This document shows positions 1-64,000 of a stretch of DNA of 64,000 bases, one piece after another. The notes beneath the pieces are model-generated. The model saw nothing but the letters and a program-made list of their open reading frames with translations. It was not told the origin of the DNA and did not search any database. The DNA comes from an uncultured Candidatus Binatia bacterium. Lineage in GTDB: Bacteria; Desulfobacterota; Binatia; UBA9968; JAJDTQ01. Location of the stretch: contig OZ244617.1 in assembly GCA_965218305.1 (NCBI GenBank), forward strand, positions 3,058,983 through 3,122,982. Reading direction: 5' to 3'. Numbering within the stretch: the stretch's first letter is position 1; every line of letters begins with the position of its first letter. The position numbers were made by a program, and so were the translations under genes.

Positions 1-683
1 TGGCGCAATCCTCCATACGGGACGTGGGTTTCGACCTGTCCAAGTTCACCTACCTGGCCAAGATTACCACGGCTCCTCGTTTCCTGTTCGTGAAGGGGGA
101 CTCCCCCATCAAAACGCTCGACGCCCTGATCGCGGAAGGAAAGAAACGCCCCCTGAAGGTCTCCTCGGTGGGTCCGGCCTCGGCCGGCTCCTTCGTGCTG
201 GCCAACATCATCGACAAGACGGGCATCCAGGTGAAGGACGTAACTGGCTACAAGAGCGGGCGTTCGCTGGTGGTGGCGGTAGCCCGCGGCGACGTGGATA
301 CCACCATCAAGACCACCGGCGGCGTGATCACCTTCATCAAGTCCGGCGAGGTCCGGGGACTGGTGCAGCTCTCCTCGGAAAAGGACAAGGATCCGTTCTT
401 CCCTGACGTGCCTTCGGCCGAAGCCCTTGGACGCAAGGACCTCATGGCCGGCGGCATCCTGTACATCCTCGTGGCCGCGCCGCCCAAGGTGCCGCAGGCC
501 GTCGCGGACGTGTTGAGCAACGCCGTGCACCAGGTCATCGCCGAGTCCAAGGCGGAGCTCGAGAGCAAGGCGCAGGTCATCCACTCTCCCGCCACCGGCA
601 AGGTGACGGCCATGCTCGTGAACAACCTGATCAAGGACTACGCGGACCTGATCTCTCTCTACAAAGCGCAGCAGAAGAAATAG
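1..683 (+). CDS. tctC: Tripartite tricarboxylate transporter substrate-binding protein (TctC/Bug family), 5'-truncated by window edge
   Basis: Frame is open from the window start. The C-terminal 219 aa resemble the TctC periplasmic binding fold. A TctA permease gene lies immediately downstream on the same strand. Confidence 0.55.
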   Translation, partial: AQSSIRDVGFDLSKFTYLAKITTAPRFLFVKGDSPIKTLDALIAEGKKRPLKVSSVGPASAGSFVLANIIDKTGIQVKDVTGYKSGRSLVVAVARGDVDTTIKTTGGVITFIKSGEVRGLVQLSSEKDKDPFFPDVPSAEALGRKDLMAGGILYILVAAPPKVPQAVADVLSNAVHQVIAESKAELESKAQVIHSPATGKVTAMLVNNLIKDYADLISLYKAQQKK

Positions 684-823
684 GCTCGAATCAGGCCCAA
701 GGCCTCCCACCGTACGGTTCGGCCCGGATGATTCGCGGAGCCATTTTTCCGCGGGCATCCGGGCCGGCCCAAGGCCCGCGTATTCCATGATAATGCGGGC
801 CGACGCATCAAGAGAGACGATCC

Positions 824-2338
824 GTGATTGAAGCCATCGGTGTAGCGTTCGTCAACGTTTTCGGGTTTCCCAACGTCCTCGTGGTGCTGTTCGGCACCAC
901 GGTGAGCATGCTCTTCGGAGCGCTGCCCGGCCTGGGCGGCATTGTCATCCTGACGCTGTCGCTGCCCATCATCATGGCCCTGGAGCCGGCGCTGGCCATG
1001 ATGGTCTTCGCCGCCTCCATCGGCGGCATCACCTTCGGCGGATCCGTCTCCGCCATCCTTCTCAACGTTCCCGGTACCGTGGCCAACATCGCCACGGTGT
1101 TCGACGGCCACCCGCTGGCGCGGCAGGGACGCGCCGGGTACGCGCTGGCCATCTCCGCCACGGCGTCGGCCCTGGGGTCGGTGTTCGGCTACGTGGTCTT
1201 CCTGTTGCTGCTGCCGGTGGTGCGCTCGGTGGTATTCTCGTTCGGGCCCCCGGAGTTTTTTCTCATGGCGCTGCTGGGGATCAGCCTGATCGCGTCGCTG
1301 ACCCAGAAGGAGCCGATCAAAGGGCTCATCTCCGCGGGGCTGGGATTCCTGGTGGCCTTCATCGGTTACTCTCCCATCACCGGCGACCAGCGGTACACCT
1401 TCGACCTGCTGTACCTCTGGGATGGTGTCCACACCGGCGTCATCGCCATCGGCATCTTCGCCGTCTCCGAGATGTTCTTCCTGGCGGTCAAGGGCGAAGA
1501 GCTGGTGCAGCAGACCGAGGTGGTCCGCTCGACGGCCCGCGACGTGTTCGACGGCATCCGCTTCGTATTCGCCAACTCCTTTCTGCTGCTACGGAGCGCG
1601 GTCATCGGCTGCGTGGTGGGGATCATTCCGGGGGTCGGCGCCAACGTGGCGGCCTTTCTGGCCTACGCCCAGGCCCAGGCCACCTCCCCGAACCGGGCCA
1701 ACTTCGGCCGCGGCGCGCCGGAAGGCGTGCTCGCCCCGGAGGCCGCCAACGACGCCAAGGACGGCGGCGCGCTGCTGCCCACCGTGGCTTTCGGCATCCC
1801 CGGAAGCGCGCCCCACGCCATCCTGCTCGTGGGGCTATTGCTGCTCGGGTTGAACCCGGGCAAGGAGCTCCTCACCACGCACCAGGCCACGGTGTTCACC
1901 CTGGTGCTGGCGTTGATCGCCGCCAACGTGTGGACGTCCATCCTGGGCCTGATCTTTGCCAACCACCTGGTGAAGATCACGCGGATCCGGGTCTCGCTGA
2001 TCATCCCCATCGTCCTGGTCATCAGCTTCGTCGGCGCCTTCGTCCTGCGAAACAATTTGCTGGATGCATTCGCGGTGCTGATATTCGGGTTCATCGGCTA
2101 CGGAATGAAGAAATACAGCTATTCCTTCATCACGTTCATTCTCGCCTACGTGCTCGGAGAGATCGCCGAGGTCTCGCTGTTCCAGACACTGCTCATATCG
2201 GACACGGGTTTCCTGATCTTCGTCACCCGCCCGGTCTCGCTGGTCCTGACCCTGCTCATCGCCGCGGCCCTGGGCCTGCCGCTGGCCGCCCCGCTAAAGC
2301 GGGCGTGGCAGCAGCGTCAACTGCCGGACGTCCCGTAG
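824..2338 (+). CDS. tctA: Tripartite tricarboxylate transporter permease TctA
   Basis: 504-aa highly hydrophobic multi-pass protein. Size and G/A-rich transmembrane segments are typical of TctA. It sits next to the tctC-like gene. Confidence 0.7.
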   Translation: MIEAIGVAFVNVFGFPNVLVVLFGTTVSMLFGALPGLGGIVILTLSLPIIMALEPALAMMVFAASIGGITFGGSVSAILLNVPGTVANIATVFDGHPLARQGRAGYALAISATASALGSVFGYVVFLLLLPVVRSVVFSFGPPEFFLMALLGISLIASLTQKEPIKGLISAGLGFLVAFIGYSPITGDQRYTFDLLYLWDGVHTGVIAIGIFAVSEMFFLAVKGEELVQQTEVVRSTARDVFDGIRFVFANSFLLLRSAVIGCVVGIIPGVGANVAAFLAYAQAQATSPNRANFGRGAPEGVLAPEAANDAKDGGALLPTVAFGIPGSAPHAILLVGLLLLGLNPGKELLTTHQATVFTLVLALIAANVWTSILGLIFANHLVKITRIRVSLIIPIVLVISFVGAFVLRNNLLDAFAVLIFGFIGYGMKKYSYSFITFILAYVLGEIAEVSLFQTLLISDTGFLIFVTRPVSLVLTLLIAAALGLPLAAPLKRAWQQRQLPDVP

Positions 2339-2368
2339 CCGTCCGCCGGCTCGGCCGAAAAAACCGCC

Positions 2369-5300
2369 ATGCCCTTCTACGCGGACCTGCACGTCCACTC
2401 CCGGTTCTCCCGCGCCACCAGCCCGAACTGCGACCTGGAGCACCTGGCCATCTGGGCGCGCAAGAAGGGCATCGGCGTCGTCGGAACCGGTGACTTCACC
2501 CATCCGGCGTGGCGCGCCGAGTTGAAGGAGCAACTCGTGCCGGCCGAACCCGGCCTGTTTCGCCTGCGCCCCGATCTCGAACGGGCTGTCGAGGGGCAGC
2601 TTCCGCCGGCCTGCGCCGGCAGCCTCACCACCGTCCGGTTCATGCTGTCGGTGGAAATCTCGACCATCTACAAAAAGGGCGACAAGACTCGGAAGATCCA
2701 TCACCTGGTCTATGCCCCGGACTTCGACTCCGCGGACCGGCTGGTGGCCAGCCTTACCAGGATCGGCAACCTCCACTCGGACGGGCGGCCCATCCTGGGG
2801 CTGGACTCCCGGCACCTGCTGGAGATGACGCTGGAGTCGGGCCCCGGTTCGTATCTCGTGCCGGCACACGTATGGACCCCGTGGTTCGCCGCGCTGGGCT
2901 CGAAGTCCGGCTTCGACGCCGTGGACGACTGCTACGGGGACCTGGCGCCGCACATCTTCGCCGTGGAGACGGGACTCTCGTCGGACCCGCCGATGAACTG
3001 GCGGGTGTCGTCCCTGGACCGTTTCCGGCTGGTGTCCAACTCCGACGCCCATTCGCCGGAGAAGCTCGGCCGGGAGGTGTGCGTCTTCGACACGGAGATG
3101 GACTACTTCGCCGTGCGCAGGGCGCTGGAAACGGGCGAGGGCTACGGAGGGACCCTGGAGTTCTTTCCGGAAGAAGGCAAATACCACCTGGACGGCCACC
3201 GCAACTGCAACGTCCGCCTGGAGCCGGATGAGACCCGCCGGCGCGACGGCCGCTGCCCGGCGTGCGGCAAGCCCTTGACCGTGGGCGTCATGCACCGCGT
3301 CGAGGATCTGGCGGACCGGGCTCCGGACGCCACGCCACCGGACACCGCGGGCGACACCTGGGGACTGATCCCGCTGCCGGAAATCCTGGGGGAGATCCAC
3401 CGGGTAGGGCCCAAGAGCAAACGCGTGGCGCAGGACTACGAAGGACTCCTGGCCCGGCTGGGACCGGAGCTCCAGCTCCTCAACGCCCTGCCGCTGGAGG
3501 ACATCGGGCCGGTGGCGCCACCCCTGGTGGCCGAGGCGGTGGCGCGCCTGCGAAGACGCGAGGTGATCCGGGATGCCGGCTACGACGGTGTATATGGGAC
3601 GATTCGTCTGTTCCGGGACGCCGAGCTGGAACGGCGCGCACGCGGGGCGTCGCTCTTCGGGGACGAGCCGGCGGCCCCGGTCCAACCAGCGGCGTTTCAG
3701 GCGGCTCCCCCGCAAGCGCCGCCGGAGCCCTCACCCGAGGTGGCCCAGCCGATGACCGCGCCATGGGACCACGGGACGCCGGACCAATTGTCGCTCCCGG
3801 TACAACTGTCGCCCGGCAGCCGGGACCTCCTTGCCGGCCTGGACGGCGATCAACGCCAGGCCGCGGAGGTCGCCGACGGTCCCTTGCTCATCGTCGCCGG
3901 ACCCGGTTCGGGAAAGACCCGGACCCTGATCCACCGCCTCGCCCACCTGATCACGAGCCACGGTGTGCCACCGGGCGGCTGTCTGGCGGTCACCTTCACG
4001 CGCCGGGCGGCCGACGAGATGCGGAGCCGGTTGCGGGCGCTGTTGCCCGACCTATGGGCCGAGGTCCCGTTGCACACGTTCCATTCCCTGGGCCTGACCA
4101 TCCTCCGGGAGCACTGGAACGCCGCCGGACTCCAGCGCGGCTTCCGGGTCGCTTCCGAGGCCGAACGGCTCCAGTTGCTGCGGGACGTGACGGGCCTCTC
4201 CGAGCGTCAGGCCCGTGCCCGCCTGTCGGCCATCTCCCACGCCAGGCGGACGGGCACGCCACCCGCGGACGAGAAGCTCACGCAGGCGGCGGAGACCTAC
4301 CGGAGCGGGATGGAAACGCGGAACTGGTGCGACTTCGACGACCTGGTCCTGCGCGCCGCGGACGCCCTGGAAAGCCATGCCGAGAGCCGTGCGCGGGTGC
4401 GGGAGCGGTATCCTTGGGTCTGCATCGACGAGTACCAGGACGTGGACGAGCAACAGGTCCGGCTCATCAGGCAAATCGTGCCGCCCGACGGCAACATCTG
4501 CGCCATCGGCGACCCCGATCAGGCCATTTACGGCTTCCGGGGCGCGGACCGGCGATTCTTCACGGAGTTCATCGACCACTTCCCCGCCGCCCGAGTGGTG
4601 CGGCTCAGCCGCAACTACCGGTCCGAGCGGAACATCGTTACCCTGTCGTCGCAGGTGATCGCCCCGGCGGCCTCGGCCGGACCATCCGTCCCGGTGCTCG
4701 ACGACGCCCCCAACCGCATCACCCTGCACGAAGCGGCGAGCGACAAGGCCGAGGCGGAATTCGTCGTCCAGTCGCTGGAGCAGACCCTCGGCGGCCACAG
4801 CTTCTTCTCCATCGACAGCGGCCGCTCGACCGAGGCCCAGGGGCACGACTTCTCGTTCTCGGACTTTGCCGTGCTCTACCGCACCGAGGCCCAGGCCGCG
4901 GCCCTGGCGGAGGCGCTGCAACGTTCCGGCATGCCCTTCCAGCAGCGGTCCCACAGCCCCCTTGTCGCTCATCCCGGAGTCGTCGCGCTGATGGACTCCC
5001 TGGACCGCTCGCCCGGCACCGGCACGTTGCGGCAACGGCTCGAAGCGTCCTGCCTCGGCGACGAGCCGCCGGCCGCCGACAGGCTGGAAGCCTTCGAACT
5101 GCTGAAACCTCTGGCCGACGCCTGCGGCGACGACCTGGAACGGTTCCTGTCCGAGCTGTCCCTGGGCACGCAGGTGGACACCTGGGACCCCCGGGCCGAC
5201 CGCATCTCGCTGCTGACCCTCCACGCCGCCAAAGGGCTCGAGTTTCCCGTGGTCTTCATCGTGGGCTGCGAGGACGGCCTGCTGCCCCTGAGCTGGGGAG

Positions 5301-5554
5301 GAGCCGGGCCGGACGACCTGGACGAGGAGCGGCGCCTCTTCTACGTCGGCGTCACCCGCGCCAGAACGAGGCTATACCTCTGCCGCGCCCGCAAGCGGCG
5401 CTGGCGGGGAAAGATCCGCGAGATGGCGCCGTCCCCCTACCTCGCTGACATCGAGGAACGCCTCCTCGAACAGAGCCGGTCGCGGCACCGCGGCCAGCGG
5501 AGCCGGAAGCAGGACAGCCAGTTGGATTTGTTTTCGGAGGGAAAGTTACGGTAG
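2369..5554 (+). CDS. Fusion protein: N-terminal PHP-domain EndoQ-like nuclease (with CPACG zinc finger) + C-terminal UvrD/PcrA/Rep-family superfamily-1 helicase
   Basis: N-terminus YADLHVHSRFSRATS has the PHP-type His/Asp metal motif. Further PHP motifs are VWTPWF, NSDAHSPEKLG and a CPACGKPL zinc ribbon. Downstream are the UvrD helicase motif I (LIVAGPGSGKTRTL), a DEYQD box (CIDEYQDVD) and C-terminal UvrD_C motifs (LLTLHAAKGLEFPVVFIVG, LFYVGVTRAR). Confidence 0.7.
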   Translation: MPFYADLHVHSRFSRATSPNCDLEHLAIWARKKGIGVVGTGDFTHPAWRAELKEQLVPAEPGLFRLRPDLERAVEGQLPPACAGSLTTVRFMLSVEISTIYKKGDKTRKIHHLVYAPDFDSADRLVASLTRIGNLHSDGRPILGLDSRHLLEMTLESGPGSYLVPAHVWTPWFAALGSKSGFDAVDDCYGDLAPHIFAVETGLSSDPPMNWRVSSLDRFRLVSNSDAHSPEKLGREVCVFDTEMDYFAVRRALETGEGYGGTLEFFPEEGKYHLDGHRNCNVRLEPDETRRRDGRCPACGKPLTVGVMHRVEDLADRAPDATPPDTAGDTWGLIPLPEILGEIHRVGPKSKRVAQDYEGLLARLGPELQLLNALPLEDIGPVAPPLVAEAVARLRRREVIRDAGYDGVYGTIRLFRDAELERRARGASLFGDEPAAPVQPAAFQAAPPQAPPEPSPEVAQPMTAPWDHGTPDQLSLPVQLSPGSRDLLAGLDGDQRQAAEVADGPLLIVAGPGSGKTRTLIHRLAHLITSHGVPPGGCLAVTFTRRAADEMRSRLRALLPDLWAEVPLHTFHSLGLTILREHWNAAGLQRGFRVASEAERLQLLRDVTGLSERQARARLSAISHARRTGTPPADEKLTQAAETYRSGMETRNWCDFDDLVLRAADALESHAESRARVRERYPWVCIDEYQDVDEQQVRLIRQIVPPDGNICAIGDPDQAIYGFRGADRRFFTEFIDHFPAARVVRLSRNYRSERNIVTLSSQVIAPAASAGPSVPVLDDAPNRITLHEAASDKAEAEFVVQSLEQTLGGHSFFSIDSGRSTEAQGHDFSFSDFAVLYRTEAQAAALAEALQRSGMPFQQRSHSPLVAHPGVVALMDSLDRSPGTGTLRQRLEASCLGDEPPAADRLEAFELLKPLADACGDDLERFLSELSLGTQVDTWDPRADRISLLTLHAAKGLEFPVVFIVGCEDGLLPLSWGGAGPDDLDEERRLFYVGVTRARTRLYLCRARKRRWRGKIREMAPSPYLADIEERLLEQSRSRHRGQRSRKQDSQLDLFSEGKLR

Positions 5555-6007
5555 CGGATCAAGATCGAACAACCGCACATCTCCCGCTTTAGTAATGCGG
5601 GCAATGAGGGGTGGTTGTGTCTTCGCAACGACGCGCCGGATCTTTGGCAAGGCCTTGACAATAGCCGAGGCCATCTCGTCACCCGACATGTTACCGGAAG
5701 GCAGAATAAACGCTCGGGCCCCGCTTCGCTGGAGTGCGTGGCGCTCGACGGGTCGCCTGCGTATTCGATCGTCCTTTGTAAGGATCAGCCATCCCCGCAG
5801 GCCCACCTCCGGCAGCCATTCTTCGTCTCGGGTATTCGTCGGGAAGTGATCCTTTAGCAATGCTACCGCGATTCCCTGATGACGGAGTGCGGTTGCGATG
5901 ACCTTGTCCCCCAAGCCCTGGTCGAGAAAAAAGGTGAAATCCTCAGGCGGCGTGCCCGTATTGCTCGCAACGGATCGCTTCTTCGATTTCTGACGGCGTT
6001 CGGTCAT
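5546..6007 (-). CDS. DUF5615/Mut7-C-like PIN-fold protein (putative toxin partner of DUF433)
   Basis: FTFFLDQGLGDKVIATALRHQGIAVALL resembles the DUF5615 N-terminal motif (F-L-I-D-E-N-L, then G-h-D-V). It lies immediately downstream of, and overlapping, the DUF433 gene. The start codon is uncertain: the ATG at 6007 gives a 65-nt overlap with the DUF433 gene. Confidence 0.4.
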   Translation of the reverse strand: MTERRQKSKKRSVASNTGTPPEDFTFFLDQGLGDKVIATALRHQGIAVALLKDHFPTNTRDEEWLPEVGLRGWLILTKDDRIRRRPVERHALQRSGARAFILPSGNMSGDEMASAIVKALPKIRRVVAKTQPPLIARITKAGDVRLFDLDPLP

Positions 6008-6716
6008 AGTCGTCCGCCAGTTGTTCTACGGACTCCCCCGCCCCAAAGCGTTGATAGATCACCTCCGTGGGTATGTGTGTGCCCGCCAACACCGGGCGGC
6101 CGAAGGCGACGCGAGGATCCACCACAACTATCCGCGGCGCAACCTCAGAGGTCTCCCATGTGTTTAGTTGCAGGTCCCGGCGGGTGAACAGGTAAAGTCT
6201 CACGGCAAGTCCAGAAAGGTCCCGCTCGATTCTTCGCAGGTGAATCTCCAGAACCTTCCGAATACCAAGCTGCCCCTCCTTCGAGATATTGATCAAACTC
6301 TCGAAGCTCTCGACGAAAAGGTCCAGTCCATCTGTTTCAAGCGTCCGATCGGCCAACGGATGAGGCGATGGATGTTTTCGCTTCAAATAGTCCAGAGCCT
6401 GTCTAACCGTTAATAAAGACACGTGATGTTGTCGGCGAATCGCCGCCAGGACATAGACCTCGATCAGATTTATGAACGACAACAAACAACGGTCGGCGTC
6501 AGCAAGGTCGATCACTGGTTGGAAGAATCGGGGTCCCGTGGAGGTTGGATAACCGCGCCCTCGGACCCATGCCCGCAGGGTAGCAGCCGGAACCTGGAGA
6601 TAGTGAGCCGCCTCCGGGATGCCGTAGGCCGGCAACTCAAGTGGATCCTTGCCGCCGTAAAGATCGATCGCCGTCTTCTCCTTCAAGGGTTTGTTCCTTC
6701 CGCCAAGGCTCCCCAT
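5943..6716 (-). CDS. DUF433 domain protein (antitoxin-like partner of a PIN-like/DUF5615 protein), unusually long N-terminal region
   Basis: The C-terminal segment FGRPVLAGTHIPTEVIYQRFGAGESVEQLADDY matches the DUF433 signature (R-P-x-I-x-G-T-R-I-x-V). It overlaps the downstream PIN-like gene in the manner of toxin-antitoxin pairs. Confidence 0.5.
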   Translation of the reverse strand: MGSLGGRNKPLKEKTAIDLYGGKDPLELPAYGIPEAAHYLQVPAATLRAWVRGRGYPTSTGPRFFQPVIDLADADRCLLSFINLIEVYVLAAIRRQHHVSLLTVRQALDYLKRKHPSPHPLADRTLETDGLDLFVESFESLINISKEGQLGIRKVLEIHLRRIERDLSGLAVRLYLFTRRDLQLNTWETSEVAPRIVVVDPRVAFGRPVLAGTHIPTEVIYQRFGAGESVEQLADDYDRTPSEIEEAIRCEQYGHAA

Positions 6717-6872
6717 GCCACGGGAGGGTCAAAGATCAAGTGTAACACGAAAAAATACCTGTGTGACAACACACTTCCGGCGGCATTCGCGGGACAGTCG
6801 GGCAAGGGCGACCGCCGGTCGCCCTTGCCCGAATAGACAATCGGAGAAATAAAGCCCGGACTCCGCCCCCGC

Positions 6873-7508
6873 TCAGGTGAGCGGGATCATGATGTGCTCC
6901 CGGTAGGGGGCGCGCTCGCACAGGCGCGCGTACCACGCCTCCACGTTGGGCATGGAGGGCCGGTCGATGGGCATGGTGAACCAGCGGTAGGCCCAGATGC
7001 CGACGGGGATGTCGCCGATAGTGAAGGAGTCGCCGGCGAGGTAGCTCTGGCCCTCCAGGTAGCGCTCGACGATCTGCCACTTCGGCACGGCTGCCGCAAC
7101 CGCCTTCTCGATGGCGGCGGGGTCGCGCTCGGCCTCCGGGGTCCGGACGATTCCGAAGAAGATCGGCACCATGAACGTGTTCAAGGTGGTCAACTGCCAG
7201 TCCATCCAGCGGTTGGCGTTGCCCCGTCCTTCGGGAGTACCGGGCACGAGCTTGCCGCCCTGGTACTTGTTGACCAGGTACCGGACGATACTGTTGGACT
7301 CCCACAGGACGAAATCGCCGTCCTCGATGGTGGGGACCACGCCGTTGGGGTTCAGGTCGAGGTAGGGCCGCTCCCTGTTCCCGCCGAACTCTCCGCCGAG
7401 ATCGATGCGCTCGAAGGGAATTTCCAGCTCCCCGCAGCACCACAGGACCTTCTGTACGTTGGACGAAGTCTTCCTTCCCCAGATCTTCAGCACCTGACAC
7501 ACCTCCAT
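6873..7508 (-). CDS. Glutathione S-transferase
   Basis: Thioredoxin-like N-domain (KIWGRKTSSNVQKVLWCC...GVVPTIEDGDFVLWESNSIVRYL) plus a C-terminal alpha domain. Start placed at the internal Met (MEVCQ). The longer ORF extends into the groES promoter region. Confidence 0.7.
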   Translation of the reverse strand: MEVCQVLKIWGRKTSSNVQKVLWCCGELEIPFERIDLGGEFGGNRERPYLDLNPNGVVPTIEDGDFVLWESNSIVRYLVNKYQGGKLVPGTPEGRGNANRWMDWQLTTLNTFMVPIFFGIVRTPEAERDPAAIEKAVAAAVPKWQIVERYLEGQSYLAGDSFTIGDIPVGIWAYRWFTMPIDRPSMPNVEAWYARLCERAPYREHIMIPLT

Positions 7509-7605
7509 GAGAAATTCGGATCCGACGGGGTCGTGTAGAGCGGGCAACCCGTCGGACTCGTGCCGAAATCTACTACGAAAAGGGCAAAAGGGTCCAGACA
7601 CCCCC

Positions 7606-7640
7606 TTGACTGTGGTGAAATCGTGCTTAGATTCGCGCTC
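7606..7640 (+). promoter_or_regulatory. Putative sigma70-type promoter upstream of groES (TTGACT-N17-TAGATT); no convincing CIRCE inverted repeat seen
   Basis: TTGACT at 7606-7611 with a TAgaTT-like -10 element 17 nt downstream. A strong RBS AAGGGAGG lies at 7663-7670, before the ATG at 7676. Confidence 0.2.
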
Positions 7641-7675
7641 AAATCCTATCATCACACTCTTAAAGGGAGGTTCTT

Positions 7676-7966
7676 ATGGCGGCTAAAGTGAAGCCTTTGC
7701 ACGACAGGATCATCGTCAAGAGGCTCGACGAGGAAGAGACGACGGCCGGCGGCATCATCATTCCCGACGCGGCGAAGGAAAAACCGCAGGAGGGCATGGT
7801 GGTGGCGGTGGGCTCGGGCAGGCGCGAAGACGGCAAGGTGGTGGCTCTCGACGTCAAGGCGGGAGACAAGGTCCTGTTCGGGAAGTATTCCGGCACGGAG
7901 ATCGAACTGGACGGCGACGAGCATCTCATCATGAGGGAAGACGATATCCTCGGGATCGTCGAATAG
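7676..7966 (+). CDS. groES: Co-chaperonin GroES
   Basis: 96-aa protein with canonical GroES sequence ([16 protein letters not shown]...GGIIIPD...[14 protein letters not shown]). Immediately upstream of groEL. Confidence 0.95.
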
Positions 7967-9598
<1,632 letters not shown>

Positions 9599-9605
9599 AA
9601 TCGGC

Positions 9606-9670
9606 GAGCCCCGATCGGGGCTGACGACAAACAAAAGGGGGGAGGACGCCTGTCCTCCCCCCTTTTGTTT
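9606..9670 (+). terminator. Rho-independent terminator of groESL (two GC hairpins followed by T-run)
   Basis: Palindrome GCCCCGATCGGGGC (9609-9622), then the stem GGGGGGAGGAC-gcct-GTCCTCCCCCC (9637-9662), followed by TTTTGTTT. Confidence 0.75.
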
Positions 9671-9792
9671 GGATTATATTTTGTTTGGGAACTTATATAC
9701 TTGACTAAAATCCTGCTTCGGGCTGTCCTTCGGTGGCGACATCAATCGCTTGGCCAGTGCGTCAGGCGTGATGTCGTCCTCGGGCCGTCGGG

Positions 9793-10533
9793 TCAACCTC
9801 CCAGCCTACTTGAAACGCTCTCTACGGCGCGCATCGCCAAAGCGACTGCTTCAGACCGCTTCGCGATCGAATCCCGCATTTCGCCATCTATGCGTTTCAC
9901 CAAGGCCACATCATCGTCCGTTTCCGGCAATGGCACAAGGACACCCGCTGCTTGTTCCTCAGTGAGTTCATCGACCACGGCACCGTAAATGGTGGCTGTC
10001 AACTGCAGTTGCCCGAAAATAGACGTCAAGAACGAACACAGGTATCCGCTCGGACACTGATCTTCGTCGGGTACTATCCGCAGGATGTGTTGGGATGCTG
10101 CCCATCCATCCCACTCCTGAGGACAAATGGTCACCCTCCCGATGGTTCCGGAACACGTCACAAGCAACCAACCTGCTTCAACAATCCACCGCTCTAGCCT
10201 CTTATGGGCGGTCTTGGAAAGATACTTCAGATCCGCGGGCCGGAAGTGGACGACGTGGCTCCCTTGTAAAAATGGGATTCCTGAATCGGGCTCGACATAG
10301 ATGCGTTTAAACCGAGGTGGAATGAAGATCCGAGACACTATCGAGCCTAACCGTTTGACTCGCATTCCCGACTTGCTCAATTGTTCGACTGCATGCAGAA
10401 CAGCCGGATTGAAGTAACTAGCATCCAACCGAAGTTCCTGCATCTCCACAATAGTTCCAGAAGAGAGGAGGAAATTCTCTACTCGTGGTTGACCTGTGAC
10501 CCTGATAACGGGGCTTGTACTGGACTTTGCCAT
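9793..10533 (-). CDS. Restriction-modification specificity subunit, HsdS-like with a single target-recognition domain
   Basis: 246 aa. The N-terminal conserved HsdS block (KRLGSIVSRI...GIPFLQGSHV) is followed by one TRD and a C-terminal helical conserved region. It starts 7 nt downstream of the methyltransferase gene on the same strand, within the low-GC island. Confidence 0.55.
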   Translation of the reverse strand: MAKSSTSPVIRVTGQPRVENFLLSSGTIVEMQELRLDASYFNPAVLHAVEQLSKSGMRVKRLGSIVSRIFIPPRFKRIYVEPDSGIPFLQGSHVVHFRPADLKYLSKTAHKRLERWIVEAGWLLVTCSGTIGRVTICPQEWDGWAASQHILRIVPDEDQCPSGYLCSFLTSIFGQLQLTATIYGAVVDELTEEQAAGVLVPLPETDDDVALVKRIDGEMRDSIAKRSEAVALAMRAVESVSSRLGG

Positions 10534-10539
10534 CGGTCA

Positions 10540-12420
10540 CTATCCTTCTGCCCAGTCTTGAAAGGCGGCTGTGACACGCGGCAGATCGTCATCTATCGTG
10601 GGCCGGTTTTCTTCATCGAGAATCGTAAGCCCTTCCGGCGTCCTCATGTACACCGGGTCTCCTCTTTTGGTTATGCCAACTGTCTTCGGGATCGCCATGA
10701 AGATATCATACTTGTCCAATGCCCCCGCCTGAGCCAACTTCGTTTCATTCAGTGTCAACCGCTGGACTATCAGAACGCTTGGATTCGGTACGCCACCACC
10801 TTCCGCGAAGGTTTCTTTTGGTAGATCAATGGATGCAACGATTCTGGCGTTGCGCAACAGCCAAGTTCGGATGAACTTCAAGCCGGGATTGTTCAAAATA
10901 CTGTCGGGGAGAACAATTGCCAGATATCCTCCCCGTTTGGCATACTTCAACGCTCCCTCTACAAATAGTTGTTCCGCCGGCATCATCTGCCGGGACTCCT
11001 TGATGTTTTGCGACGGTAATTCATAGCGCGACAACGTGTGTGGGTCATCTATCTGGGCCTGTCCGCCAAACGGGGGATTAGTCACAACAATGTCGAAGTC
11101 CCCTTGTTTGACCTTCGCCCTCGCAGTTTCGTCATCCCACTCGCTTGGCGACACCAATGAATCTCCCTGGAACACATTGGCGGACCCGTCGCCGTGCATA
11201 ACAAGATTCATTTGCGTAGTACGGACGAGAAACGGGTTGATGTCCATTCCGAAGAGGTTACGTTCAGCGAGTTCCTTGACGCGACCGCCAACGCGAGCCC
11301 GTATTTCGTCCTCCACCCCGCCCCTGGATTGCTCAAGTTCTTCTATTGTCTTGCGCAGCAAATTTAGCGTAGCAACCAGAAAGCCGCCGGTCCCACAACA
11401 GCAATCCAACACTTTGATGGATGTCAGTCGCCTACGAGGAAACAGGGAGAGCGCCATGCTTACGGTCATGTCGCAAACGTTACGTGGCGTGAAGAATTCG
11501 CCACGGTCCCCTCGCAAATTTGCCCCGACAAGTTCTTCATAGGCAGCGCCTTTAACGTCAGTGTTAGTACGAAGGAATGTGTACCGCTGCAATTCTGATA
11601 CGATATAGGCAAGTACGCGTGGGTGTAACTCTATGCCCTCCGTCTGTTTGAAGATGTACGGATATCGGTGCTTGACATCGGTAAAAAGGGGCGCAATTCG
11701 GTCCCGGACCAATGTCGTTTGGCCGGCAATTGACCTTCGTTCCTCGCTGGTCACGAAGAACCTCAGTGCGTCCATTGCCTCGTATTCGTCCAGTACCTTG
11801 CAGAAAATCAGTTTTTGAAGTTCGTGGAACGCTTCGGCCTTCTGTAGCCCTTGGTTTGCATAGATGTAGTTGTGGCAACGTCGAAGCGACGCCTTCAGGT
11901 CTATTGCGGGGGTGAGTTCTTTAAACGTGGGTGCCTTTGGTTGCATGTCGCCGTGGCGCGGTATGTCAGTCGTTTCCTCGATTCTGCCACCCTGCGCCTT
12001 CTCATAGGCTATTTTTTCAGAACCGACCCACAGGCCGTGTCGGCACGACGAGCATACGCTCATGTAACTCTTTAGCTGTTCTACCCCCTCCTTTTTGTCC
12101 TTTGTCGATACGCCCTCGCGCTTTGCTTCGACCACGATAAGGATTGAATCCTGGCGTCGCGGGCCGCCCGGCTTGAATACGACGATATCAGCGCGCTTCC
12201 GCGATGCTCCCATTTTGACCGAGAATTCAACCGCGATATCTGCTACATCGTATTTGTACTCTTCAACGAGACTTCGCGCCCATCTCTGCCGCACGTTTTC
12301 TTCAGGCGTGTCCTTTCTGAGTTGTCCAGTAATGAAACACCTAAGCTTCCCGGCTGGGATAAACGGTATAATTTCACTCATCCACGATGTCCTCGCGCAT
12401 GACGGCAGAGCAATCCCCAA
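10540..12420 (-). CDS. Fused restriction endonuclease/N6-adenine DNA methyltransferase (HsdR_N-type PD-(D/E)xK nuclease domain + gamma-class N6A MTase); Type IIB/IIG-like RM enzyme
   Basis: N-terminal nuclease motif ADIVVF...ILIVVEAKREG (D...E-x-K). SAM-binding motif I VLDCCCGTGGFLV. Catalytic motif IV IVVTNPPFGG. 626 aa in total, encoded in the low-GC island. Confidence 0.7.
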   Translation of the reverse strand: MGIALPSCARTSWMSEIIPFIPAGKLRCFITGQLRKDTPEENVRQRWARSLVEEYKYDVADIAVEFSVKMGASRKRADIVVFKPGGPRRQDSILIVVEAKREGVSTKDKKEGVEQLKSYMSVCSSCRHGLWVGSEKIAYEKAQGGRIEETTDIPRHGDMQPKAPTFKELTPAIDLKASLRRCHNYIYANQGLQKAEAFHELQKLIFCKVLDEYEAMDALRFFVTSEERRSIAGQTTLVRDRIAPLFTDVKHRYPYIFKQTEGIELHPRVLAYIVSELQRYTFLRTNTDVKGAAYEELVGANLRGDRGEFFTPRNVCDMTVSMALSLFPRRRLTSIKVLDCCCGTGGFLVATLNLLRKTIEELEQSRGGVEDEIRARVGGRVKELAERNLFGMDINPFLVRTTQMNLVMHGDGSANVFQGDSLVSPSEWDDETARAKVKQGDFDIVVTNPPFGGQAQIDDPHTLSRYELPSQNIKESRQMMPAEQLFVEGALKYAKRGGYLAIVLPDSILNNPGLKFIRTWLLRNARIVASIDLPKETFAEGGGVPNPSVLIVQRLTLNETKLAQAGALDKYDIFMAIPKTVGITKRGDPVYMRTPEGLTILDEENRPTIDDDLPRVTAAFQDWAEG

Positions 12421-12566
12421 AGATAGAGCCGGCTAGCAGGCATTGCCGTCAGTCGGCTCTTATCCGCCGTCTCTTCGGGCTTGTCGCTCTTCGGCAGCTG
12501 TAGCAGCATCCTCGCCAGTTCTTCCGGCGTGGCATCTATCGGTGGGATGGCGGCGGGCTTGGCCAT
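12378..12566 (-). CDS. Hypothetical small protein (possible regulatory ORF upstream of and overlapping the RM methyltransferase start)
   Basis: ORF MAKPAAIPPIDATPEELARMLLQLPKSDKPEE... within the island. Start codon and reality uncertain; no recognisable domain. Confidence 0.15.
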   Translation of the reverse strand: MAKPAAIPPIDATPEELARMLLQLPKSDKPEETADKSRLTAMPASRLYLWGLLCRHARGHRG

Positions 12567-12763
12567 GATCGTAACCTCGCTACTGGGATGGCTTTTCGGA
12601 TACCCCATGATGGGGAAGTGTGTCAAGAATGTGACACAAGGCTCGGGGGCAGGGCTTGACGGCCGCCGTTCAGTCCAGTATTTCATCCCCCTTTTTTTCC
12701 GGTAAGCTGGCCCGCCGCAGGGCGCCCCCCTTTGAAACCGCTCCCCCGACCATCATCCGTAGC

Positions 12764-13642
12764 CTAGGGCCCGAGGGCGCTGAACATGGCCTCCGTGTCC
12801 GGATCGCAGCCGAACCACGTGCGGAAGGACGCGGCGCCCTGGTGCACCAGCATGCCGATGCCTTCCACGGTCCAGCACCCCTGCCGCTTGGCCTCCTGGA
12901 GCAGTACGGTTTCGCGGGGCTGGTAGACGATGTCGTAAACGACCTGGCGTGGCTCTAGGAGCGCGGGGTCGAGGGGGCATCCCCGGATGTCCGGCGCCAT
13001 GCCCACCGACGTGCAGTTGATGATGAGGTCGGCCTCGCGTCCGAGGGCAGCGAACCCGGCCAGCAGGCCGGACCGGATCGTCGTGCCCCCGGCGCTTCCC
13101 TCCGCGATATCCCGCGCCAGTCTCCCGGCCTTTTCCGGATCCCGGCCCAGTATGGCGAACTCGGGCAGCGTGAACGTCTCCGTGGCCCCGCCCGTGCCCG
13201 CGCAATGGCCCCGGGCCAGCACGAAGGCCAGCGCCCGGGCCGCGCCGCCGGTTCCCAGGATCGTGACCTTCTTGCCGTCGAGCTCGATGCCGGCCTGTCG
13301 GAGGTTCAGCACGGCGCCCGGGGCGTCGGTGGTGGTCCCCATCAGCCGGTCCCCTTCCCAATAGAGGGTGTTCACGCTTCCGGTGAACCGGGACTCTTCA
13401 CTCAGACCGTCGAGATGCTCGATGACCGACTGCTTGTGCGGGATGGTCACGTTGGCGCCGAGAAAACCCATGCCCCGCAGGCCGGCGATGACCTCGCCCA
13501 GGGCCTCGGGCGGACACGGTAAGGGCACGTAGCACGCGTTCAAGCCCGCCGCCTGGATGGCGGCGTTGTGCATCACCGGCGACATGGAATGCTCCACCGG
13601 CCAACCCAGGACCCCCAGCAGTTTGGTGTTGCCGTCGATCAT
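12764..13642 (-). CDS. aroE: Shikimate dehydrogenase
   Basis: LGVLGWPVEHSMSPVMHNAA, the Lys/Asp catalytic region NVTIPHK, and an NADP-binding glycine-rich motif (ILGTGGAARA). Confidence 0.85.
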   Translation of the reverse strand: MIDGNTKLLGVLGWPVEHSMSPVMHNAAIQAAGLNACYVPLPCPPEALGEVIAGLRGMGFLGANVTIPHKQSVIEHLDGLSEESRFTGSVNTLYWEGDRLMGTTTDAPGAVLNLRQAGIELDGKKVTILGTGGAARALAFVLARGHCAGTGGATETFTLPEFAILGRDPEKAGRLARDIAEGSAGGTTIRSGLLAGFAALGREADLIINCTSVGMAPDIRGCPLDPALLEPRQVVYDIVYQPRETVLLQEAKRQGCWTVEGIGMLVHQGAASFRTWFGCDPDTEAMFSALGP

Positions 13643-14484
13643 GACTCCCGCATGGTCTCGCAGGCCGGCAACCGGAACAGCGCTCGGGCGTTGCGGCTGG
13701 CGGCGCCGGCGATTTCGTCAACGCCGACCCCCCGGACGCGGGCCAGGGTCTCGGCCACGAAACGGACGTAGGCGGGCTCGTTGCGCCGCCCCCGCCGGGG
13801 AACGGGCGCCAGGAACGGCGAGTCGGTCTCGATGAGCAGCCGGTCCAGGGGTGCCCAACGGGCGATATCCCTCAATGCTTCGGCGGTCTTGAAGGTGACG
13901 ATGCCCGAGAACGACAGGTAGAAGCCGAGGTCGAGGAACGTGCGCGCGGCCGCGGCGTCGCTGGTGAAGCAGTGGATCACCCCCTCCAGGCTTCCGCCGC
14001 CCCGGTTTCGAATCGTCTCCGCCACCTCGCGGTCCGACTCACGGTTGTGGACCACGATGGGCAACCGGGTCTCCACGGCCAGCGCCGCGAAGCGCTCGAA
14101 CATGTCTCGTTGCACCTGGCGGGGCGAGTGGTCGTAGTGGAAGTCGAGGCCGGTCTCGCCGATGGCGACGACCTTGGGATGCTCGGCGAGGCCGCGCATC
14201 CGGTCCATGGCGTCCGCGCTCACGTCCTTGGCGTCGTGCGGGTGCATTCCCACTGTGGCGTAGAGGTTCGCGTGTTCTTCCGCCAGGCGCACGGCCGCGT
14301 CGTTGGTGGAAAGATTCCCCGCCCCTCCGACGACGATCAGGGTTTCGACGCCCGCCTCCCGGGCCCGTGCCAGCACCTCATCGCGATCCTCGTCGAACTC
14401 CTCGGTCTGGATGTGGCAATGGGTGTCGATGAGGCGTCTGGATTCCCGCTTTCGCGGGAATGACGATGCGGGTGTCGGTGCCAT
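13639..14484 (-). CDS. tatD: TatD-family metal-dependent DNase/hydrolase
   Basis: IDTHCHIQ motif near the N-terminus and a TIM-barrel hydrolase pattern. Start set at MAPTPASS (24 aa before IDTHCH); the longer ORF would overlap metG. Stop/start ATGA overlap with aroE. Confidence 0.75.
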   Translation of the reverse strand: MAPTPASSFPRKRESRRLIDTHCHIQTEEFDEDRDEVLARAREAGVETLIVVGGAGNLSTNDAAVRLAEEHANLYATVGMHPHDAKDVSADAMDRMRGLAEHPKVVAIGETGLDFHYDHSPRQVQRDMFERFAALAVETRLPIVVHNRESDREVAETIRNRGGGSLEGVIHCFTSDAAAARTFLDLGFYLSFSGIVTFKTAEALRDIARWAPLDRLLIETDSPFLAPVPRRGRRNEPAYVRFVAETLARVRGVGVDEIAGAASRNARALFRLPACETMRES

Positions 14485-14504
14485 TCCCGTACCCAAGCGG
14501 GATT

Positions 14505-16058
14505 CTACGACGGGCTCCCGTCGCCGTCGCCTTCCGTGTCCTCGATTCTGGGGAAGAGCATTGCAGGCGGTTGGACCTGGTGTCCCTCGGGGAAGGAGCC
14601 GCCCCACTCGGTTCGGAGCGTGTCGCCGGCGGGGAGTCCCAGGAGGTTCCGGACCGCGGCGCCTGTCTCCGGGAGGAACGGCGCCAGCAGTTCGCCGGTG
14701 AGCCGCACGCCTTCCAGCACATGGTGCAGGATCTCGCCCACCCGGGCCTTCTGGTCCGGGTCCTTGACGAGCGTGAAGGGCGCCGTCTGCACGATGTACT
14801 GGTTCGTTTTATCCAGCGCGACGAAGATCGATTCCAGCGCCCGGTGGAAGGCCATCTCCTCCATGTGCCTTTCCACGTTGGCGGCCGCGGTCTGGAATGC
14901 TTCCTGCAATTCCCGGTCCTCGGTCCGGGCGCCGTCGCCCGCGGGTTGGACCACGCCGCCGAAATACCGTTTCTGCATGGCCAGGACGCGGCTCACCAGG
15001 TTGCCGAAGTTGTTGGCCAGGTCGGCGTTGACCCGGTTCACGAACGCGTCCATGGAGAAGGTCGCGTCCTGGCCGAACACCATCTCCCGCAGCAGGTAGT
15101 AGCGGAACGCGTCCATGCCGTAGCGGTCCTTCATGTCGAGCGGGCGGATGACGTTGCCCAGGCTCTTGGACATCTTGCCGCTGTCCATGATCCAGTAGCC
15201 GTGCACGTTGAGCCGTTGGTAGAGCGGCAGCCCCGCGGCCATGAGCATGGTGGGCCAGAAGATGCCGTGGGGTTTGAGGATGTCCTTGGCGATGAGGTGG
15301 TTGCAGCAGGGCCAATAGGCGTTGAAGAAATCCGCGCCCTTGAGCTCCACCGCGCTCACATAGTTGATCAACGCGTCGAACCACACGTAGGTGACGTAGT
15401 CCCCGTCGAAGGGCAAGGGAATACCCCACTCCAGCCGGCTCTTGGGCCGGGAGATGCACAGGTCTTCCAGCGGCTCGCGCAGGAACGACAGCACCTCCGT
15501 GCGGTACCGTTGCGGCGTGATGAAACCGGGGTCCTCGTTGATGTGCTCGATCAGGCGTTCCTGGTACTTGCTCATGCGGAAGAAGTAGTTCTTCTCCTCG
15601 ATGTACGTGGCCTCCGTCTGGTGGTCCGGGCACTTGCCGTCCTGCAGCTCCTTCTCGGTGTAGAAGCGCTCGCAGCCGTAGCAGTAGTAACCGCCGTACT
15701 CCCCGAAATAGATGTCGCCGGCATCGTAGATGTGTTGCAGGATCCGGCTGACCGTCGCCTTGTGGTAGTCGTCGGTGGTGCGGATGAAGTGGTCGTAGGC
15801 GATGCCGCAGGTGTCCCAGGTGGAGCGGAACAGCGCGCTGATCCGGTCCGCGTACGCCTTGGGCTCGGTGTTGTCCGCGGCCGCCGCCTGGGCGATCTTG
15901 TCACCGTGCTCGTCGGTGCCGGTAAGCAGGTAGACGTCCCTGCCCCGCATCCGGTGATAGCGCTTCAGCGTGTCCGCGATGATGGTGGTGTAGGTGTGCC
16001 CGAGGTGCGGCTGGGCGTTCACATAGTAGAGCGGCGTGGTGAAGTATATGCGGTCCAT
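14505..16058 (-). CDS. metG: Methionine--tRNA ligase (short form lacking the C-terminal tRNA-binding domain)
   Basis: HIGH motif (PLYYVNAQPHLGHTYT), zinc knuckle (CYGCERF...CPDH) and KMSKS motif. 517 aa. Confidence 0.93.
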   Translation of the reverse strand: MDRIYFTTPLYYVNAQPHLGHTYTTIIADTLKRYHRMRGRDVYLLTGTDEHGDKIAQAAAADNTEPKAYADRISALFRSTWDTCGIAYDHFIRTTDDYHKATVSRILQHIYDAGDIYFGEYGGYYCYGCERFYTEKELQDGKCPDHQTEATYIEEKNYFFRMSKYQERLIEHINEDPGFITPQRYRTEVLSFLREPLEDLCISRPKSRLEWGIPLPFDGDYVTYVWFDALINYVSAVELKGADFFNAYWPCCNHLIAKDILKPHGIFWPTMLMAAGLPLYQRLNVHGYWIMDSGKMSKSLGNVIRPLDMKDRYGMDAFRYYLLREMVFGQDATFSMDAFVNRVNADLANNFGNLVSRVLAMQKRYFGGVVQPAGDGARTEDRELQEAFQTAAANVERHMEEMAFHRALESIFVALDKTNQYIVQTAPFTLVKDPDQKARVGEILHHVLEGVRLTGELLAPFLPETGAAVRNLLGLPAGDTLRTEWGGSFPEGHQVQPPAMLFPRIEDTEGDGDGSPS

Positions 16059-16076
16059 GGCGGTCTGCGGGTCCCT

Positions 16077-17060
16077 TCAATTCAACAACATGGGAATAAA
16101 GCCTTCCAGCACCATGCGCCGGTTGTAATTCCGGTGAATGGCCCGGGTCACTCGGTCGATCTCGGCCAGGGCGTCCGTCGACTGCTGCACGCGCCGTTCC
16201 GCGGCCGCGCTCTGGAGCGGCTCCAGGAGGTCCCGGTTGTAGATCGCCGACGGCGCGCCCGTGACCTGAAGCACCATGATATCACGCAGCCATCCCTTGA
16301 CCCATTCCAGGAATCTCAACGCCTTCTCGCGGTCGCTGCCCATCTCCTCGGCCAACGCCGAGATCCCCCGCATGTCGTCGGACGAGAGCCCCGCAAGCCG
16401 GCGAAAGCATTCCTGTCTCTCTTCCAGCATCTCCGTCCCCTCGCCGGCCAGGGCCTTGCCCAGGCTCCCGTAACCCAGCGCCGCCAGCAGCAGCGCCCGG
16501 TCTTCGGGAACGTCCTTGCGCCGGGCCACGACGGCGGCGGCCTGCTCCACCGTCAGCGGGGAGAACCGAAGCCGGAGGCAGCGGGACAACACCGTGGGCA
16601 GAACGCCCCCGGTGCTCTCGGCGACAAGGATCAGCAGGGACTCGCCCGGAGGTTCTTCCAGGGTCTTGAGCAACGCGTTCTGGGCATGGAGGTTCATGAG
16701 GGTCAGGGGGTCGATGATGGCGATTTTCTTCATCCCGCTGAAGCAGTGCAGGACCAACTCCCGCTGCAACTCCCTCACCTGCTCGATGGTGATGTCCCGC
16801 TTGCCCTTGCGCTGCTCCAGCCAGTGCACGTCCGGATGGTTGCGGTTATCGATGCACCGGCAACTCGAACATTCGCCGCAGGCGTCGCCGGCCCCCTCCG
16901 GGCATTGAACCGCGGCCGCCAGGGCGGTGGCTACGGTCCGCTTGCCCGTGCCCTCGGGCCCCACGAAGAGATAGGCGTGATGCAGCCGCTGGCGGTGGAC
17001 GGCCCGCCGCAGCAGCTCGATCTGGCCCTGGTGGCCAACGATGTCCTGGAACCTCAGCAT
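16077..17060 (-). CDS. holB: DNA polymerase III subunit delta'
   Basis: AAA+ P-loop LFVGPEGTGKRT and zinc module CGECSSCRC. Position downstream of tmk is typical. Confidence 0.85.
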   Translation of the reverse strand: MLRFQDIVGHQGQIELLRRAVHRQRLHHAYLFVGPEGTGKRTVATALAAAVQCPEGAGDACGECSSCRCIDNRNHPDVHWLEQRKGKRDITIEQVRELQRELVLHCFSGMKKIAIIDPLTLMNLHAQNALLKTLEEPPGESLLILVAESTGGVLPTVLSRCLRLRFSPLTVEQAAAVVARRKDVPEDRALLLAALGYGSLGKALAGEGTEMLEERQECFRRLAGLSSDDMRGISALAEEMGSDREKALRFLEWVKGWLRDIMVLQVTGAPSAIYNRDLLEPLQSAAAERRVQQSTDALAEIDRVTRAIHRNYNRRMVLEGFIPMLLN

Positions 17061-17073
17061 CCCGCTCCCGGCG

Positions 17074-17724
17074 TCATTCTCCGTTGCCTCCCGCGCCCAG
17101 CCGCTCGGCGACGATCCGCCTGATCCGCTCCTGGGTGTCGGTCACCGGTCCGTCGGAACGGACCACCACGCAACGCGAAGGCTCGGCCTCCGCCAACTCC
17201 AGGAAGCCCTCTCGCACCCGGCGCTGGAACGCCGCGCCCTCGGCCTCGAACCGGTCTTCCCGCACGGCTTGCCGGCCCAGCCGCTCGGCGGCACGGGCCA
17301 GCGCCACGTCCACGGGACAGTCCAGGACGATGGTCAGCTCCGGCATGGTCCCACCCGTTGCCACGAGATTCAACCGGCGCAGCAAGTCCAGGTCCATGCC
17401 GCGCCCATAACCCTGGTACGCCAGCGTCGAGTCGGCGAAACGGTCCGACACCACGAGCCTGCCCTGCTCCAGGGCGGGCCTGACGACCTCGTGCACGTGC
17501 TGGGCCCGGTCCGCCAGGATCAGGAAAAGCTCGGTCTCGTCCGACAGCGATTCCGGCCCGCCCTCGACCAGGAGACGCCGGAGCTCCTTTCCCAACGGAG
17601 TGTCGCCCGGCTCCCGGGTCATCAGACGGGGCACTTCCCGCGAATCCAGATACTCGCCGAGCAACCCGATGTGCCGGCTCTTTCCCGACCCGTCCCCGCC
17701 CTCGATGGTCACGAAACGCAACAT
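17074..17724 (-). CDS. tmk: Thymidylate kinase
   Basis: FVTIEGGDGSGKS P-loop and a DRF-like motif (DRFADSTLAYQG). 216 aa. Confidence 0.9.
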   Translation of the reverse strand: MLRFVTIEGGDGSGKSRHIGLLGEYLDSREVPRLMTREPGDTPLGKELRRLLVEGGPESLSDETELFLILADRAQHVHEVVRPALEQGRLVVSDRFADSTLAYQGYGRGMDLDLLRRLNLVATGGTMPELTIVLDCPVDVALARAAERLGRQAVREDRFEAEGAAFQRRVREGFLELAEAEPSRCVVVRSDGPVTDTQERIRRIVAERLGAGGNGE

Positions 17725-17938
17725 TCCAACCAGCCGTCGCCAACGTCTCCCGCGCCGGATTGACGCGCGCTCCCACGCATGGACAGGATATTACACGAGA
17801 ATGGGACGGCTGCCCAACCGCGCGCGCCGGCCGGGACTCGTATTGCAAAACGGCTCACGGGTCTGGTACGGCTGTTCCCCGGAGCGGCGCACCGGCGACG
17901 CTCCGGATCAAGGGCGTCTTTCAAACGCGGGAGCTTTC

Positions 17939-18841
17939 ATGCGCGGAACCACGCCGAGACGAATGCAGGGGATGGCCGATCCCGTGCTGGCCTCCATGGT
18001 CCATTCCATGGGCATGGACGAGGTGCCTCACTACGCGAGCCGTTCGGAACTGGTGGTCGGATACGTCAACCGATGCACGGAGAACGCCAAGTTCCGCGAC
18101 GGTCCGGTGAACCCGCAACGGGTCGAGGTGACGGACCGTGCCGCCATGACCGCCCGGGTCAAGGCCAAGGCCCGGGAGCTGGGCGCGGACCTGGTGGGCA
18201 TCTGCCGGCTCAGGCCGTCCATGATCGACCTGGGGAAAGAGGTTCCCCACGAGTACGTGATCGCCGCCTGCGTGAGCGAGGATTACCACAAGGTCCTCGA
18301 CGGAGCGGATGCGGTGGAGGAAGAGGCCATGCGGGTGTACGCGGTGGTCTCGGACCTGTCCACCGAGCTCGCGTCCTACATTCGCGAGCTGGGGTACCCC
18401 GCCTGGGCCCATCACAACGGGGTCCGGGAGGTACAGGCCATTCCGGTCTTCTATCAGGTCGGGTTCGGCGAGCTCGGCAGGCACGGGAGCCTCATCAACG
18501 AACAATACGGGGCGGACTTCCGGCCCGGGTTCGTCACCACCGACCTGCCGCTGGACGAAGACCAGCCGCGCGAGTTCGGGGTTCAGGACTTCTGCACGAA
18601 CTGCAACGTGTGCATGCAGAACTGTCCGGGGGACGCGATTCCCCAGGAACACGTCATGACCGACGGCATCAAGCGCTGGTTGATCGATCTCGAGAAGTGC
18701 TACCCGTATTCCCGCCTGCGCGACGAGTACTGCCACCTGTGCGTGGACGTGTGCCCTTACAACGTGCGCAGTCACCGGACCACGTTCAAGACCTTCATGA
18801 AGGAACGCAAGCGCGTGGGGTACAAGACCCCGACGTACTGA
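17939..18841 (+). CDS. QueG/reductive-dehalogenase-superfamily iron-sulfur protein (epoxyqueuosine reductase-like), two 4Fe-4S motifs
   Basis: ELGADLVGICRL N-terminal motif. GFGELGRHGSLIN resembles the QueG GLGWIGKH block. Fe-S motifs are CTNCNVCMQNCP and CHLCVDVCP. Start placed at the first ATG (17939) outside the divergent tmk gene. Confidence 0.5.
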   Translation: MRGTTPRRMQGMADPVLASMVHSMGMDEVPHYASRSELVVGYVNRCTENAKFRDGPVNPQRVEVTDRAAMTARVKAKARELGADLVGICRLRPSMIDLGKEVPHEYVIAACVSEDYHKVLDGADAVEEEAMRVYAVVSDLSTELASYIRELGYPAWAHHNGVREVQAIPVFYQVGFGELGRHGSLINEQYGADFRPGFVTTDLPLDEDQPREFGVQDFCTNCNVCMQNCPGDAIPQEHVMTDGIKRWLIDLEKCYPYSRLRDEYCHLCVDVCPYNVRSHRTTFKTFMKERKRVGYKTPTY

Positions 18842-18846
18842 GAGCC

Positions 18847-19023
18847 GTGGAGAAGTTCTACCTGCACGAGCGCAGGCCCGACGGCGAGGTCAGCACCGTC
18901 GGACTGTACTACTCACGGGAAGAAGCGGAGGGCGTCATCGCGCAGCTCAGGGAATTGCCGGAGAAGCAGGGCTGCGAGTACCTCCTGGTCCAGCCCGACG
19001 ACGACCCGCCGGAACCCCGCTGA
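18847..19023 (+). CDS. Hypothetical small protein (58 aa, GTG start)
   Basis: Non-low-complexity ORF MEKFYLHERRPDGEVSTVGLYYSREEAEGVIAQLRELPEKQGCEYLLVQPDD, immediately after the QueG-like gene. No homology recognised. Confidence 0.3.
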   Translation: MEKFYLHERRPDGEVSTVGLYYSREEAEGVIAQLRELPEKQGCEYLLVQPDDDPPEPR

Positions 19024-19039
19024 CGTCAGGGCCGGCCTT

Positions 19040-19155
19040 TCCCCTTCCCGTCATCCCGGACTTGATCCGGGATCCAGGAGGGGGGTTGGGGGCAAGGCAG
19101 ACCACCCCACGGCCACCCCTGGATCCCGGATCAAGTCCGGGATGACGGAGAGGTG
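19040..19155. repeat. Palindromic intergenic repeat element, copy A (complete): ~31-bp inverted arms GTCATCCCGGACTTGATCCGGGATCCAGGAG / CCTGGATCCCGGATCAAGTCCGGGATGAC separated by ~37 bp
   Basis: Left arm 19050-19080 and right arm 19118-19147 are perfect reverse complements. Further flanking complementarity extends out to 19040 and 19155. Confidence 0.85.
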
Positions 19156-19166
19156 GCGTGCGACTC

Positions 19167-19760
19167 TCAGGGTGCCGCCATCAGGTTGGCGGGTGTTACG
19201 ACAGAGCGTAGCGTATGGGTGCGGTAACCCCCGTTCCGGGGGTAGCGCGGGTCCCGTTTGGCGGTTCGGGTGGTCACGCCGATCCGGAGTTGGCGTATGT
19301 CGGCGCTCACGGTGGTGGCGTTGCCCGAGGCGTCGAGGTACTCCACGGTGAAGCCCTCCACGTCTTCCGCCAGGGGCTGGCCCCCGCCGCCCGTGTCACG
19401 CTTGAGTTGCCGGCGCTCGGGGTCGTGAAAGTAGACGACCCGTTCATTGGCATCGGACACGTCCCCGTCGCCGTTGCGGTCGGCCGCGATGCCCAACCGG
19501 GCGGGATGGTAGGAGAGCCCGGCAATCCCGGCCCGCGCGGGATCGTATCCTGCCGTTCGAGCGTCCCGGATCACCAGGGTCATGGCGGCGCGGGCGTTCT
19601 GTTGCATGGCAGTGAGCTGTTCCTGAAGGTCGTAGGCGGTGATCTGAGCGGTAAAGCTCGTGACCACCGCGGCCAGCAGGATTCCCTGGATCGACAGGAC
19701 CACCAGAAGCTCGATCAGGGTGAAGCCCCGATCGAGGCGCCTGCTCACCGGCAGCGACAT
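19167..19760 (-). CDS. Prepilin-type N-terminal cleavage/methylation domain protein (PilW/GspJ-like minor pseudopilin)
   Basis: GFTLIELLVVLSIQGILLAAV prepilin signal after an internal Met (MSLPVSRRLDRG|FTLIELL). ATGA overlap with the upstream pilV-like gene. Confidence 0.6.
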   Translation of the reverse strand: MSLPVSRRLDRGFTLIELLVVLSIQGILLAAVVTSFTAQITAYDLQEQLTAMQQNARAAMTLVIRDARTAGYDPARAGIAGLSYHPARLGIAADRNGDGDVSDANERVVYFHDPERRQLKRDTGGGGQPLAEDVEGFTVEYLDASGNATTVSADIRQLRIGVTTRTAKRDPRYPRNGGYRTHTLRSVVTPANLMAAP

Positions 19761-20167
19761 CACCGGCCCAGAAGCGTCCGCAGGACCGCCGACCGCGCGT
19801 CCCGATCCCAGTACACCGTGACCGTGACGGTGCTCAAGCCGATCTCGGGGGCATCGAGCCGGACATCGGTGACCCGCTTGTAGAGGAGAAATCCGGGTAT
19901 CGTCCCGTAGTCCTCGGTGGTCGAAATCGCGCTTCCTCCGCCCAGACCCTTGAGGCCTTCGATGCGGTTCTGCGCCAGCAGCGTGGCCACCCCGTGTTGC
20001 CGGCTCGCGCGGTTCCCCTCCATGACCCCGACCGTGAGACGGCCGATGCCCAGCAGACCCGTGGACAGGATCAGCATCGCCACCAGCAGCTCGATCATGG
20101 AAAACCCGCCGCGCGGAAGCGCCCTGGAGCCCGTCCGCGAGGACCGTGTCACGTCGTGCCGCCTCAC
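19760..20167 (-). CDS. Prepilin-type minor pilin/pseudopilin (PilV/GspI-like)
   Basis: Leader then GG|FSMIELLVAMLILSTGLLGI. 135 aa. Translationally coupled to both neighbours. Confidence 0.6.
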   Translation of the reverse strand: MRRHDVTRSSRTGSRALPRGGFSMIELLVAMLILSTGLLGIGRLTVGVMEGNRASRQHGVATLLAQNRIEGLKGLGGGSAISTTEDYGTIPGFLLYKRVTDVRLDAPEIGLSTVTVTVYWDRDARSAVLRTLLGR

Positions 20168-20622
20168 CGTATCCGCACGCGGCCGGCAATGCTGATGCTG
20201 ACCCGCTTCGAGCCGGCGGCGTTGGTCAGCGTGATGGTGGCCAGGCTGCTGGCCGTGCCCCTGGGACTGAAGACCGGATTGTTGTTGGAGCCCATCACCA
20301 CGCCCTCATAGTCCGCCCTCAGGTCCCGGGTGAGGGTCCATTCCCCGGGATCGGCGGCGCCGTCGTTGTCGGCATCGTCGAGGATCCGGTACTCGTGCTC
20401 GCTCAGGAAGAACACCCGGTACCGGTTGTTTCTCTGGATGGCCTTCATGCGCGCCCACATGAGATCCCCCGTGAGTTGGCGGACGGCGCCGTTGAGCCGA
20501 TGCCTCGGCATGACCTTCAGATAACCCGGGACGGCGATGGCAAGCATGATGCCGGCCAGGGTCAGGGTGATCAGTTGACCCAGGAGCGAGAACCCCGCCG
20601 TCCCTTGGAACGCTCGCGGCAT
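20164..20622 (-). CDS. GspH/FimT-family pseudopilin
   Basis: Prepilin-like N-terminus AGFSLLGQLITLTLAGIMLAIAVPGY and a GspH/FimT-type C-domain (RNNRYRVFF). Start placed at MPRAFQGTAGF. Confidence 0.6.
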   Translation of the reverse strand: MPRAFQGTAGFSLLGQLITLTLAGIMLAIAVPGYLKVMPRHRLNGAVRQLTGDLMWARMKAIQRNNRYRVFFLSEHEYRILDDADNDGAADPGEWTLTRDLRADYEGVVMGSNNNPVFSPRGTASSLATITLTNAAGSKRVSISIAGRVRIR

Positions 20623-20635
20623 CCCCTCACTCCTT

Positions 20636-21412
20636 TCAGAAGACCCGGACCAGGGCGGACAGGCACAGGAAGGGCCCGAAGGGCAAGGGCGTCCCAAGCG
20701 AAACATCCCTCCTGACGACCATGAGCCCCATGCCCCAGAAGGATCCCATGAGAGCGCTCAGGAATAGAATGTGCGGCACGTCCTCCCAGCCCACAAAGGA
20801 ACCGATCATCGCCAACAGCTTGACGTCGCCGCCGCCAAGGCCGTCCCGGCCGGTGAAAGCCCGGTAGCCGCAGGCCGTGGCCAGCAGCACACCCCCGCCG
20901 AACAGCGCGCCCAGGAGAGAGCTCAACGGCGACGGCCAGTCCCGGATCGAGAGCGCCGGGGCGCACCACGACAGACCGAATGCCCCGGCCGTGCCGTAGA
21001 CGCTGATGACATCGGGGATGATTCCGGTTTCGAAGTCGATGACGGCTGCCGCCAGCAGCGCGCCGGCAAGGGCAAGCTGTACGATGAGGCGCGGCCCGGG
21101 GCCAAAACGGCGGTACCATGCCAGCGTCATGGCGGCGGCGCACAACTCGACCAGGAAATAGCGCGGGGAGATGCGGACGCCGCAGCGAGCGCACCGCCCG
21201 CGCAACAGGACATAGCTGATCAGCGGGAGCTTGGCCCACACGGGAAGGCCGCATTCGCAGGAGCGGCAATGCGACCCGGGAAACAGGAGCGATTCGCCCG
21301 CGGGGAGCCGCGTGATGCAGACGTTCAGGAAGCTGCCGATACAGGATCCCAGAACGAAGAGCAGAAGCCCCCGCGCCTGTTCGAGTGTTGCGATCGCCGT
21401 TCCTCCGCCCAT
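20636..21412 (-). CDS. pilD: Prepilin peptidase (A24 family, PilD/GspO)
   Basis: N-terminal tetracysteine Zn motif (CRSCECG...CARCG), the catalytic Asp region GGGDVKLLAMIGSFVGW, and a multi-pass membrane topology. Confidence 0.85.
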   Translation of the reverse strand: MGGGTAIATLEQARGLLLFVLGSCIGSFLNVCITRLPAGESLLFPGSHCRSCECGLPVWAKLPLISYVLLRGRCARCGVRISPRYFLVELCAAAMTLAWYRRFGPGPRLIVQLALAGALLAAAVIDFETGIIPDVISVYGTAGAFGLSWCAPALSIRDWPSPLSSLLGALFGGGVLLATACGYRAFTGRDGLGGGDVKLLAMIGSFVGWEDVPHILFLSALMGSFWGMGLMVVRRDVSLGTPLPFGPFLCLSALVRVF

Positions 21413-21447
21413 AAAGGAACAATCGGCAGGAGGCGGGCGATCTTTAG

Positions 21448-21525
21448 CCCCGGATCAAGTCCGGGGTGACGTGGGGCGTCCGGGATGACGTGGGGCGAGC
21501 CCGGAATGACGCAGAGGGCGCTCGA
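21448..21525. repeat. Palindromic intergenic repeat element, copy B (partial: one arm CCCCGGATCAAGTCCGGGGTGAC plus degenerate GATGACGTGGGGCG tandem tail)
   Basis: Matches the right arm of copies A and D. Lies in the pilD-hydrolase intergenic region. Confidence 0.7.
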
Positions 21526-21541
21526 TGACGGCATCCCGGAA

Positions 21542-22687
21542 TCAGCGATTCCTGGATGCCAGCCATCCCCGGATCAGGGGAAAGACCTCGGTCTTGGCTT
21601 TCTTTCCGAGAATCAGGTCGAAGTGGCCGTAGCTGACGTCTTCGTCCGGGTCCGACCAGAAGATCATGAGGTCGCGATCCTCCGAAGACAACTCTTCGTA
21701 GACCTTCCTCAAGGCTGCCGGCGGCGCGATGGGGTCCGCCGCGCCCCCTATCAGGAGAACCGGGACATGGATTTTCGGGAGCCCATCCCGGTAGCTGGAT
21801 GCGCCGTCGGCGGAGACGAACTCGTCCTTGTCCACGGTCGTGACCAGTTGCTCTAAAACACCAGGGTTGACCGGAATCAGCAGCGTCTCCTGCAGTTCCT
21901 GCGCGACCCGCGGCTCCATGTTCCTGGGGTTGTAGAACACCTCTTTGAACCCGGGAACCATGAACAGAAACCGGTTCAGACCGGAGGAGCTCCAATAGAG
22001 AAGGGCGTTCCGCAGGGCCGGCTGGCGGTCCAGTCTGAGCAGGATGTCCAGCCCGTCCTGCTCACGGCTGTCGAAGGACATGGGCGCGGCGACGCTGACG
22101 ATCCCCGCGACGCCGTGATCACCAACCTTGCCGGCATGGGCCAGGGCCAACGCGCCGCCCAGCTCGTAACCCACCACAAAGACTTCGCTACTGCCGGAGG
22201 TCTTCTTGACGTATTCGATGACCGCGGGAAGGTCGTCCCTCAGGATGTCGTCCAGGGTCCAGGGCTTTCTTCCCCAACCCAACGGGTTGAGGCTGCGGCC
22301 GGTGCCTCGCAGCGACAGGTTCCAGACGTCAAAGCCGGCCTCGGCCAGGTACTCCGCCAAGCTCGCTCTGCCGTAGTCGAGGAAGCGGCTGTCCACCAGC
22401 AGGCCGTGGATGAGGATGACGGGTCGCGGGTGCCGTACGTTCTTGCTGAGACGGAACCGCATGGCGGTGAGCTCGAACTTCGTCTCGGTGACGGCCCAGT
22501 GACGCTTGGATTTTACGTACTCGTCGTCCAGCGAGGCTGCCCCCACCGGTCCAGGCAAGAGGCACAACAGGGCCGTTGCCAGGCAGAAGCAGAACACCCG
22601 GTACGTGACACCAAGAGAGTCCTGGTGACCTTCTCCCGAGGTCAGGGTCCGCCAGAACTGAACATCGATGAACCGCATCTCGTTCAC
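21542..22687 (-). CDS. Alpha/beta hydrolase (secreted, lipase/esterase-like)
   Basis: Signal-peptide-like N-terminal region. PVILIHGLL oxyanion region and a nucleophile elbow (VVGYELGG). 381 aa. Confidence 0.6.
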   Translation of the reverse strand: MNEMRFIDVQFWRTLTSGEGHQDSLGVTYRVFCFCLATALLCLLPGPVGAASLDDEYVKSKRHWAVTETKFELTAMRFRLSKNVRHPRPVILIHGLLVDSRFLDYGRASLAEYLAEAGFDVWNLSLRGTGRSLNPLGWGRKPWTLDDILRDDLPAVIEYVKKTSGSSEVFVVGYELGGALALAHAGKVGDHGVAGIVSVAAPMSFDSREQDGLDILLRLDRQPALRNALLYWSSSGLNRFLFMVPGFKEVFYNPRNMEPRVAQELQETLLIPVNPGVLEQLVTTVDKDEFVSADGASSYRDGLPKIHVPVLLIGGAADPIAPPAALRKVYEELSSEDRDLMIFWSDPDEDVSYGHFDLILGKKAKTEVFPLIRGWLASRNR

Positions 22688-22708
22688 CCGTGACTTGGCA
22701 AGAGAGTG

Positions 22709-23341
22709 TTATCCGGGCCGGTAGTGGACCACCCGCAGCGGCTTCAAGTTCCCGGAGTTGCAAGGATTGAGCACCTGGGGACAATTCGACCCGGCCACCA
22801 GGACATCCATGTCGGCCCTGAAGTCGATGTAATCGCCCGCCTTGGATTTCGGTGGTTCGATGGAGAACGTCCCGTCAGCCTGGATGGGGCAATTCATGAA
22901 GACATTCATGTTGTAGGGTATGTCTTTCCATGCAAGCCCCCAGGGTTCGAGAGCGGCGACGAAGTTGTCCCGGCAATTGGCAGCGCCCGGAACCCCGTAG
23001 CGGAATTCGTTGGTGTAGCGGGAGCAGGCCCCCGCGAGCATGTCGTGGGTGCAGCAAGTATCCGCCACAATCGTCATGAGCTTGCCGGCTTTATCCGAGA
23101 GCAGGGTGTAGCCGACCGTCGGATAAATCTGCTTGTTGAGGTTCAGCGTGTTCTCCGGGGAGAGTCTTTCAGCCAAATCATGCAGATTGAAAGCCAGGAA
23201 ATCCATCACCTGCTGCCCCTCGATATCGACGATTCGGAACACCTCTCCTTCCCGGACTTCCCCGGCGTAATGCCCCGCTGGTTCGATGATTTTGTCCGCG
23301 ATGATTTCTCCGGAAATCTTGTCTGCATCGGTGCTCATCAT
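22709..23341 (-). CDS. DUF1989 (urea carboxylase-associated protein-like) family protein
   Basis: FRIVDIEGQQ...D and conserved Cys/His-containing blocks are typical of DUF1989. Start placed at MMSTD, which has a perfect AAGGAGG Shine-Dalgarno 8 nt upstream. Confidence 0.55.
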   Translation of the reverse strand: MMSTDADKISGEIIADKIIEPAGHYAGEVREGEVFRIVDIEGQQVMDFLAFNLHDLAERLSPENTLNLNKQIYPTVGYTLLSDKAGKLMTIVADTCCTHDMLAGACSRYTNEFRYGVPGAANCRDNFVAALEPWGLAWKDIPYNMNVFMNCPIQADGTFSIEPPKSKAGDYIDFRADMDVLVAGSNCPQVLNPCNSGNLKPLRVVHYRPG

Positions 23342-23385
23342 TAGCCCTCCTTGAATCAGGCGGTGATTGCGCCGCCGAAGATACG

Positions 23386-24234
23386 TCACGCCGAATACGG
23401 AGAAACAGGCGTGATGTTCCTGTAGTCCACCGGCAGCGGCTCGACGTGGATGCCGGCATCGATCTCGGCCATGCGTGCTTCGGTCAACGGATAGCCGAAG
23501 GTTTCGTTGCGGAGCCTCAGGTGCGCCGTGGCCTTCTCGGTGATGATATGCCGCGCGGTCTCGAGGTCGTCGTCGTTGCGGATGGCCTGGGCGATGTGGG
23601 GAATGTGGACGGGTCCGTGGCGCATCTCGTCGTGGAAGATGATGCCCATGGCTTCGGCGATGGCCTTTTCGACGGCGCCCCCGGAATAAGAGGTGTAAGG
23701 GAGTTCGAGCAGCCTGTTGCCCATGTAGAAGATGGCTGCTCCGGCGCCCTCGGAAAAGCCCAGGGCCACGTCGGCAAGGTCGCCGTAGGTTTCATCGAGC
23801 CGCCGGGTGACCTCCACCTCGGCGGTCATGGCCGGCAAGTCCGGGTGCCCCTTGCGTTCGTGCTGGCAGCCCGAGAGGGCCAGCAGCTCCCGCGGGTCCG
23901 GTCTCGTCCCCGCAATCTGCTCCATGATGTCCGCCAGGAGCCGGTAGTGCCGCGCCTCTTCGTAGACCGACCGCGTGGAGGCCTCGAAGGACCCGCGGCC
24001 GACCGCCGTCTCGATACGCGCGAGATCGCCGGGCAGGGCCTGGAGCAGCCGTTCCACCGTGCCGAGCTCCCGCGCCGCCTGCAGCTTGAGCCAGTGCAGG
24101 TCGTCCTCCCGGGTCCGAGGGTTGGAGAAGTAGGTGCGGACCACTTCCGCCTCCCCGGCCCACCAGCGCAACGGGGCGGCTTCGAGAGCCGCCGTGCGCT
24201 CATGGAGTTTCGCGTCCGGTTCCATCCCTGACAT
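23386..24234 (-). CDS. Uncharacterised protein, paralogue of 35129..35992; possible ferritin-like diiron fold (two E-x-x-H motifs)
   Basis: Clear paralogy with the second copy (RLRNETFGYPLTEARMAEIDAG vs RMRNEQFSYPIDEARIQEIAAG). Contains EEARH and DEMRH motifs. Start at MSGMEPD, with a GAGGAAG RBS upstream. Confidence 0.5.
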   Translation of the reverse strand: MSGMEPDAKLHERTAALEAAPLRWWAGEAEVVRTYFSNPRTREDDLHWLKLQAARELGTVERLLQALPGDLARIETAVGRGSFEASTRSVYEEARHYRLLADIMEQIAGTRPDPRELLALSGCQHERKGHPDLPAMTAEVEVTRRLDETYGDLADVALGFSEGAGAAIFYMGNRLLELPYTSYSGGAVEKAIAEAMGIIFHDEMRHGPVHIPHIAQAIRNDDDLETARHIITEKATAHLRLRNETFGYPLTEARMAEIDAGIHVEPLPVDYRNITPVSPYSA

Positions 24235-24419
24235 CGCTTCCTCGCTCGAAGGTCGCCGACGGCCTTTCGTTCTCGGACATTGATTGCGGCGGAGGTGATT
24301 GTATATAGACCTGTGCAAAAGGGTCAAGGACGTTCGGGGCAGGCGCCGCCACGACCGCTCCACACCCGGAGCATCGTGTCCAGTACCACCAAACCAACAC
24401 CGACGAGGGGGAACGCACC

Positions 24420-25631
24420 ATGCGGGCGAATACAGAGAGAAAGGTGAAACGCTGGCAGGAGCAACGCTGGATACTGGATCAGGTCATCAAGGTCAGCGGC
24501 CTCGACTTCGATCAGGGGCGCTCGGGCAAGATGCTGCGGAACTGCGGTCCGGCCATCGCCGGGGAGTTGCGGGGCTTCGGGCAGACGGTACAGAAGTTCA
24601 CGGACTTCCCGCGGGAGTTCTCCCACGCCGCCCAAACGCGGGAGCGGCGGGGGCGGGCCGCCGAGGAGTTGGGGCACACGGTGGAGGCGCGCGAGCACTA
24701 CTACGTGGCGGCCACCTACTACACCGCGGCCCAGTGGGGCATCTTCGAGGACGGCAACCCGCAGCGGATGGCCTGGGCGGAGAGCAAGCGGGACTGCTAC
24801 GACCGCTACATCCGGTTCGCCGATCATCCCATCGAACGGGTGGACCTGCCCATGCCGGGCGGGCAGATGATGGCGGCGCTGCTCCACCTGCCGCACAAGC
24901 CGGCGCCGGGGGAGCGGTTCCCGTGCATCCTCTACCAGCCGGGCATGGACGGGGTGAAGGAAGACAATCCGCTCATGGGCGATCCGCTGTTGCAACGAGG
25001 AATGGCGATCCTGTCCATCGACGGCCCGGGGCAAGGCGAGACCCGGGAACGGGGCATCACCGTCACCGCCTCCAACTGCGAGGACGGCGCCAAGGCAGCC
25101 TACGCCTATCTCAAGACCCGTCCCGAGATCGACAGCGACCGGATGGCGATCTACGGGTCCAGCATGGGCTCCTACTGGGGCACGCGCATGGCGGCCGCCG
25201 TACCCGGCTTCAAGGCCTGCGCGGTGGCGGGCGTGTGCATGGAACCCACCCATTACTCCATCTTCAACACCGCCGCGCCGAGCTTCAAGCTCAACTATAT
25301 GTACATGGCCGGCTACGACGACGAGGCGGAGTTCGATGAGTTCTGCAAGACCTTGACCCTCGAAGGGGTGGCGGCCAAGATCCAGTGTCCCATGGTGGCG
25401 GCGGGGGAGGACGACGAGCTCTGTCCCATCGAGTTCGTCTATCAGCTCATGGACGAGGCCACTTGTCCCAAGGTCCTCTACGTCTACGAAGGCGAGCGCC
25501 ACTCCATCCGTAACCCGGCGGCGCGCACCATCATCGTGGACTGGCTCAAGGACTGCCTCGACGGAAAGCCGGTCACGTCGGAGAAGGTTTACGTCGAGAT
25601 GAGCGGCAAGGAGACCCGGACGCGGTTCTGA
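24420..25631 (+). CDS. Alpha/beta hydrolase (dienelactone hydrolase / DHPON-hydrolase-like C-C or ester hydrolase)
   Basis: Nucleophile elbow IYGSSMGSYWG. 403 aa with an N-terminal cap domain. Confidence 0.6.
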   Translation: MRANTERKVKRWQEQRWILDQVIKVSGLDFDQGRSGKMLRNCGPAIAGELRGFGQTVQKFTDFPREFSHAAQTRERRGRAAEELGHTVEAREHYYVAATYYTAAQWGIFEDGNPQRMAWAESKRDCYDRYIRFADHPIERVDLPMPGGQMMAALLHLPHKPAPGERFPCILYQPGMDGVKEDNPLMGDPLLQRGMAILSIDGPGQGETRERGITVTASNCEDGAKAAYAYLKTRPEIDSDRMAIYGSSMGSYWGTRMAAAVPGFKACAVAGVCMEPTHYSIFNTAAPSFKLNYMYMAGYDDEAEFDEFCKTLTLEGVAAKIQCPMVAAGEDDELCPIEFVYQLMDEATCPKVLYVYEGERHSIRNPAARTIIVDWLKDCLDGKPVTSEKVYVEMSGKETRTRF

Positions 25632-25683
25632 CGTGTTCCGAGGCCGCCGCCACGGGAACGCGACGGGAGGATGCGGTCCGGAC

Positions 25684-25992
25684 TCATGCCGGGGCTGGTT
25701 GCAAGGTGCGCTCGCGCAATGTGCCCATCTCTTCCCGCAGGTGGCTTACTTCCCCCCGCAGGTGGCTCACGTCTTGCCGCACCTCGCGCAACTCCCCCCG
25801 TAGTTCGGAAATGCGCTGGTCCACTTCGGTGAACCGCTGGTCCACCTGGTCGAACCGCCGGTCCACCTGGGCAAACCGCAGGTCCATCTCCCGATGCATG
25901 TCCGCCCGCAGGCTCTGTATCATTCTCGCCAACGCGAGACCCACGCCTACGACTGACAAGATGATGGCGATTGCCGAAATATCGACGTTCAT
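25684..25992 (-). CDS. Small N-terminally membrane-anchored coiled-coil protein with heptad repeats (DxRFxQV)x4
   Basis: One TM helix (ISAIAIILSVVGVGLALA), then RFAQVDRRFDQVDQRFTEVDQRISELRGELREVRQDVSHLRGEVSHLREE. Encoded by 21-bp tandem DNA repeats. Confidence 0.4.
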   Translation of the reverse strand: MNVDISAIAIILSVVGVGLALARMIQSLRADMHREMDLRFAQVDRRFDQVDQRFTEVDQRISELRGELREVRQDVSHLRGEVSHLREEMGTLRERTLQPAPA

Positions 25993-26204
25993 TCGAACGA
26001 CTCCTTACCGGACTTTTTGATACACAATTCGTTCGAGCCGGTCAACGGCCTTCCTTGACAGGCCTTTCCTGACATGGTTCATTCTGTCTCAGCCTTCGAC
26101 CGACGAAACTTCGCCGAGACAGACCTTTCACCGGTTCTGACGCAAATTTCCGGCCAAGTCCCGCGGGCTGCAAATTTATACATACACGAGGAGAGTTCGT
26201 CCCC

Positions 26205-27662
26205 ATGCAGATGTTCATTGCTGGCGAGTATACGGATACGGCAAGCGGCGAGACCGTCGCCATACACAACCCTGCCACCGGAGAGTTGGTGGACACCGTT
26301 CCAAAAGGCACGGCGGATGACGTGAAGCGGGCGGTTGCGGCCGCGGAAGAGGCGGCGGTGGAGTGGGGCAAGTTTTCTCCGCCCAAGCGTGGCGCCTGCC
26401 TGACCGAGGCCGCGCGCCTCGTGCTGGAGAACGAGAAAGAGCTGACCCAGTTGCTCACCAGGGAACAGGGCAAGGCGCTGCGCGAGTCGGTGCTGGAGAT
26501 CCGCCGCTTCGCCCACACCCTGGAGCACTATGCCGGCATGGCGAAGACGCTGCGGGGCGGCTACGTGAAGCTGGATGACGGGCGCTACGGGCTGATCATG
26601 AGCAAGCCCATGGGGGTGGTGGGCTCCATCGTGCCGTGGAACTTCCCCGTATCGTTGATGGGCAACAAGGTGGGTCCGGCGCTGCTCGCGGGCAACGCTA
26701 TGGTCATCAAGCCCGCCAGCACCACGCCGCTGACCGCCACCCGGTGCGTCGAGCTGGTGCAGCAGGCGGGGCTTCCCAAGGGCACCATCAACATGGTGAC
26801 CGGACCCGGCGGGGACGTGGGTGAGGAAATCCTCCGCCACCCGGCCATCCGGAAGGTGGGCTTCACCGGCGCCACCGACACCGGCAAGCGGATCATGGAG
26901 GTGGCTTCCCGGGAGGTCAAGCGGGTTACCCTGGAGCTCGGCGGCAGCGACCCCATGATCGTGTGCGACGATGCCAACATCGACCGGGCGGTGAGCGCGG
27001 CCTCCGTGGGCCGTTTCTTCAACTGCGGCCAGGCGTGCCTGGCGGTCAAGCGCCTCTACCTGTACGACGGCATCGCCGACGAATTCATCGAGAAGCTGGT
27101 GGAGAAGGTCCGCAAGCTGCGGGTAGGCAACGGCCTGACGCGGGGCACCATGCTCGGACCGCTGCACACCAAGGCGCAGCGCGAGGAGGTGGAGGAACAG
27201 GTGGCGGACGCGGTGCAGCGCGGCGCCAAGGTGCTGGTGGGCGGCGATCGCCCCACCGGCGACGAGTACGACAAGGGCAACTTTCTGAATCCGTCGGTCG
27301 TGGTGGATGTCGATCCCGCGTCCAAGCTGCTGGCGGACGAGGTGTTCGGACCGGCCCTGCCGGTGGTGCGGGTCAAGAACCTCGAGGAGGGCTTGGCGCT
27401 GGCCAACGATTCCATCTTCGGTCTGGGCTCCTCGATCTGGACCCAGGACATCGACAAGGCCATGTTCGCGGCCGAGAAGCTCGACGCCGGGTACACCTGG
27501 GTCAACTCCGCTCAGATCATCTACGACGAGCTCCCCTTCGGCGGCGTGAAGCAGAGCGGCGTCGGCAAGGAGCACGGCAACGAGGCCGTGGAGCACTACA
27601 GCGAGGTCAAGTCCGTGGTCGTGGCCACGGAGCAAACTTCCGAGATGGTGGGAGGCGAATAG
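26205..27662 (+). CDS. NAD(P)-dependent aldehyde dehydrogenase
   Basis: ALDH family, 485 aa. Catalytic Cys region FFNCGQACLA, Glu motif LELGGSDP, and Rossmann region GSIVPWNFP. Confidence 0.9.
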   Translation: MQMFIAGEYTDTASGETVAIHNPATGELVDTVPKGTADDVKRAVAAAEEAAVEWGKFSPPKRGACLTEAARLVLENEKELTQLLTREQGKALRESVLEIRRFAHTLEHYAGMAKTLRGGYVKLDDGRYGLIMSKPMGVVGSIVPWNFPVSLMGNKVGPALLAGNAMVIKPASTTPLTATRCVELVQQAGLPKGTINMVTGPGGDVGEEILRHPAIRKVGFTGATDTGKRIMEVASREVKRVTLELGGSDPMIVCDDANIDRAVSAASVGRFFNCGQACLAVKRLYLYDGIADEFIEKLVEKVRKLRVGNGLTRGTMLGPLHTKAQREEVEEQVADAVQRGAKVLVGGDRPTGDEYDKGNFLNPSVVVDVDPASKLLADEVFGPALPVVRVKNLEEGLALANDSIFGLGSSIWTQDIDKAMFAAEKLDAGYTWVNSAQIIYDELPFGGVKQSGVGKEHGNEAVEHYSEVKSVVVATEQTSEMVGGE

Positions 27663-27724
27663 GCCGAACCCGCACGGTCGCCGCGGCCCGGCTAGCGGCC
27701 GGGTTCGCGCGACTCGACAAAAGC

Positions 27725-29278
27725 ATGAGCGCTCCGCGACTCGAACTGCCGGACCCCTACAACGCGGCCACCACGTTCGTCGACGACAACGTCACCGCGG
27801 GCCGTGGCGAGCGCACCGCGATCCTGTACGAGGACCAGCGGTTCACCTACCGGCAGGTCCAGGAGGCGGTCAACCGGGCCGGCAACGCGTTCCGCGGCCT
27901 CGGCCTGGACACCGAGCAGCGCGTCCTGCTGGTGCTCCCCGACTGTCCCGAGTTCGCTTCCAGCTTCTTCGGCGCCATCAAGATCGGCGCCGTTCCCATT
28001 CCGGTGAATCCCTGGATGAAGGCCGGGGATTACGAGTATCTCCTCAACGACAGCCGGGCTCGCATCGTCGTGGTGCACGAGTCCGCGCTGCCGGAGATCG
28101 AGGCCATCCGCCAGCGGCCGCGCCACCTGCGGCACGTCGTGGTCGTGGAAACGTCGCGGGGTAGCGCCACGGGTTGGGACGCCCTGCTGGAGGGACAGTC
28201 CGCGGAGCTCGAAGCGGAACCCACCGGACGCGACGATGTCGTCATGTGGAACTACACCTCGGGCAGCACCGGCAACCCCAAGGGCGCGGTCCACCTCCAG
28301 CACGACATGATCACCATCACGGATCTGTTCGTGAAGCCCGTGCTCGGCATGACCGAAGACGACGTCTGCCTCTCCGCCTCCAAATTGTTCTTTTCCTACG
28401 GGCTGGGGAACTCCCTCTACTTCCCCTTCCGTTTCGGCGCCGCCGGCGTGCTGTGGCCCGAACGGCCGGATCCGGAGAAAATCCTCCAAACCATCGAGCG
28501 GTACCGGCCCACCTTCTTCTTCTCGGTGCCGACGCTCTACGCCCGCATGCTGCGGGTGGAAAAGGAATACGACCTCGGCTCCCTCAAGGTCTGCCTGTCC
28601 TCCGGAGAGCCGCTGCCGCCGGCCCTCTTCAATCAGTGGCGGGAGAAAGTCGGCGTGGAGTTGCTGGACGTCGTAGGCTCCACCGAGGCGACCCACGATT
28701 TTCTCGCCAACCGGCCGGGACGGGCCAAGGCGGGAAGCAGCGGCGAGGTGACGCCGGCCTTCGTGGCCAAGGTGGTGGACGACGAGGGGCGGGAGGTGCC
28801 CAACGGCGAGGTGGGCAACCTGTACGTCAGCGGCGACGCCACCGCGCCCTACTACTGGAACAAGCACGAGCAGACCCAGCGCACCATGCTCGGGGAGTGG
28901 CTCAAGACCGGCGACACGTACTACCGGGACGACGACGGCTATTTCTGGTACTGCGGCCGCTCCGACGACATGCTCAAGGTGGGCGGCCTGTGGGTCTCGC
29001 CCATCGAGGTGGAGAACGCGTTGATGGAGCATCCGGTGGTGCTCGAGGCGGCGGTGACCGGAGCGGCGGACGGCGACGGCCTCATCAAGCCCAAGGCCTA
29101 CGTCATCCTCAAGACCGAGCACCGCGGCGCCGATGGGCTGGCCCAGGAGCTGCAGGACTTCGTCAAGGGCAGCCTGGAACCGTACAAATACCCGCGCTGG
29201 GTGGAGTTCGTGGAAGATTTGCCGAAGACCGTGACCGGCAAGATACAGCGGTTCAAGCTCAGAGAAGGGAATGGATGA
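27725..29278 (+). CDS. Benzoate-CoA ligase family aryl-carboxylate--CoA ligase (AMP-binding)
   Basis: AMP-binding motifs YTSGSTGNPKG and YRTGD-like (WLKTGDTYYRDDDGYFWYCGRSDDMLKVGGLWVSP). Start at MSAPRLE; the longer ORF would overlap the ALDH gene. Confidence 0.8.
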   Translation: MSAPRLELPDPYNAATTFVDDNVTAGRGERTAILYEDQRFTYRQVQEAVNRAGNAFRGLGLDTEQRVLLVLPDCPEFASSFFGAIKIGAVPIPVNPWMKAGDYEYLLNDSRARIVVVHESALPEIEAIRQRPRHLRHVVVVETSRGSATGWDALLEGQSAELEAEPTGRDDVVMWNYTSGSTGNPKGAVHLQHDMITITDLFVKPVLGMTEDDVCLSASKLFFSYGLGNSLYFPFRFGAAGVLWPERPDPEKILQTIERYRPTFFFSVPTLYARMLRVEKEYDLGSLKVCLSSGEPLPPALFNQWREKVGVELLDVVGSTEATHDFLANRPGRAKAGSSGEVTPAFVAKVVDDEGREVPNGEVGNLYVSGDATAPYYWNKHEQTQRTMLGEWLKTGDTYYRDDDGYFWYCGRSDDMLKVGGLWVSPIEVENALMEHPVVLEAAVTGAADGDGLIKPKAYVILKTEHRGADGLAQELQDFVKGSLEPYKYPRWVEFVEDLPKTVTGKIQRFKLREGNG

Positions 29279-29308
29279 TCGCCGGATCATAGATCGATCG
29301 GGGGTTTC

Positions 29309-30010
29309 ATGGACGACTTGGTAGCGTTGAGAGACAAAGTGGCGATCTCGTGCAATATCCTGGCCATCGATGGGCACTGGGACAATATCCTGGGGCATGT
29401 ATCGGCCCGGGTGCCGGGCGAGAACGCCATGTTGATGAAGCCCCACAGCTACGGCTTCGAGGAGATCCGCCCGTACCACATCATCAAGGTGGACTTCGAC
29501 GGCAACAAGACAGAAGGCGACTACGAGCGCCACTCCGAGGTCTTCATCCACACGGAGATCTACAAGGCGCGCCCGGATGTGAACTGCGTCATCCACAGCC
29601 ATCCGCCCTACGCCACGGCTTTTGCCTCCCTGAGACAGCCGCTGCGGCCGGTGAGCCACGAGGGCTCCATCTTCCACGATGGGCTCCCCCTCTTCGACTA
29701 CACCACGATCCTGATCCGGACGCCCGAGCTGGGGGTGGAGCTGGCCAAGAAGCTGGCCCAGGCCCGCGCCGTGCTGATGAAGAACCACGGCTCCACCGTG
29801 GTGGCCGAATCGGTGGAGACCGCTACCCTGTACGCGATCTTTCTGGAGAAGGCGTGCCGCATACAGCTCCTTGCCGCCGCTGCCGGAGATCCCACCTGGA
29901 GCAGCGACGAGGAAGCGCGGGAGAAGTACGAGCAGATATATACGCCGCACCGGCTCGGCAGCATGTGGGACTATTTCGTGCGCCGCGCGAAACGGCTCGC
30001 CATCGACTGA
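29309..30010 (+). CDS. Class II aldolase/adducin-family protein
   Basis: HSHPPYATAF zinc-ligand region. 233 aa. Confidence 0.75.
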   Translation: MDDLVALRDKVAISCNILAIDGHWDNILGHVSARVPGENAMLMKPHSYGFEEIRPYHIIKVDFDGNKTEGDYERHSEVFIHTEIYKARPDVNCVIHSHPPYATAFASLRQPLRPVSHEGSIFHDGLPLFDYTTILIRTPELGVELAKKLAQARAVLMKNHGSTVVAESVETATLYAIFLEKACRIQLLAAAAGDPTWSSDEEAREKYEQIYTPHRLGSMWDYFVRRAKRLAID

Positions 30011-30083
30011 CGGCGCATCGTCCCGCTCCCTTGGGAGAGGGTGGCCGAAGGCCGCGTGACGGAAACAGATTCGGAGGTAATCA

Positions 30084-31082
30084 ATGGCCGAGAAACTTCA
30101 TTTGACACTGGCTTGCGGCGACTACGAGAGCATCCGCGCCCTCAAGGAGGGAACCGTGCAGCCGGACGGCATCGAGCTCACCGTGCTGACGGACATGGAC
30201 TCGTCCACGCGGCACTGGCGCGTGTCGCGTTTCCGCGAGTTCGACGTCGCCGAGCAATCGGGCTCATCCTATCTGCTGGCCAAGGACCGGGGCGAGGCGG
30301 ACGACCTCACCGCCATCCCGGTCTTTCTCCACCGCCGGTTCCGCCACGGCTTCATCTTCATCAACGCCAACAAGGGCATCAACGAACCGAAGGATCTCGC
30401 CGGCAAGACGGTGGGGCTCAAGAACTGGCAGGCCACGGCGCTGCTGTGGATCCGGGGCACGCTGGGGGACGAGTACGGCGTTTCGTTCAAGGACATCGAA
30501 TGGCGCGCCGAAAAGGAAGAGGACGTACCCTTCGATCCGCCGGAAGGTCTTCGGATGGAGCGCCTTCCCAAGGGTTCGCACGTGGAGGATATGCTGGCCG
30601 AGGGAGAGCTGGACGCCGTCATCCACCCGGATATCCTCTCGCCGATCCTGGACGGGGACACCCGGGTCAAGCGCATCTTCGACGATCCCAAGAAGGTCGA
30701 GCTCGATTACTTCCAGCGCACCGGCATCTTCCCCATCATGCACACCACGGTCATCAAGCAGGAGATCGTGGACAGACATCCCTGGGTGCCCATGAACATG
30801 ATGGTGGCGTTCGAGAAGTCCAAGCAGGCCGCCTACCGGAGGATGGACAATCCTAGGGTCGTGCCGCTGGCGTTCTTCCGGGACTCCTGGGAGGAGCAGA
30901 TCGAGCTGCTGGGCGAGGATCCGTGGATCTACGGGCTCAACGACACCAACCGCAACAACTTCGGGACCCTGGCGCGCTACTCCCGGGAGCAGGGCATGAT
31001 CAAGAAGGAACCCAACGTGGACGAGCTCTTTCACGAGACCGTTCGCGGCGAGGAGTGGAAGCTGGCGCGCTCCCGCGGTTAG
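30084..31082 (+). CDS. 4,5-dihydroxyphthalate decarboxylase-like (PhtD/NMT1-THI5 fold) protein
   Basis: N-terminus LHLTLACGDYESIRALKEGTVQPDGIELTV...FREFDVAEQSGSSYLLAKDRG matches the PhtD-family pattern. 332 aa. Confidence 0.55.
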   Translation: MAEKLHLTLACGDYESIRALKEGTVQPDGIELTVLTDMDSSTRHWRVSRFREFDVAEQSGSSYLLAKDRGEADDLTAIPVFLHRRFRHGFIFINANKGINEPKDLAGKTVGLKNWQATALLWIRGTLGDEYGVSFKDIEWRAEKEEDVPFDPPEGLRMERLPKGSHVEDMLAEGELDAVIHPDILSPILDGDTRVKRIFDDPKKVELDYFQRTGIFPIMHTTVIKQEIVDRHPWVPMNMMVAFEKSKQAAYRRMDNPRVVPLAFFRDSWEEQIELLGEDPWIYGLNDTNRNNFGTLARYSREQGMIKKEPNVDELFHETVRGEEWKLARSRG

Positions 31083-31097
31083 CGCGCCCCCTTTCGA

Positions 31098-31985
31098 ATG
31101 ATCCCCCCTCCCTTCGAGTACCGGGCGCCGGATTCGATTCCCGAAGCGCTCGCACTGCTCCGCGAGTACGGTGACGAGGCGCGCCTCATGGCGGGAGGGC
31201 AGTCCCTCCTGCCGATGCTGAAGCTGAGGCTGATACGGCCTCGGGTGATCATCGACATTGGCGGACTCCGGGAGTTGGCGGACGTGACCGAGGATGCGGA
31301 TTCCTTGCGGATCGGCGCCCTGGTGACGGAACGGACCCTCGAACGCACGCTTGAGATACGCCAGCCGCTCCTTTCCGAGGCAGCCGCGAGTATCGGCGAC
31401 ATCCACATCCGAAATCTCGGCACCCTCGGCGGCACCCTGAGCCAGGCGGACCCGTCGGGCGACCTCGCCCCCGCGGTGCTGGCGCTGGGGGCGACCCTGA
31501 CGGCCCAATCCGCCGGCGGCAGCCGCACCATCGCCGCCCACGATTTCTTTTCCGGGCCGTTCGACACCTGTCTGTCCGACGACGAAATGGTAACGTCCGT
31601 GGACGTCCCGGTTCCGGCCGGTGTCTGGGGCCACGCCTACGTCAAGCTCACGCGCCGGGCCGGCGACTACGCGGTGGTGGGGGCCGCGGTGGTGGTGAGC
31701 CTGTCGCCGGACGGCACCTGTCAGGACAGCCGCGTCGCCCTGTGCGCGGTGGGTCCCACGGCGTTCGTCTGCGAAGCCACGGGCCGGTCGCTCCGCGGCA
31801 CCAAACTGACGGACGCCGATCTGGCGCAAGCCGCCGCGCTGGCCGGGGAGGCTGCGGACCCGGTAAGCGATGTCCACGCGTCGGCGGAGTACCGGAGGCA
31901 GATGACGCCCGTAGTGGTCACCCGGGCCCTGACGCAGGCTCGGGAGAGGGTCCGGTCGCGGCTGGACGAGCAGTCGGCGCCATGA
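31098..31985 (+). CDS. Molybdenum hydroxylase FAD-binding medium subunit (CoxM/XdhB-like)
   Basis: FAD-binding PCMH domain (EYRAPDSIPEALALL...LMAGGQSLLPMLKLRL). 295 aa. Confidence 0.85.
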   Translation: MIPPPFEYRAPDSIPEALALLREYGDEARLMAGGQSLLPMLKLRLIRPRVIIDIGGLRELADVTEDADSLRIGALVTERTLERTLEIRQPLLSEAAASIGDIHIRNLGTLGGTLSQADPSGDLAPAVLALGATLTAQSAGGSRTIAAHDFFSGPFDTCLSDDEMVTSVDVPVPAGVWGHAYVKLTRRAGDYAVVGAAVVVSLSPDGTCQDSRVALCAVGPTAFVCEATGRSLRGTKLTDADLAQAAALAGEAADPVSDVHASAEYRRQMTPVVVTRALTQARERVRSRLDEQSAP

Positions 31986-32054
31986 ATCAGAGTCGGGGAG
32001 GTCCCGCGCGATGTTGTTGGAATGCGATGATCCTTCGCCGAAACCCTAACGCGC

Positions 32055-32212
32055 CATCCGCAATGCCCCTCCCCGTCATCCCGGGCTTGACCCGGGATCC
32101 AGGAGAGGGGAGGGGCCGTACCGGCAGACACGCCCCGCCACCACCCCTGGATCCCGAGTCAAGCCCGGGATGACGGGGAGGGGGGCCGGGATGTCGGGGA
32201 CTTGACCCGGAA
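32055..32212. repeat. Palindromic intergenic repeat element, copy C (complete variant with compensatory arm substitutions, plus an extra degenerate half-arm)
   Basis: Left arm GTCATCCCGGGCTTGACCCGGGATCCAGGAG (32067-32097). Right arm CCTGGATCCCGAGTCAAGCCCGGGATGAC (32138-32166). A third half-arm GTCGGGGACTTGACCCGGAATCACGG lies at ~32184-32210. The element sits between the coxM-like and coxS-like genes. Confidence 0.85.
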
Positions 32213-32250
32213 TCACGGATTGAACATTAGCGGGTTATTCCCACAGGACC

Positions 32251-32721
32251 ATGCAACGGATCACCGTCCACACTACCATTAACGACAAGGCTTACTCCTT
32301 CGAGGTGGAGCCGCGGCTCCTGCTGGTGGATCTCATCCGCGACAAGGCCGGCCTCAAGGGGACCCACGTGGGTTGCGACACCGGCAACTGCGGCGCCTGC
32401 ACTGTCCTCATGAACGGCCTGACCGTGAAGTCGTGCCAGGTGCTGGCGCCCCGGGCCGAGGGGGCGAAGATCCGCACGGTGGAAGGCCTGGCGCCGAGCG
32501 GAGAGCTGCATCCGATCCAGGAAGCGTTCTGGGAATGCGACGCACTGGAGTGCGGCTTCTGCACACCCGGGATGCTGATGACCACGGTGGCCTTTCTCGA
32601 GGAGAATCCTCACCCGTCCGACCAGGAGATTCGCCGGGCCTACTCCGGCAACCTGTGCCGCTGCACCGGTTATCTGAACATCATCAAGGCGGTCAAGCAG
32701 GCGGCGGAGGGGATGCGCTGA
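32251..32721 (+). CDS. Molybdenum hydroxylase [2Fe-2S] small subunit (CoxS/XdhC-small-like)
   Basis: Two 2Fe-2S motifs: CDTGNCGACTV and CGFCTPGM...CRCTGY. 156 aa. Confidence 0.9.
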   Translation: MQRITVHTTINDKAYSFEVEPRLLLVDLIRDKAGLKGTHVGCDTGNCGACTVLMNGLTVKSCQVLAPRAEGAKIRTVEGLAPSGELHPIQEAFWECDALECGFCTPGMLMTTVAFLEENPHPSDQEIRRAYSGNLCRCTGYLNIIKAVKQAAEGMR

Positions 32722-35132
32722 TGGCGACCTACGTCGGCAAGAGCATCAAACGGAAGGAATCCTTCGACTCCATCCAGGGGCGTAACACCTACGTCAGTGA
32801 TATCGACGTCCCCGGGATGCTCCACGCCTGCATCCACCGAAGCCCCTACGCCCACGCCCGCGTAACGCGGGTGGACCTGTCGGAGGCGCTGGCGCAGCCC
32901 GGCGTGGTGGCGGCCATGAGCGGCGAGGATGTCCGGCGGCTGTCCCGGCCCTTGGCGCCCTTTCCCTTCACCCGGACCAAGCCCTACACCAGCGACTACC
33001 CGCGGGTCCGGTTTGCCGACCACTATTGCCTGGCGGTGGACCGGGTGCGCCACGTGGGCGAGGCCGTGGCGGTGGTGGTGTCGGAAGACCGCTACGCGGC
33101 CGCGGACGCGGCTGAGGCGGTGCAGGTCGAATACGAACCCTTGCCGCCGGTGGTGGACGTGGAGGCGGCGCTGGAGCCGGAGGCCGTGCGGCTCTACGAG
33201 GAGTGGCCCGACAACATCCAGTATGAGTTCCGGTTCAGCGAAGGTCCGGTGGACGAGCTGCTGAACGAGGCTTCCGTAGTGATCCGGGAACGCATCGTGC
33301 AGCACCGCTACACCGGGACGCCGATGGAGACGCGGGGGGTCATCGCCAGCGTCGATCAACACGACAATCTGCTGACGCTGTGGAGCTCGACCCAGGTGCC
33401 CCATGCGCTTCCCAACCTGGTGCTGGACACCCTGGGGCGCACGGATCTCAAGATCCGCGTGATCTCGCCCACCATGGGCGGCGGCTTCGGCATCAAGTGG
33501 GCGTTCTACCCCGAAGAGGTGTTGATGCCGCTGCTGTCGCTCCAACTCAACCGGCCGGTAGCCTGGCGGGAGAGCCGTAGCGAGCACATGGTGGCCTCGC
33601 ACCACTCCCGGGCGCAGGTGGACTATGTCGAGGCGGGCTTCGACCGGTCCGGCCGCATCACCGCTCTCAAGACCAAGGTCATCGTGGACCTCGGGGCCGC
33701 CTATCCCAGCGGCGGCACCTCTCTGGCGTTCGTCACCGCGAACTTCATTCCCGGGCCCTACCGCGTCGACAACTACGCCACCTCCTCCTTCGGCGTGGTC
33801 ACCAACAAGACCGCCGCCGGCCCCCACCGGGCCAACGGCAAGGCCGAGTCCAATTTCATCATGGAGCGGGTGATGGACCGGGCCGCCCTGGAGCTGGGCC
33901 TCGGCAAGGACGAGATCCGGCAGCGGAACCTGATCCAGCCCCACGAGTTTCCCTACACGTGCGTCACCGGGTCCACCTATGACAGCGGCGACTACCCCGC
34001 GTGCCTGCGCAAGGCGCTGGAGGAGGTGGACTACGGCAGCCTGCTGGCGGACCGGGACCGCTGCCGCGGGGAGGGCCGCTACCGGGGCATCGGTCTGGCG
34101 TTCATACTGGAGCCCCTGAGCTCGCTCCGGCCCAACGCCTACAACGCGGGCTACGAAACCGTGACCGTGCGGGTGGACCCGGTGGGCAAGGCCTGGGTGT
34201 TCTCGGGCGACATGAACATGAGCATGAGCCACAAGACCACGCTGTCCCAGGTGGTGGCGGACGGGCTCGGCGTGCGCTTCGAGGACGTGCAGGTGTTCGA
34301 AGGCGACAGCGCCCTGGTGTCGTCGTCCAGCGGCTCCTACGCCAGCCGGTTCTCCACGGTGACGGTTTCGGCCGCCATCAAGGCCTGTCAGGCGGTGCGG
34401 AGGAAGATGCTGGCCATCGCCGCCCACGCGCTGCGAACCCATCCCGCCGCCCTCGAATGCGCCGGCGGCATGGTGTTGAGCCGGGAGAAGCCCGGGGTCG
34501 CGCTCACGGTCAAGGAAGTGGCCAACCTTGCCTACTACTCCATCAACCAGCTCCCTCCGGGCATGGACCCGGGCCTCCACGACACCCACTACTTCATCAA
34601 TCCCAACACCAGCTTCGAGCCCGACGCCAAGGGCCGGACCTCGAACTTCTCGACCTTTCCCTATGCCGTGCACGTGGCCTACGTGGAGGTCGACGTCACC
34701 ACCGGTGAGACAAAGATCCTGAAGTATCTCGGCGTGGACGACTGCGGCAACATGGTGAACCCGATGATCGTTCATACCCAGATCACCGGCGCCATCTCCC
34801 ACGGCGTCGGGGGCGCGTTTCTGGAAGAGCTGGTGTATGACGAGCAGGGACAGCTCCTGTCAGGCACCTTCGCCGACTATCTGATTCCGTCCATGGCGGA
34901 GATGCCGGACCTGGAGCTCCATCACATGGTGACGCCCATGCCTTTCACTCCCGGCGGGTTCAAGGGGGTGGGAGAGATCGGCGCCATCGGCCCGCCGGTG
35001 GTCCTGGCCAGCGCGATAGAGGATGCGCTGGCGCCGCTGGGGGTGAAGATCATGAGGCTGCCGCTCAAGCCGGAGAACATCTGGCGGGCGATACACGAAA
35101 ACGAAAACCAAGGAACAGGAGACGAGCGATGA
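32721..35132 (+). CDS. Molybdopterin-binding hydroxylase large subunit (CoxL/aldehyde oxidase/xanthine dehydrogenase family)
   Basis: 803 aa. Begins MATYVGKSIKRKE, overlapping the coxS-like stop (TGATG). Typical Ald_Xan_dh_C/C2 blocks (GGGFG, GVGE). Confidence 0.85.
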   Translation: MATYVGKSIKRKESFDSIQGRNTYVSDIDVPGMLHACIHRSPYAHARVTRVDLSEALAQPGVVAAMSGEDVRRLSRPLAPFPFTRTKPYTSDYPRVRFADHYCLAVDRVRHVGEAVAVVVSEDRYAAADAAEAVQVEYEPLPPVVDVEAALEPEAVRLYEEWPDNIQYEFRFSEGPVDELLNEASVVIRERIVQHRYTGTPMETRGVIASVDQHDNLLTLWSSTQVPHALPNLVLDTLGRTDLKIRVISPTMGGGFGIKWAFYPEEVLMPLLSLQLNRPVAWRESRSEHMVASHHSRAQVDYVEAGFDRSGRITALKTKVIVDLGAAYPSGGTSLAFVTANFIPGPYRVDNYATSSFGVVTNKTAAGPHRANGKAESNFIMERVMDRAALELGLGKDEIRQRNLIQPHEFPYTCVTGSTYDSGDYPACLRKALEEVDYGSLLADRDRCRGEGRYRGIGLAFILEPLSSLRPNAYNAGYETVTVRVDPVGKAWVFSGDMNMSMSHKTTLSQVVADGLGVRFEDVQVFEGDSALVSSSSGSYASRFSTVTVSAAIKACQAVRRKMLAIAAHALRTHPAALECAGGMVLSREKPGVALTVKEVANLAYYSINQLPPGMDPGLHDTHYFINPNTSFEPDAKGRTSNFSTFPYAVHVAYVEVDVTTGETKILKYLGVDDCGNMVNPMIVHTQITGAISHGVGGAFLEELVYDEQGQLLSGTFADYLIPSMAEMPDLELHHMVTPMPFTPGGFKGVGEIGAIGPPVVLASAIEDALAPLGVKIMRLPLKPENIWRAIHENENQGTGDER

Positions 35133-35992
35133 GCGAGGCAGGGAACGGTTTTACCGAAAGGGCGACCCGGGAGCTGGCGCGGGTGGCGGCGGTCTTTGCC
35201 GCGGGCGAGGCGGAGATCGCCGAGACCTACTTCAACTGGGACCAGCGGGACCGCGACAAGGAAGTCCTCTGGCTCACCAAGCAGGCCGGCCGGGAGATCG
35301 AGAGCACCTTCACGGGCCTCAAGGAGATCGTCGAGAAGGTGGGCGGCGACCTGGGCAAGTCGGACCAGTACTGGGTGGACCAGTGGGGCGGAGACGTGGA
35401 CCGGAACTGGCTCGAGGAGAACCTCTTCCGGACCAAGCAGGAGCTCAACCACGGCAATCGGTGCGTCGATATCATCGAATGGCTCACCGGCGAGCCCCTG
35501 GACATCAAGGAGGTGGTGCGCCGGTACAACCGCTGGAATCCCGACCCGGCGCTGCCCGACATGACGGAATGGGTGCGGCTGGCGGAGGTGTTCAAGGAAC
35601 AGGAGGCACGCCAGGAGTCCTGGGCTCGCCTCATCAACTCCCAGGGATTGCTCGAAGGCGGCAGTTGCGGCCTGTTCTACGCCGCCACCCGGTTGAGCGG
35701 CAGCGAGCTCAACGACCGGTTGGCCGAGGCCTTCACCGTGGTGCTCGACGACGAGCGCGGCCACGGGCCCGCCAACATCTACCGGATCGCCGATGCCTTC
35801 ACCACCCAGGAGGCCGTCAACGGCGCCCGGGGTCTGATGGTGGAGCGGGGCATACAGCGCCTGCGCATGCGCAACGAGCAGTTCAGCTACCCCATCGACG
35901 AGGCCCGCATCCAGGAGATCGCCGCGGGCAACATCGGTCTGGACGTGACCCGCGAGATCTGGGGCGAGACCCTGGCGCGGTTCATCGACTAG
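35129..35992 (+). CDS. Uncharacterised protein, paralogue of 23386..24234 (possible ferritin-like), translationally coupled to the Mo-hydroxylase large subunit
   Basis: ATGA overlap with the coxL-like stop and an AAGGAACAGGAG RBS. Shares blocks with the paralogue (DDERGHGP / DEMRHGP; RMRNEQFSYP / RLRNETFGYP). Confidence 0.55.
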   Translation: MSEAGNGFTERATRELARVAAVFAAGEAEIAETYFNWDQRDRDKEVLWLTKQAGREIESTFTGLKEIVEKVGGDLGKSDQYWVDQWGGDVDRNWLEENLFRTKQELNHGNRCVDIIEWLTGEPLDIKEVVRRYNRWNPDPALPDMTEWVRLAEVFKEQEARQESWARLINSQGLLEGGSCGLFYAATRLSGSELNDRLAEAFTVVLDDERGHGPANIYRIADAFTTQEAVNGARGLMVERGIQRLRMRNEQFSYPIDEARIQEIAAGNIGLDVTREIWGETLARFID

Positions 35993-36001
35993 GCTTTCGG
36001 G

Positions 36002-36799
36002 GTGAGGGAGACCGGCGTGACGTCCTACATTGAGCTCGAAGGCAGGGACGGCATCGCGTTCATCACGCTGAACCGGCCCGACAAGCTCAACGCCATGAAC
36101 GAGGAGATGTGGACGGAGCTGGGACGCGTGTGGGATGCGTTCGCGGCGGACGCGGCGTTGCGCGTGGCCGTGGTGAGCGGCGAGGGCGAGCGGGCGTTCT
36201 CCACGGGCATGGACCTGAAGGAGCGGGCGGTGGCGGGCGACCCGCGGGCGCGGGAGTTCTGGACCTCGGCCCTGGCCCGGGATCCGGGGCGCCGGGAGCC
36301 CGTGTGGAAGCCCATGATCGCCGCGGTGCACGGGTACTGCCTGGCCGGGGGCTTCGAGATCGCCCTTTCCTGCGACATCCGCATCTGCAGCGAGGACGCC
36401 ACCTTCGGCCTGCCGGAGATCAAGCGGGGGTTCTTCCCGGGCAGCTCGGGCACCGTGCGGCTGCCCCGCATCATGCCGTTGGGGATGGCCCTGGAGATGC
36501 TCTACACCGGCGCGTCCATCTCCGCGGCGGAAGCCTTCCGCTGCGGCCTGGTGAACCGAGTGGTGCCGCGGGACGAGTTGATGACCGAGGCCGAGAAGCT
36601 CGCCCGGGCCATCGCCGACGGGCCGCCGTTGGCACTGCAGGCGGTCAAGGAGGTGGTGCTGCGGGGCCTCGACCTCCCGCTGGCCGACGCCATCCGCTTC
36701 GAGGCCGGTTTCCGGGCCATGGTGGGCGGCACCGAGGACGCCGGCGAAGGCCCCCGTGCCTTCAGCGAGAAGCGGAAGCCGAGTTTCAAGGGCCGCTGA
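36002..36799 (+). CDS. Enoyl-CoA hydratase/isomerase (crotonase) family protein
   Basis: Crotonase-fold motifs VVSGEGERAFSTGMDL and AAVHGYCLAGGFEIALSCD. Confidence 0.85.
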   Translation: MRETGVTSYIELEGRDGIAFITLNRPDKLNAMNEEMWTELGRVWDAFAADAALRVAVVSGEGERAFSTGMDLKERAVAGDPRAREFWTSALARDPGRREPVWKPMIAAVHGYCLAGGFEIALSCDIRICSEDATFGLPEIKRGFFPGSSGTVRLPRIMPLGMALEMLYTGASISAAEAFRCGLVNRVVPRDELMTEAEKLARAIADGPPLALQAVKEVVLRGLDLPLADAIRFEAGFRAMVGGTEDAGEGPRAFSEKRKPSFKGR

Positions 36800-36880
36800 G
36801 ATATGGACTACCGGCTCACCGTGTTGCAATAACCGTGTACAGTCCATCTGCAGAGCGTTATTTCAAGGGAGGTGGAGAAT

Positions 36881-37090
36881 ATGAAGATCACATACTCTCG
36901 TGATGCGGATGTGCTCACCATTCAGTTGGGCGAGGGGCGGCCTTCCGACTCTACTGACATGGCTGAAGGGGTCATCGTGCACCTTTCCGAGGAAGGACGG
37001 CCTTTGGAAATCGAAATCCTCGACGCCTCCACGATCATAGACAACAAAAGGGTCGAGGTTTCTTTGGAGGCGCTGTTTCCCGCTGCCTGA
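36881..37090 (+). CDS. DUF2283 domain protein
   Basis: MKITYSRDADVLTIQL...EGVIVHLSEEGRPLEIEILDAS matches the DUF2283 pattern. The ATG has an AAGGGAGGTGG RBS. Confidence 0.6.
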   Translation: MKITYSRDADVLTIQLGEGRPSDSTDMAEGVIVHLSEEGRPLEIEILDASTIIDNKRVEVSLEALFPAA

Positions 37091-37172
37091 CCGGAGTCCT
37101 CGGTATGAGCGGTGGGAAGCAGGACTCTGTAGATCAATGAAGGGCTATTGAGCCGCTGAGAAAAGGTTGCGG

Positions 37173-38801
37173 ATGTACCAGGACCTCAGGGAATACCTCG
37201 AAATCTTGGACCGGCAGGGCCTCCTGCTGCGCGTGGCCGCCCCGGTGGACAAGGACACGGAGCTGCATCCGCTGGTGCGCTGGCAGTTCCTTGGGCTGCC
37301 GGACCACGAACGGAAGGCGTTTCTCTTCGAGAACGTGAGAGACGCCAAGGGCCGGCGTTACGAGACCCCGGTGGTGCTGGGAGCGCTCGCGTCCAACGAG
37401 GCCATCTACGCCCTGGGCATGGGCTGCGAGCCCGGCAAGAGCTTCGAGAAGTGGTCCGCCGCGGTGGCCAGCCCGTTGGCGCCGGAGATGGTGGCTAGCG
37501 GCCCGGTCAAGGAAGAGGTCCACGTCGGCGACGGTCTCCTGGAGCACGGCGGCCTCGACGAGTTCCCGGTGCCCATCTCGACGCCGGGGTTCGACAACGG
37601 GCCCTACTTCACCGCCTGCCACTGGATCACCAAGGACCCGGAGACCGGCATTCGCAACGTCGGCAACTACCGCGGCCAGATCAAGTCCCCCACCAAGACC
37701 GGCGTCTACCTCATCAGCGCCCAGCAGGATCTGGCCATCCACTGGAACAAGGCCAACGCCCTGGGCCAACCGCTGCCCGCGGCCGGCGTCATCGGGGCGG
37801 TGCCCTGCCTCTCCTACGTGGCGGTGCAGAAGATCGCCTACGGGGTGGACGAGCTGGGCGTGGCCGGCGCCATCCTGGGGCGGCCCATGGAGCTCGTCAA
37901 GTGCGAGACCGTGGACCTGGAGGTGCCGGCCAACGCGGAGATCGTCATCGAGGGGTACATCCGCACGGACCTGCTCGAGCCCGAGGGGCCCTTCGGAGAG
38001 TCCCACGGGTACATGGACCCTCGCAGCCTCAGCCCGGTGTTCGAGGTGACCTGCATCACCCACCGGAAGAACCCCCACTACGTGGGCGTGCTGAGCCAGG
38101 TGACGCCGAGCGAGAGCAGCAAGATCAAGCACCGCGGCTGGGAGTCGCTGGTGCTGGACCACCTGCGCAATCACTGCAGTCTGAAGAGCGTGGTCCGGGT
38201 GGGCATGCACGAGCCGCTGGTGAACCTGCGCCAGTTCGTGGTGGTGCAGATGCGCAAGAGCCACAAGCTCGAGCCCTGGCAGGCGATGATGGCGGTGCTG
38301 GGCTTCCGCTACGACCTTGGCAAGGTGGTGATCGCGGTGGACGACGACATCGACCCCGAGAACCTCGCGGCGATCAACTGGGCCATCTGCCACCGCTCGC
38401 AGCCGCACAAGGACGTGCGCATCATCAAAGGCCGCCAGACGGTCCACTCGCCCATCAACCTGGTGCGCATGCACGGCCACGCCGGCGACTACGACAGCGA
38501 GGACTCGTCGCTGCTCATCGACGCCACCAAGAAAGCCGAGTTCCCGCCGGTGTCGTTGCCTACCCGGGAGTACATGGAGCGGGCGCGGAAGCTCTGGGAC
38601 GAACTGGGAATGCCGGAGCTCAAGTACGGCAACCCGTGGCACGGCTATTCGCTGGGGTTGTGGCCGCCGGAGCTCGATGAGGAGGCGGCCCTGGCGGTCA
38701 AGGGCGAGCACCATTCCATCGGCGCCAAGCTGGACCAGCGCGCCGTGCCGGTGGCGCGGGGCGAGCCACTGCAGGACGTGCAGAAGCGATGGAAGCCGTA
38801 A
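37173..38801 (+). CDS. UbiD-family (prFMN-dependent) decarboxylase
   Basis: 542 aa. MYQDLREYLEILDRQG N-terminus and typical UbiD blocks (GPYFTACHWITKDPETGIRNVGNYRGQ, ESHGYMD). No ubiX found in the window. Confidence 0.85.
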   Translation: MYQDLREYLEILDRQGLLLRVAAPVDKDTELHPLVRWQFLGLPDHERKAFLFENVRDAKGRRYETPVVLGALASNEAIYALGMGCEPGKSFEKWSAAVASPLAPEMVASGPVKEEVHVGDGLLEHGGLDEFPVPISTPGFDNGPYFTACHWITKDPETGIRNVGNYRGQIKSPTKTGVYLISAQQDLAIHWNKANALGQPLPAAGVIGAVPCLSYVAVQKIAYGVDELGVAGAILGRPMELVKCETVDLEVPANAEIVIEGYIRTDLLEPEGPFGESHGYMDPRSLSPVFEVTCITHRKNPHYVGVLSQVTPSESSKIKHRGWESLVLDHLRNHCSLKSVVRVGMHEPLVNLRQFVVVQMRKSHKLEPWQAMMAVLGFRYDLGKVVIAVDDDIDPENLAAINWAICHRSQPHKDVRIIKGRQTVHSPINLVRMHGHAGDYDSEDSSLLIDATKKAEFPPVSLPTREYMERARKLWDELGMPELKYGNPWHGYSLGLWPPELDEEAALAVKGEHHSIGAKLDQRAVPVARGEPLQDVQKRWKP

Positions 38802-38816
38802 AAGGCACTCCACGCA

Positions 38817-39566
38817 ATGGAGCTTGACGGCACCCTGGTCCTGGTGGCCGCGGCCATCTTCTTCGCGGGCTTCGTCAAGGGCGCCATCGGCATGGGATTC
38901 CCGCTCATCGCCACCCCCATGCTGACCCTGCTGCTCGACATCCGCATGGCCATCGTCGTGCTGGTGCTCCCCAGCGTGGTGATGGACCTGAGCCAGATCT
39001 TTCGGCACGGTGTCCCCACCGCCACCTTCCGGCGCTTCTCGTCCATGTTCCTGTTCGCCCTGGTGGGCGTGTTCCTCGGCACGTGGGAACTGACCCAGCT
39101 CCCTCTGTGGGTGCTGAACCTCATCCTGGGAACCGTGGTCATTCTCTTCGCGGCGTCGGGACTGTTCTCGTTGACGCTCACCACGTCGCCACGGGCGGAG
39201 CCGCTGATGTCCCCGGTCATGGGATTCGCCGGCGGTTTCTTCCTGGGGTTGACCAACACCATGGGTCCGGTCATGGCGCTCTATCTCCACGGCCTCAGGC
39301 TCGACAAGGCCGGGTTCGTGAAGGCCATCTCCACCGCCTTCATCATGGCCAAGTTCTGGCAGATCGTCGCCATCTCCACCTGGGGGCTGTTCACCGCCGA
39401 GGCCATGAAGCTCTCGCTGTTCGTCACGGCGTTCATTCTCGTGAGCTTCTACCTGGGCCTGAAGGCGCAGGACCGGGTTCGCCAGCAGACGTTCAACCGC
39501 GCCATCCTCGTGCTGCTGATCTGCACCGGGCTGATGCTGGTCTACCGCGCCCTGAACGCGGCGTAG
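38817..39566 (+). CDS. TSUP-family (TauE/SafE) sulfite/anion exporter
   Basis: 249-aa polytopic protein with the two-repeat architecture GFVKGAIGMGFPLIATPML...GFAGGFFLGLTNTMGPV. Confidence 0.8.
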   Translation: MELDGTLVLVAAAIFFAGFVKGAIGMGFPLIATPMLTLLLDIRMAIVVLVLPSVVMDLSQIFRHGVPTATFRRFSSMFLFALVGVFLGTWELTQLPLWVLNLILGTVVILFAASGLFSLTLTTSPRAEPLMSPVMGFAGGFFLGLTNTMGPVMALYLHGLRLDKAGFVKAISTAFIMAKFWQIVAISTWGLFTAEAMKLSLFVTAFILVSFYLGLKAQDRVRQQTFNRAILVLLICTGLMLVYRALNAA

Positions 39567-39716
39567 CGCCCGACCCGTTCGCCGGTTTGCCGTTCTTTTC
39601 CCGCCGGCAAGGCGCCCGCCCGTGACATCTCTGCTCGCTATCTGCTATTGAGATTCCTCGAAGACTGGCGTCCCAATCGATCCGGAGCTGAACAGACTGC
39701 AACGGACACAGGACTC

Positions 39717-41162
39717 ATGCAGGCTTCCGACTACGACGTCATCGTCATCGGCAGTGGGCCCGCGGGCTATACCGCCGCCATTCAGGCGTGCGAGCTCGGC
39801 GCCAGGGTGGCGATCCTGGAGCGGCAGGAAGCCCTCGGCGGGATCACCCTCCTTTCGGGCACCATACCCAGCAAGACCTTGCGCGAGGCCATCCTCTACC
39901 TGCGGGGGGTGCGCCAGCGCCCGTTCTACGGCACCGACTTCACCGAAAGGAAAGACATCACCCTGTCCGATCTGTTCGTCCGGGTGCGGAAGGTGGTGGA
40001 ACGGCGGATCGCGACAATGGAGGACCATCTGCAGGTCTACCGCGACCGGAATCAGATCGACGTCTTTCGCGGCTATCACGCGACCGTGGACGGCCCCAAC
40101 TCCGTGCACGCGTGGGTGCTCAAGAATCCCATGGAATCCGTCACCCTGAAGGCGGAAAAGATCATCATCGCCGCGGGATCGAGGCCCCGCTTCCTACCGG
40201 ACATTCCGGTGGACAACGAGGTCATCTTCGATTCCGACTCCGTGTTCACCCTGGAGCTCAAGCGCGAGGCGTTGCCGGAATCGCTGATCGTCGTCGGCGC
40301 CGGGGTCATCGGCGCGGAGTACGGTTCGGCCTTCGCGGTTCTGGGTTGCAAGGTGTCGCTCATCCAGCGGGACCATACGTTCCTGACCTTCGCCGAGCGT
40401 CCTATCGTCGATATGCTCATCCGGCACATGGAGGACTACGGCGTGGAGTTCGTCTGGGGTACCTGGTACGACAAGATCGAGCGGATCTCCGGGTCGGAGG
40501 AAGACAAGGCGCGGGTCGTTCTCACCGACGGCCGGGTGCTGGAGGCCGACGCGGTGATCGTGGCCAGCGGCCGCGAGGTGGCTTCCAAGGTTCTCGGGCT
40601 GGAGGACGTGGGGGTGGAGGTCACCGAGCACGGCCTGCTCAAGGTCAACGAGCTGTTCCAGACCTCGGTGCCGAGCATCTATGCCGCCGGCGACGTCATC
40701 GGCTTCCCGGCGCTGGCCTCCACCAGCAGCGAGCAGGGCCGCATGGCCGCCAGCTACGCCCTGGGGCGCCGGGCCGGCGGGCGCAGGACGCTGTTCCCCA
40801 TGTGCGTCTACACCATCCCCGAGATCGCCATGGTCGGCTATACGCAGCAGGAGCTGGACGCCAAGGGCATCCCCTACGCCAAGGGCGTGGCCACCTACGA
40901 GGAGGTCACCAAGGCCGGCATCATCGGCGACCCCCACGGCATGCTGACGCTGTTGTTCGAACCCAACGGCTGGCACCTGCTGGGCGTGCACATCATCGGC
41001 GACCAGGCCTGCGAGCTGATCCACATCGGGCAGGCGGTGCTGAGCTACAACGGCACCATCGACTACTTCATCGACAACGTCTTCAATTTCCCCACCATGG
41101 GGGAGGCCTACAAAATCGCGGCCCTCAACGGGGTAAAGCAGCTTGGCGGGACCGGGTCGTGA
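39717..41162 (+). CDS. Pyridine nucleotide-disulfide oxidoreductase, soluble transhydrogenase (SthA)-like flavoprotein
   Basis: FAD motif YDVIVIGSGPAGY, then GGITLLSGTIPSK without the redox CxxxxC pair. NAD motif VVGAGVIGAEYGSAF. C-terminal dimerisation domain. Confidence 0.7.
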   Translation: MQASDYDVIVIGSGPAGYTAAIQACELGARVAILERQEALGGITLLSGTIPSKTLREAILYLRGVRQRPFYGTDFTERKDITLSDLFVRVRKVVERRIATMEDHLQVYRDRNQIDVFRGYHATVDGPNSVHAWVLKNPMESVTLKAEKIIIAAGSRPRFLPDIPVDNEVIFDSDSVFTLELKREALPESLIVVGAGVIGAEYGSAFAVLGCKVSLIQRDHTFLTFAERPIVDMLIRHMEDYGVEFVWGTWYDKIERISGSEEDKARVVLTDGRVLEADAVIVASGREVASKVLGLEDVGVEVTEHGLLKVNELFQTSVPSIYAAGDVIGFPALASTSSEQGRMAASYALGRRAGGRRTLFPMCVYTIPEIAMVGYTQQELDAKGIPYAKGVATYEEVTKAGIIGDPHGMLTLLFEPNGWHLLGVHIIGDQACELIHIGQAVLSYNGTIDYFIDNVFNFPTMGEAYKIAALNGVKQLGGTGS

Positions 41163-41363
41163 CGAGGGGATGGCAGCTACCCTTTCGTACCTTTTGATAC
41201 GGAAAGGCGAAATGGTGCATAGGCATGGGGACAGGCGAACCGCCGAGGCTTGTCACACCGTCAACCAGGCCCTGCTTTCGTGTCCCGCAAGGGGGCTGTT
41301 TTTCTTGCAATAGGGAGTTGTTCTTGGGTAACGTTTGAGTCAACGATTTCAAAGGAGAAAGCC

Positions 41364-42554
41364 ATGAGAAAGCTGATTGTTGGCATCCTGTTTGTCGTCG
41401 TTTCGATGTACGCTGGCGCGGCCTTTGCGGCCGACGTCAAGCTGGGTGTGGTGCTGGGGTACACCGGACCCATCGAGTCGCTGACCCCCGCCATGGCGGC
41501 CGGAGCGGAGCTTGCGATGAAGGAGGTCAGTGACAGCGGCGCGTTGCTTGGCGGCACGAAGGTCGTCTCCGTGCGCGCCGATTCCACCTGCGGTGACGCC
41601 TCAGCCGGATCCGCGGCGACCGAGCGGATCGTGACCTCGGACAAGGTGAACGCCATCGTAGGCGGCGACTGTTCGGGCGTGACCACCGCCATGCTCAAGA
41701 ACGTGGCCAAGCCCAACGGCATCGTGATGATCTCGCCGTCGGCCACATCGCCGTCCCTGTCCATGATCGAGGACAACGGCCTCTTCTTCCGGACCGCGCC
41801 GTCCGACGCCCGCCAGGGCGCGATCGTCGCCGACATCCTGAAGGAGATGGGGGTCAAGGAGGCCGCGCTGACCTACACCAACAACGACTACGGCAAGGGT
41901 CTGGCGGACAGCATTGCCGCGAATGTGAAGAAGAGCGGCGGCAAGATCACGATCTCCACCCCCCATGAGGACGGCAAGGGCGATTACAGCGCCGAGGTGG
42001 CGGCGCTGGCCGCCGCGGGCGGCGATATCCTGATCGTGGCCGGCTATCTCGACCAGGGCGGCAAGGGCATCATACAGGGCGCCCTCGACACCGGCGCCTT
42101 CGACAAGTTCTACCTGCCCGACGGCATGATCGGCGATGCCATTGTGAAAGCCATCGGCAAGGGCCTCGAAGGCGCCATCGGCGCCCATCCCGGGACCGAC
42201 AGTCCCGGGGCGGCCAAGTTCGCGAAGATCGCCGGTGCGGCGAAGGTCAAGGCGGATAGCCCTTTCGTGCCGGAGTCGTATGACGCAGCCGCCTTGATCA
42301 TGCTGGCCATGCAGGCGGCCAAGTCGGCCGAGAGCGGCAAGCTCAAGGACAAGGTCATGGCGGTCGCCAACGCGCCAGGCGAGAAGATCTATCCGGGAGA
42401 GCTCGCCAAGGGGCTCAAGATCCTCGCGGGCGGCGGCGAGGTGGACTATGTCGGAGCTTCGGCGGTGGAGTTGATCGGGCCGGGCGAGAGCGCCGGCAAT
42501 TACCGGGAGATCGTGATCAAGGGCGGCAAGATCGAGACCGTCCGGTACCGGTAG
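41364..42554 (+). CDS. Branched-chain amino acid ABC transporter substrate-binding protein (Peripla_BP_6/LivK family)
   Basis: Signal peptide MRKLIVGILFVVVSMYAGAAFA and an AAAGGAG RBS. Type I periplasmic binding fold. Confidence 0.8.
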   Translation: MRKLIVGILFVVVSMYAGAAFAADVKLGVVLGYTGPIESLTPAMAAGAELAMKEVSDSGALLGGTKVVSVRADSTCGDASAGSAATERIVTSDKVNAIVGGDCSGVTTAMLKNVAKPNGIVMISPSATSPSLSMIEDNGLFFRTAPSDARQGAIVADILKEMGVKEAALTYTNNDYGKGLADSIAANVKKSGGKITISTPHEDGKGDYSAEVAALAAAGGDILIVAGYLDQGGKGIIQGALDTGAFDKFYLPDGMIGDAIVKAIGKGLEGAIGAHPGTDSPGAAKFAKIAGAAKVKADSPFVPESYDAAALIMLAMQAAKSAESGKLKDKVMAVANAPGEKIYPGELAKGLKILAGGGEVDYVGASAVELIGPGESAGNYREIVIKGGKIETVRYR

Positions 42555-42599
42555 CGTTCTCTTTCCCGCCGGGGCCGGGGGCTTGCCGGCGCCGGCGCG

Positions 42600-42650
42600 C
42601 GACGCCGTAGGGGCGACCGGCCGGTCGCCCCTACCCAGGCCTGCCCGCGC
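42600..42650 (+). promoter_or_regulatory. Intercistronic GC-rich stem-loops between binding-protein and ATPase genes (GGGGCGACCGGCCGGTCGCCCC perfect palindrome; GCCTGCCCGCGCAGGC)
   Basis: 22-bp perfect palindrome at ~42605-42630 and a second hairpin ~42638-42653. No T-run follows, so this is probably an mRNA-stabilising or attenuating structure. Confidence 0.35.
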
Positions 42651-42713
42651 AGGCAAATCGCGGCGAGGGGCAGGCACCCGGCAGGCTCCCAGGATAGCGT
42701 TCGGTTCGCGTCG

Positions 42714-43496
42714 ATGATCGCCGTAGAAAACCTGCACATGCACTTCGGCGGCATCCGGGCCGTCGACGGCGCCTCTCTGACCATCGAGCGAGGCGCCATC
42801 ACCGGGCTCATCGGCCCCAACGGCGCCGGCAAAACCACCCTCTTCAACGTCATCACCGGCGTCCACAAGCCAACCTCCGGAAAGGTCTACCTTGACGGCG
42901 AAGACGTCACCGGGCTCACGCCCCACGAGCTCTTCGCCAAGGGAATGCTGCGCACCTTCCAGATCGCTCATGAGTTCTCCACACTGACGGTCCGGGAAAA
43001 CCTCATGACCGTGCCCGCCGGCCAGTCCGGCGAAAGCCTCCTGGACGTGTGGTTCCGGCCCGGGAAGATCCGTGCGCAGGAGGCCGCCATTCGCGCCCGC
43101 GCCGACGAGGTCATCGAGTTCCTGAAGCTCGAGCCGGTGGCGGGGGAGCTGGCCGGGAACCTCTCGGGCGGGCAGAAGAAACTCCTGGAGCTGGGCCGTA
43201 CCATGATGGCGGAGCCTCGGGTGGTGCTGCTCGACGAGGTGGGCGCGGGCGTCAACCGCACCCTGCTCAAGGACATCGCCGGCGCCATCCTGCGCCTCAA
43301 CCTTCACCACGGCTACACCTTCTGCATCATCGAGCACGACATGGAGCTGATCTCGCTCCTGTGCGATCCGGTCATCGTCATGACCAACGGAACTGTGCTG
43401 ACACAGGGGCCTGCGCCCGTGGTGCAATCCGACGAGAGGGTCATCGAGGCCTACCTCGGCCGCGGGCTCGTGACCCGCCAGGAGCGGACGTCGTGA
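42714..43496 (+). CDS. Branched-chain amino acid ABC transporter ATP-binding protein (LivG-like)
   Basis: Walker A GPNGAGKTT, signature LSGGQKK and Walker B VVLLDE. The C-terminal extension is typical of LivG. Confidence 0.85.
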   Translation: MIAVENLHMHFGGIRAVDGASLTIERGAITGLIGPNGAGKTTLFNVITGVHKPTSGKVYLDGEDVTGLTPHELFAKGMLRTFQIAHEFSTLTVRENLMTVPAGQSGESLLDVWFRPGKIRAQEAAIRARADEVIEFLKLEPVAGELAGNLSGGQKKLLELGRTMMAEPRVVLLDEVGAGVNRTLLKDIAGAILRLNLHHGYTFCIIEHDMELISLLCDPVIVMTNGTVLTQGPAPVVQSDERVIEAYLGRGLVTRQERTS

Positions 43497-44197
43497 GCCT
43501 GCTGGTGGGCGAAGATCTGACCGGGGGCTACGGCGGCCCCGATATACTGCAAGGTTGCGCCATCGCCGCGGAGCGCGGGGAGATCACCGTGGTGGTGGGC
43601 CCCAACGGCGCCGGCAAGTCGACGGCCATGCGGGCGCTTTTCGGCATGCTGGCGCTTCGATCGGGCACGGTGCACCTGGACGGCGAGGACATCACTCCTC
43701 TGGCGCCCCAGGCGCGGGCCCACAAGGGCATGGGGTTCGTGCCGCAGACGGACAATGTGTTCCGCTCCATGACAGTCCAGGAAAACCTGGAGATGGGAGC
43801 GTTCGTACGAGACGACGACATCTCGGATACACTGGATGAAGTCTACGGACTGTTTCCGGCGCTCAGGGACAAGCGCCGGCAGCCGGCCGGCGAGCTGTCC
43901 GGCGGCCAGCGCCAGCAGGTGGCCATCGGCCGGGCGCTGATGAACCGGCCCCGGGTGCTCATGCTCGACGAGCCCACGGCCGGGGTGTCGCCCATCGTTA
44001 CCCACGAGTTGTTCGAGCGCATTGTCGACATTGCCCGGAGCGGCGTGGCCGTGCTCATCGTGGAGCAGAACGCGCGGCAGGCCCTGGAGCTGGCGGACAA
44101 GGGCTACGTGCTGGTGCAGGGCCGCAACCGCTTTACCGGGACCGGGGAAGTGCTGCTGGCCAACCCGGAGGTCCGGAAGTCATTTCTCGGAGGTTGA
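43493..44197 (+). CDS. Branched-chain amino acid ABC transporter ATP-binding protein (LivF-like)
   Basis: GTG start overlapping the livG stop (GTGA). Walker A GPNGAGKST and signature LSGGQRQ. Confidence 0.8.
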   Translation: MSLLVGEDLTGGYGGPDILQGCAIAAERGEITVVVGPNGAGKSTAMRALFGMLALRSGTVHLDGEDITPLAPQARAHKGMGFVPQTDNVFRSMTVQENLEMGAFVRDDDISDTLDEVYGLFPALRDKRRQPAGELSGGQRQQVAIGRALMNRPRVLMLDEPTAGVSPIVTHELFERIVDIARSGVAVLIVEQNARQALELADKGYVLVQGRNRFTGTGEVLLANPEVRKSFLGG

Positions 44198-44200
44198 CCG

Positions 44201-45214
44201 TTGGAAGACGTCGTCAACGCGGTGGTGCTCCTCACCAATTTCCTGGTGGTTCCCGCCACCGCCTACGGCTGCCAGCTCGCCCTCGGCGCCCTGGGCGTCA
44301 CGCTGGTGTATGGCGTCCTGCGCTTCTCCAATTTCGCCCACGGCGAGATCATGGCGTTCGGCACCATGGCCGCCGTCCTGTTCACCTGGCTCCTGCAGTC
44401 CTGGGGCGTGGACCTCGGCCCGCTGCCGACGGCGTTGCTGGCGCTGCCCGCGGCGATGGCGGTCACCGCGGGCCTCTGTCTCCTGACGGACCGCTGGGTG
44501 TTCCGGTTCTACCGTAGAACCAAGGCGCCGCCGGTGATCTTTCTGGTGGTGTCCGTCGGAGTCATGTTCGTCATCAACGGGCTCATACGCTTCGTCATCG
44601 GGCCGGCCGACCGGGTCTTCACGGACGGTACCCGCTTCCTGCTCACGGTGCGGGAGTTCAAGGCCTTCACGGGGTTGTCCGAGGGGCTTGCGATCAAGAC
44701 CACCCAGACCCTGAGCTTCGTGGTGGCGGTGGTCCTGGTGGCCGCGCTCTTCTGGTTCCTCGAAAGGACCCGCACGGGCAAGTCCATGCGCGCCTTTTCG
44801 GACAACGAGGACTTGGCCCTGCTGTCCGGAATCAGCCCGGAACGGGTGGTGGCGGTCACCTGGCTGATCGTCGGCTGTCTCGCGGCCGTGGCGGGAACGC
44901 TTTACGGCCTCGACAAGAGCTTCAAACCGTTCACCTATCTGTCCCTGCTCCTGCCCATCTTCGCCGCCGCCATCGTGGGCGGCCTCGGCAATCCACTGGG
45001 GGCCATCGTCGGCGGTTTCGTCATCGCCTTCTCCGAGGTGTTTCTCACGTATCCCTACCGGAAGTTCCTGGCCTATCTGGGACCGGAGGGCTGGCGGCCG
45101 GACGGTCTGGTGCAGTTTCTTTCCACGGACTACAAGTTCGCCGTCTCGTTCTTCATCCTGGTTGTCGTGCTGCTGGTGAAACCCACCGGAGTCTTCAGCG
45201 GGAGATCGTCATGA
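44201..45214 (+). CDS. Branched-chain amino acid ABC transporter permease (LivH-like)
   Basis: 337-aa polytopic protein with the LivH family pattern. Confidence 0.8.
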   Translation: MEDVVNAVVLLTNFLVVPATAYGCQLALGALGVTLVYGVLRFSNFAHGEIMAFGTMAAVLFTWLLQSWGVDLGPLPTALLALPAAMAVTAGLCLLTDRWVFRFYRRTKAPPVIFLVVSVGVMFVINGLIRFVIGPADRVFTDGTRFLLTVREFKAFTGLSEGLAIKTTQTLSFVVAVVLVAALFWFLERTRTGKSMRAFSDNEDLALLSGISPERVVAVTWLIVGCLAAVAGTLYGLDKSFKPFTYLSLLLPIFAAAIVGGLGNPLGAIVGGFVIAFSEVFLTYPYRKFLAYLGPEGWRPDGLVQFLSTDYKFAVSFFILVVVLLVKPTGVFSGRSS

Positions 45215-46563
45215 GCGATGCTCCCGCGCCCTTTGCCGCGCGCATCGGCCAAGTGCTGCGGGCTCCCCGCAAGACTGTGCTGTTGGGCGCCATGGCGGCG
45301 CTCATCTGCCTGGTGGGTATGGCCCAGAGCTGGCCTCTGGCGCTGGCGATCCTCAACCTGTGCCTGATCTCGGCCATCATGACCCTGGGGATCAACATCC
45401 AATGGGGTTACGCCGGCCTTTTCAACGCCGGGGTCATGGGCTTCGCCGCCCTGGGCGGGCTGGCAGGCGTGCTGGTCTCCATGCCTCCGGTGAGCCCGGC
45501 CTGGCAGACGGGTGGCGCGGGCGTGGTGCTGGCCCTGGCGACGGCGGTGATCACCATCGTGGCGGCGGTGCTCGTCCACCGCCGGATCCGCCACCCGGGT
45601 TACCGGAAGCTGGCGGTGGCATTGGTCGTCATCGCCGGTTACTTCGCGGCCCGGGCGCTGTTCGAGCCCGCGGTGCGCGCCATCGAGGCGGTGGAGCCTT
45701 CCAGGACCGGCTACCTCGGCGGCTTCGGTCTTCCCGTGGTCCTTTCCTGGTTCGTGGGCGGTGCGCTGGCCGCGGGCGCTGCCTGGGCCGCCGGCAAGAT
45801 CAGCCTCGGCCTGCGCGCCGACTATCTCGCCATCGCCACCCTGGGCATTTCCGAGATCATCGTCGCTTTCCTCAAGTACGAGGAGTGGCTCGCCCGTGGG
45901 GTCAAGAACGTCACCGGTCTGCCCCGTCCGGTGCCCTACGAGGTGGACCTGCAAAACGCCGTGTGGTTCCGGCAGTGGGCCGAGAGCCTCGGGGTGTCGC
46001 AGGTGGAGCTGTCCTCCATCGTGGTGAAGCTCTGCTACGCGGGTCTTTTCGCCCTCGTGCTCGTGGTCCTGATGTGGCTCTCCGAAACGGCGTTGCGGGC
46101 GCCCTGGGGACGGATGCTACGGGCCATCCGGGACAACGAGACCGCGGCCGAGGCCATGGGCAAGGACGTCACCGCACGGCACCTGCAGGTCTTCGTCCTC
46201 GGCTCGGCGGTGGTCGGCATCGCCGGCGCCATGCTGGTGACCCTGGACGGGCAGTTCACCCCCAACACCTATCATCCGCTGCGTTTCACCTTCCTCATCT
46301 GGGTCATGGTCATCGTCGGCGGCTCCGGCAACAACTGGGGCGCCGTGCTGGGCGGCTTCCTGGTCTGGTACGTCTGGGTGGAAGCCGAGCCCGTGGGCCT
46401 GTGGCTGATGGAGCTCATCACCTCCCCCCTGTCCCCGGACAACCCCGTCAGGAACCACCTCATGGACAGCGCCGCCCACATGCGCCTGGTGGTCATGGGG
46501 ATGGTGCTGTTGCTTGTCCTGCGCTTCGCGCCCCGCGGTTTGATACCGGAAGAACGGCGTTAG
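45211..46563 (+). CDS. Branched-chain amino acid ABC transporter permease (LivM-like)
   Basis: 450-aa polytopic protein. ATGA overlap with the upstream permease gene. Confidence 0.8.
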   Translation: MSDAPAPFAARIGQVLRAPRKTVLLGAMAALICLVGMAQSWPLALAILNLCLISAIMTLGINIQWGYAGLFNAGVMGFAALGGLAGVLVSMPPVSPAWQTGGAGVVLALATAVITIVAAVLVHRRIRHPGYRKLAVALVVIAGYFAARALFEPAVRAIEAVEPSRTGYLGGFGLPVVLSWFVGGALAAGAAWAAGKISLGLRADYLAIATLGISEIIVAFLKYEEWLARGVKNVTGLPRPVPYEVDLQNAVWFRQWAESLGVSQVELSSIVVKLCYAGLFALVLVVLMWLSETALRAPWGRMLRAIRDNETAAEAMGKDVTARHLQVFVLGSAVVGIAGAMLVTLDGQFTPNTYHPLRFTFLIWVMVIVGGSGNNWGAVLGGFLVWYVWVEAEPVGLWLMELITSPLSPDNPVRNHLMDSAAHMRLVVMGMVLLLVLRFAPRGLIPEERR

Positions 46564-46603
46564 CCCGCATATTTCCGAAACCGCGCCTCGGCGCAAAAAA
46601 TTC

Positions 46604-46632
46604 TTGACGCCATGGCCGTGGTGTCGTATACG
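46604..46632 (+). promoter_or_regulatory. Putative sigma70 promoter (TTGACG-N17-TATACG) followed by ~110-nt AT-rich leader
   Basis: TTGACG at 46604-46609 and TATACG at 46627-46632. An unusually AT-rich 5' leader follows, up to the GGAAGGAGG RBS at ~46735. Confidence 0.4.
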
Positions 46633-46747
46633 TTCAGAAATAAAGGAGTATTAGAGTTAGGAACTTAGTTATTCTTAAAAGTTATTGTGCACGTGGCCGA
46701 ACAGTGGTAGGATTTTTTAATCTCAGAACCAGCGGAAGGAGGCAGCC

Positions 46748-47917
46748 ATGAAACACAAGTTTACCCTACTCATCGCGATGGTTTTTGCGGGCCTGTTCGC
46801 CCTGGCGACGAGCATTTCGGCCCAGACCATCAAGATCGGCCTCAACATCCCGCTCACCGGCGATATTCCGAAGGTCGGTGAGGGCTCCAAGTTCGCGGCC
46901 GAGATGTGGCTATCCGACGTCAACGGCGCCGGCGGCCTCGAAGCCGGGAAGAAGAAGCACAAGGTGGAGCTGGTCATCGAGGACAACGAGTCCAAGGCCG
47001 AGTCAGCGGTGAAGGCCGCCACCAAGCTGATCACCGAGGACGAGGTGCTCGTCATCGTCGGCCCGCAGTCCTCCAAGCAGGCGGTGCCCGCGGGCGGCGT
47101 GTCGCAGGACCGCGCGACGCCGATGATCAGTCCGTGGTCCACCAACCCCAACACCACCAAGGACCGTCCGTACGTCTTCCGCGCCCCGTTCCTGGATCCG
47201 TTCCAGGGGCCGGTGCTGGCGAACTTCATCACCAACGAGTTCAAGTTCACCAAGGCGGCGGTTCTCTACGACGTGGCCAGTGACTATCCGAAGGGACTCG
47301 CCGAGTTTTTCAAGATGGCTTGGGAGAAGGTCCATGGCGCCGGCTCCGTAGTGGCCTACGAGAGTTTCACCACCAAGGACACTGATTTCAGCTCCCAGCT
47401 CACCAAGATCCGTGGTTCGGGCGCCCAGGTCCTGTTCACGCCCCAGTACTACAACGAGGTGGCGTTGATCGTGCAGCAGGCGCACCAATTGGGCTGGAAG
47501 GGTCCCATCGTGGGCAGCGACAGTTGGGGCTCGGCGGAGACGGTGGAGCTCTGCGGCAAGGACTGCTTCGGGTCGTTCTTCAGCACCCACTACGCGGCCG
47601 CCGGAGCCACCGGGGCGACCAAGGCGTTCATCGACCGGTACAACAAGGCCCACGGCTACGTGCCCGACGACGTGGCCGCCCTGACCTGGGATTCGCTGCG
47701 CATCGTCGCAACCGCCATCCAGGGCACCGGCGGGCTCACCGGCGACCTCAAGAAGGACCGTGCGAACGTCGCCAAGGCCATGGCCGGGATCAAGGAGTTC
47801 TCCGGCATCACCGGGAACATGACCTTCACCCCGGAGGGCGACCCCATCAAGTGCGCGGTCATCGTCCGCATCAGTGACAAGGGCCAGTTCGAGTTCTACA
47901 AGTCCGTATGCCCGTAG
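46748..47917 (+). CDS. Branched-chain amino acid ABC transporter substrate-binding protein (second paralogue)
   Basis: Signal peptide MKHKFTLLIAMVFAGLFALATSISA and Peripla_BP_6 fold. Confidence 0.8.
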   Translation: MKHKFTLLIAMVFAGLFALATSISAQTIKIGLNIPLTGDIPKVGEGSKFAAEMWLSDVNGAGGLEAGKKKHKVELVIEDNESKAESAVKAATKLITEDEVLVIVGPQSSKQAVPAGGVSQDRATPMISPWSTNPNTTKDRPYVFRAPFLDPFQGPVLANFITNEFKFTKAAVLYDVASDYPKGLAEFFKMAWEKVHGAGSVVAYESFTTKDTDFSSQLTKIRGSGAQVLFTPQYYNEVALIVQQAHQLGWKGPIVGSDSWGSAETVELCGKDCFGSFFSTHYAAAGATGATKAFIDRYNKAHGYVPDDVAALTWDSLRIVATAIQGTGGLTGDLKKDRANVAKAMAGIKEFSGITGNMTFTPEGDPIKCAVIVRISDKGQFEFYKSVCP

Positions 47918-48057
47918 GGTCGGCCCGGGTAACTTACGCGCGCCGGGCCGTACCGCGGTCCGGTAGCGCATAGCTCCCGGATTTCATCCTGGAGAAGGCG
48001 GGCCGGGACGAGAGGCCCGGTTCGCCTTGCTCGATAACCCATCCAAGTCGTAACGCC

Positions 48058-48981
48058 ATGGCGCTGTTTCTCCAGAACCTGGTGAATGCCCTGCAGTGGG
48101 GGAGTTTCTACGCCCTCATCGCCCTGGGTTACTCCATGGTCTACAGCATCCTGATGCTGTTCAACTTTGCCCACGGCGACATCTTCATGGTGGGCGCCTA
48201 TATCGGCTTCGGGGTCGCTGCCTCTCTGATCTATTTCGCCTCGCAAGGCACCCTCGCGCTGCCGCCCTGGTTGATCCTCGTCCTGACCATTCTGTTTGCC
48301 ATGTTGCTGACGTCCTTCGTCGGCATGATCGTCGAGCGGATCGGCTACCGGCCCTTGCGGGCCGCACCGCGCGCCTCCGCGGCCATCACCGGCCTGATGA
48401 TCGGGATCATCCTGGAGACCGGCAACCTGGCCCTGCTCGGCGCCCGGCGGTTCCGCTTCCCGTCCCTGATCGAGACGACCGTCTACGAGTTGGGCGGGGT
48501 CTTCATCACCAACAAGAAGATCATGATCGTGGTGGTGGCGTTGCTGCTCGCCACGGCCATGCACCTGTTCGTGCACAAAACCAAGTGGGGCCTGGCCATG
48601 CGGGCCATGGCGTTCGACTATGTGGCCGTACCATTGATGGGAGTGTCGGTTAACAGCATCGCCGCGCTGACCTTCGCCCTGGGCTCGGGGCTCGCCGCCG
48701 CGGCCGGGGTTCTCTACGCCCTCGCCTATCCCGTTCTCGACCCGTACATGGGCATCGTTTTCGGCTGGAAGGCGTTCGTGGCGGCGATCCTCGGCGGGAG
48801 AGGTTCGGTCATGGGGGCCACGCTGGCGGGCTTCCTGCTGGGATTCATCGAGATTTTCGTGGCCATGATCTTCCCCTCCACGTTACGCGACCTCATCGCC
48901 TACTCCATCGTGCTGGTGATCCTCATCGTCCGGCCGCACGGCTTCTTCGGGGAGCCCTACAGCGCGCGCCTGAGGCTCTGA
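48058..48981 (+). CDS. Branched-chain amino acid ABC transporter permease (LivH-like)
   Basis: 307-aa polytopic protein of the LivH family. Confidence 0.8.
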   Translation: MALFLQNLVNALQWGSFYALIALGYSMVYSILMLFNFAHGDIFMVGAYIGFGVAASLIYFASQGTLALPPWLILVLTILFAMLLTSFVGMIVERIGYRPLRAAPRASAAITGLMIGIILETGNLALLGARRFRFPSLIETTVYELGGVFITNKKIMIVVVALLLATAMHLFVHKTKWGLAMRAMAFDYVAVPLMGVSVNSIAALTFALGSGLAAAAGVLYALAYPVLDPYMGIVFGWKAFVAAILGGRGSVMGATLAGFLLGFIEIFVAMIFPSTLRDLIAYSIVLVILIVRPHGFFGEPYSARLRL

Positions 48982-48991
48982 GCGTCCGGCG

Positions 48992-50290
48992 GTGACCTTT
49001 GCCATGGACGCGGGTCGAACGATAAGCGGGTTTTCACGGGTCCCCCTTCTGGGGTGGCTGGCTGCCGCGTTCACCGCGGTCGTGCTGGAGATTCTGGTGG
49101 GGACGCCCCTCGCTCTCTTGCTGGGCCTCCCCAAGATCCCGGTTCTTTTCGGCGTGATCGCCGGGCTCAAGAAACCCGTACTGCTTCCCGGCGCGGCGGT
49201 ATACGTGTTGTTGATCTACGCCTTGCCCATTGCGGTCATCGCCCGGCTCGGCACCGGCCTTGCCAACCGGGCAGCGGGCCGGCTGCTCGTCTTCCCCCTG
49301 CTGGTCTCCGCGGCCGTCCACCTCGGCCTCTTGTACATCACCCTCGAGCTGTGGTCCGGCCTCAGCGACTATCGGGATCTCGTGCTGCGCTTCACCCTGA
49401 TCGCGATCATGGTCACCTTGAGCCTCAACGTGATCAACGGCTACATGGGGGAGTTCTCGTGCTCCCATCCCGGCTTCATGGCGGTGGGGGCTTATACCGC
49501 GTCGGTCCTGACCATCGACCTGTTCACCAACCACCGGGTGTTCGGCTCGGCGCTCCTGCCGGCCGCCCTGGGCCCGCTGATGTTTCCGGTGATCCTCATC
49601 ATCGGCGGCCTGGTGGCGGCGGTCAGCGCGCTGGTGGTGGCCATTCCCTCGTTCAGGACCCGAGGCGATTATCTCGCCATCATCTCGCTGGCGTTCATGT
49701 TCATCGTCAAGAGCCTGATCGAGAACCTGGAGTTCGTGGGCGGCGCGCGCGGCCTGGGCGGACAGCCGGACTGGGCCGGCCTGCCCACCGTGTTCCTGTG
49801 GACCGTCACCTGCGTGTGGGTCATCAACAATTTCGTGCGCTCGACGCTGGGCAAGGCGCTCAACGCGGTGCGGGACAACGAGATGGCCGCTACGGCCATG
49901 ACCGTGGACACGCGGTACACCAAGATGGTGGGGTTTCTGTTCGCCGCCTTCTGGGCCGGGGTGGCCGGCGGGCTGTTTGCCCATGTGCTCCGATACGTCA
50001 ATCCGGGCACCTTCAGCATACAAAAACTGGCTGAAGTCCTGGCGATGGTCTACTTTGGCGGGTTGAACTCGGTGTACGGCTCCATTGTCGGGGCCGTCGG
50101 CATCAGTCTCCTGGGCGAAGCCTTGCGGCCGCTCGAGATCTTCAAGTGGATCATCATCCCGCTGCTGCTCATCCTGGTGATGATCTATCGGCCCACGGGT
50201 CTGGTGGCCTTCAAGGAGTTCGACCCCGAGGCCATCCTCAAGCCGAAGACGGACCCGGAAAGGGAGCGCGATGCCCTTCCTCAAGGTTGA
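48992..50290 (+). CDS. Branched-chain amino acid ABC transporter permease (LivM-like)
   Basis: 432-aa polytopic protein of the LivM family. Confidence 0.75.
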   Translation: MTFAMDAGRTISGFSRVPLLGWLAAAFTAVVLEILVGTPLALLLGLPKIPVLFGVIAGLKKPVLLPGAAVYVLLIYALPIAVIARLGTGLANRAAGRLLVFPLLVSAAVHLGLLYITLELWSGLSDYRDLVLRFTLIAIMVTLSLNVINGYMGEFSCSHPGFMAVGAYTASVLTIDLFTNHRVFGSALLPAALGPLMFPVILIIGGLVAAVSALVVAIPSFRTRGDYLAIISLAFMFIVKSLIENLEFVGGARGLGGQPDWAGLPTVFLWTVTCVWVINNFVRSTLGKALNAVRDNEMAATAMTVDTRYTKMVGFLFAAFWAGVAGGLFAHVLRYVNPGTFSIQKLAEVLAMVYFGGLNSVYGSIVGAVGISLLGEALRPLEIFKWIIIPLLLILVMIYRPTGLVAFKEFDPEAILKPKTDPERERDALPQG

Positions 50291-51038
50291 CAACATCACC
50301 CACCAGTTTGGCGGCTTGCGGGCGGTGCACGACTACGAGCTGTCCATTGAACCCGGCCAGATCTGTGGGCTCATCGGACCCAACGGGGCCGGCAAGACCA
50401 CGATCTTCAACCTGATCACCGGCATCTACAACCCGACCCACGGACACATCTATCTCGACGGCGAGACGATCAGCGGCCTGCCGCCCCACCGCATCGCCTC
50501 TATGGGCATCGGCAGGACCTTCCAGAACCTGCTGCTGTGGCGGCACATGAACGTCCTGGAACACGTGAAGATGGCCCGTTTCTCGAGGATCGGCTATGGC
50601 CTGCTCGGGGCCTGCCTCGGCACGCCGCGCCGCCACCGGGAAGAGCGGGAGATCGAGGAGCGGGCTCTGGACCTGCTGGAAATGCTGGACATCCGCCACC
50701 TGGCCGATCAGGCCGTGCCCAACCTGCCGTACGGCGCCCAGCGGAGGGTGGAGATGGCCCGGGCGCTGGCCACCGAGCCCAGGCTGCTGTTGCTGGACGA
50801 GCCCACCGCCGGCATGAACCCCGACGAGCTGGGCCAGATCATGGAGATCATCCGGCGGGTGCACCGGGAACTGAACCTGGCGATCTTCCTCATCGAGCAC
50901 CGGATGCGGTTCGTCATGGAATTGTGCGAGAGGATCCAGACGCTGGACTTCGGCGAAGTGATCGCCGAGGGGACGCCGGAGGAGATCCAGAACAATCCCA
51001 GGGTCATCGAGGCCTACCTGGGAGCCACCGAAACGTAA
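50271..51038 (+). CDS. Branched-chain amino acid ABC transporter ATP-binding protein (LivG-like)
   Basis: Walker A GPNGAGKTT, Walker B LLLLDEPTAG. Confidence 0.85.
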   Translation: MPFLKVDNITHQFGGLRAVHDYELSIEPGQICGLIGPNGAGKTTIFNLITGIYNPTHGHIYLDGETISGLPPHRIASMGIGRTFQNLLLWRHMNVLEHVKMARFSRIGYGLLGACLGTPRRHREEREIEERALDLLEMLDIRHLADQAVPNLPYGAQRRVEMARALATEPRLLLLDEPTAGMNPDELGQIMEIIRRVHRELNLAIFLIEHRMRFVMELCERIQTLDFGEVIAEGTPEEIQNNPRVIEAYLGATET

Positions 51039-51043
51039 CGACG

Positions 51044-51754
51044 ATGTTGTTGTCCGTTGAAAACCTGCACGTCTCCTACGACCAGATCCGCGCCCTCCAG
51101 GGGATCGGCTTCGAGATCGACGAGGGCGAGATCGTCTGCATCATCGGCGCCAACGGCGCCGGGAAGAGCACCACGCTGCTGGCCATCTCGCGCATGGTGC
51201 CGGTGGAGGCGGGCTCCCGCATGACCTACATGGACCAGGACCTGCTGCAATACTCCGCCGACAAGGTGGTCAGCCAGCTCGCCATCTCCCACGTGCCGGA
51301 GGGAAGGCGCCTGTTCGACAACCTCACGGTGATGGAAAACCTGAGGCTGGCCTGCTTTGCCAGAAAGGACGACGGCATCAAACGGGATGTCGACCGGGTC
51401 CTGGCCATCTTCCCGAGGCTGGCGGAGCGGGAACACCAGAAGGCCGGAACCCTCAGCGGCGGCGAGCAGCAGATGCTGGCCGTGGGCCGGGCGTTCGTGA
51501 GCGGCCGCAAGCTCATGCTGCTGGACGAGCCCTCCATGGGACTGGCCCCGCTCATGATGAAGACCGTGTTCGATGCCCTCCGGGAGATCAACCAGGAAGG
51601 CACCACCATCCTGCTGGTGGAACAGAACGCGCGGCTGGCGCTCCAGTTCGCCGGCCGGGGCTACGTGCTGGAGAACGGCAACATGGTGCTGGAAGGGAAG
51701 TCCGCGGACCTCCTGGCCGACCCCGCGGTCAAGCAGGCTTATCTGGGCGGCTGA
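51044..51754 (+). CDS. Branched-chain amino acid ABC transporter ATP-binding protein (LivF-like)
   Basis: MLLSVENLHVSYDQIRAL N-terminus. Walker A GANGAGKST and signature LSGGEQQ. Confidence 0.8.
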   Translation: MLLSVENLHVSYDQIRALQGIGFEIDEGEIVCIIGANGAGKSTTLLAISRMVPVEAGSRMTYMDQDLLQYSADKVVSQLAISHVPEGRRLFDNLTVMENLRLACFARKDDGIKRDVDRVLAIFPRLAEREHQKAGTLSGGEQQMLAVGRAFVSGRKLMLLDEPSMGLAPLMMKTVFDALREINQEGTTILLVEQNARLALQFAGRGYVLENGNMVLEGKSADLLADPAVKQAYLGG

Positions 51755-51941
51755 GGGCCGCGCCCGCCGGCGCGGCCTGCGCGACCGCGCAGCCCACTTC
51801 CTTACCTCCTTCGCCGGATATCCGGTCCGGCACCCCCTGTTTCATTCTTTGTGAACATTGGCCAGGTTTTGCTGGAACGTTTGACTGGTATTGGAGCCAA
51901 CGGTTAGGTATGGGCAACAAATTTCTCAAAGGAGGACATCA

Positions 51942-52973
51942 ATGAGAAGTTCGGTACGTTTGATTTCGGTCGGCCTCGCGGCCGTGGTGCTGATGGCGGC
52001 ATCCCTGGCATCGGCGGGAACGCTCGACGACGTGCACAAGCGCGGACATCTGACCTGCGGCATCAATACCGGCCTGGTGGGCTTTGCCGCGCCGGACGAC
52101 AAGGGTGTATGGCGGGGCTTCGACGTGGACGTGTGCCGGGCCGTGGCCGCCGCGGTATTCGGCGACGCCGGCAAGCTCAAATACAAGAACCTCACCGGCA
52201 AGACCCGCTTCACCGCGTTGCGTTCCGGCGAGATCGACATGCTGTCGCGCAACACCACCTGGACCTTCAGCCGGGACGTGGACCTGCAGCTCACCTTCGT
52301 GGGCGTGAACTACTACGACGGACAGGGCTTCATGGCCCCCAAGAAGCTCGGCGTCAAGTCGGCCAGGGACCTCGGCGGCGCGTCGGTCTGCATCCAGACC
52401 GGAACCACCACCGAGCTCAACCTCGCGGACTTCTTCCGCGCCAACGACATGAAGTATGAGCCCGTGCCCATCGAGACCAACACCGAGGCGCGCACCAACT
52501 ATCTGGCCGGCCGTTGCGACGTGTACACGACCGACCGCTCCGGTCTGGCGGCGACCCGGGCCGCCACCGACAACCCGGACGCCCACGTGGTGCTGCCCGA
52601 GATCATCTCCAAGGAGCCGCTGGGGCCGCTCGTACGCCACGGCGACGACCAATGGGCGGACATCGTGCGCTGGAGCCTCAACGCCATGATCGCGGCCGAG
52701 GAAATGGGCGTGAGTTCCAAGAACGTGAAGCAGTTGGCGTCGAAGGAAAACAAGAACAAGGAGGTCAACCGCCTGCTGGGGGTCGAGGAACTGCAGGGCC
52801 GCGAGGCGCTGGGGTTGTCCAAGGACTGGGCGGTGAACGTCATCGCGCAGGTGGGCAACTACGGCGAGTCTTTCGAGGCTCATCTCGGCAAGAACACGCC
52901 CATCGGCCTCGCCCGGGGCCTCAACGCGCAGTGGACGGACGGCGGACTGCTCTACGCCCCGCCCTTCCGGTAA
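51942..52973 (+). CDS. General L-amino acid ABC transporter substrate-binding protein (AapJ/BztA-like)
   Basis: Signal peptide plus a type II periplasmic binding fold. AAAGGAGGA RBS upstream. Confidence 0.8.
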   Translation: MRSSVRLISVGLAAVVLMAASLASAGTLDDVHKRGHLTCGINTGLVGFAAPDDKGVWRGFDVDVCRAVAAAVFGDAGKLKYKNLTGKTRFTALRSGEIDMLSRNTTWTFSRDVDLQLTFVGVNYYDGQGFMAPKKLGVKSARDLGGASVCIQTGTTTELNLADFFRANDMKYEPVPIETNTEARTNYLAGRCDVYTTDRSGLAATRAATDNPDAHVVLPEIISKEPLGPLVRHGDDQWADIVRWSLNAMIAAEEMGVSSKNVKQLASKENKNKEVNRLLGVEELQGREALGLSKDWAVNVIAQVGNYGESFEAHLGKNTPIGLARGLNAQWTDGGLLYAPPFR

Positions 52974-53064
52974 GCCACGTCACATCATCGTGGGCCGTAT
53001 GGATCCGGTGTCCTGACGGGGCACGGCACCGGCGTTCCATACGGCTCATGCCGCAAGGGCGGGT

Positions 53065-54270
53065 GTGGTGAAACTTCCCGACAGACTCGGTGCGGCGTCA
53101 GGCTCCACGTTCAGCGTGGGGAGCCTGTGGTACGACGAGGCCGTACGCGGCGTCGCCATCCAGATCCTGGTCCTGCTCGGCGTCTTCGCGACGTTCGCCT
53201 GGATGATCGGGAATATCGTCGCCAACTTCGCCATCCTCAACAAGACATTCGGGTTTGACTTCCTCTGGCTCCCCGCCAACTACGACATCAATCAGACCCT
53301 GATCGAGTACAGCAACCGGGACACGCACCTGCGCGCGGCCGTCGTGGGCCTGCTCAACACGGGGCTGGTGGCGTTCCTCGGAATCATCCTGGCCACGGTG
53401 CTCGGATTCCTGGTCGGGATACTGCGGCTGTCGGAGAACTGGCTGGTCTCGCGCCTCGCCTACTTCTACGTCGAGTTCACCCGCAACACCCCCGTGTTGC
53501 TGCTGATCCTGCTCTGGCACGGGATCATCATCAACACGCTGCCGCATCCGCGGCAGGCCATGGCCCTCGGCGACGTCGCCTTCCTCACCAACCGGGGCTT
53601 CTATGTTCCCAAACCCCTGATCGAGTCGGGGTTCGAGTGGGTCGCGCTGGCCCTGGCGGCGGCGCTCGTGGGCGCGTTTCTCGTGCACCGCCACGTCCGC
53701 CACGTTCGCGAGACCACCGGCCGCCAGCTTCCCGGGGGCTGGATGTCCGCCGCCCTGATCGTCGCATTGCCGGGGCTGACCTTCGCGGCCGTGGGCGCCG
53801 AGCTGTCCTTCGAGGTCCCGGCGTTCCGGGGCTTCAACTTTCAGGGCGGCCTCTACCTCACCCCCGAGCTGGTGGCGCTGACCTGGGCGCTGGCGTTCTA
53901 TACCTCCGGCTTCATCGCCGAGAACGTTCGCGCCGGCATCCTCGCGGTCGACAAGGGCCAGATCGAGGCGTCGCAGGCCCTGGGGCTTCCGCGCGGACGG
54001 GTCCTGCGCCTGGTGGTCCTGCCCCAGGCGCTGCGGGTGATCATCCCGCCGTTGACCTCCTCGTACCTCGACCTCACCAAGAACTCGTCCCTGGCCATCG
54101 CCATCGGCTACATAGACCTGGTAGCGACCCTGGGCGGGATCACCCTGAATCAAACGGGGCGGGAGATCGAGTGCATGATGCTGGTCTTGCTGGTCTATTT
54201 GGCCATTTCCCTGAGTATCTCGGTGTTGATGAACTGGTACAACCGGCGCGTGCGGTTGGTGGAGCGCTGA
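53065..54270 (+). CDS. General L-amino acid ABC transporter permease (AapQ-like)
   Basis: 401-aa permease with the EAA-type loop (GFIAENVRAGI). Confidence 0.75.
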   Translation: MVKLPDRLGAASGSTFSVGSLWYDEAVRGVAIQILVLLGVFATFAWMIGNIVANFAILNKTFGFDFLWLPANYDINQTLIEYSNRDTHLRAAVVGLLNTGLVAFLGIILATVLGFLVGILRLSENWLVSRLAYFYVEFTRNTPVLLLILLWHGIIINTLPHPRQAMALGDVAFLTNRGFYVPKPLIESGFEWVALALAAALVGAFLVHRHVRHVRETTGRQLPGGWMSAALIVALPGLTFAAVGAELSFEVPAFRGFNFQGGLYLTPELVALTWALAFYTSGFIAENVRAGILAVDKGQIEASQALGLPRGRVLRLVVLPQALRVIIPPLTSSYLDLTKNSSLAIAIGYIDLVATLGGITLNQTGREIECMMLVLLVYLAISLSISVLMNWYNRRVRLVER

Positions 54271-55391
54271 TGTCCGTTCCCGTGACCGCAACCCCGACCT
54301 ATCCGCCCGGACAGCACCCGGACCTGCCGCCGCCGCCGGGCACCGCCGGCGTCATCGGCTGGTTGCGCGCCAACCTGTTCTCGTCGGTGTTCAACACGGC
54401 GCTGACCCTCGTTTCCATCTGGCTGATCTACGAGTTCGTCACCGCCGCCATCGACTGGTTCGTGCTGGACGCGGTGTGGGAAGCCGGCTCCCGCGTGGAT
54501 TGCCGCAAACAAGGCGACGGCGCCTGCTGGGCGGTCATCGCCACCCGCCTGGACCAGTTCGTCTACGGCTTCTATCCCGCGGCCCAACGCTGGCGCCCGG
54601 TGCTGACTTTCATCCTGCTCTTCCCCGCGCTGGCGCCGGTGCTGTTCGACCGTACGCCGTTCCGCCGTCAACTGTTGTGGTTCTCGCTGGCCTATCCCGC
54701 GGTAGGCGCCTGGCTTATCCACGGCGGCCTCGGTCTCCCGGTGGTGGACACGGACGCCTACGGCGGGTTTCTGCTCACCATGATCCTGGGCGTCACCGGC
54801 ATCGTGGCCTCTCTGCCCCTCGGCATCCTCCTCGCTCTGGGGCGGCAGTCGCGCCTGCTCGCCATCCGGGTGCTCAGCACGACCTTCATCGAGGTGCTGC
54901 GGGGCGTGCCGCTGATCACGCTGCTGTTCATCGCCCACACCATGCTCAATTACTTCCTGCACCCGGGGACCACCTTCGACCTCCTGATCCGGGTGCTCAT
55001 CATGGTCACCCTGTTCGCCTCGGCCTACCTCGCCGAGGCCGTCCGCGGCGGTTTACAAGCCATTTCCAAGGGCCAGTACGAGGCCGCCGACTCACTGGGG
55101 CTGTCCTACTGGAAGAAGACCTGGCTGATCACGCTGCCCCAGGCCCTCAAGATCGCCATACCCGGCATCGTCAACGTCTTCATCGGGCTTTACAAGGACA
55201 GCACGCTGGTAGTAATTATCGGGCTCTTGGACCCCTTGGGGGTGGCGCGGGCGGTGCTCGCTGACGCAAAGTGGAACGGTTTGTCCAACGAGACGTATCT
55301 TTTCATCGCGCTCTTCTTCTTCATCAGTTGCTTGGCCATGTCGCGTTACTCCCTTTGGCTTGAAGGACGTCTGAGCGTCGACAACCGGTAA
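54270..55391 (+). CDS. General L-amino acid ABC transporter permease (AapM-like)
   Basis: Start ATG overlaps the aapQ-like stop (TGATG). Pro-rich N-terminus and an EAA loop (YLAEAVRGG). Confidence 0.75.
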   Translation: MSVPVTATPTYPPGQHPDLPPPPGTAGVIGWLRANLFSSVFNTALTLVSIWLIYEFVTAAIDWFVLDAVWEAGSRVDCRKQGDGACWAVIATRLDQFVYGFYPAAQRWRPVLTFILLFPALAPVLFDRTPFRRQLLWFSLAYPAVGAWLIHGGLGLPVVDTDAYGGFLLTMILGVTGIVASLPLGILLALGRQSRLLAIRVLSTTFIEVLRGVPLITLLFIAHTMLNYFLHPGTTFDLLIRVLIMVTLFASAYLAEAVRGGLQAISKGQYEAADSLGLSYWKKTWLITLPQALKIAIPGIVNVFIGLYKDSTLVVIIGLLDPLGVARAVLADAKWNGLSNETYLFIALFFFISCLAMSRYSLWLEGRLSVDNR

Positions 55392-55400
55392 AGCATTTCC

Positions 55401-56189
55401 ATGGCCACCGTCGAAGAAACCACCCAGCGCATCCGATCCACCATCGATTCCTCCAAGGTGATGGTGGAGATCAACGGCATGCACAAATGGTTCGGCACCT
55501 TTCACGTGCTGAAGGACATCAACCTGCGGGTGACGGCCGGGGAACGCATCGTCATCTGCGGACCGTCGGGCTCCGGCAAGTCGACGCTGATTCGCTGCAT
55601 CAACCGGCTCGAGGTCCATCAGCAGGGGACGATCCAGGTGGACGGCACCGAGCTGACGCGCGACGTCAAGAACATCGAGCAGATCCGCTCCGAGGTGGGC
55701 ATGGTGTTCCAGCACTTCAACCTGTTCCCCCACCTCACGGTGCTGGAGAACTGCACCCTCGGCCCCATGTGGGTGCGCAAGCTGCCCAAGGGCGAGGCCG
55801 AAGAGATCGCCGTCCGCTACCTGGAGCGAGTGCAAATTCCCGAGCAGGCCGACAAGTTTCCCGGCCAGCTCTCCGGCGGCCAGCAGCAGCGGGTGGCCAT
55901 CGCGCGCTCGCTGTGCATGCAGCCCAAGATCATGCTGTTCGATGAGCCCACCTCCGCCCTCGACCCCGAGATGATCAAGGAAGTGCTCGACACCATGCTC
56001 GAGCTCGCCGAAACCGGCATGACCATGCTGGTGGTGACCCACGAGATGGGCTTCGCCCGCCGCGCCGCCGACCGGGTGATCTTCATGGACGGCGGCGAGA
56101 TCATCGAGGAGAACGCCCCCGAGCCGTTCTTCAATGACCCCCGGAACGAGCGCACCAAGCTGTTCCTGAGCCAGATCCTGTCCCACTGA
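55401..56189 (+). CDS. Polar amino acid ABC transporter ATP-binding protein (AapP/GlnQ-like)
   Basis: Walker [10 protein letters not shown], signature LSGGQQQRV and Walker [12 protein letters not shown]. Confidence 0.9.
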
Positions 56190-56220
56190 GGCGCGGGCCG
56201 CGCCGTCACCACGGCTCCGA

Positions 56221-56560
56221 TCCCGTCACCTCGGACTGTTCCCGCCACCCCGGACTTGTTCCCGCCACCCCGGACTTGTTCCCGCCACCCCGCAACCCCT
56301 CTCCGTCACCCCGGACTTGATCCGGGGTCCAGGAGCGGAGGGGCAAGAGGGACGACAAGCAACACGCCCCACCACCGCCCTCTGGACCCCGGATCAAGTC
56401 CGGGGTGACGGAGAGGTGGCCCGTGGGTGACGGAGAGGTGGCCCGTGGGTGACGGAGAGGTGGCCGGTGGGTGGCGGAGAGGTGACGCGGGGTGACGGAG
56501 AGGTGACGCGGGGTGACGGAGAGGTAAGACGGGGGTGACGGAGAGGTGGCGCGGGGATGG
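56221..56560. repeat. Composite repeat locus, copy D. Four tandem 20-bp units, then a complete palindromic element, then ~7 tandem 22-bp units (GGTGACGGAGAGGTGGCCCGTG).
   Basis: 20-bp units at 56221-56300. Left arm 56305-56335 and right arm 56382-56409. The 22-bp tandem array runs 56404-56555 and reiterates the element's terminal sequence. It generates spurious repetitive ORFs on the minus strand. Confidence 0.85.
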
Positions 56561-56647
56561 CGGATTCGGCGCGACGACGGTGCCTGAATTTCACGGGCTT
56601 CTGTGTTACGTTCGTTGAATTCTTTGCCGTAAAGGGGCCGCGAGCAC

Positions 56648-57817
56648 ATGTCCACAACGTTAATCAAGAACATCGGGACTCTGGTAACCGGGATGCTCGA
56701 GGATCCCCTCCGCGACGCCGACTCGATTCTCGTGGCCGACGGGGTGATCCGGGAGGTCGGAAACGGGCTGAGCGGCGGCGCCGACCGCACCATCGACGCC
56801 AACGGAACCACGGTGATCCCGGGCCTCATCGACTCGCATTCCCACCCCACCTTCGGCAACTTCACGCCGGCGCAGAACTCCATCGGATGGATCACGCACT
56901 ACATGCACGGCGGGGTCACCTCCATCATTTCCGCGGGGGAGCTGCACGTGCCGGGGCTGCCGCTGCCGCCGGATCCGCTGTGCGCGGTGTCGTTGGCCAT
57001 CGTCGCCAAGCGGTGTTGGGACAACCTCCGGCCCACCGGCGTCCGGGTGCACGGCGGCACGCTGCTGCTGGTGCCGGGCCTGGAAGAGAAGGACTTCGAC
57101 ACCATCGCCGAGGCCGGTATCCGCCTGGTGAAGTTCATCTTCTACGACTACAGCCTGTTGCCCAACGGCGAAGCGGAGCGCTACGTGAAATGGGCCCGGG
57201 CGCGGGACATCAAGGTCAAGATCCACTCGGGCGGCGTTTCCCGTTCGGGAGTCAGCCAGGTGGCGGGCGTGGACATCGTCAAGGCCATCGATCCCGATGT
57301 CATCGGCCACAGCACCGGCGGCCCCATCCCCATGCCGGAGGAGGATCTCCGCCGCATCGTGGCCGAGACCGAGTACTACGTCGAGATCTGCACTTCCGGC
57401 AACCTGCGCATGGGAATGGTGCTGGCCGACGCGGTCAGGCAGGCCGGCGCCGAGGCCCGGGTGCTGGTGGGCACCGACACTCCGGGCGGCACCGGGGTGG
57501 TGCCCCGGGGCATCCTGCGCGAGATCTGCTTCCTCGCATCCCTGGGGGGCTTCGCGCCGGAACACGCCGTGGCCATGGCCACCGGCAACACGGGGCGCGC
57601 CCACGGACTCGACCTCGGCATCGTCGCGGAAGGGAAGCCCGCGGACCTCGTGATCATGGACCGCATCACCGGCTCGGTATCCCGGGATGCGCTGGATTCG
57701 TTCGCCAAGGGCGACCTTCCGGGTATCTCGGTGGTGATGATCGACGGTGAGCTCACCGTCGACGGCCGAAGCCAACAGACGCCGCCGCCCGAGCGGGGCG
57801 TGGTTATCAGCTCATAG
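56648..57817 (+). CDS. Amidohydrolase-family metal-dependent hydrolase
   Basis: N-terminal metal-ligand motif GLIDSHSHP and a composite-domain/TIM-barrel architecture. 389 aa. Confidence 0.7.
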   Translation: MSTTLIKNIGTLVTGMLEDPLRDADSILVADGVIREVGNGLSGGADRTIDANGTTVIPGLIDSHSHPTFGNFTPAQNSIGWITHYMHGGVTSIISAGELHVPGLPLPPDPLCAVSLAIVAKRCWDNLRPTGVRVHGGTLLLVPGLEEKDFDTIAEAGIRLVKFIFYDYSLLPNGEAERYVKWARARDIKVKIHSGGVSRSGVSQVAGVDIVKAIDPDVIGHSTGGPIPMPEEDLRRIVAETEYYVEICTSGNLRMGMVLADAVRQAGAEARVLVGTDTPGGTGVVPRGILREICFLASLGGFAPEHAVAMATGNTGRAHGLDLGIVAEGKPADLVIMDRITGSVSRDALDSFAKGDLPGISVVMIDGELTVDGRSQQTPPPERGVVISS

Positions 57818-57950
57818 GAACGGGTTTTTTGCCAGGCGACAGGGTCAAATCTTGAACTTGGGTAAAACGTCCATAACCCATTATAAACATTGATAAATAG
57901 CTATGACCGGCGGCATGACGCACCTGGCCATGGCGCAAGGAGGTTTCCCG

Positions 57951-58928
57951 GTGAGCTCACTACAATACGGCGTCGGACTCTTCCCCACGGAATCCGTTTC
58001 GCGGATCATCCAGCTCGGCAAGCAGGCGGAAGAACTGGCCTTCAGTCATGTCTGGGTCGGCGACTCGCACCTCATCTGGCGCGAGGCCTTCGTGAACATG
58101 GCCGCGGTGGCGTTGAACACCTCGAAAGTGATCATCGGCACCGGTGTGACCAATCCGGTGACCCGGCACCCTTCGGTGTTGGCCAGCGCCTACGCCACCC
58201 TGGACGAGATGGCGCCGGGCCGGTTCGCCGTGGGCATCGGCCTGGGCGACAGCTCGCTGGAAACCATGGGCCGCAAGCAGGCACGCCTGGCGGACTTCGA
58301 GGAAGCGGTGGCGCAGATGCGCGCGGTCATCGAGGGCGGCGAGGCCGAGCTGGAGAGCGGCAAGATCCGCCTCAACTTCGCGCAGAACCGCAAGATCCCC
58401 TTCTACGCGGCCGCCAGCGGGCCGAAGATGCTGGAGCTGTCCGGCCGGATCGCCGACGGCGTCATCATCCTCGTGGGCGTGGATTCCGGTGCCGTCGAAA
58501 GGGCTGTCGAGCGGGTCGCGGCCGGCGCCGAGTCGGCCGGCCGCAAGCTTTCCGACATCGACCTGGTGCTGTGGGTGCCGTGCGCGGTTTCCGAGGGGCC
58601 CGGGGCCAAGGATGCGGTCAAGGCCCACGTGGCCCGGGTCATCGCCCATCCGCTGCCCTTCACCCTGGACGAGCGCGAGCAGAAGGTCCTGGTCGACATC
58701 CACCAAGCCTACGACTACTACCAGCACATGGACCAGAGGGCCGCCCAGGCGCGCGTGATCCCCGACTGGCTGGTGGACAAGTTCGCGGTCGCCGGCACCC
58801 CGGACGAGTGTCACGCCAAGGTCCAGGAGCTCAAACAGAGCGCCATCAACCAGGTGGCGATCATTCCCTACAACGTGGGCGACGCCGACCGCGGCGAGAC
58901 CCTGCGGCTGTTTGCCGGAGCCGTGTAG
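57951..58928 (+). CDS. LLM-class (luciferase-like) flavin/F420-dependent oxidoreductase
   Basis: YGVGLFPTE...HVWVGDSH...GIGLGDS pattern. GTG start with a perfect AAGGAGG RBS 8 nt upstream. Confidence 0.7.
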   Translation: MSSLQYGVGLFPTESVSRIIQLGKQAEELAFSHVWVGDSHLIWREAFVNMAAVALNTSKVIIGTGVTNPVTRHPSVLASAYATLDEMAPGRFAVGIGLGDSSLETMGRKQARLADFEEAVAQMRAVIEGGEAELESGKIRLNFAQNRKIPFYAAASGPKMLELSGRIADGVIILVGVDSGAVERAVERVAAGAESAGRKLSDIDLVLWVPCAVSEGPGAKDAVKAHVARVIAHPLPFTLDEREQKVLVDIHQAYDYYQHMDQRAAQARVIPDWLVDKFAVAGTPDECHAKVQELKQSAINQVAIIPYNVGDADRGETLRLFAGAV

Positions 58929-58978
58929 CCAGTTCCCTGCCTCACGATCCTCTCTACGAGGCATGACACCAAGGAACG

Positions 58979-59353
58979 GTGCGGACTGTCACCCGCTACT
59001 ACCTGTTTCAGATTCCCGGCTGGGTCCTGACGGCCGCGCTGGTGACGCTGCTGCACGCATGGCTGGCGCTGCCGGTATGGGTGGCGCTGACCGTGCTCGG
59101 CGTGGTGGTGCTGAAGGACGTGGTCTTCTACCCGTTCCTGCGGAGAGCCTACCAGTTGGAAGCCTCCGGCGCCGCCCAGCTCGTGGGCCTGCGCGGCGTC
59201 GCGCGGGACCCCCTGGACCCCACCGGATACGTCTACGTACACGGTGAGCTGTGGCGCGCGCGCACCGAGGCTGGAGCGCCCGCGATACCCGCGGGCGCGG
59301 AAGTTCGGGTGATCCGAGGGGACCGGATGACGTTAACCGTGGCGCGGGACTAG
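58979..59353 (+). CDS. NfeD-like membrane protein (short form, TM hairpin + OB-fold)
   Basis: Two TM helices, then a beta-rich C-terminus (GYVYVHGELWRAR...VRVIRGDRMTLTV). Confidence 0.5.
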   Translation: MRTVTRYYLFQIPGWVLTAALVTLLHAWLALPVWVALTVLGVVVLKDVVFYPFLRRAYQLEASGAAQLVGLRGVARDPLDPTGYVYVHGELWRARTEAGAPAIPAGAEVRVIRGDRMTLTVARD

Positions 59354-59436
59354 TGTCATGCCTGGTTTATTGCAGAGTAGCCGTTCGAGGAGCGAAACGG
59401 CGAGATCGAACGCCTTTATCTTGAGGACTACCACTG

Positions 59437-59742
59437 ATGACGACCAGCGGCATCAAGGTAAGAATGACCCCTTCCCACCCCGGCGCCTTCATCCGGGTTG
59501 AGGTGGTCGAGGAATTGGGCCTGAGCGTGACGGCGGCGGCGCGGATTCTCGGTGTTCGCCGTGCGACGTTTGCGGACCTGCTGAACGGCAGGGCGGCGTT
59601 GTCGCCCGAGATGGCGTTGCGGGTCGAAAAGGCATTCGGTGTCAGCATGGACCTGTTGTTGCGAATGCAGGCATGGCATGATGCTTCGCGAATGCGGGCG
59701 CGAGCGAGTGAGATCGTCGTTCAACGGTATCAGCCGGCATGA
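59437..59742 (+). CDS. higA: HigA-family antitoxin / XRE-type HTH regulator (no cognate toxin adjacent)
   Basis: HPGAFIRVEVVEELGLSVTAAARILGVRRATFADLLNGRAALSPEMALRVEKAFGVSMDLLLRMQ matches the HigA addiction-module antidote family. Confidence 0.7.
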   Translation: MTTSGIKVRMTPSHPGAFIRVEVVEELGLSVTAAARILGVRRATFADLLNGRAALSPEMALRVEKAFGVSMDLLLRMQAWHDASRMRARASEIVVQRYQPA

Positions 59743-59746
59743 CCAC

Positions 59747-60724
59747 CTACAGGAAGCCCTTCTCCTCGTAAAACTTCTTGGCGCCCGGGTGCAACGGGAT
59801 GCCCAGGGGGCCGGCGTCGGTGTCGCGGCAGACCTGCCTGATGTTCAGCCTAGCGGCGTCCACCGGGATGTCGCGGCGGCGGCGGTAGATGGACTCGCAC
59901 AGGGAGTAGGCCATGTCCCTGCTCAGCCACTTGTGGGTGATGACCGGCCAGCCGCTGAAGTCCACGGTGCGGATGTCTTCCTTGAGTCCGGGAAACCTGC
60001 GCCTGGGAATCACCGCGCGCTTGAATCCCAGGGCCTCCATGCCCCGGATCACGTCCTCGTCGAGGTGCAACACCTCGTAGCCGTTGTCCAGCGCGGCTTC
60101 GAGCCACTTTGTGGACAACCCTTCATCGAAAACCGCGTCCACGCGCCTCGCCTTGATCGATTCGATGCGTTTGGGCGAGGAAGGATGGGCGCACTCGTCG
60201 ACCTCGCCGCCCCAGCGCGTGATCTTGCGGAACGTAAGCCCATAGAGCGACATGATGGTGGAGATGGCGTAGTGGGTGGAATTGTCGATGCCCGCGGTCC
60301 GGGTGGAAACCCTGAGCGGTATCCTGTTCCGGACGATGTCCCGGACCGAGCGGACTCCGAGCTCCGCCGATACGACAAAGGCGATGCGGTCCCAGGAGGG
60401 GAAGCAGGCCAGCGCCCGCAGGGGCAGCGCCTCTTTGTAGTATCCCTTGCCGCGGTAGCACATGGTGGCGATGACCGACGGATTCACGTGGGAGACGTCG
60501 ACCCGGCGCTTCCCGACCTCGATGGGGGCCTTCATGCCGCCCAGGAGCTCGCCGTGGACACCGAACCGGAGCGGCGGGAAGATGTGGTCCTCCTCCTTGC
60601 TGGAGCGGATGGACACGTCCAGCGCCACCCCCAGGTCGAGCTTGCGGTCCGCGTAGACTCCGGCCGCCATCTCCAGCATCGTCTTGACTCGCTTCATCCG
60701 TGAATTGGGGCGTTGTTGTGCCAT
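59747..60724 (-). CDS. Hypothetical protein, possible periplasmic-binding-protein-like (NMT1/SsuA-like) fold
   Basis: 325-aa non-low-complexity ORF convergent with higA. No confident family assignment. Confidence 0.35.
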   Translation of the reverse strand: MAQQRPNSRMKRVKTMLEMAAGVYADRKLDLGVALDVSIRSSKEEDHIFPPLRFGVHGELLGGMKAPIEVGKRRVDVSHVNPSVIATMCYRGKGYYKEALPLRALACFPSWDRIAFVVSAELGVRSVRDIVRNRIPLRVSTRTAGIDNSTHYAISTIMSLYGLTFRKITRWGGEVDECAHPSSPKRIESIKARRVDAVFDEGLSTKWLEAALDNGYEVLHLDEDVIRGMEALGFKRAVIPRRRFPGLKEDIRTVDFSGWPVITHKWLSRDMAYSLCESIYRRRRDIPVDAARLNIRQVCRDTDAGPLGIPLHPGAKKFYEEKGFL

Positions 60725-60783
60725 GAGCTCCTCTCTCGATGTCGGCTATCTCTGTACCAGATCCGCCGGTTTGTGGCGACTAC

Positions 60784-60850
60784 GGCCCCGGACTTGATCC
60801 GGGGCCGGGATGACGGGAGAAGGGGTCCCGCGGTGGGCTCCCGCCACCCA
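60784..60850. repeat. Palindromic intergenic repeat element, copy E (partial/degenerate: CCCCGGACTTGATCCGGGG + GGGATGACGGGAGAAGGGG)
   Basis: Shares the arm core with copies A-D. Located in the divergent intergenic region upstream of the M20 peptidase gene. Confidence 0.65.
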
Positions 60851-60878
60851 TTCCTTGCAGTGACACGGGTCGTCGAGT

Positions 60879-62138
60879 ATGAATAGGGGCATGGACGATG
60901 CGGCACAACGGCTCAAGGAAATCATCGACGAGGATCGGCAGGACCTGATCCAGTTGTGCCTGGAGTTGGGCAACATCCCGAGTCCCCACGCCCAGGAACG
61001 GGCGCTTGGTGAAGCGGTGGTGGGGTGGCTGACGCAGAATGGCATCGAGTCCTACCTCCAATGGATTACCGACGAGAGCGTCAACGCCGTGGGGGTGATC
61101 CGCGGCGCCGGCGGCGGCTCGAGTCTCATCCTCAACGCACACATGGACACCGGCCCCGAGCTTCCCGCCGACGCCTCCGAGACGGACCTGCGGATGGAGG
61201 GCGCCTGGGTCGACGGCGACCTGATGTTCGGCAAGGGCCTGATCAACGACAAGGCCCAGCTCTGTGCGTTCATGCTCGCCGCCAGGGCGTTCAAGAAGGC
61301 GGGAATCGTGCTCCGGGGCGATCTCTACGTCACCGGCGTCGCCTTCGAGACCGGAGAACCGTCGGTGGACGACACCCAGGGAGTGAATTTCCCGGGCGAG
61401 GGCTTCGGCGCGAAATGGTTGATCGACCGGGGCGTTACGGCCGACTACTGCCTGGTGGGGGAAACGTCCGGTTTCGGCATCATCATGGGAGAATGCGGCG
61501 CGGTGTGGCTCAAAATCCGCTGCCAGGGACGCGAGCTGTACACGCCGCGCCTGGTTCGAGGTGAGTCTCTGCGCGAGCATCCCAACCCCTACATCAAGAT
61601 GGCTCATGCCGTAACGGCGCTGGAAAACTGGGCCATCGCCTACGAGCACGAGGCGCGCTTCGAATTCCCCGGCGGCACCATGATCCCCAAGGCCCAGGTA
61701 GCCGCGGTTCGCGGCGGACCCGGCTACTGTGACATCTACTACGACGTTCGCATCGTGCCCAAGACCGATCCCCAGGCCATCAAGCGCGAGATCGAGGCCG
61801 TGATGGCGACGCTGGACTTCGAATCCGAGGTTTCGGTGTACCAGTATTCCAGGGGGCACGTGGCGCGGAACGTCGACATGCTCATGGACTCCATCGACCA
61901 GGCGCACCGTGATGTCATGGGCGCCGAGCCCCCTGCGCCTCCCTCGGCAGAGATCAGCATGTGGCGGGACATGAACGTGTTCAACGAAGTGGGGATTCCC
62001 GCCGTGTGTTATGGACCTCCCCGGCAGAGAGAAACCATCAGCCAGGCGCAGAATCGCGCCATGAAGATCGACGATCTCGTTGCCGCGACCAAGGTGTATG
62101 CGCTCACCATCCTGTCGGTGTGCGAGGAATCAAAGTGA
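60879..62138 (+). CDS. M20-family metallopeptidase (ArgE/DapE/acetylornithine deacetylase-like)
   Basis: Metal-ligand blocks LNAHMDTG and GKGLINDKAQ, plus a dimerisation lid domain. 419 aa. Confidence 0.8.
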   Translation: MNRGMDDAAQRLKEIIDEDRQDLIQLCLELGNIPSPHAQERALGEAVVGWLTQNGIESYLQWITDESVNAVGVIRGAGGGSSLILNAHMDTGPELPADASETDLRMEGAWVDGDLMFGKGLINDKAQLCAFMLAARAFKKAGIVLRGDLYVTGVAFETGEPSVDDTQGVNFPGEGFGAKWLIDRGVTADYCLVGETSGFGIIMGECGAVWLKIRCQGRELYTPRLVRGESLREHPNPYIKMAHAVTALENWAIAYEHEARFEFPGGTMIPKAQVAAVRGGPGYCDIYYDVRIVPKTDPQAIKREIEAVMATLDFESEVSVYQYSRGHVARNVDMLMDSIDQAHRDVMGAEPPAPPSAEISMWRDMNVFNEVGIPAVCYGPPRQRETISQAQNRAMKIDDLVAATKVYALTILSVCEESK

Positions 62139-62159
62139 TGATCGGAGAGGGAGGTTGCC

Positions 62160-62549
62160 TTGGGTAGCTCGAATGAGGTGACACGCGGGGTGCGGATCGA
62201 GGTCACGACCGAGTACGACCCGACCCGTTCGTTCCCCGAGCACAACCGCTGGTTCTATCTCTACACCGTGGAGATCAGCAACGAGGGCTCGGAAACCGTG
62301 CAGCTCGTCAGCCGCCACTGGATCATCACCGACGCCACCGGACACGTGGAGGAAGTCAAGGGACCGGGAGTGGTGGGCGAGAGCCCGGTGCTGGAGGAGG
62401 GAGAATCCTTCGAGTACACTTCCGGGTGCCCGTTGACAACGCCCTACGGCTCCATGCACGGCACCTACCAGATGGTCACCGCCGACGGCGACCGCTTCGA
62501 CGCCAAGATCGCCGAGTTCGTGCTCGGCCAGCCGCAGTCGCTGCACTAG
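62160..62549 (+). CDS. apaG: ApaG (DUF525) protein
   Basis: IEVTTEYDPTRS...RHWIITDATGHVEEVKGPGVVGESPVL matches the ApaG family. TTG start with a GGAGAGGGAGG RBS. Confidence 0.8.
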   Translation: MGSSNEVTRGVRIEVTTEYDPTRSFPEHNRWFYLYTVEISNEGSETVQLVSRHWIITDATGHVEEVKGPGVVGESPVLEEGESFEYTSGCPLTTPYGSMHGTYQMVTADGDRFDAKIAEFVLGQPQSLH

Positions 62550-62581
62550 CTGCAGGTTCCCGTTGACGACAATCCTGATCG

Positions 62582-63472
62582 CTAATCGCTTGAAACAAGT
62601 CGGAATAAATTTCCTGACGGACGTCCAATGTGAAGCTTCAATGTCTTGTTCAAGAGACGGAGATTGCCACGGAATTCAACCAGTAGTCGCCATTCTTTTT
62701 CGTTGGAATACTTTTCCGGCTTCCACCAATACTTACGTGCCAGCCCGTCAGCGCCCGGGTCGGCTTCCACTTTGAGCGTCTTTCTGTACTCGACCTTCCT
62801 CCAACTTACCGAGGTGACACCACCTTCCGGCAAAGCAGCCTCGACACGCTTCTTCAGTTTCATGGGATTCCCCACTTTGAGACAGGAGCCTCCGAACTTC
62901 TTGGCCGCGCTCTTTTCGGCACTGAAACACAGCATAAAGGCCGGATAGACGGGAACGTCATCGGTAATATCGTGATTGACTTGCCCATCGGGTAATTTAG
63001 ACGTACCGATACCCTCCGAGGGATCTGCGGCCGGGCCTTCAATATCACGAAAATACGCATGTGCGCGGAACCAAAGTACTCCATCCAAGTGGTTGTACGC
63101 GGCTTGTTGGTCTTTAACTGCTCGAAACAGAGTTGGAGGTTCGACCACTTCCAAGTCTGCCGGCCTACCAGCATCGTCCATGGCGTGGCGATCCTTGAGC
63201 GTCGGCAAGGCTCGTATTCCCTTGCGCAATTTTTGCTCCGCAAACCGCAGTTCGTACAGCTTCTGCAAATTCAGCCAGAACTCCGCGCTCGTGCCAAAGA
63301 AATGAGCCAACCGAAGGGCGGTGTCACCCGTGACTGCGCGCCGCCCGTTGAGGATTTCGGTAATGCGGTTGGTAGGCACCTCAAGGAGTCGCGCAAGCGC
63401 TGCCGCGCTCATGTCGATCTCCTTCAGTTCTTCAGCCAGATGCTCTCCCGGACGGATTGCGCGGATGGTCAT
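62582..63472 (-). CDS. higA: HigA-family antitoxin HTH domain fused to a ~200-aa uncharacterised C-terminal domain
   Basis: The N-terminal ~95 aa (RPGEHLAEELKEIDMSAAALARLLEVPTNRITEILNGRRAVTGDTALRLAHFFGTSAEFWLNLQKLYEL) are HigA-like. The remainder has no recognised motif. The gene lies 10 nt downstream of higB in a low-GC segment. Confidence 0.65.
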   Translation of the reverse strand: MTIRAIRPGEHLAEELKEIDMSAAALARLLEVPTNRITEILNGRRAVTGDTALRLAHFFGTSAEFWLNLQKLYELRFAEQKLRKGIRALPTLKDRHAMDDAGRPADLEVVEPPTLFRAVKDQQAAYNHLDGVLWFRAHAYFRDIEGPAADPSEGIGTSKLPDGQVNHDITDDVPVYPAFMLCFSAEKSAAKKFGGSCLKVGNPMKLKKRVEAALPEGGVTSVSWRKVEYRKTLKVEADPGADGLARKYWWKPEKYSNEKEWRLLVEFRGNLRLLNKTLKLHIGRPSGNLFRLVSSD

Positions 63473-63482
63473 GCTGTCTCCC

Positions 63483-63767
63483 CTAGTGATAATCAACGAT
63501 CTCTACGCCTGCAGGTCCAGGGAAACCCTGCGGCCACTCGAAGCAGACCCGCCATTGGTCATTGATGCGGATGCTGTATTGTCCCCGCCGGTCGCCTCTC
63601 ATGGCTTCAAAATGATTGCCGGGCAGAACCGCGAGGTCGCTAAGCGAATACGCCGCTTCCAACCGGTCAAGCTTCAACCACGCCGCGCGTTCAAAGCCGG
63701 AGAAGGCCCTGACTCGCCTACCCTCCGCAAAGTCCCTGGTACGCTTGTCGCGATAGCTGACAATCAT
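63483..63767 (-). CDS. higB: HigB toxin (RelE/ParE superfamily, 'killer protein')
   Basis: 94 aa. PGNHFEAMRGDRRGQYSIRINDQWRVCFEW closely matches the HigB signature (PGNRFE...G.....SIR.N.QYR..F.W). Toxin-first higBA order. Confidence 0.8.
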   Translation of the reverse strand: MIVSYRDKRTRDFAEGRRVRAFSGFERAAWLKLDRLEAAYSLSDLAVLPGNHFEAMRGDRRGQYSIRINDQWRVCFEWPQGFPGPAGVEIVDYH

Positions 63768-64000
63768 CCGTAACCTATCTGCCTTTATGTGTTACGTCAA
63801 GCATAACTAACCTGCTGTGCAAACTCCTTGGTGAGTAGCTCCCATATTCAAGAATCGGCTGGAATAGCGGATTCTGAAATATGACAAGCCATTTCCATCA
63901 ACTCTTTCCACGAACCGATGCAGACGGACTATGAGTGAAGAGTCCTGATGCGTCGCGCCATGGACGGATCGAGGCTGGACTGGGGAACCGGGTTAACGGA

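Follow-up and report, generated by a model that had tools for sequence, protein, structure and literature searches.

Aerobic hybrid pathways employ Box (benzoyl-CoA epoxidase) or Paa (phenylacetyl-CoA epoxidase). The Hmf pathway for furfural and HMF, reportedly described by Koopman and colleagues in 2010, comprises hmfABCDE and hmfFGH; an authentic hmf operon lies on pBN1 of Paraburkholderia aromaticivorans (L012). Lumazine/pterin cluster I of Cupriavidus sp. LA-1 has both a non-canonical three-subunit Mo dehydrogenase and a divergent prFMN UbiD, the latter acting on an N-heterocyclic carboxylate (PMC12391406). We analysed a 64,000-nucleotide stretch of DNA (the window) from Candidatus Binatia, an uncultured soil bacterium, and found a conserved, uncharacterised cluster whose probable role is the degradation of a carboxylated aromatic or heterocyclic compound. 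It shares with Hmf a UbiD (which in Hmf acts on a heteroaromatic dicarboxylate), an acyl-CoA ligase, a three-subunit Mo hydroxylase, a crotonase and an aldehyde-oxidising enzyme; with lumazine cluster I, the combination of a non-canonical-subgroup three-subunit Mo dehydrogenase and a divergent prFMN UbiD; with Box and Paa, one operon for benzoate-CoA-ligase-family, helical putative di-iron-type and crotonase-family proteins and an aldehyde dehydrogenase; and with aerobic phthalate degradation (PhtD/PhtC), a full-length 4,5-dihydroxyphthalate decarboxylase homologue (E = 2e-52) and a weak PhtC-model match. Of the known pathways compared with it (hmf, lumazine, dipicolinate or dip, and phthalate), none corresponds to the cluster. 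The general reading of an earlier note, that these genes serve the catabolism of an aromatic or N-heterocyclic carboxylate, holds, as does its statement that the substrate cannot be deduced from sequence, with no tested pathway claiming the cluster.

Gene content and conservation

Families were assigned by Pfam, NCBIfam and PDB searches, as follows.

21542–22687, minus: PhaC-like alpha/beta hydrolase; weak NCBIfam PhaC, lactonase and PcaD-type matches
22709–23389, minus: DUF1989 protein (urea-carboxylase-associated/carboxyguanidine-deiminase family); Pfam PF09347, E = 2e-58
23386–24234, minus: unk325, paralogue 2 of the orphan di-iron-like family; ~31% identity to 35129–35992
24420–25631, plus: FrsA-like/S9-type alpha/beta hydrolase; Pfam FrsA-like, Peptidase_S9, Hydrolase_4
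26205–27662, plus: NAD(P)-dependent aldehyde dehydrogenase (ALDH); Pfam Aldedh, E = 2e-163
27725–29278, plus: aryl-CoA ligase, benzoate/anthranilate-CoA ligase family; TIGR02262, 597 bits
29309–30010, plus: class II aldolase/adducin-family metalloenzyme; Pfam Aldolase_II
30084–31082, plus: 4,5-dihydroxyphthalate-decarboxylase-like (PhtD-like) enzyme; PDB 9jp7, E = 2e-52
31098–31985, plus: Mo-hydroxylase FAD subunit, CoxM type; Pfam FAD_binding_5 and CO_deh_flav_C
32251–32721, plus: Mo-hydroxylase [2Fe-2S] subunit, CoxS type; Pfam Fer2_2 and Fer2
32721–35132, plus: Mo-hydroxylase molybdopterin subunit, CoxL type, 803 aa; Pfam Ald_Xan_dh_C, MoCoBD_1, MoCoBD_2
35129–35992, plus: unk287, paralogue 1, putative heme-oxygenase-like/ferritin-like di-iron-type orphan protein
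36002–36799, plus: crotonase-family enoyl-CoA hydratase (ECH); Pfam ECH_1, E = 9e-63
36881–37090, plus: DUF2283 mini-gene between crotonase and UbiD; Pfam DUF2283, E = 5e-14
37167–38801, plus: UbiD-family (prFMN) decarboxylase; Pfam UbiD, UbiD_C, UbiD_N
38817–39566, plus: TauE/SafE-family anion permease; Pfam TauE, E = 1e-25
39648–41162, plus: SthA, Si-specific soluble pyridine-nucleotide transhydrogenase; NCBIfam NF003585, 508 bits (cutoff 465)
41250–46563, plus: Liv-type ABC transporter (binding protein, two ATPases, two permeases); Pfam

These searches confirmed the families named earlier (ligase, crotonase, UbiD, PhtD-like, CoxMSL, ALDH, class II aldolase and DUF1989). Of the two alpha/beta hydrolases claimed, the FrsA-like one (93% identical to its L009 orthologue) lies within 22709–41162, whereas the PhaC-like one lies just outside. 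Within that range the unk287/unk325 family had been overlooked, and the DUF2283 mini-gene, the TauE permease and SthA are also present. The PhaC-like hydrolase gene, the last of a minus-strand trio, follows the DUF1989 gene after 22 bp; its membership of the cluster is uncertain. The DUF1989 gene overlaps the upstream unk325 gene by 4 nt, and its product, a putative C–N hydrolase, scored 193 bits against TIGR03424, under the NCBIfam cutoff. The DUF2283 mini-gene, with a GC3 below that of neighbouring genes, is probably outside the pathway.

The full cluster, with its order kept, is present in metagenome contigs L009 and L010 (79–98% amino-acid identity) and in seven of eight species-level Binatia metagenome-assembled genomes (MAGs); its close relatives are uncultured MAGs without exception. 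Given this conserved order and the co-occurrence of subsets of the genes in unrelated lineages, the grouping exceeds chance. One Binatia genome (L016) keeps UbiD–TauE–SthA–Liv beside unrelated genes (carboxyltransferase, dipeptidase), the upstream operon being absent within 10 kb, and relatives carry insertions of 1.9–5 kb at the unk287|ECH and ECH|UbiD junctions, where defence, toxin and DUF2283 genes are found (L009, L013, L014 and the window). From the insertions and the arrangement in L016, the two halves are separable transcription units. The crotonase and UbiD genes are 368 bp apart. Promoter and terminator scans gave signals at background level, and the cluster genes include neither a regulator nor a reductase partner for a di-iron oxygenase.

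Enzyme families

The UbiD belongs to a large, uncharacterised clade (~551 aa) in which N164, R169, E229 and E273-GPFG-E278, comprising catalytic and metal-binding residues, are invariant. Its best PDB match is 6h6x (189 bits), and its closest solved relative is the free-acid decarboxylase HmfF (189 bits, E = 1e-54), whereas phthaloyl-CoA decarboxylase is remote (61 bits, E = 7e-16). Among 72 distant clade loci, genes directly downstream on the same strand encode CoxL in 25, CoxS in 19 and CoxM in 17, and a ligase homologue lies nearby in one. As the earlier note had stated, the window holds no ubiX (two authentic UbiX sequences used as tblastn queries; best E ~1), so that prFMN would be supplied in trans; in other genomes, UbiX adjoins seven members of the clade (L005–L007, L056, L059, L075 and L083).

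The coxL ATG overlaps the coxS stop codon. CoxL scored 474 bits against 8uem, 449 against quinoline 2-oxidoreductase and 416 against ketone dehydrogenase; a motif search of its sequence did not find the CO-dehydrogenase active-site motifs AYxCSFR and AYRGAGR, and the C-terminal GVGE is present. The PhtD-like enzyme aligns with 9jp7 over residues 3–319 (periplasmic-binding-protein/NMT1 fold); a search for a signal peptide found none, and the enzyme is predicted to be cytoplasmic. The aldolase-family protein reached 114 bits against the PhtC 3,4-dihydroxyphthalate decarboxylase model, below the cutoff of 200, and best matched pyruvic oxime dioxygenase (8IX6, 8IQA and 8IL8), NovR and pyridine-dicarboxylate decarboxylase (2z7b) in the PDB; it would act as a decarboxylase or as a non-heme Fe(II) oxygenase.

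The ligase, which has a single in-frame start (ATG 27725), exceeds the TIGR02262 cutoff of 375, and its nearest relatives are anthranilate-CoA ligase (4wv3, 481 bits) and benzoate-CoA ligase (2v7b, 435 bits). The best PDB matches of the crotonase are short-chain enoyl-CoA hydratases, and by sequence it resembles an ordinary hydratase more than a ring hydrolase. The ALDH falls under all NCBIfam equivalog cutoffs and is 92–95% conserved across Binatia loci.

The family of unk287 and unk325 has no Pfam or PDB sequence match. Its weak Pfam signals are restricted to the di-iron families R2 and DUF455, and the alignment contains an invariant di-iron-type E/ExxH/E/ExxH pattern, with unk325 aligned at all invariant E/H positions (alignment A2). 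A confident structure model matches heme-oxygenase-like di-iron and ferritin-like folds. Model and alignment together point to a previously unrecognised orphan family of di-iron-type proteins with a heme-oxygenase-like/ferritin-like fold, possibly a hidden oxygenase; its metal content and O2 dependence are predictions. The family has no detectable sequence similarity to the heme-oxygenase-like di-iron oxidases/oxygenases UndA, BesC, CADD, AetD, HrmI and SznF; it has two invariant His only (a ferritin-like 2 His/4 carboxylate set), in contrast to their 3 His/3 carboxylates, and its context is CoA-thioester catabolism, unlike the natural-product biosynthesis of UndA/BesC-type oxidases. A further resemblance to Box and Paa is that, in other lineages, the orphan protein is encoded alongside CoA-activating enzymes. 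A 4-nt overlap of the unk287 start with the coxL stop suggests that the two genes are translationally coupled. The longest unk325 open reading frame extends to 24363, with translation probably beginning at Met44 (24234); the orthologue in L009 has a called length of 282 aa.

Two modules and a proposed pathway

Co-occurrence across lineages splits the cluster into module A (Mo hydroxylase, PhtD-like decarboxylase and UbiD) and module B (aryl-CoA ligase, di-iron-type protein and crotonase). Module A genes are linked, in independent arrangements, in a MAG labelled Deltaproteobacteria (L001; UbiD 76%, CoxL 71%, CoxS 79%), in an Acidobacteria locus (L097; CoxL 49%, UbiD 40%) and in L098, where CoxM/S/L of the same subfamily (44/59/47%) adjoin a PhtD-like gene (42%). 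For module B, the di-iron-type family occurs near a ligase homologue in L096 (45% and 55%, respectively), with a crotonase (66%) and an ADP-forming acyl-CoA synthetase in L094 (54%), and is directly followed by a class III CoA-transferase in L093 (55%). The ALDH, with no homologue in L093–L096, is placed in module B by adjacency only. In L011, L097 and L098 the CoxL subfamily of the window is not accompanied by a ligase, and the two modules may therefore serve different substrates.

Our best explanation, a tentative one, is a catabolic island for a carboxylated aromatic or heteroaromatic compound, composed of these two modules. Module A would act on the free acid, with a (hetero)aromatic polycarboxylate as the proposed substrate class. 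The CoxMSL-type Mo hydroxylase would put a water-derived hydroxyl on the ring, and ring carboxyls would be lost non-oxidatively through the prFMN-dependent UbiD (its UbiX encoded elsewhere), the PhtD-like enzyme and possibly the aldolase-family enzyme. An attractive order, as for HmfF followed by HmfABC, would have decarboxylation open a ring position for subsequent hydroxylation by the Mo enzyme. In module B, the benzoate/anthranilate-type ligase would thioesterify the carboxylate left over, and the orphan di-iron-type protein (two paralogues) would use O2 to oxidise the aryl-CoA, as in the aerobic hybrid pathways; crotonase, aldehyde dehydrogenase and hydrolases would handle the ring-opened product.

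Hmf/Trudgill-type logic applied to another heteroaromatic compound is an unlikely alternative, in which UbiD would decarboxylate an alpha,alpha'-dicarboxylate, the ligase would make a heteroaryl-CoA, the Mo enzyme would hydroxylate this thioester (compare furoyl-CoA dehydrogenase) and the crotonase would open or hydrolyse the ring, with no need for an oxygenase and the orphan protein as an accessory. Five families map one-to-one to hmfF, hmfD, hmfABC, hmfE and the furfural ALDH of the authentic operon, the UbiD has HmfF as its closest solved relative, and the ligase, Mo-hydroxylase and crotonase genes share one strand with short gaps. However, the genes are not orthologous to hmf: each component is 27–34% identical (UbiD–HmfF 32.5%, CoxL–HmfA 33.7%, ligase 27%, crotonase 32.5%), gene order is unlike, and CoxL (~800 aa against 1009) scores 374 bits with HmfA, below the CO-dehydrogenase-type (474) and quinoline (449) enzymes. 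No UbiX, GMC oxidase, LysR regulator or MFS transporter lies adjacent, and the window adds the PhtD-like, aldolase-II-like and di-iron-like genes; moreover, this CoxL subfamily occurs elsewhere without a ligase, and ligase and crotonase instead co-occur with the orphan protein. The shared pairing of Mo dehydrogenase and divergent UbiD (PMC12391406) would also fit a pterin/lumazine-degradation cluster (LuDH Mo dehydrogenase, DHLI isomerase, XCDC UbiD decarboxylase), a reading effectively refuted by the lack of the DHLI Amidohydro_2 pair, GTP-binding helper (GTPase), UbiX and pterin deaminase in the cluster; the lumazine pathway, for its part, has no CoA-dependent branch like that of the window and no use for the ligase, crotonase or ALDH.

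Equally improbable as the Hmf-type route is that no single pathway exists, the ALDH-to-crotonase operon and the UbiD–TauE–SthA–Liv block being independent and merely adjacent in most Binatia. L016, the junction insertions, the 368-bp gap and the housekeeping nature of SthA are consistent with independence, but both blocks stay together in all but one of the eight Binatia species, L001 and L097 pair UbiD with a CoxL of this subfamily in other gene orders, and, clade-wide, CoxS, CoxL and CoxM directly follow UbiD in at least 35% of loci. The earlier note had seen in ligase plus UbiD the logic of an acyl-CoA decarboxylase, as in anaerobic (iso)phthalate degradation: the ligase would make an aryl-dicarboxyl-CoA, and UbiD would decarboxylate that thioester. 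The two share a neighbourhood, and the PhtD-like and PhtC-like (class II aldolase-family) proteins suggest phthalate chemistry; this route is nevertheless very improbable, because the UbiD is far nearer to HmfF than to phthaloyl-CoA decarboxylase (Pcd), a Cox-type hydroxylase rather than a ligase accompanies its clade (25 against 1 of 72 loci), nine genes separate ligase and UbiD, and the conserved partner of the ligase elsewhere (L096) is the orphan protein. In addition, the PhtC model score is under its cutoff, and no phthalate dioxygenase, dihydrodiol dehydrogenase or benzoyl-CoA reductase is visible among the annotated window genes.

Genes downstream of UbiD are also conserved. The TauE permease adjoins UbiD in all close relatives (L009, L010 and L013–L020), and the L001 copy is 50% identical to that of the window. 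SthA is probably a housekeeping enzyme that marks the right edge of the range. The Liv-type transporter, a possible uptake system, is syntenic with UbiD–TauE–SthA in all eight Binatia genomes.

Gene content and conservation of the cluster

The cluster at 22709-41162 is a variant of known catabolic logic, carried by an uncultured phylum and including a previously unrecognised protein family. Because the G+C content of the window is 62–68%, genes were called by third-position GC bias; annotation was through Pfam, NCBIfam and PDB sequence searches.

Genes of the cluster (position in the window, strand, product)
22709-23389, minus: DUF1989 protein
23386-24234/24363, minus: orphan-family gene without annotation, 282-325 aa
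24420-25631, plus: FrsA-like alpha/beta hydrolase
26205-27662, plus: aldehyde dehydrogenase (ALDH)
27725-29278, plus: benzoate-CoA-ligase-family enzyme (TIGR02262, 597 bits)
29309-30010, plus: class II aldolase-family protein
30084-31082, plus: 4,5-dihydroxyphthalate-decarboxylase-like (PhtD-like) protein (PDB 9jp7, E=2e-52)
31098-35132, plus: CoxM, CoxS and CoxL
35129-35992, plus: unk287, second gene without annotation; its start overlaps the coxL stop
36002-36799, plus: crotonase
36881-37090, plus: DUF2283 mini-gene
37167-38801, plus: UbiD
38817-39566, plus: TauE permease
39648-41162, plus: SthA transhydrogenase (NCBIfam score above cutoff)

Liv-type ABC transporter genes follow downstream of SthA. 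The earlier note had described an uncharacterised catabolic cluster for an aromatic or heterocyclic carboxylate, which is right in general terms, and we agree that the substrate cannot be deduced from sequence. Its gene list was largely right because the annotated gene map agrees for most genes: DUF1989, ALDH, the ligase, the class II aldolase, the PhtD-like protein, CoxMSL, the crotonase and UbiD are all present by annotation, and the reported lack of ubiX was borne out across the 64-kb window. The list claimed two alpha/beta hydrolases where the range holds a single one (the second, PhaC-like, lies beyond it at 21542-22687), omitted TauE and SthA, and left the two unannotated genes unrecognised. 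A promoter/terminator scan was uninformative because its counts equalled the shuffled background.

Species-representative genomes scanned with the UbiD-clade alignment returned eight Candidatus Binatia metagenome-assembled genomes (MAGs; UbiD 92–96% identical), several of which are complete chromosomes and one of which is labelled Syntrophobacterales. Gene order is kept in seven of the eight and in the metagenome contigs L009 and L010, with 79–98% amino-acid identity. The two junctions of the crotonase, with unk287 and with UbiD, are hot spots for insertion—there, L009 has defence-like genes of AAA_21/SLFN type plus a HigB toxin (13890-20160), two Binatia MAGs carry inserts of 1.9–2.8 kb (L013, 6669-8590; L014, 5769-8590), and the window's own insert is the DUF2283 mini-gene (36881-37090). 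In a further Binatia MAG (L016), UbiD–TauE–SthA–Liv adjoins unrelated genes. The cluster is real and conserved, yet, given the junction insertions and the L016 arrangement, comprises at least two separable units.

Two smaller features were observed between the genes. The 574-bp gap between the hydrolase and ALDH genes holds a 102-aa open reading frame (ORF; 25684-25992, minus), whose DNA shows heptad-like repeats and whose product matches coiled-coil Pfam models weakly; it may not be a real gene; the same gap position in L009 holds a 115-aa ORF. The coxM–coxS intergenic gap is filled by a GC-rich palindromic element of ~105 bp (32071-32178; matching gap, 74 bp in L010 and 368 bp in L009), with a second copy near pilin genes (19046-19150). 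Its arms consist of CCCCGTCATCCCGGGCTTGACCCGGGATCC and the reverse complement (four arm matches against zero expected), and it looks like a REP/MITE-like repeat.

The UbiD clade and its molybdenum hydroxylase partner

The UbiD domains PF20695, PF01977 and PF20696 (N-terminal, Rift-related and C-terminal) all score above their cutoffs. In an 18-member alignment of the clade (A1), N164, R169, E229 and E273-GPFG-E278 are invariant and H192 is nearly so, in agreement with the metal/prFMN-binding and catalytic residues N168, R173, H191, E233, E277 and E282 of Fdc1; the catalytic motif can be aligned to HmfF too. By sequence, the protein is assigned to a large unnamed UbiD clade of ~551 aa. A database search gave thousands of matches (all of the 8,000 candidates scored reached E<=1e-20; the 120 top-ranked matches listed span the whole protein), and 571 relatives were confirmed in species-representative genomes. 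Clade members are almost all from MAGs (Binatia, Chloroflexota, Acidobacteriota, Thermodesulfobacteriota and others), with copies of 43–48% identity on Sinorhizobium, Neorhizobium and Paraburkholderia megaplasmids. The plasmid loci H1 and H2 were unannotated, and H10 is a pseudogene split into three parts. UbiX adjoins seven clade members in other genomes (L005-L007, L056, L059, L075 and L083).

Neighbouring genes of 72 distant clade loci were clustered de novo. Directly downstream of UbiD on the same strand were CoxL (25/72), CoxS (19/72) and CoxM (17/72), whereas a homologue of the window's ligase lay within 10 kb of UbiD in one locus (L056). A divergent cysS was found upstream in 18 of the 72; Amidohydro_2 (16 loci), SDR (12), NMT1-type (9) and DHDPS (8) genes were also nearby. 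From these counts, the conserved partner of the window-type UbiD is therefore a molybdenum (Mo) hydroxylase, not a CoA ligase. That the clade always adjoins a Mo hydroxylase, as it does in six loci, was ruled out by the same survey, in which adjacency was ~35%, a minimum figure given how many of the contigs are short.

The Mo hydroxylase, UbiD and PhtD-like genes also occur together in part elsewhere (identities are to the window's own proteins). Locus L001 has UbiD (76%), CoxL (71%), CoxS (79%) and TauE (50%), arranged in another order than in the window, an acidobacterial locus (L097) combines CoxL (49%) with UbiD (40%), and L098 combines CoxM/S/L (44/59/47%) with a PhtD-like gene (42%), whose conserved partner is thus the CoxMSL set. 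The PhtD-like protein aligns with 9jp7 over residues 3–319 of 332 and has no signal peptide, consistent with a cytoplasmic location; neither a Rieske nor a dihydrodiol dehydrogenase gene, as in a phthalate 4,5-dioxygenase context, was found among the annotated window genes.

The hydroxylase has the CoxMSL architecture of the xanthine oxidase family, with all Pfam domains of the separate FAD, 2×[2Fe-2S] and molybdopterin subunits present and the C-terminal GVGE motif (catalytic glutamate) in CoxL. Aerobic CO dehydrogenase (form I or II) has AYxCSFR or AYRGAGR as its active-site loop. No AY(x2-5)R occurs anywhere in the CoxL protein and the CO-dehydrogenase models TIGR02416 and NF040766 scored below their cutoffs, which speaks against an aerobic CO dehydrogenase (form I or II CoxL). 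In the PDB, CoxL scored 474 bits against 8uem, a CO-dehydrogenase-type CoxL, and 449 bits against quinoline oxidoreductase.

Several arrangements of these families were noted in other genomes. A cysS-divergent UbiD followed by coxS–coxL–coxM (for example, L003 5254-8432 and L039 8234-11608) is a fixed chromosomal operon position in one UbiD sub-clade. Binatia chromosomes carry at least three clade paralogues each (OZ253480.1: L014, L047 and L091; OX638375.1: L018, L048 and L087) in differing contexts, often near M20 peptidase, PhtD-like, aldolase-II-like or orphan-family genes, which suggests a widened toolkit for related substrates. On rhizobial megaplasmids (L005, Neorhizobium petrolearium plasmid, 6290-21109; L007, Sinorhizobium meliloti pA), a 43–44%-identical UbiD is flanked by two Mo-hydroxylase large subunits, CoxG, GntR, UbiX, TctC, a TPP enzyme and an NMT1-type protein annotated as an ABC substrate-binding protein; the function of this locus is open to genetic testing because its hosts are cultured. 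In locus L098/L099 (5049-12810), two Amidohydro_2 genes in tandem lie before, and an ornithine-cyclodeaminase/mu-crystallin gene lies after, a CoxMSL set that belongs to the window's subfamily (47% CoxL); the Mo dehydrogenase and Amidohydro_2 pair of this locus resemble LuDH and DHLI of the lumazine pathway.

An orphan protein family and the aryl-CoA ligase

The two unannotated genes (23386-24234/24363 and 35129-35992) are paralogues with ~31% identity. We found 47 relatives among 5.8 billion proteins, and a profile search gave 320 cluster representatives among 1.84 billion. No member has a Pfam domain, and at standard thresholds the orphan proteins had no match in PDB or Pfam; individual members matched, weakly, only ribonucleotide-reductase R2 and DUF455, which are di-iron families. 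Across 25 aligned sequences, E27, E56, E105-x-x-H108, E176 and D208-E209-x-x-H212 are invariant and are candidate di-metal ligands. AlphaFold2 gave a confident all-helical model (pLDDT 89, pTM 0.88), in which the protein at 35129-35992 is predicted to adopt a heme-oxygenase-like or ferritin-like fold. At distant loci, the family (identities again to the window's proteins) shares the locus with the ligase in L096 (45%; ligase, 55%) and with the crotonase and an ADP-forming acyl-CoA synthetase in L094 (54%; crotonase, 66%), and lies directly before a class III CoA-transferase in L093 (55%). On these independent pairings we divide the cluster into two modules: A, which joins the Mo hydroxylase to the decarboxylases, and B, a CoA-dependent branch with the orphan protein, ligase and crotonase. 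An ALDH homologue was found in none of L093-L096, and ALDH is grouped with module B by adjacency only. The family is previously unrecognised, rare, of putative di-iron type and tied to CoA-thioester metabolism.

The nearest relatives of the ligase are anthranilate- and benzoate-CoA ligases, and it shares 47% identity with Thermus proteins of the benzoate-CoA-ligase family. For the class II aldolase-family protein, the best match is the Fe(II) enzyme pyruvic oxime dioxygenase (PMC11841055), followed by NovR and the pyridine-dicarboxylate decarboxylase Mlr6791; since its nearest relatives include both an Fe(II) oxygenase and a decarboxylase, it may be either. Given this kinship and the di-iron-type motif and fold of the orphan family, we dropped the idea of a cluster without an oxygenase.

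Proposed pathway, rival schemes and flanking DNA

We infer the following route. A carboxylated aromatic or heteroaromatic acid would be taken up, possibly through the Liv-type ABC system or TauE. The Mo enzyme would hydroxylate the ring with water; UbiD and the PhtD-like enzyme, perhaps along with the aldolase-family enzyme, would remove ring carboxyls. Just as HmfF acts ahead of HmfABC, loss of a carboxyl may here open up the ring position for the later hydroxylation. The remaining carboxylate would be thioesterified, the aryl-CoA oxidized by the di-iron-type orphan protein, and the opened ring processed by the crotonase, ALDH and hydrolases (FrsA-like, DUF1989 and PhaC-like). A UbiX whose gene lies at another genomic location would have to supply the prFMN.

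One of the main rivals is an Hmf-like scheme, with a CoA thioester as the substrate of the Mo enzyme. The ligase, CoxMSL, crotonase, UbiD and ALDH represent the same set of families as the Hmf furfural/HMF pathway, and the best solved relative of UbiD is 6h6x/6h6v (189 bits), which we take to be the FDCA decarboxylase HmfF. This structure is of a Pelotomaculum thermopropionicum protein listed beside C. basilensis HmfF (PMC12391406). In comparison with an authentic hmf operon (LysR-hmfF-G-A-B-C-D-E-H-T on Paraburkholderia aromaticivorans pBN1), UbiD is only 32.5% identical to HmfF, though HmfF is its best PDB match; CoxL is 33.7% identical to HmfA at 374 bits, lower than for 8uem or quinoline oxidoreductase, and has ~800 aa as against 1,009 aa. 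The ligase and crotonase are 27% and 32.5% identical to HmfD and HmfE, respectively; the window contains no UbiX and, among its annotated genes, no GMC oxidoreductase (HmfH). Identities of just 27–34%, the CoxL length and the absent UbiX and GMC oxidase thus rule out orthology with the hmf cluster. The phthaloyl-CoA scheme of the earlier note, another main rival, couples the ligase to UbiD as in anaerobic (iso)phthalate degradation. Both families are indeed present, but the phthaloyl-CoA decarboxylase (Pcd) structures 8oz5 and 8pmk gave 61 bits with UbiD (E=7e-16), last of the 40 matches at E<=1e-10; this remoteness and the ligase coupling in 1 of 72 loci speak against an anaerobic phthalate/isophthalate UbiD, and we judge the note's coupling of ligase and UbiD to be wrong. 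The two blocks could also be functionally independent: the occurrence of the UbiD block beside unrelated genes in L016 is consistent with this, and gene order across both is kept in most Binatia MAGs.

Other known systems share single features with the cluster. Lumazine/pterin cluster I comprises a Mo dehydrogenase, the DHLI Amidohydro_2 alpha/beta pair, a GTP-binding helper, UbiD, UbiX and a pterin deaminase (PMC12391406); the Mo dehydrogenase–UbiD pairing is common to both, but the DHLI pair, helper, UbiX and deaminase are all absent from 21.5-41.2 kb, and we rejected this reading because these defining components are missing. The dipicolinate dip cluster is unrelated, being Moco-independent and monooxygenase-based (PMC11472048). 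As in Box and Paa, an aryl-CoA ligase, a crotonase-family enzyme and ALDH are encoded together in the window and conserved in Binatia loci; a di-iron epoxidase of the BoxB or PaaA type, paired with its reductase, was not found. A search of the literature for a UbiD and Mo-hydroxylase pyridine pathway or for Binatia aromatic metabolism returned nothing specific.

A broader reading, which we think unlikely, would link two novelties: an unrecognised UbiD–Mo hydroxylase module and a new class of di-iron oxygenases. In it, the ~551-aa UbiD clade and the adjacent Mo hydroxylase would form a widespread 'decarboxylate, then hydroxylate' module of uncultured Binatia, Chloroflexota, Acidobacteriota and Thermodesulfobacteriota of soil and sediment and of rhizobial megaplasmids, directed at carboxyl-blocked N- or O-heteroaromatics (for example, pyridine-, pyrrole- and furan-dicarboxylates), and the orphan family would be new heme-oxygenase-like di-iron oxygenases acting on aryl-CoA thioesters. 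If true, the pathway would join Box and Paa as a third kind of aerobic hybrid route for aromatics.

Binatia are abundant, uncultured bacteria of soil and sediment, the carbon sources of which are largely guessed, and the cluster points to a specific catabolic capability that can be tested. Two uncharacterised enzyme groups also come to light, the large UbiD clade with its recurrent Mo-hydroxylase partner and the rare orphan di-iron-type family. Biocatalysis currently takes an interest in both prFMN decarboxylases and heme-oxygenase-like di-iron enzymes (for uses that include reversible carboxylation and C–H or C–C oxidation), and substrates of a new class would be useful for either. Should the substrate be a heteroaromatic polycarboxylate of natural origin, the pathway would also close a gap in the turnover of carbon and nitrogen in soil.

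Flanking DNA includes a low-GC island (~9600-12700; 52% versus ~65%) beside groES/groEL, in which an N6-adenine methyltransferase with an HSDR_N domain (10540-12420, minus) is an Eco57I/MmeI-like restriction-modification enzyme. In a further flagged region (5546-6716), a DUF433/HTH gene occupies 5943-6716. The low-GC DNA is probably horizontally acquired defence DNA. Downstream, where conservation was examined as far as 47917, a second Liv-type ABC system, a polar-amino-acid-type ABC system, an Amidohydro_1 enzyme, a luciferase-like monooxygenase, an NMT1_3 protein and an M20 peptidase (46748-62138) may extend the catabolic island towards the metabolism of nitrogen compounds.

Follow-up and report, generated by a model that had tools for sequence, protein, structure and literature searches.

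Dimetal-carboxylate oxygenases carry out difficult oxidations, including C–H hydroxylation, desaturation, N-oxygenation, and C–C cleavage, and new dimetal families such as UndA, BesC, AetD, and BioE have repeatedly revealed new chemistry. One group, the haem-oxygenase-like dimetal oxidases (HDOs; UndA, CADD, HrmI, AetD, BesC, and SznF), is considered here together with the TenA/PqqC scaffold, and a second comprises ferritin-like proteins such as R2lox. Four glutamates and two histidines form the canonical di-metal-carboxylate site, and the all-glutamate version of this 4-carboxylate/2-histidine set occurs in R2lox, R2c, and the bacterial multicomponent monooxygenases (PMC4118035). In the HDOs, three histidines and three (or four) carboxylates are supplied by core helices α1–α3, and the provision of ligands by four helices marks the ferritin-like diiron oxygenases off from them (PMC13108848). 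Although dimetal-carboxylate helical bundles are well known, the rare family that we describe here is new, with an unusual combination of predicted scaffold and candidate ligand set.

Two members of this family, which we call copy 1 and copy 2, are encoded in a 64,000-nucleotide stretch of DNA from an uncultured Candidatus Binatia bacterium (the window); a search of its six-frame translation with the family HMM revealed no further copies. The two copies and the genes around and between them are as follows.

21542..22687, minus strand: alpha/beta-hydrolase at the end of the copy-1 operon (Pfam Abhydrolase_1 and Hydrolase_4; conserved downstream of copy-1 orthologues)
22709..23389, minus strand: DUF1989 protein, urea-amidolyase-associated-protein-like, directly downstream of copy 1 (Pfam PF09347, E = 2e-58; NCBIfam UAAP2-like below cutoff)
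23386..24234, minus strand: copy 1 of the family (translation, BLASTP against copy 2, 79 homologue clusters, AF2 model, conserved columns, dN/dS)
24420..25631, plus strand: FrsA-like/S9 esterase, divergent from copy 1 (Pfam; conserved position)
26205..27662, plus strand: aldehyde dehydrogenase (Pfam Aldedh, E = 2e-163)
27725..29278, plus strand: benzoate-CoA ligase family enzyme, start approximate (NCBIfam TIGR02262, 597 bits, above the cutoff of 375)
29309..30010, plus strand: class II aldolase/adducin-family protein resembling the 3,4-dihydroxyphthalate decarboxylase PhtC (Pfam; NCBIfam DhpthDcsPhtC, 114 bits, below the cutoff of 200)
30084..31082, plus strand: cytoplasmic homologue of 4,5-dihydroxyphthalate decarboxylase, PhtD-like (PDB 9jp7, E = 2.3e-52)
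31098..31985, plus strand: molybdenum hydroxylase FAD subunit, CoxM-like (Pfam FAD_binding_5 and CO_deh_flav_C)
32251..32721, plus strand: molybdenum hydroxylase 2Fe-2S subunit, CoxS-like (Pfam Fer2 and Fer2_2)
32718..35132, plus strand: molybdenum hydroxylase large subunit, CoxL-like (Pfam Ald_Xan_dh_C, MoCoBD_1, and MoCoBD_2; all NCBIfam equivalogs below their cutoffs)
35129..35992, plus strand: copy 2 of the family, 287 aa, its ATG overlapping the CoxL stop codon (ATGA)
36002..36799, plus strand: enoyl-CoA hydratase/crotonase (ECH), directly downstream of copy 2 (Pfam ECH_1, E = 9e-63; conserved downstream of copy-2 orthologues)
37167..38801, plus strand: UbiD-family decarboxylase (Pfam UbiD, UbiD_C, and UbiD_N)
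38817..39566, plus strand: TauE/SafE-family membrane protein (Pfam TauE)

The initial annotation had placed an open reading frame at the copy-1 position and left its strand unstated; the frame exists, and it lies on the minus strand. Its 282-aa product (MSGMEPDAK…SPYSA) starts at an ATG at 24234, preceded by a GAGG-type ribosome-binding site, and ends with a stop codon at 23386–23388. A plus-strand reading of the same interval was rejected, as it gives no sensible protein and no homologues. Copy 1 leads a minus-strand operon in which it is followed by the DUF1989 gene, whose likely true start is the ATG at 23341, after AAGGAGG, and then by the alpha/beta-hydrolase. On the other strand, the FrsA-like esterase is the first gene of a long catabolic array that also takes in ECH, UbiD, and TauE. 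Copies 1 and 2 therefore flank a single aromatic-acid catabolic island, with three kinds of decarboxylase along with the benzoate-CoA ligase family, aldehyde dehydrogenase, and ECH genes in the window, and the same layout is conserved in Binatia.

The two proteins had been proposed to be paralogues sharing the blocks DEMRHGP/DDERGHGP and RLRNETFGYPLTEARMAEIDAG/RMRNEQFSYPIDEARIQEIAAG. Both pairs of blocks are found in the translations, and the paralogy is real, since BLASTP aligns the copies with 31% identity over 257 residues (E = 3e-32). Comparison with orthologues yields dN/dS values of 0.14–0.27 for copy 1 and 0.05–0.29 for copy 2, indicating purifying selection and thus that both are functional genes. 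Binatia genomes with a copy-2 orthologue (84–95% identity) also carry a copy-1 orthologue (87–90%), and a third paralogue, ≈39% identical to copy 2, occurs elsewhere in these genomes; OZ220710.1, for example, has all three (loci L003, L048, and L032). Because the same Binatia genomes hold orthologues of all three, the duplication must be old, and by sequence comparison, copies 1 and 2 are ancient paralogues of one rare, unnamed family.

The absence of a name was borne out as well, in that no model in Pfam or NCBIfam meaningfully matches either copy. Pfam gives no match even at E ≤ 10, and the sole NCBIfam match, MzaA, is noise (E = 0.05; 12 bits, where the cutoff is 800). When 5.8 billion (5.8e9) proteins were searched with a word index, copy 2 retrieved only 47 clusters and copy 1 only 79, every one of them labelled "hypothetical protein" and none with a Pfam domain, and our literature searches found no earlier description of the family. 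An exhaustive HMMER profile search of 1.84 billion (1.84e9) representatives identified 507 clusters, defined at 50% identity, at E ≤ 1e-3 and 328 at E ≤ 1e-10. Nearly all members are standalone proteins of about 240–290 aa. Three apparent domain fusions look like gene-calling or assembly artefacts: P0018, which joins the CoxL tail to the family protein, is a read-through of the ATGA overlap, and the other two, P0243 (methyltransferase) and P0178 (CN_hydrolase fragment), are each represented by one partial case. Scanning one genome per species with alignment A2 yielded 223 relatives, the majority in Candidatus Binatia metagenome-assembled genomes and the remainder in Dehalococcoidia, Burkholderiales, Alphaproteobacteria, Terriglobia, Methylomirabilota, and Defluviicoccus. 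The family is confined almost wholly to uncultured lineages, namely Candidatus Binatia, Dehalococcoidia, Methylomirabilota, and uncultured Burkholderiales and Alphaproteobacteria.

Examination of the conserved residues reveals a candidate metal site. In copy 2, the candidate ligands are E56, E105-x-x-H108, E176, and E209-x-x-H212, and in copy 1 (own numbering), they are E56, E93-x-x-H96, E162, and E203-x-x-H206. This arrangement matches the 2-His plus 4-carboxylate pattern E…ExxH…E…ExxH of ferritin-like di-metal-carboxylate proteins. Across 43 sequences, Q52, E56, E105, H108, G177, E209, H212, R248, F252, P255, and G267 (copy-2 numbering) are invariant; in a set of 55 sequences with a mean identity of 24%, E56, H108, and R248 are invariant and E27, R40, Q52, E105, E176, G177, G178, E209, H212, and F252 are at least 90% conserved. 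Only two histidines, H108 and H212, are conserved family-wide. The family also has signatures of its own, an N-terminal A-G-E-A-E helix and a C-terminal R-x-R-N-E-x-F-G-x-P motif.

The initial annotation recognized two E-x-x-H motifs in copy 1, EEARH and DEMRH, and both are confirmed. It credited copy 2 with only one and suggested that this copy might be a non-catalytic partner. Copy 2 in fact keeps both motifs, as E105-L-N-H108 (QELNH) and E209-R-G-H212 (DERGH), which align with those of copy 1 in columns invariant in the 43 sequences. Because copy 2 retains all of the conserved residues, the idea of a non-catalytic partner is unsupported. We think it probable that both copies bind a dimetal centre.

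AF2 predicts all-helical structures with high confidence for both copy 1 (pLDDT 91.9, pTM 0.89) and copy 2 (pLDDT 90.2, pTM 0.89). In both models, the candidate ligands are distributed over two helix hairpins. In that of copy 2, a first hairpin carries E56 in the middle of helix 42–71 and E105 and H108 in the middle of helix 92–120. A long crossover leads to a second hairpin (≈164–187 and ≈193–209), which carries E176 and E209/H212 and both helices of which break exactly at the ligand residues. Judged from the DSSP strings, two hairpins joined by a long crossover would correspond to a ferritin-like topology. As to the fold suggested in the initial annotation, the models are confidently all-helical and have the hairpin–crossover–hairpin order, but the bundle resembles the haem-oxygenase/TenA scaffold at least as closely. 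Foldseek found no match in the PDB below E = 0.02.

Sequence profiles provide a faint signal in the direction of the ferritin clan. The broad family profile matches R2lox, a member of the ferritin-like superfamily (PDB 3ee4, 4hr0, and 7qbp), at marginal significance (3ee4, E = 0.0017; 7qbp, E = 0.0032), whereas the narrower alignment A1, searched as a profile against the PDB, produced chance-level matches only. In the R2lox alignment, the ExxH, E(GG), and DExxH elements of the family fall on FEEAKH, VEG, and DDERRH, which are R2lox metal ligands. The alignment leaves the first ligand helix uncovered, and the family differs from R2lox in its length (≈280 aa versus ≈310–320 aa), in its own AGEAE helix and R-x-R-N-E-x-F-G-x-P motif, and in the kinks at the ligand positions. 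Among the 55 members scanned against Pfam, six match DUF455 weakly (best E = 4.4e-6), and Rubrerythrin, AurF, and Ferritin-like are each matched by one member. None of ten of the most divergent members shows the DUF455 signal, which therefore appears limited to a few other members. Models for the small ferritin-like diiron oxygenases (aldehyde-deformylating oxygenase, MiaE and MiaE-like proteins, Coq7, and DUF455) are unmatched by the window proteins and by the ten divergent members, and the family is further set apart from these enzymes by its genomic role in catabolic operons.

An HDO with non-canonical ligands, acting on a carboxylate as an oxidative decarboxylase or C–C-cleaving enzyme in the manner of UndA or BesC, is one alternative. 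The family departs from the HDO ligand set in that only two histidines are conserved, and its ligands, with their ExxH pairs, would come from four helices rather than forming a 3-His/3-carboxylate set from three core helices; where HDOs use three histidines, it has two with four glutamates. Neither PF14518 (Haem_oxygenas_2) nor PF03070 (TENA_THI-4) matches the window proteins at E ≤ 10, and neither model is among the 25 best represented of the 35 families matched by the 55 members. The sequence-profile matches fall instead on ferritin-clan proteins, and hhalign against a PF14518 protein encoded next to the family gives a probability of 0.2%. We consider an HDO unlikely. A non-redox role also appears improbable, whether the protein were a hydrolase like TenA, a helical bundle for ligand binding or regulation, or a relative of ferritin or rubrerythrin that stores metal or detoxifies peroxide: TenA proteins do not share the conserved E/ExxH/E/ExxH set, TenA structures are only 7–11% identical to the family, and a standalone protein of about 280 aa is not Dps- or ferritin-sized. 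Moreover, the steady embedding of the family in catabolic operons, at times with translational coupling, argues for an enzymatic role in a pathway.

On the basis of the alignments and predicted models, we conclude that these proteins represent a new family of putative dimetal-type helical-bundle proteins, in which the ligand pattern and the faint sequence signal are ferritin-like and the overall bundle stands no further from the haem-oxygenase/TenA scaffold. The earlier idea of a diiron carboxylate enzyme is consistent with the conserved 4-Glu/2-His pattern, the helical models, and the faint ferritin-clan signal.

The position of copy 2 had suggested a functional link to the adjacent molybdenum hydroxylase, with copy 2 especially as an accessory subunit or maturation factor. 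The overlap on which this idea was based is present, the ATG of copy 2 overlapping the TGA of CoxL as ATGA (…GCGATGAGC…), and it is conserved in most of the Cox-containing orthologue loci. Intact CoxM–CoxS–CoxL genes lie directly upstream in 20 of 25 copy-2 orthologue loci (≥84% identity). Four others (L019, L021, L022, and L024) are without any Cox genes and have the order PhtD-like, family gene, ECH, and the remaining one (L006) holds a decayed cassette in which CoxM lacks its first 124 residues and CoxL is reduced to residues 653–803 and frameshifted. In all five, the family gene is full-length, retains every conserved residue, and is under purifying selection. We also compared 51 distant loci, comprising 45 genome loci and six metagenomic contexts with precomputed Pfam calls. 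No CoxL, CoxM, or CoxS was found within 8 kb of the family gene in any of the 45 genome loci by tblastn (E ≤ 1e-4, no coverage filter), a search that detects CoxL at 24–32% identity elsewhere. In three of the six metagenomic contexts, molybdenum hydroxylase genes are present 3.5–6.6 kb away but never adjacent, as we would expect in aromatic catabolic islands.

An intact Cox cassette thus accompanies 20 of the 25 close loci and, within 8 kb, none of the 45 distant genome loci, and no Cox genes neighbour copy 1 itself. The accessory families XdhC/CoxF/CoxI, CoxG, CoxD, and CoxE bear no similarity to the family (Pfam; nothing meaningful in NCBIfam), and no known molybdenum hydroxylase maturation genes occur among the subset of window ORFs that we scanned. 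Because the Cox genes are missing or decayed in loci where the family gene stays intact, the accessory or maturation role is unsupported; gene context largely refutes it, and we regard it as barely credible. In Dehalococcoidia (L029 and L041), in the metagenomic context L084, and in the Cox-less Binatia, the gene directly upstream of the copy-2-clade member is PhtD-like. The most parsimonious reading is that one Binatia sublineage gained a CoxMSL cassette by insertion, which separated copy 2 from the PhtD-like gene; the direction of the event is what we infer from gene order. The molybdenum hydroxylase is at most a pathway neighbour of the family and not an obligate partner, and the ATGA overlap is a lineage-specific accident of gene order rather than the sign of a new Mo-enzyme maturation factor.

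Other neighbours recur more widely. The PhtD-like gene is the copy-2-clade neighbour that persists across phyla (L019, L021, L022, L024, L029, L041, L045, L056, and L084) and is adjacent to the family gene in 4 of the 45 distant loci as well as in L084. A gene for Amidohydro_2, of the LigW/ACMSD decarboxylase superfamily, is immediately upstream of the third Binatia paralogue at eight loci, and it also adjoins the family gene, independently, at an unrelated locus (L079). Within 7 kb of the family gene are TctC-type carboxylate-binding proteins in 17 of the 45 distant loci, plus L080, and short-chain dehydrogenases/reductases (SDRs) in 27. Rieske dioxygenase subunits occur in 7 of 45, plus L081–L083, ECH in 7 and thiolase in 8 of 45, and LigB is found near the family gene in several loci. 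What the loci have in common is a setting of (aromatic) carboxylic acid catabolism in which non-oxidative decarboxylases take part. No conserved reductase or ferredoxin gene accompanies the family across the loci compared.

A PF14518 haem-oxygenase-like protein is encoded immediately upstream in 10 of the 45 distant loci. Kinship between it and the family was rejected: hhalign finds no profile similarity between the two neighbours (probability 0.2%).

The same neighbourhoods bear on whether copy 2 could be an analogue of the BoxB/PaaA-type acyl-CoA ring epoxidases. In the window, the CoA ligase, crotonase, and aldehyde dehydrogenase would mirror BclA, BoxC, and BoxD of the aerobic benzoyl-CoA pathway. 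This CoA-pathway context is not conserved family-wide, however: of the 51 distant loci, only about 3 have a CoA ligase within 8 kb, and about 11 have ECH at that distance, never adjacent. The window proteins do not match PF05138, in contrast to PaaA/PaaC and BoxB; the annotated neighbours include neither a reductase of the BoxA or PaaE type nor a PaaB or PaaD partner; and PaaA and PaaC are not the best structural matches. An epoxidase of this type is, in our view, quite improbable.

Our preferred reading, to which we would give an even chance of being correct, is that the family is an O2-activating dimetal oxidase or oxygenase of aromatic-carboxylate catabolism, with its two copies at the ends of the island. 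In this proposal, four glutamates and two histidines would hold a carboxylate-bridged two-metal centre (Fe/Fe or Mn/Fe), with E56 provided by the first helix, E105-x-x-H108 by the next, E176 by the third, and E209-x-x-H212 by the fourth. Once reduced, the centre would activate O2 and oxidize, most likely hydroxylate, a substrate that may be an aromatic or other carboxylate, either as the free acid or as the CoA thioester. The substrate carboxylate could be held by R248, which is invariant, and by R40, which is conserved. As the family is not accompanied by a reductase gene of its own, we propose that electrons would come from a general cellular reductant. The reaction would produce, or draw on, the hydroxylated acids handled by the neighbouring non-oxidative decarboxylases (PhtD-like, LigW-type Amidohydro_2, PhtC-like, and UbiD). 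For the PhtD, LigW, and PhtC types of non-oxidative decarboxylase, the ring must carry a hydroxyl ortho or para to the carboxylate that is lost, which makes a hydroxylase upstream of them chemically sensible. Copies 1 and 2, at opposite ends of a single Binatia catabolic island, may act at different steps or on different substrates.

A bolder version of this proposal, which we find doubtful, is that the family forms a new class between the haem-oxygenase-like and ferritin-like folds, combining a haem-oxygenase/TenA-like bundle with a ferritin-type 4-Glu/2-His site and working as a reductase-free aromatic-carboxylate hydroxylase or oxidative decarboxylase with PhtD-like and LigW-like enzymes. 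If true, such an in-between class would define an unrecognized route by which Binatia, Dehalococcoidia, and other uncultured lineages break down aromatic polycarboxylates.

Of the two ideas put forward in the initial annotation, that of a molybdenum hydroxylase partner is largely refuted, and that of a putative diiron-type enzyme, present twice, stands. The family, whose operons are rich in aromatic-acid decarboxylases and carboxylate uptake proteins, is worth an enzymologist's attention. Its study would add a data point on the kinship of the ferritin-like and haem-oxygenase-like dimetal scaffolds. Once defined, the substrate of the family could bring to light a new step in how phthalate-like or lignin-derived aromatic acids are degraded.

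Copy 1, the member of the rare all-helical family encoded at 23386-24234 on the reverse strand, is followed downstream by a gene for a DUF1989 protein:

22709-23389, reverse strand: DUF1989 protein, downstream of copy 1

Relatives of this protein include urea-amidolyase-associated proteins and the N-terminal part of TMAO demethylase, and every NCBIfam equivalog match falls below its cutoff. The pairing with copy 1 is limited to close Binatia orthologues, and in some loci (L047, L048, and L051) the two genes are split by insertions of ~2-2.5 kb.

Outside the window, the same Binatia genomes carry a third paralogue with ~39% identity to copy 2 (L031-L040, e.g., L039 5739-10773), which is absent from the window itself. 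Its gene order runs TctC, Amidohydro_2, the family gene, (aminotransferase-like), and SDR, with XRE-cupin regulators nearby. Ten further loci (L053, L057, L059, L060, L061, L063, L067, L068, L070, and L076) place a gene for a PF14518 "iron-containing redox enzyme" (haem-oxygenase-like) directly 5' of the family member, at ~7180-7960 in most, and SDR and SCP-x-type thiolase genes come before it. Two different putative iron helical-bundle proteins are thus encoded next to each other in these loci, and no homology between the PF14518 protein and the adjoining family member was detectable (hhalign probability 0.2%).

In one Candidatus Binatia MAG (OY729432.1; L006 6538-8000), the Mo-hydroxylase cassette is in decay: CoxM, the FAD subunit, lacks residues 1-124, and the large subunit CoxL is reduced to residues 653-803 and contains a frameshift. 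The genes on either side, encoding the 4,5-dihydroxyphthalate decarboxylase homologue and the copy 2 orthologue, are both intact.

Elsewhere in the window, a stretch at 9793-12420 (reverse strand) has a GC content of 0.52 versus ~0.65 in the remainder and encodes a restriction-modification module, probably a horizontally acquired island. Pilin-like and prepilin peptidase genes lie shortly 5' of the catabolic island, the candidate aromatic-acid gene array flanked by copies 1 and 2.

9793-10533, reverse strand: Methylase_S-like specificity protein
10540-12420, reverse strand: fused HSDR_N/N6_Mtase/Eco57I-type enzyme
19167-21412, reverse strand: type IV pilin-like protein with N-terminal methylation motif; prepilin peptidase (A24)

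Five long ORFs (14460-17123, 17779-19023, 56557-57750, and 57890-58966, forward; 7652-9634, reverse) have no Pfam match, and some may be spurious or on the wrong strand given the high GC content of the window. Across positions 1-64000, we found no tRNA genes and no Rfam families reaching the gathering threshold.

Within the island, a single operon encodes non-oxidative decarboxylases of three different kinds, and two ABC uptake systems of the branched-chain-amino-acid type lie in tandem 3' of the island:

29309-31082 and 37167-38801, forward strand: PhtC-like class II aldolase, 4,5-dihydroxyphthalate decarboxylase homologue, and UbiD
41250-51754, forward strand: two ABC importers, comprising Peripla_BP_6 binding proteins, BPD_transp_2 permeases, and ATPases

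Because importers of this type frequently carry aromatic acids, the two systems could be the transporters of the island. Together with the benzoate-CoA ligase family enzyme, Mo-hydroxylase, and crotonase of the same operon, the three decarboxylase kinds suggest breakdown of an aromatic polycarboxylate, with phthalate-isomer-like compounds as the candidate substrate class.

Follow-up and report, generated by a model that had tools for sequence, protein, structure and literature searches.

Tandem arrays of half-REPs on both tag sides of a CGTC-tagged REP dimer at a variable intergenic site in Candidatus Binatia

The CGTC-tagged REPs were defined by Di Nocera, De Gregorio and Rocco (2013, BMC Genomics 14:522; PMC3733652) as elements with an unpaired CGTC tag (or the variants TGTC and CCTC), a stem of 8-9 bp, a loop of 4-5 nt and a CCA tail. 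The first pair of the stem is A-T, and usually the second as well (PMC3733652). Most of these REPs lie downstream of genes as 'HH' dimers, in which the tags are outside and a spacer of 20-100 bp separates the partners; sphingomonads are among the hosts, and no dedicated transposase is known (PMC3733652). Clusters of CGTC REPs were termed rare, and the repeats associated with them were left without detailed study (PMC3733652).

Here we describe a composite repeat locus within a stretch of 64,000 nucleotides (the window). Its central element has the features of family 2 of these REPs (CGTC-2): the tag, an 8-bp stem starting with A, a 5-nt loop, a CCA tail and a head-to-head homodimer that lies downstream of a coding region with no adjacent transposase; sphingomonads carry such elements too. 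Three properties set it apart from the CGTC-2 REPs as described. Tandem arrays of REPs cut down to their outer half adjoin the dimer on both tag sides, the host appears to be an uncultured Deltaproteobacteria/Candidatus Binatia lineage rather than an alphaproteobacterium, and the second stem pair of this copy is C-G.

The REPINs of Bertels and Rainey (2011) resemble the composite in that two inverted REPs with a short spacer form one long hairpin, in that an orthologous site is occupied in some genomes and empty in others, and in that higher-order arrangements arise through a second mechanism. However, REPIN clusters repeat whole REPINs together with their flanks, whereas the unit here is half a REP, ~21 bp long; and REPINs carry GTAG tags and have a RAYT transposase, whereas the tag here is CGTC and no RAYT link is known. 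The composite is REPIN-like in form but falls outside the REPIN-RAYT systems as defined.

The BIME-2 elements of E. coli are likewise REP-derived tandem arrays of strain-variable length, intergenic, often at the 3' ends of operons and strongly structured, but they consist of complete REP pairs in alternation (~80-100 bp), while the arrays here are made of direct, truncated copies unable to fold alone. With bacterial VNTRs or minisatellites the locus shares units of 20-22 bp, a unit number that differs between close strains and a closest likeness among neighbouring units; it differs from them because its unit is not arbitrary but matches the end of a dispersed palindrome next to it, and because arrays of this kind recur at other copies of that palindrome and in other taxa. 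CRISPR arrays also have short direct repeats, regular spacing and partial dyad symmetry nearby. We rejected a CRISPR array, as the original prediction made from the letters of this stretch had done, because the units are too short and abut, the 7-8-nt linkers are themselves repeated so that unique spacers are lacking, and the neighbouring genes encode a transporter and a hydrolase, with no cas genes nearby. Tandems of whole REPs or REPINs are described, and a limited search of the REP and REPIN literature found no description of tag-side half-REP arrays.

A head-to-head REP dimer between two arrays of half-REPs

The whole composite is held in the 458 nt between the TGA stop codon (56187-56189) of an aapP-like gene and the ATG (56648) of an amidohydrolase gene; it is thus downstream of a coding region and between two genes transcribed in the same direction. 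The upstream gene (55401-56189, plus strand) encodes a GlnQ/AapP-like ATPase of a polar amino-acid ABC transporter (NCBIfam GlnQ, 6e-93; Pfam ABC_tran, 1e-40), and in a related contig, L001 (the prefix L marks fetched loci), an SBP_bac_3 gene and two BPD_transp_1 permease genes lie upstream of it. The downstream gene (56648-57817, plus strand) encodes an 'enamidase'-like protein of the Amidohydro_1 family, whose close homologues carry the labels Deltaproteobacteria or Candidatus Binatia MAG. Both gene calls agree with those made originally.

The original prediction placed a palindromic element between a 20-bp and a 22-bp array, and this layout was recovered. The palindrome is an inverted repeat with 35-nt arms (56298-56332 and 56382-56416) that are 100% complementary and have 49 nt between them. 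Each arm is itself a small hairpin, CCCCGGA-CTTGA-TCCGGGG with CGTC before it, a property that had gone unmentioned. The left arm (plus strand) consists of a 6-nt outer terminus, CCTCTC, and a REP at 56304-56331 that reads CGTC / ACCCCGGA / CTTGA / TCCGGGGT / CCA. The right arm (minus strand) contains the right REP at 56383-56410. The left tag is the CGTC at 56304-56307, and the GACG at 56407-56410 is the tag of the other strand. Arms ACCCCGGA and TCCGGGGT pair at 8 of 8 positions; the first pair is A-T, and the second is C-G in this copy (56304) and T-A in a sister copy at 19049. The 8-bp stem, the 5-nt loop CTTGA and the CCA tail correspond to family 2. A scan for this anatomy returned eight matches in the 64 kb, as against 0-1 in 20 shuffles: three head-to-head dimers with tags outside ('HH'), at 19049/19120, 32074/32148 and 56304/56383 (the last with the 49-nt spacer), and single REPs at 14439 and 21444. 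With all four defining sequence features present (tag, stem, loop with tail, and a dispersed family), the palindrome is a head-to-head dimer belonging to the CGTC-tagged REP family. The identical REP arm sequence is present in plasmids of Sphingobium, Novosphingobium and Sphingomonas. A genome scan with the arm gave 46 loci, most of them in sphingomonads and the others in Candidatus Binatia MAGs, Limnohabitans, Rhizobium and several other MAGs.

Both flanking arrays were detected by Tandem Repeats Finder (TRF), with copy numbers that make the earlier counts of four and about seven fair ones. On the left, TRF reported 56221-56292 (period 20, 3.7 copies, 94% matches, score 123, unit TCCCGCCACCCCGGACTTGT). 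By tag, the left array extends over 56198-56303 (plus strand) and comprises five outer half-REP units with CGTC or CGCC at 56204, 56224, 56243, 56263 and 56283, the outermost two being degenerate. Together with the REP's own tag at 56304 these form a series of six (degenerate copies counted) at a spacing of 19-21 bp. The right array (56403-56564, plus strand) has period 22, 7.5 copies, 87% matches, a score of 205 and the unit GGGTGACGGAGAGGTGGCCCGT. It is composed of units with a degenerate arm, GACG and the outer terminus GAGAGGTG, and its eight tags (GACG or GGCG, degenerate ones included) stand at 56407, 56429, 56451, 56473, 56494, 56515, 56537 and 56559, 21-22 bp apart. The outermost right unit, GCGCGGGGATGGCGGATTCGG (56550-56569, plus strand), is degenerate, and it is at 56550 that BLAST homology to three related contigs (L050, L051 and L092) restarts. 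The 22-bp unit had been equated with the extended right terminus of the element, and this is supported: at up to two mismatches, GGTGACGGAGAGGTGG has nine occurrences in the window where shuffles predict 0.09, and seven of the nine are inside the right array and one is at another copy of the element, at 19141.

The anatomy of the units bears out the earlier view that the arrays reiterate the element's own termini. In a left unit, TCC-CGCC-ACCCCGGA-CTTG, the 5' arm is complete; the tag and ~4 outer nt (3-4 over the left array) precede it, and 4 loop nt, the most seen in any left unit, follow it. A right unit, (C)GNGGGGT-GACG-GAGAGGTG, contains a degenerate 3' arm, the tag and an 8-nt outer terminus that is also borne by the family copy at 19141. 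The split therefore differs between the sides (4 loop and 4 outer nt on the left, 0 loop and 8-10 outer nt on the right), and on both sides the units are outer half-REPs, made of outer terminus, tag and tag-proximal stem arm. The inner half of the REP, with the tail-proximal arm and CCA, is never reiterated in the arrays. Adjacent units have private variants in common, which indicates local duplication: three of the left units carry CGCC, and right units in a run share the linker TGGCCCGT or TGACGCG. The units decay outward, so that the outermost are the most degenerate.

The two sides are also related to each other. GC skew of the plus strand changes from -0.3 on the C-rich left side to +0.5 on the G-rich right side, and left and right units are partly complementary, with 30-32-nt arms at 83-88% complementarity. 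The predicted fold of 56190-56650 is a single long imperfect hairpin of -273 kcal/mol (z = -7.7 against shuffles).

The original prediction regarded the open reading frames over the repeats as spurious. These frames exist on the minus strand, at 56206-56895 (229 aa, overlapping the true start of the amidohydrolase gene) and at 56394-56657 (87 aa), and neither has homologues; a search of both, and of a third minus-strand frame at 55817-56248, against NCBIfam and Pfam gave no match. Neither period (20 or 22) is divisible by 3, and the same holds for the indels that distinguish alleles (19, 8, 1 and 20 bp), which break the frame. With frame-breaking indels, and frames that belong to no protein family, the stretch is non-coding. 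A search of 55000-58000 against Rfam at a permissive E-value gave only chance miRNA-like matches to the hairpin (E >= 0.46). A scan for sigma-70 promoters and intrinsic terminators returned nothing at the composite (no terminator with a T-run); one match to a terminator consensus, at 56582-56598 in the amidohydrolase leader, does not exceed chance expectation.

Alleles of the site in related genomes

Exact-protein look-ups with AapP and its 90% cluster provided 24 more intergenic copies from ENA metagenome assemblies, and the aapP-to-amidohydrolase synteny was kept in 23 of these. Look-ups of two more distant amidohydrolase homologues led to L052 and L053 (79-84% identity), which have another gene upstream and no REP. 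Exact-protein look-ups with the window's own amidohydrolase and LLM oxidoreductase returned no record, and a scan of JGI metagenomes for the locus-specific spacer gave no match.

Homology between these copies and the window ends at 56192-56198, only 3-9 nt past the aapP stop codon, and restarts at 56550 or 56583. The gap is filled by one of three unrelated palindromic cassettes. Type A is the CGTC-2 head-to-head dimer, found in the window, in L001 (97% nucleotide identity) and in L096. In type B, a 31-nt inverted repeat with half-REP-like ends encloses a CGTC-1 head-to-head dimer (loop GAAA); this type occurs in seven contigs (L050, L051, L092 and L099-L102) whose flanks are ~92-94.5% identical to the window. 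Type C is a different long palindrome (L086-L091, L093-L095, L097 and L098), the loop of which has opposite orientations in L086 and L091. Predicted folding of each of the three types is far stronger than that of shuffles (z from -3 to -14). Judged on these assembled sequences, cassette turnover is shown to be complete between relatives that are, overall, 92-95% identical in the flanking genes.

The original prediction expected the copy number of the repeats to vary, and the three type A alleles, which come from independent assemblies, do so: the window has two perfect left units and seven right G[AG]CGGAGAGG units, L001 has one and six, and L096 has none of either. These copy numbers are taken from metagenome assemblies, some of low coverage. 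Clearly, we found neither an invariant copy number nor coding constraint on the repeats. Around the varying units the core is identical in L001 and nearly so in L096, as is the 49-nt spacer of the dimer (56333-56381). L096 has a sequence variant as its right REP, and a type-B-like flank adjoins this directly. The 131-nt core is identical between the window and L001 although the flanking genes differ by 3%, which could reflect constraint, recent spread or gene conversion.

Comparison with type B also bears on the age and limits of the right array. In the window, the unit farthest out on the right (GGGATGGCGGATTCGG, starting at 56553) can be aligned with the type B half-REP GGAATGACGGATTCG; it is thus an older remnant, and the newer units lie between this remnant and the hairpin. 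The region that carries the leader or promoter of the amidohydrolase gene (56582-56647, plus strand) is outside the repeat and is conserved in all alleles. L052 keeps this leader from 56582 to the start codon at 56648, and L053 retains just its first part (~30 nt, CCTGAATTTC...GTTAGGTTC); its retention in loci that have no REP shows where the repeats truly end on the right.

Two sister type B alleles carry fresh duplications of CCCCGCTC-CGGC-ATCCCCGCG, that is, of outer terminus, tag and arm. L100 has 21 bp duplicated and L101 has 19 bp, whereas L099, L102 and L050 lack the duplication. Microhomology at the two duplication junctions is 1 nt or less.

Recurrence of tag-side arrays

The original prediction suggested a search for similar arrays at other copies of the element, and within the window such arrays are present. 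A single REP on the minus strand has a tag-side half-REP array of 19-bp units in ~2-3 copies (21444-21511), and the third head-to-head dimer has one on its right (32074-32218; 21 bp x 2.6). The second dimer, of the same family, lacks an array (19049-19147). REP tag-side arrays make up four of the eight tandem-repeat regions that TRF found in the window (21459-21511, 32164-32218 and the two at this locus).

The association was also seen when the window was pooled with the fetched loci (444 kb), where REP tag-side arrays account for seven of the eight with a score above 100, and none of the arrays near REPs is on the tail side. Among 129 non-redundant REPs, a direct copy of the tag plus 5 nt within 70 nt lies outside the tag in 16 and beyond the tail in one (Fisher p = 2e-4). 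Tag-side arrays occur in a Binatia MAG (L036, 21 bp x 4.7), Limnohabitans (L009, 22 bp x 3.5), a Propionicimonas MAG (L031, 21 bp x 3), an Alphaproteobacteria MAG (L043, 21 bp x 2) and plasmid pSRL2 of Sphingobium indicum (L003, 15 bp x 2), as well as in the ENA metagenome contig of one type B allele (L092, 20 bp x 3) and in a JGI metagenome contig with another REP sequence type (L081, 23 bp x 3). A further metagenome contig, L055, is an independent two-sided case, with 20 bp x 3 to the left of a head-to-head dimer and 20 bp x 5 to the right. A scan for the array pattern returned mostly unrelated repeats, some on low-GC contigs and some coding-looking, and only L055, L069, L081 and L083 were clearly informative. 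Head-to-tail arrays of whole REPs, with units of 42-44 bp, were present in L022 and L028.

Nearly all loci that have at least three copies have a unit of 19-23 bp, while the way in which it is split varies (loop 0-4 nt, arm 5-8 nt, outer part 4-11 nt). The length is partly anatomical: a unit of more than ~23 bp would take in the second arm and so become a whole REP, the 42-44-bp class. In addition, misalignment may be more stable when units are longer. Neither point accounts for how sharp the 19-23-bp range is. We rejected the length of the hairpin itself (8 + 5 + 8 = 21 nt) as the source of the period, as this would duplicate whole hairpins and not half-REPs.

Origin of the arrays

We favor, with a probability of about 65%, a reading in which the site is a hot spot for REPs after a transporter operon, the tag-side half-REP arrays are prone to slippage, and any function is at most the generic one of a hairpin. 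In this reading a hypervariable spot directly past the stop codon of the amino-acid ABC transporter operon hosts a REPIN-like hairpin, and the outer half of its REP (terminus, CGTC tag and tag-proximal arm) has been amplified in tandem on both tag sides. We infer the array-forming step as follows. Given two direct copies, slipped-strand mispairing or unequal exchange would alter the number of units. The first copy may have arisen where an older half-REP adjoined a newer REP (the last unit on the right is a case in point), or else by a local duplication of ~20 bp at the hairpin foot. The arrays would need no sequence-specific function. The imperfect hairpin of ~370 nt would at most play a REP-like role, as a stem-loop at the 3' end of the operon transcript or as an insulator between the genes. 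As three unrelated cassettes are found at the site in one population, the only feature they have in common is a strong hairpin just past the stop codon of the operon, and by analogy such a hairpin fits the generic roles of REPs in stabilising the transcript 3' end or in attenuation.

The original prediction suggested replication slippage or rolling reiteration seeded by the end of the element. Local duplication and changes in unit number agree with this proposal. The seeding itself does not follow so readily, because fresh duplications of 19 and 21 bp with microhomology of 1 nt or less are atypical of classical slippage, and constancy of the unit at 19-23 bp is not predicted by simple slippage. 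These two features suggest that the seeding step may not be classical slippage.

They also speak for a second and more interesting explanation, in which the units are scars left around the tag by repeated self-targeted insertion or by a nuclease that acts at a fixed distance. In the first version a new REP dimer would enter the loop or stem of a resident REP, and collapse of the long direct repeats would leave one outer half-REP each time; in the second, a REP-processing nuclease would nick at a fixed distance on either side of the tag, and fill-in would duplicate the segment. Either version would account for units that are always outer terminus, tag and proximal arm and never the inner half, with a steady length of about 20-22 bp; for new duplications formed nearly without microhomology; for the outermost position of the oldest-looking units, the last on the right being an ancestral half-REP pushed off the hairpin; and for a site that takes different palindromic cassettes. 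However, CGCC in three adjacent left units and the private linkers in right runs point to local copying and not to independent arrivals, and on this ground a model of nested insertion only was downgraded. Left and right units are also split differently, which is unexpected from one fixed insertion point. Finally, CGTC REPs are without a known transposase (PMC3733652), and none is found among the neighbouring genes, where a search for transposase domains in L001 and L050 was negative. We therefore consider scars of this kind unlikely. The related claim, that an active process peculiar to CGTC REPs (self-targeted insertion or a nuclease with a ruler of ~20 bp) and not generic slippage left the arrays as its footprints, is doubtful to much the same degree; such a process would explain the fixed make-up of the units, their 19-23-bp length across taxa and the microhomology-free duplications.

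The even spacing of the tags, 19-21 bp on the left and 21-22 bp on the right, raises the question of whether the arrays could instead be a phased platform for protein binding, either iteron-like or for a nucleoid protein, that presents GTGACG tags every two helical turns and has a selected role. A period of ~21 bp, with multiples of 42 and 63, recurs at unrelated loci, and BIMEs of E. coli are reported to bind gyrase, IHF and Pol I (PMC2817692). Yet the same flanking genes are accompanied by seven, six or no right units or by another cassette, the units decay outward, and no regulator gene is adjacent; half-REP anatomy (8 + 4 + 6-10 nt) also explains a two-turn period. We regard a selected binding platform as very improbable.

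Lower again, and with only a slight chance of being correct, we place the view that the arrays and their copy numbers are artefacts of assembling a repeat-rich intergenic region. Related contigs do break or carry runs of N exactly here (L089, L090 and L093-L095), and some assemblies are labelled with 9-14x coverage, but the same core and unit variants were obtained in independent assemblies from different samples (window, L001 and L096), and analogous arrays are present in isolate genomes such as those of Limnohabitans parvus and Sphingobium indicum. The idea of a repetitive protein (from the minus-strand frame at 56206-56895) or of a CRISPR-like or structured RNA gene, to which the long minus-strand frames and the strong folding might have pointed, is effectively refuted by the lack of Pfam, NCBIfam and credible Rfam matches (best E = 0.46), the periods, the frame-breaking indels, the overlap with the amidohydrolase start and the missing unique spacers.

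The hot-spot reading leaves a locus that is mostly ordinary, in which the recurrent unit size of 20-22 bp is the feature worth following up. The REP is a known element; the arrangement, with half-REP arrays on both tag sides, is new. In practice, the locus is usable as a marker for strain typing, and it is also a breakpoint of short-read assemblies and, in a genome of high GC content, gives rise to spurious ORF calls. Should the arrays be only products of slippage, they are a tidy case of REP-driven intergenic hypervariability and nothing more. The polar, length-constrained amplification of the tag half is nevertheless a countable signature that can be mined genome-wide to set slippage against enzyme models. 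A CGTC-REP-specific process, if true, would offer the first mechanistic handle on how these REPs, for which no transposase is known, are made and spread.

Half-REP duplications and an unrelated palindrome at the aapP-amidohydrolase site

We compared relatives' copies of the aapP-amidohydrolase intergenic site, drawn from ENA metagenome assemblies. Type B alleles (L050, L099-L102) recovered from different samples were near-identical, and two of them carried a tandem duplication of the half-REP outer terminus, tag and stem arm (CCCCGCTCCGGCATCCCCGCG), scored against L099, L102 and L050. The duplication was 21 bp in L100 (~2040-2085) and 19 bp at the matching site in L101, with junction microhomology of at most 1 nt in each. 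These look like fresh seeding events, independent of each other.

In other related strains (type C: L086-L091, L093-L095, L097-L098; ~1990-2250), a long palindrome of unrelated sequence (CGCCCTTCGACTTCGCTTCGCTACGC...) occupies this intergenic position. Its deletions differ by strain, its central loop is inverted in L091 relative to L086, and several assemblies have breaks or N runs at the site.

Tag-side arrays and atypical repeats

Tandem half-REPs lying outside the tag were found at three of the five REP loci in the 64-kb window, the locus studied among them; the others are at 21444-21511 (19 bp, ~2-3 copies) and 32074-32218 (21 bp, 2.6 copies). The hairpin CCCCGGACTTGATCCGGGG at 60786-60825 is perfect but has no recognisable tag at its 5' end. 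Immediately after it comes CCGGGATGACGGGAGAAGG, an additional outer half-REP with the opposite loop orientation; this arrangement is possibly a dimer with an internal deletion. Two adjoining 21-bp tandem repeats at 25730-25886 (2.5 and 3.5 copies) bear no relation to REPs and may be a coding heptad-type repeat.

Long arrays of GTGACGGAG-type units (21 bp, ~9 copies; 18 bp, ~7 copies) were observed in the high-GC metagenome contigs L077 (~800-1000) and L068/L074. No canonical REP hairpin adjoins them, and they may represent orphan half-REP arrays.

REP sequences across taxa

The 21-nt REP terminus AAGTCCGGGRTGACGGAGAGG was identical in contigs assigned to widely separate phyla: MAGs of Rikenellaceae (L011), Thermodesulfobacteriota (L021), Propionicimonas (L031) and Candidatus Binatia (L022/L028/L036), as well as Limnohabitans (L009). 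One of the contigs bearing it is low-GC Bacteroidota. Horizontal transfer, either of the REP or of its maker, could account for this distribution, as could mis-binned contigs. On a Novosphingobium capsulatum plasmid (L002, 1501-1590), the REP sequence of the locus studied forms a tail-to-tail dimer, tags inward, around an AT-rich spacer of 28 nt; such dimers are described as rare among CGTC REPs (PMC3733652).

A conserved stretch 5' of the amidohydrolase gene

Allele comparison showed that the ~65 nt 5' of the amidohydrolase start (56582-56647; GCCTGAATTTCACGGGCTTCTGTGTTACGTTCGTTGAATTCTTTGCCGTAAAGGGGCCGCGAGCAC) are kept in every allele and in L052, a more distant amidohydrolase relative with a different gene upstream. 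Conservation in L053, another distant relative, is limited to the first ~30 nt. The stretch had no match in Rfam. It is probably the amidohydrolase gene's own promoter, operator or leader.
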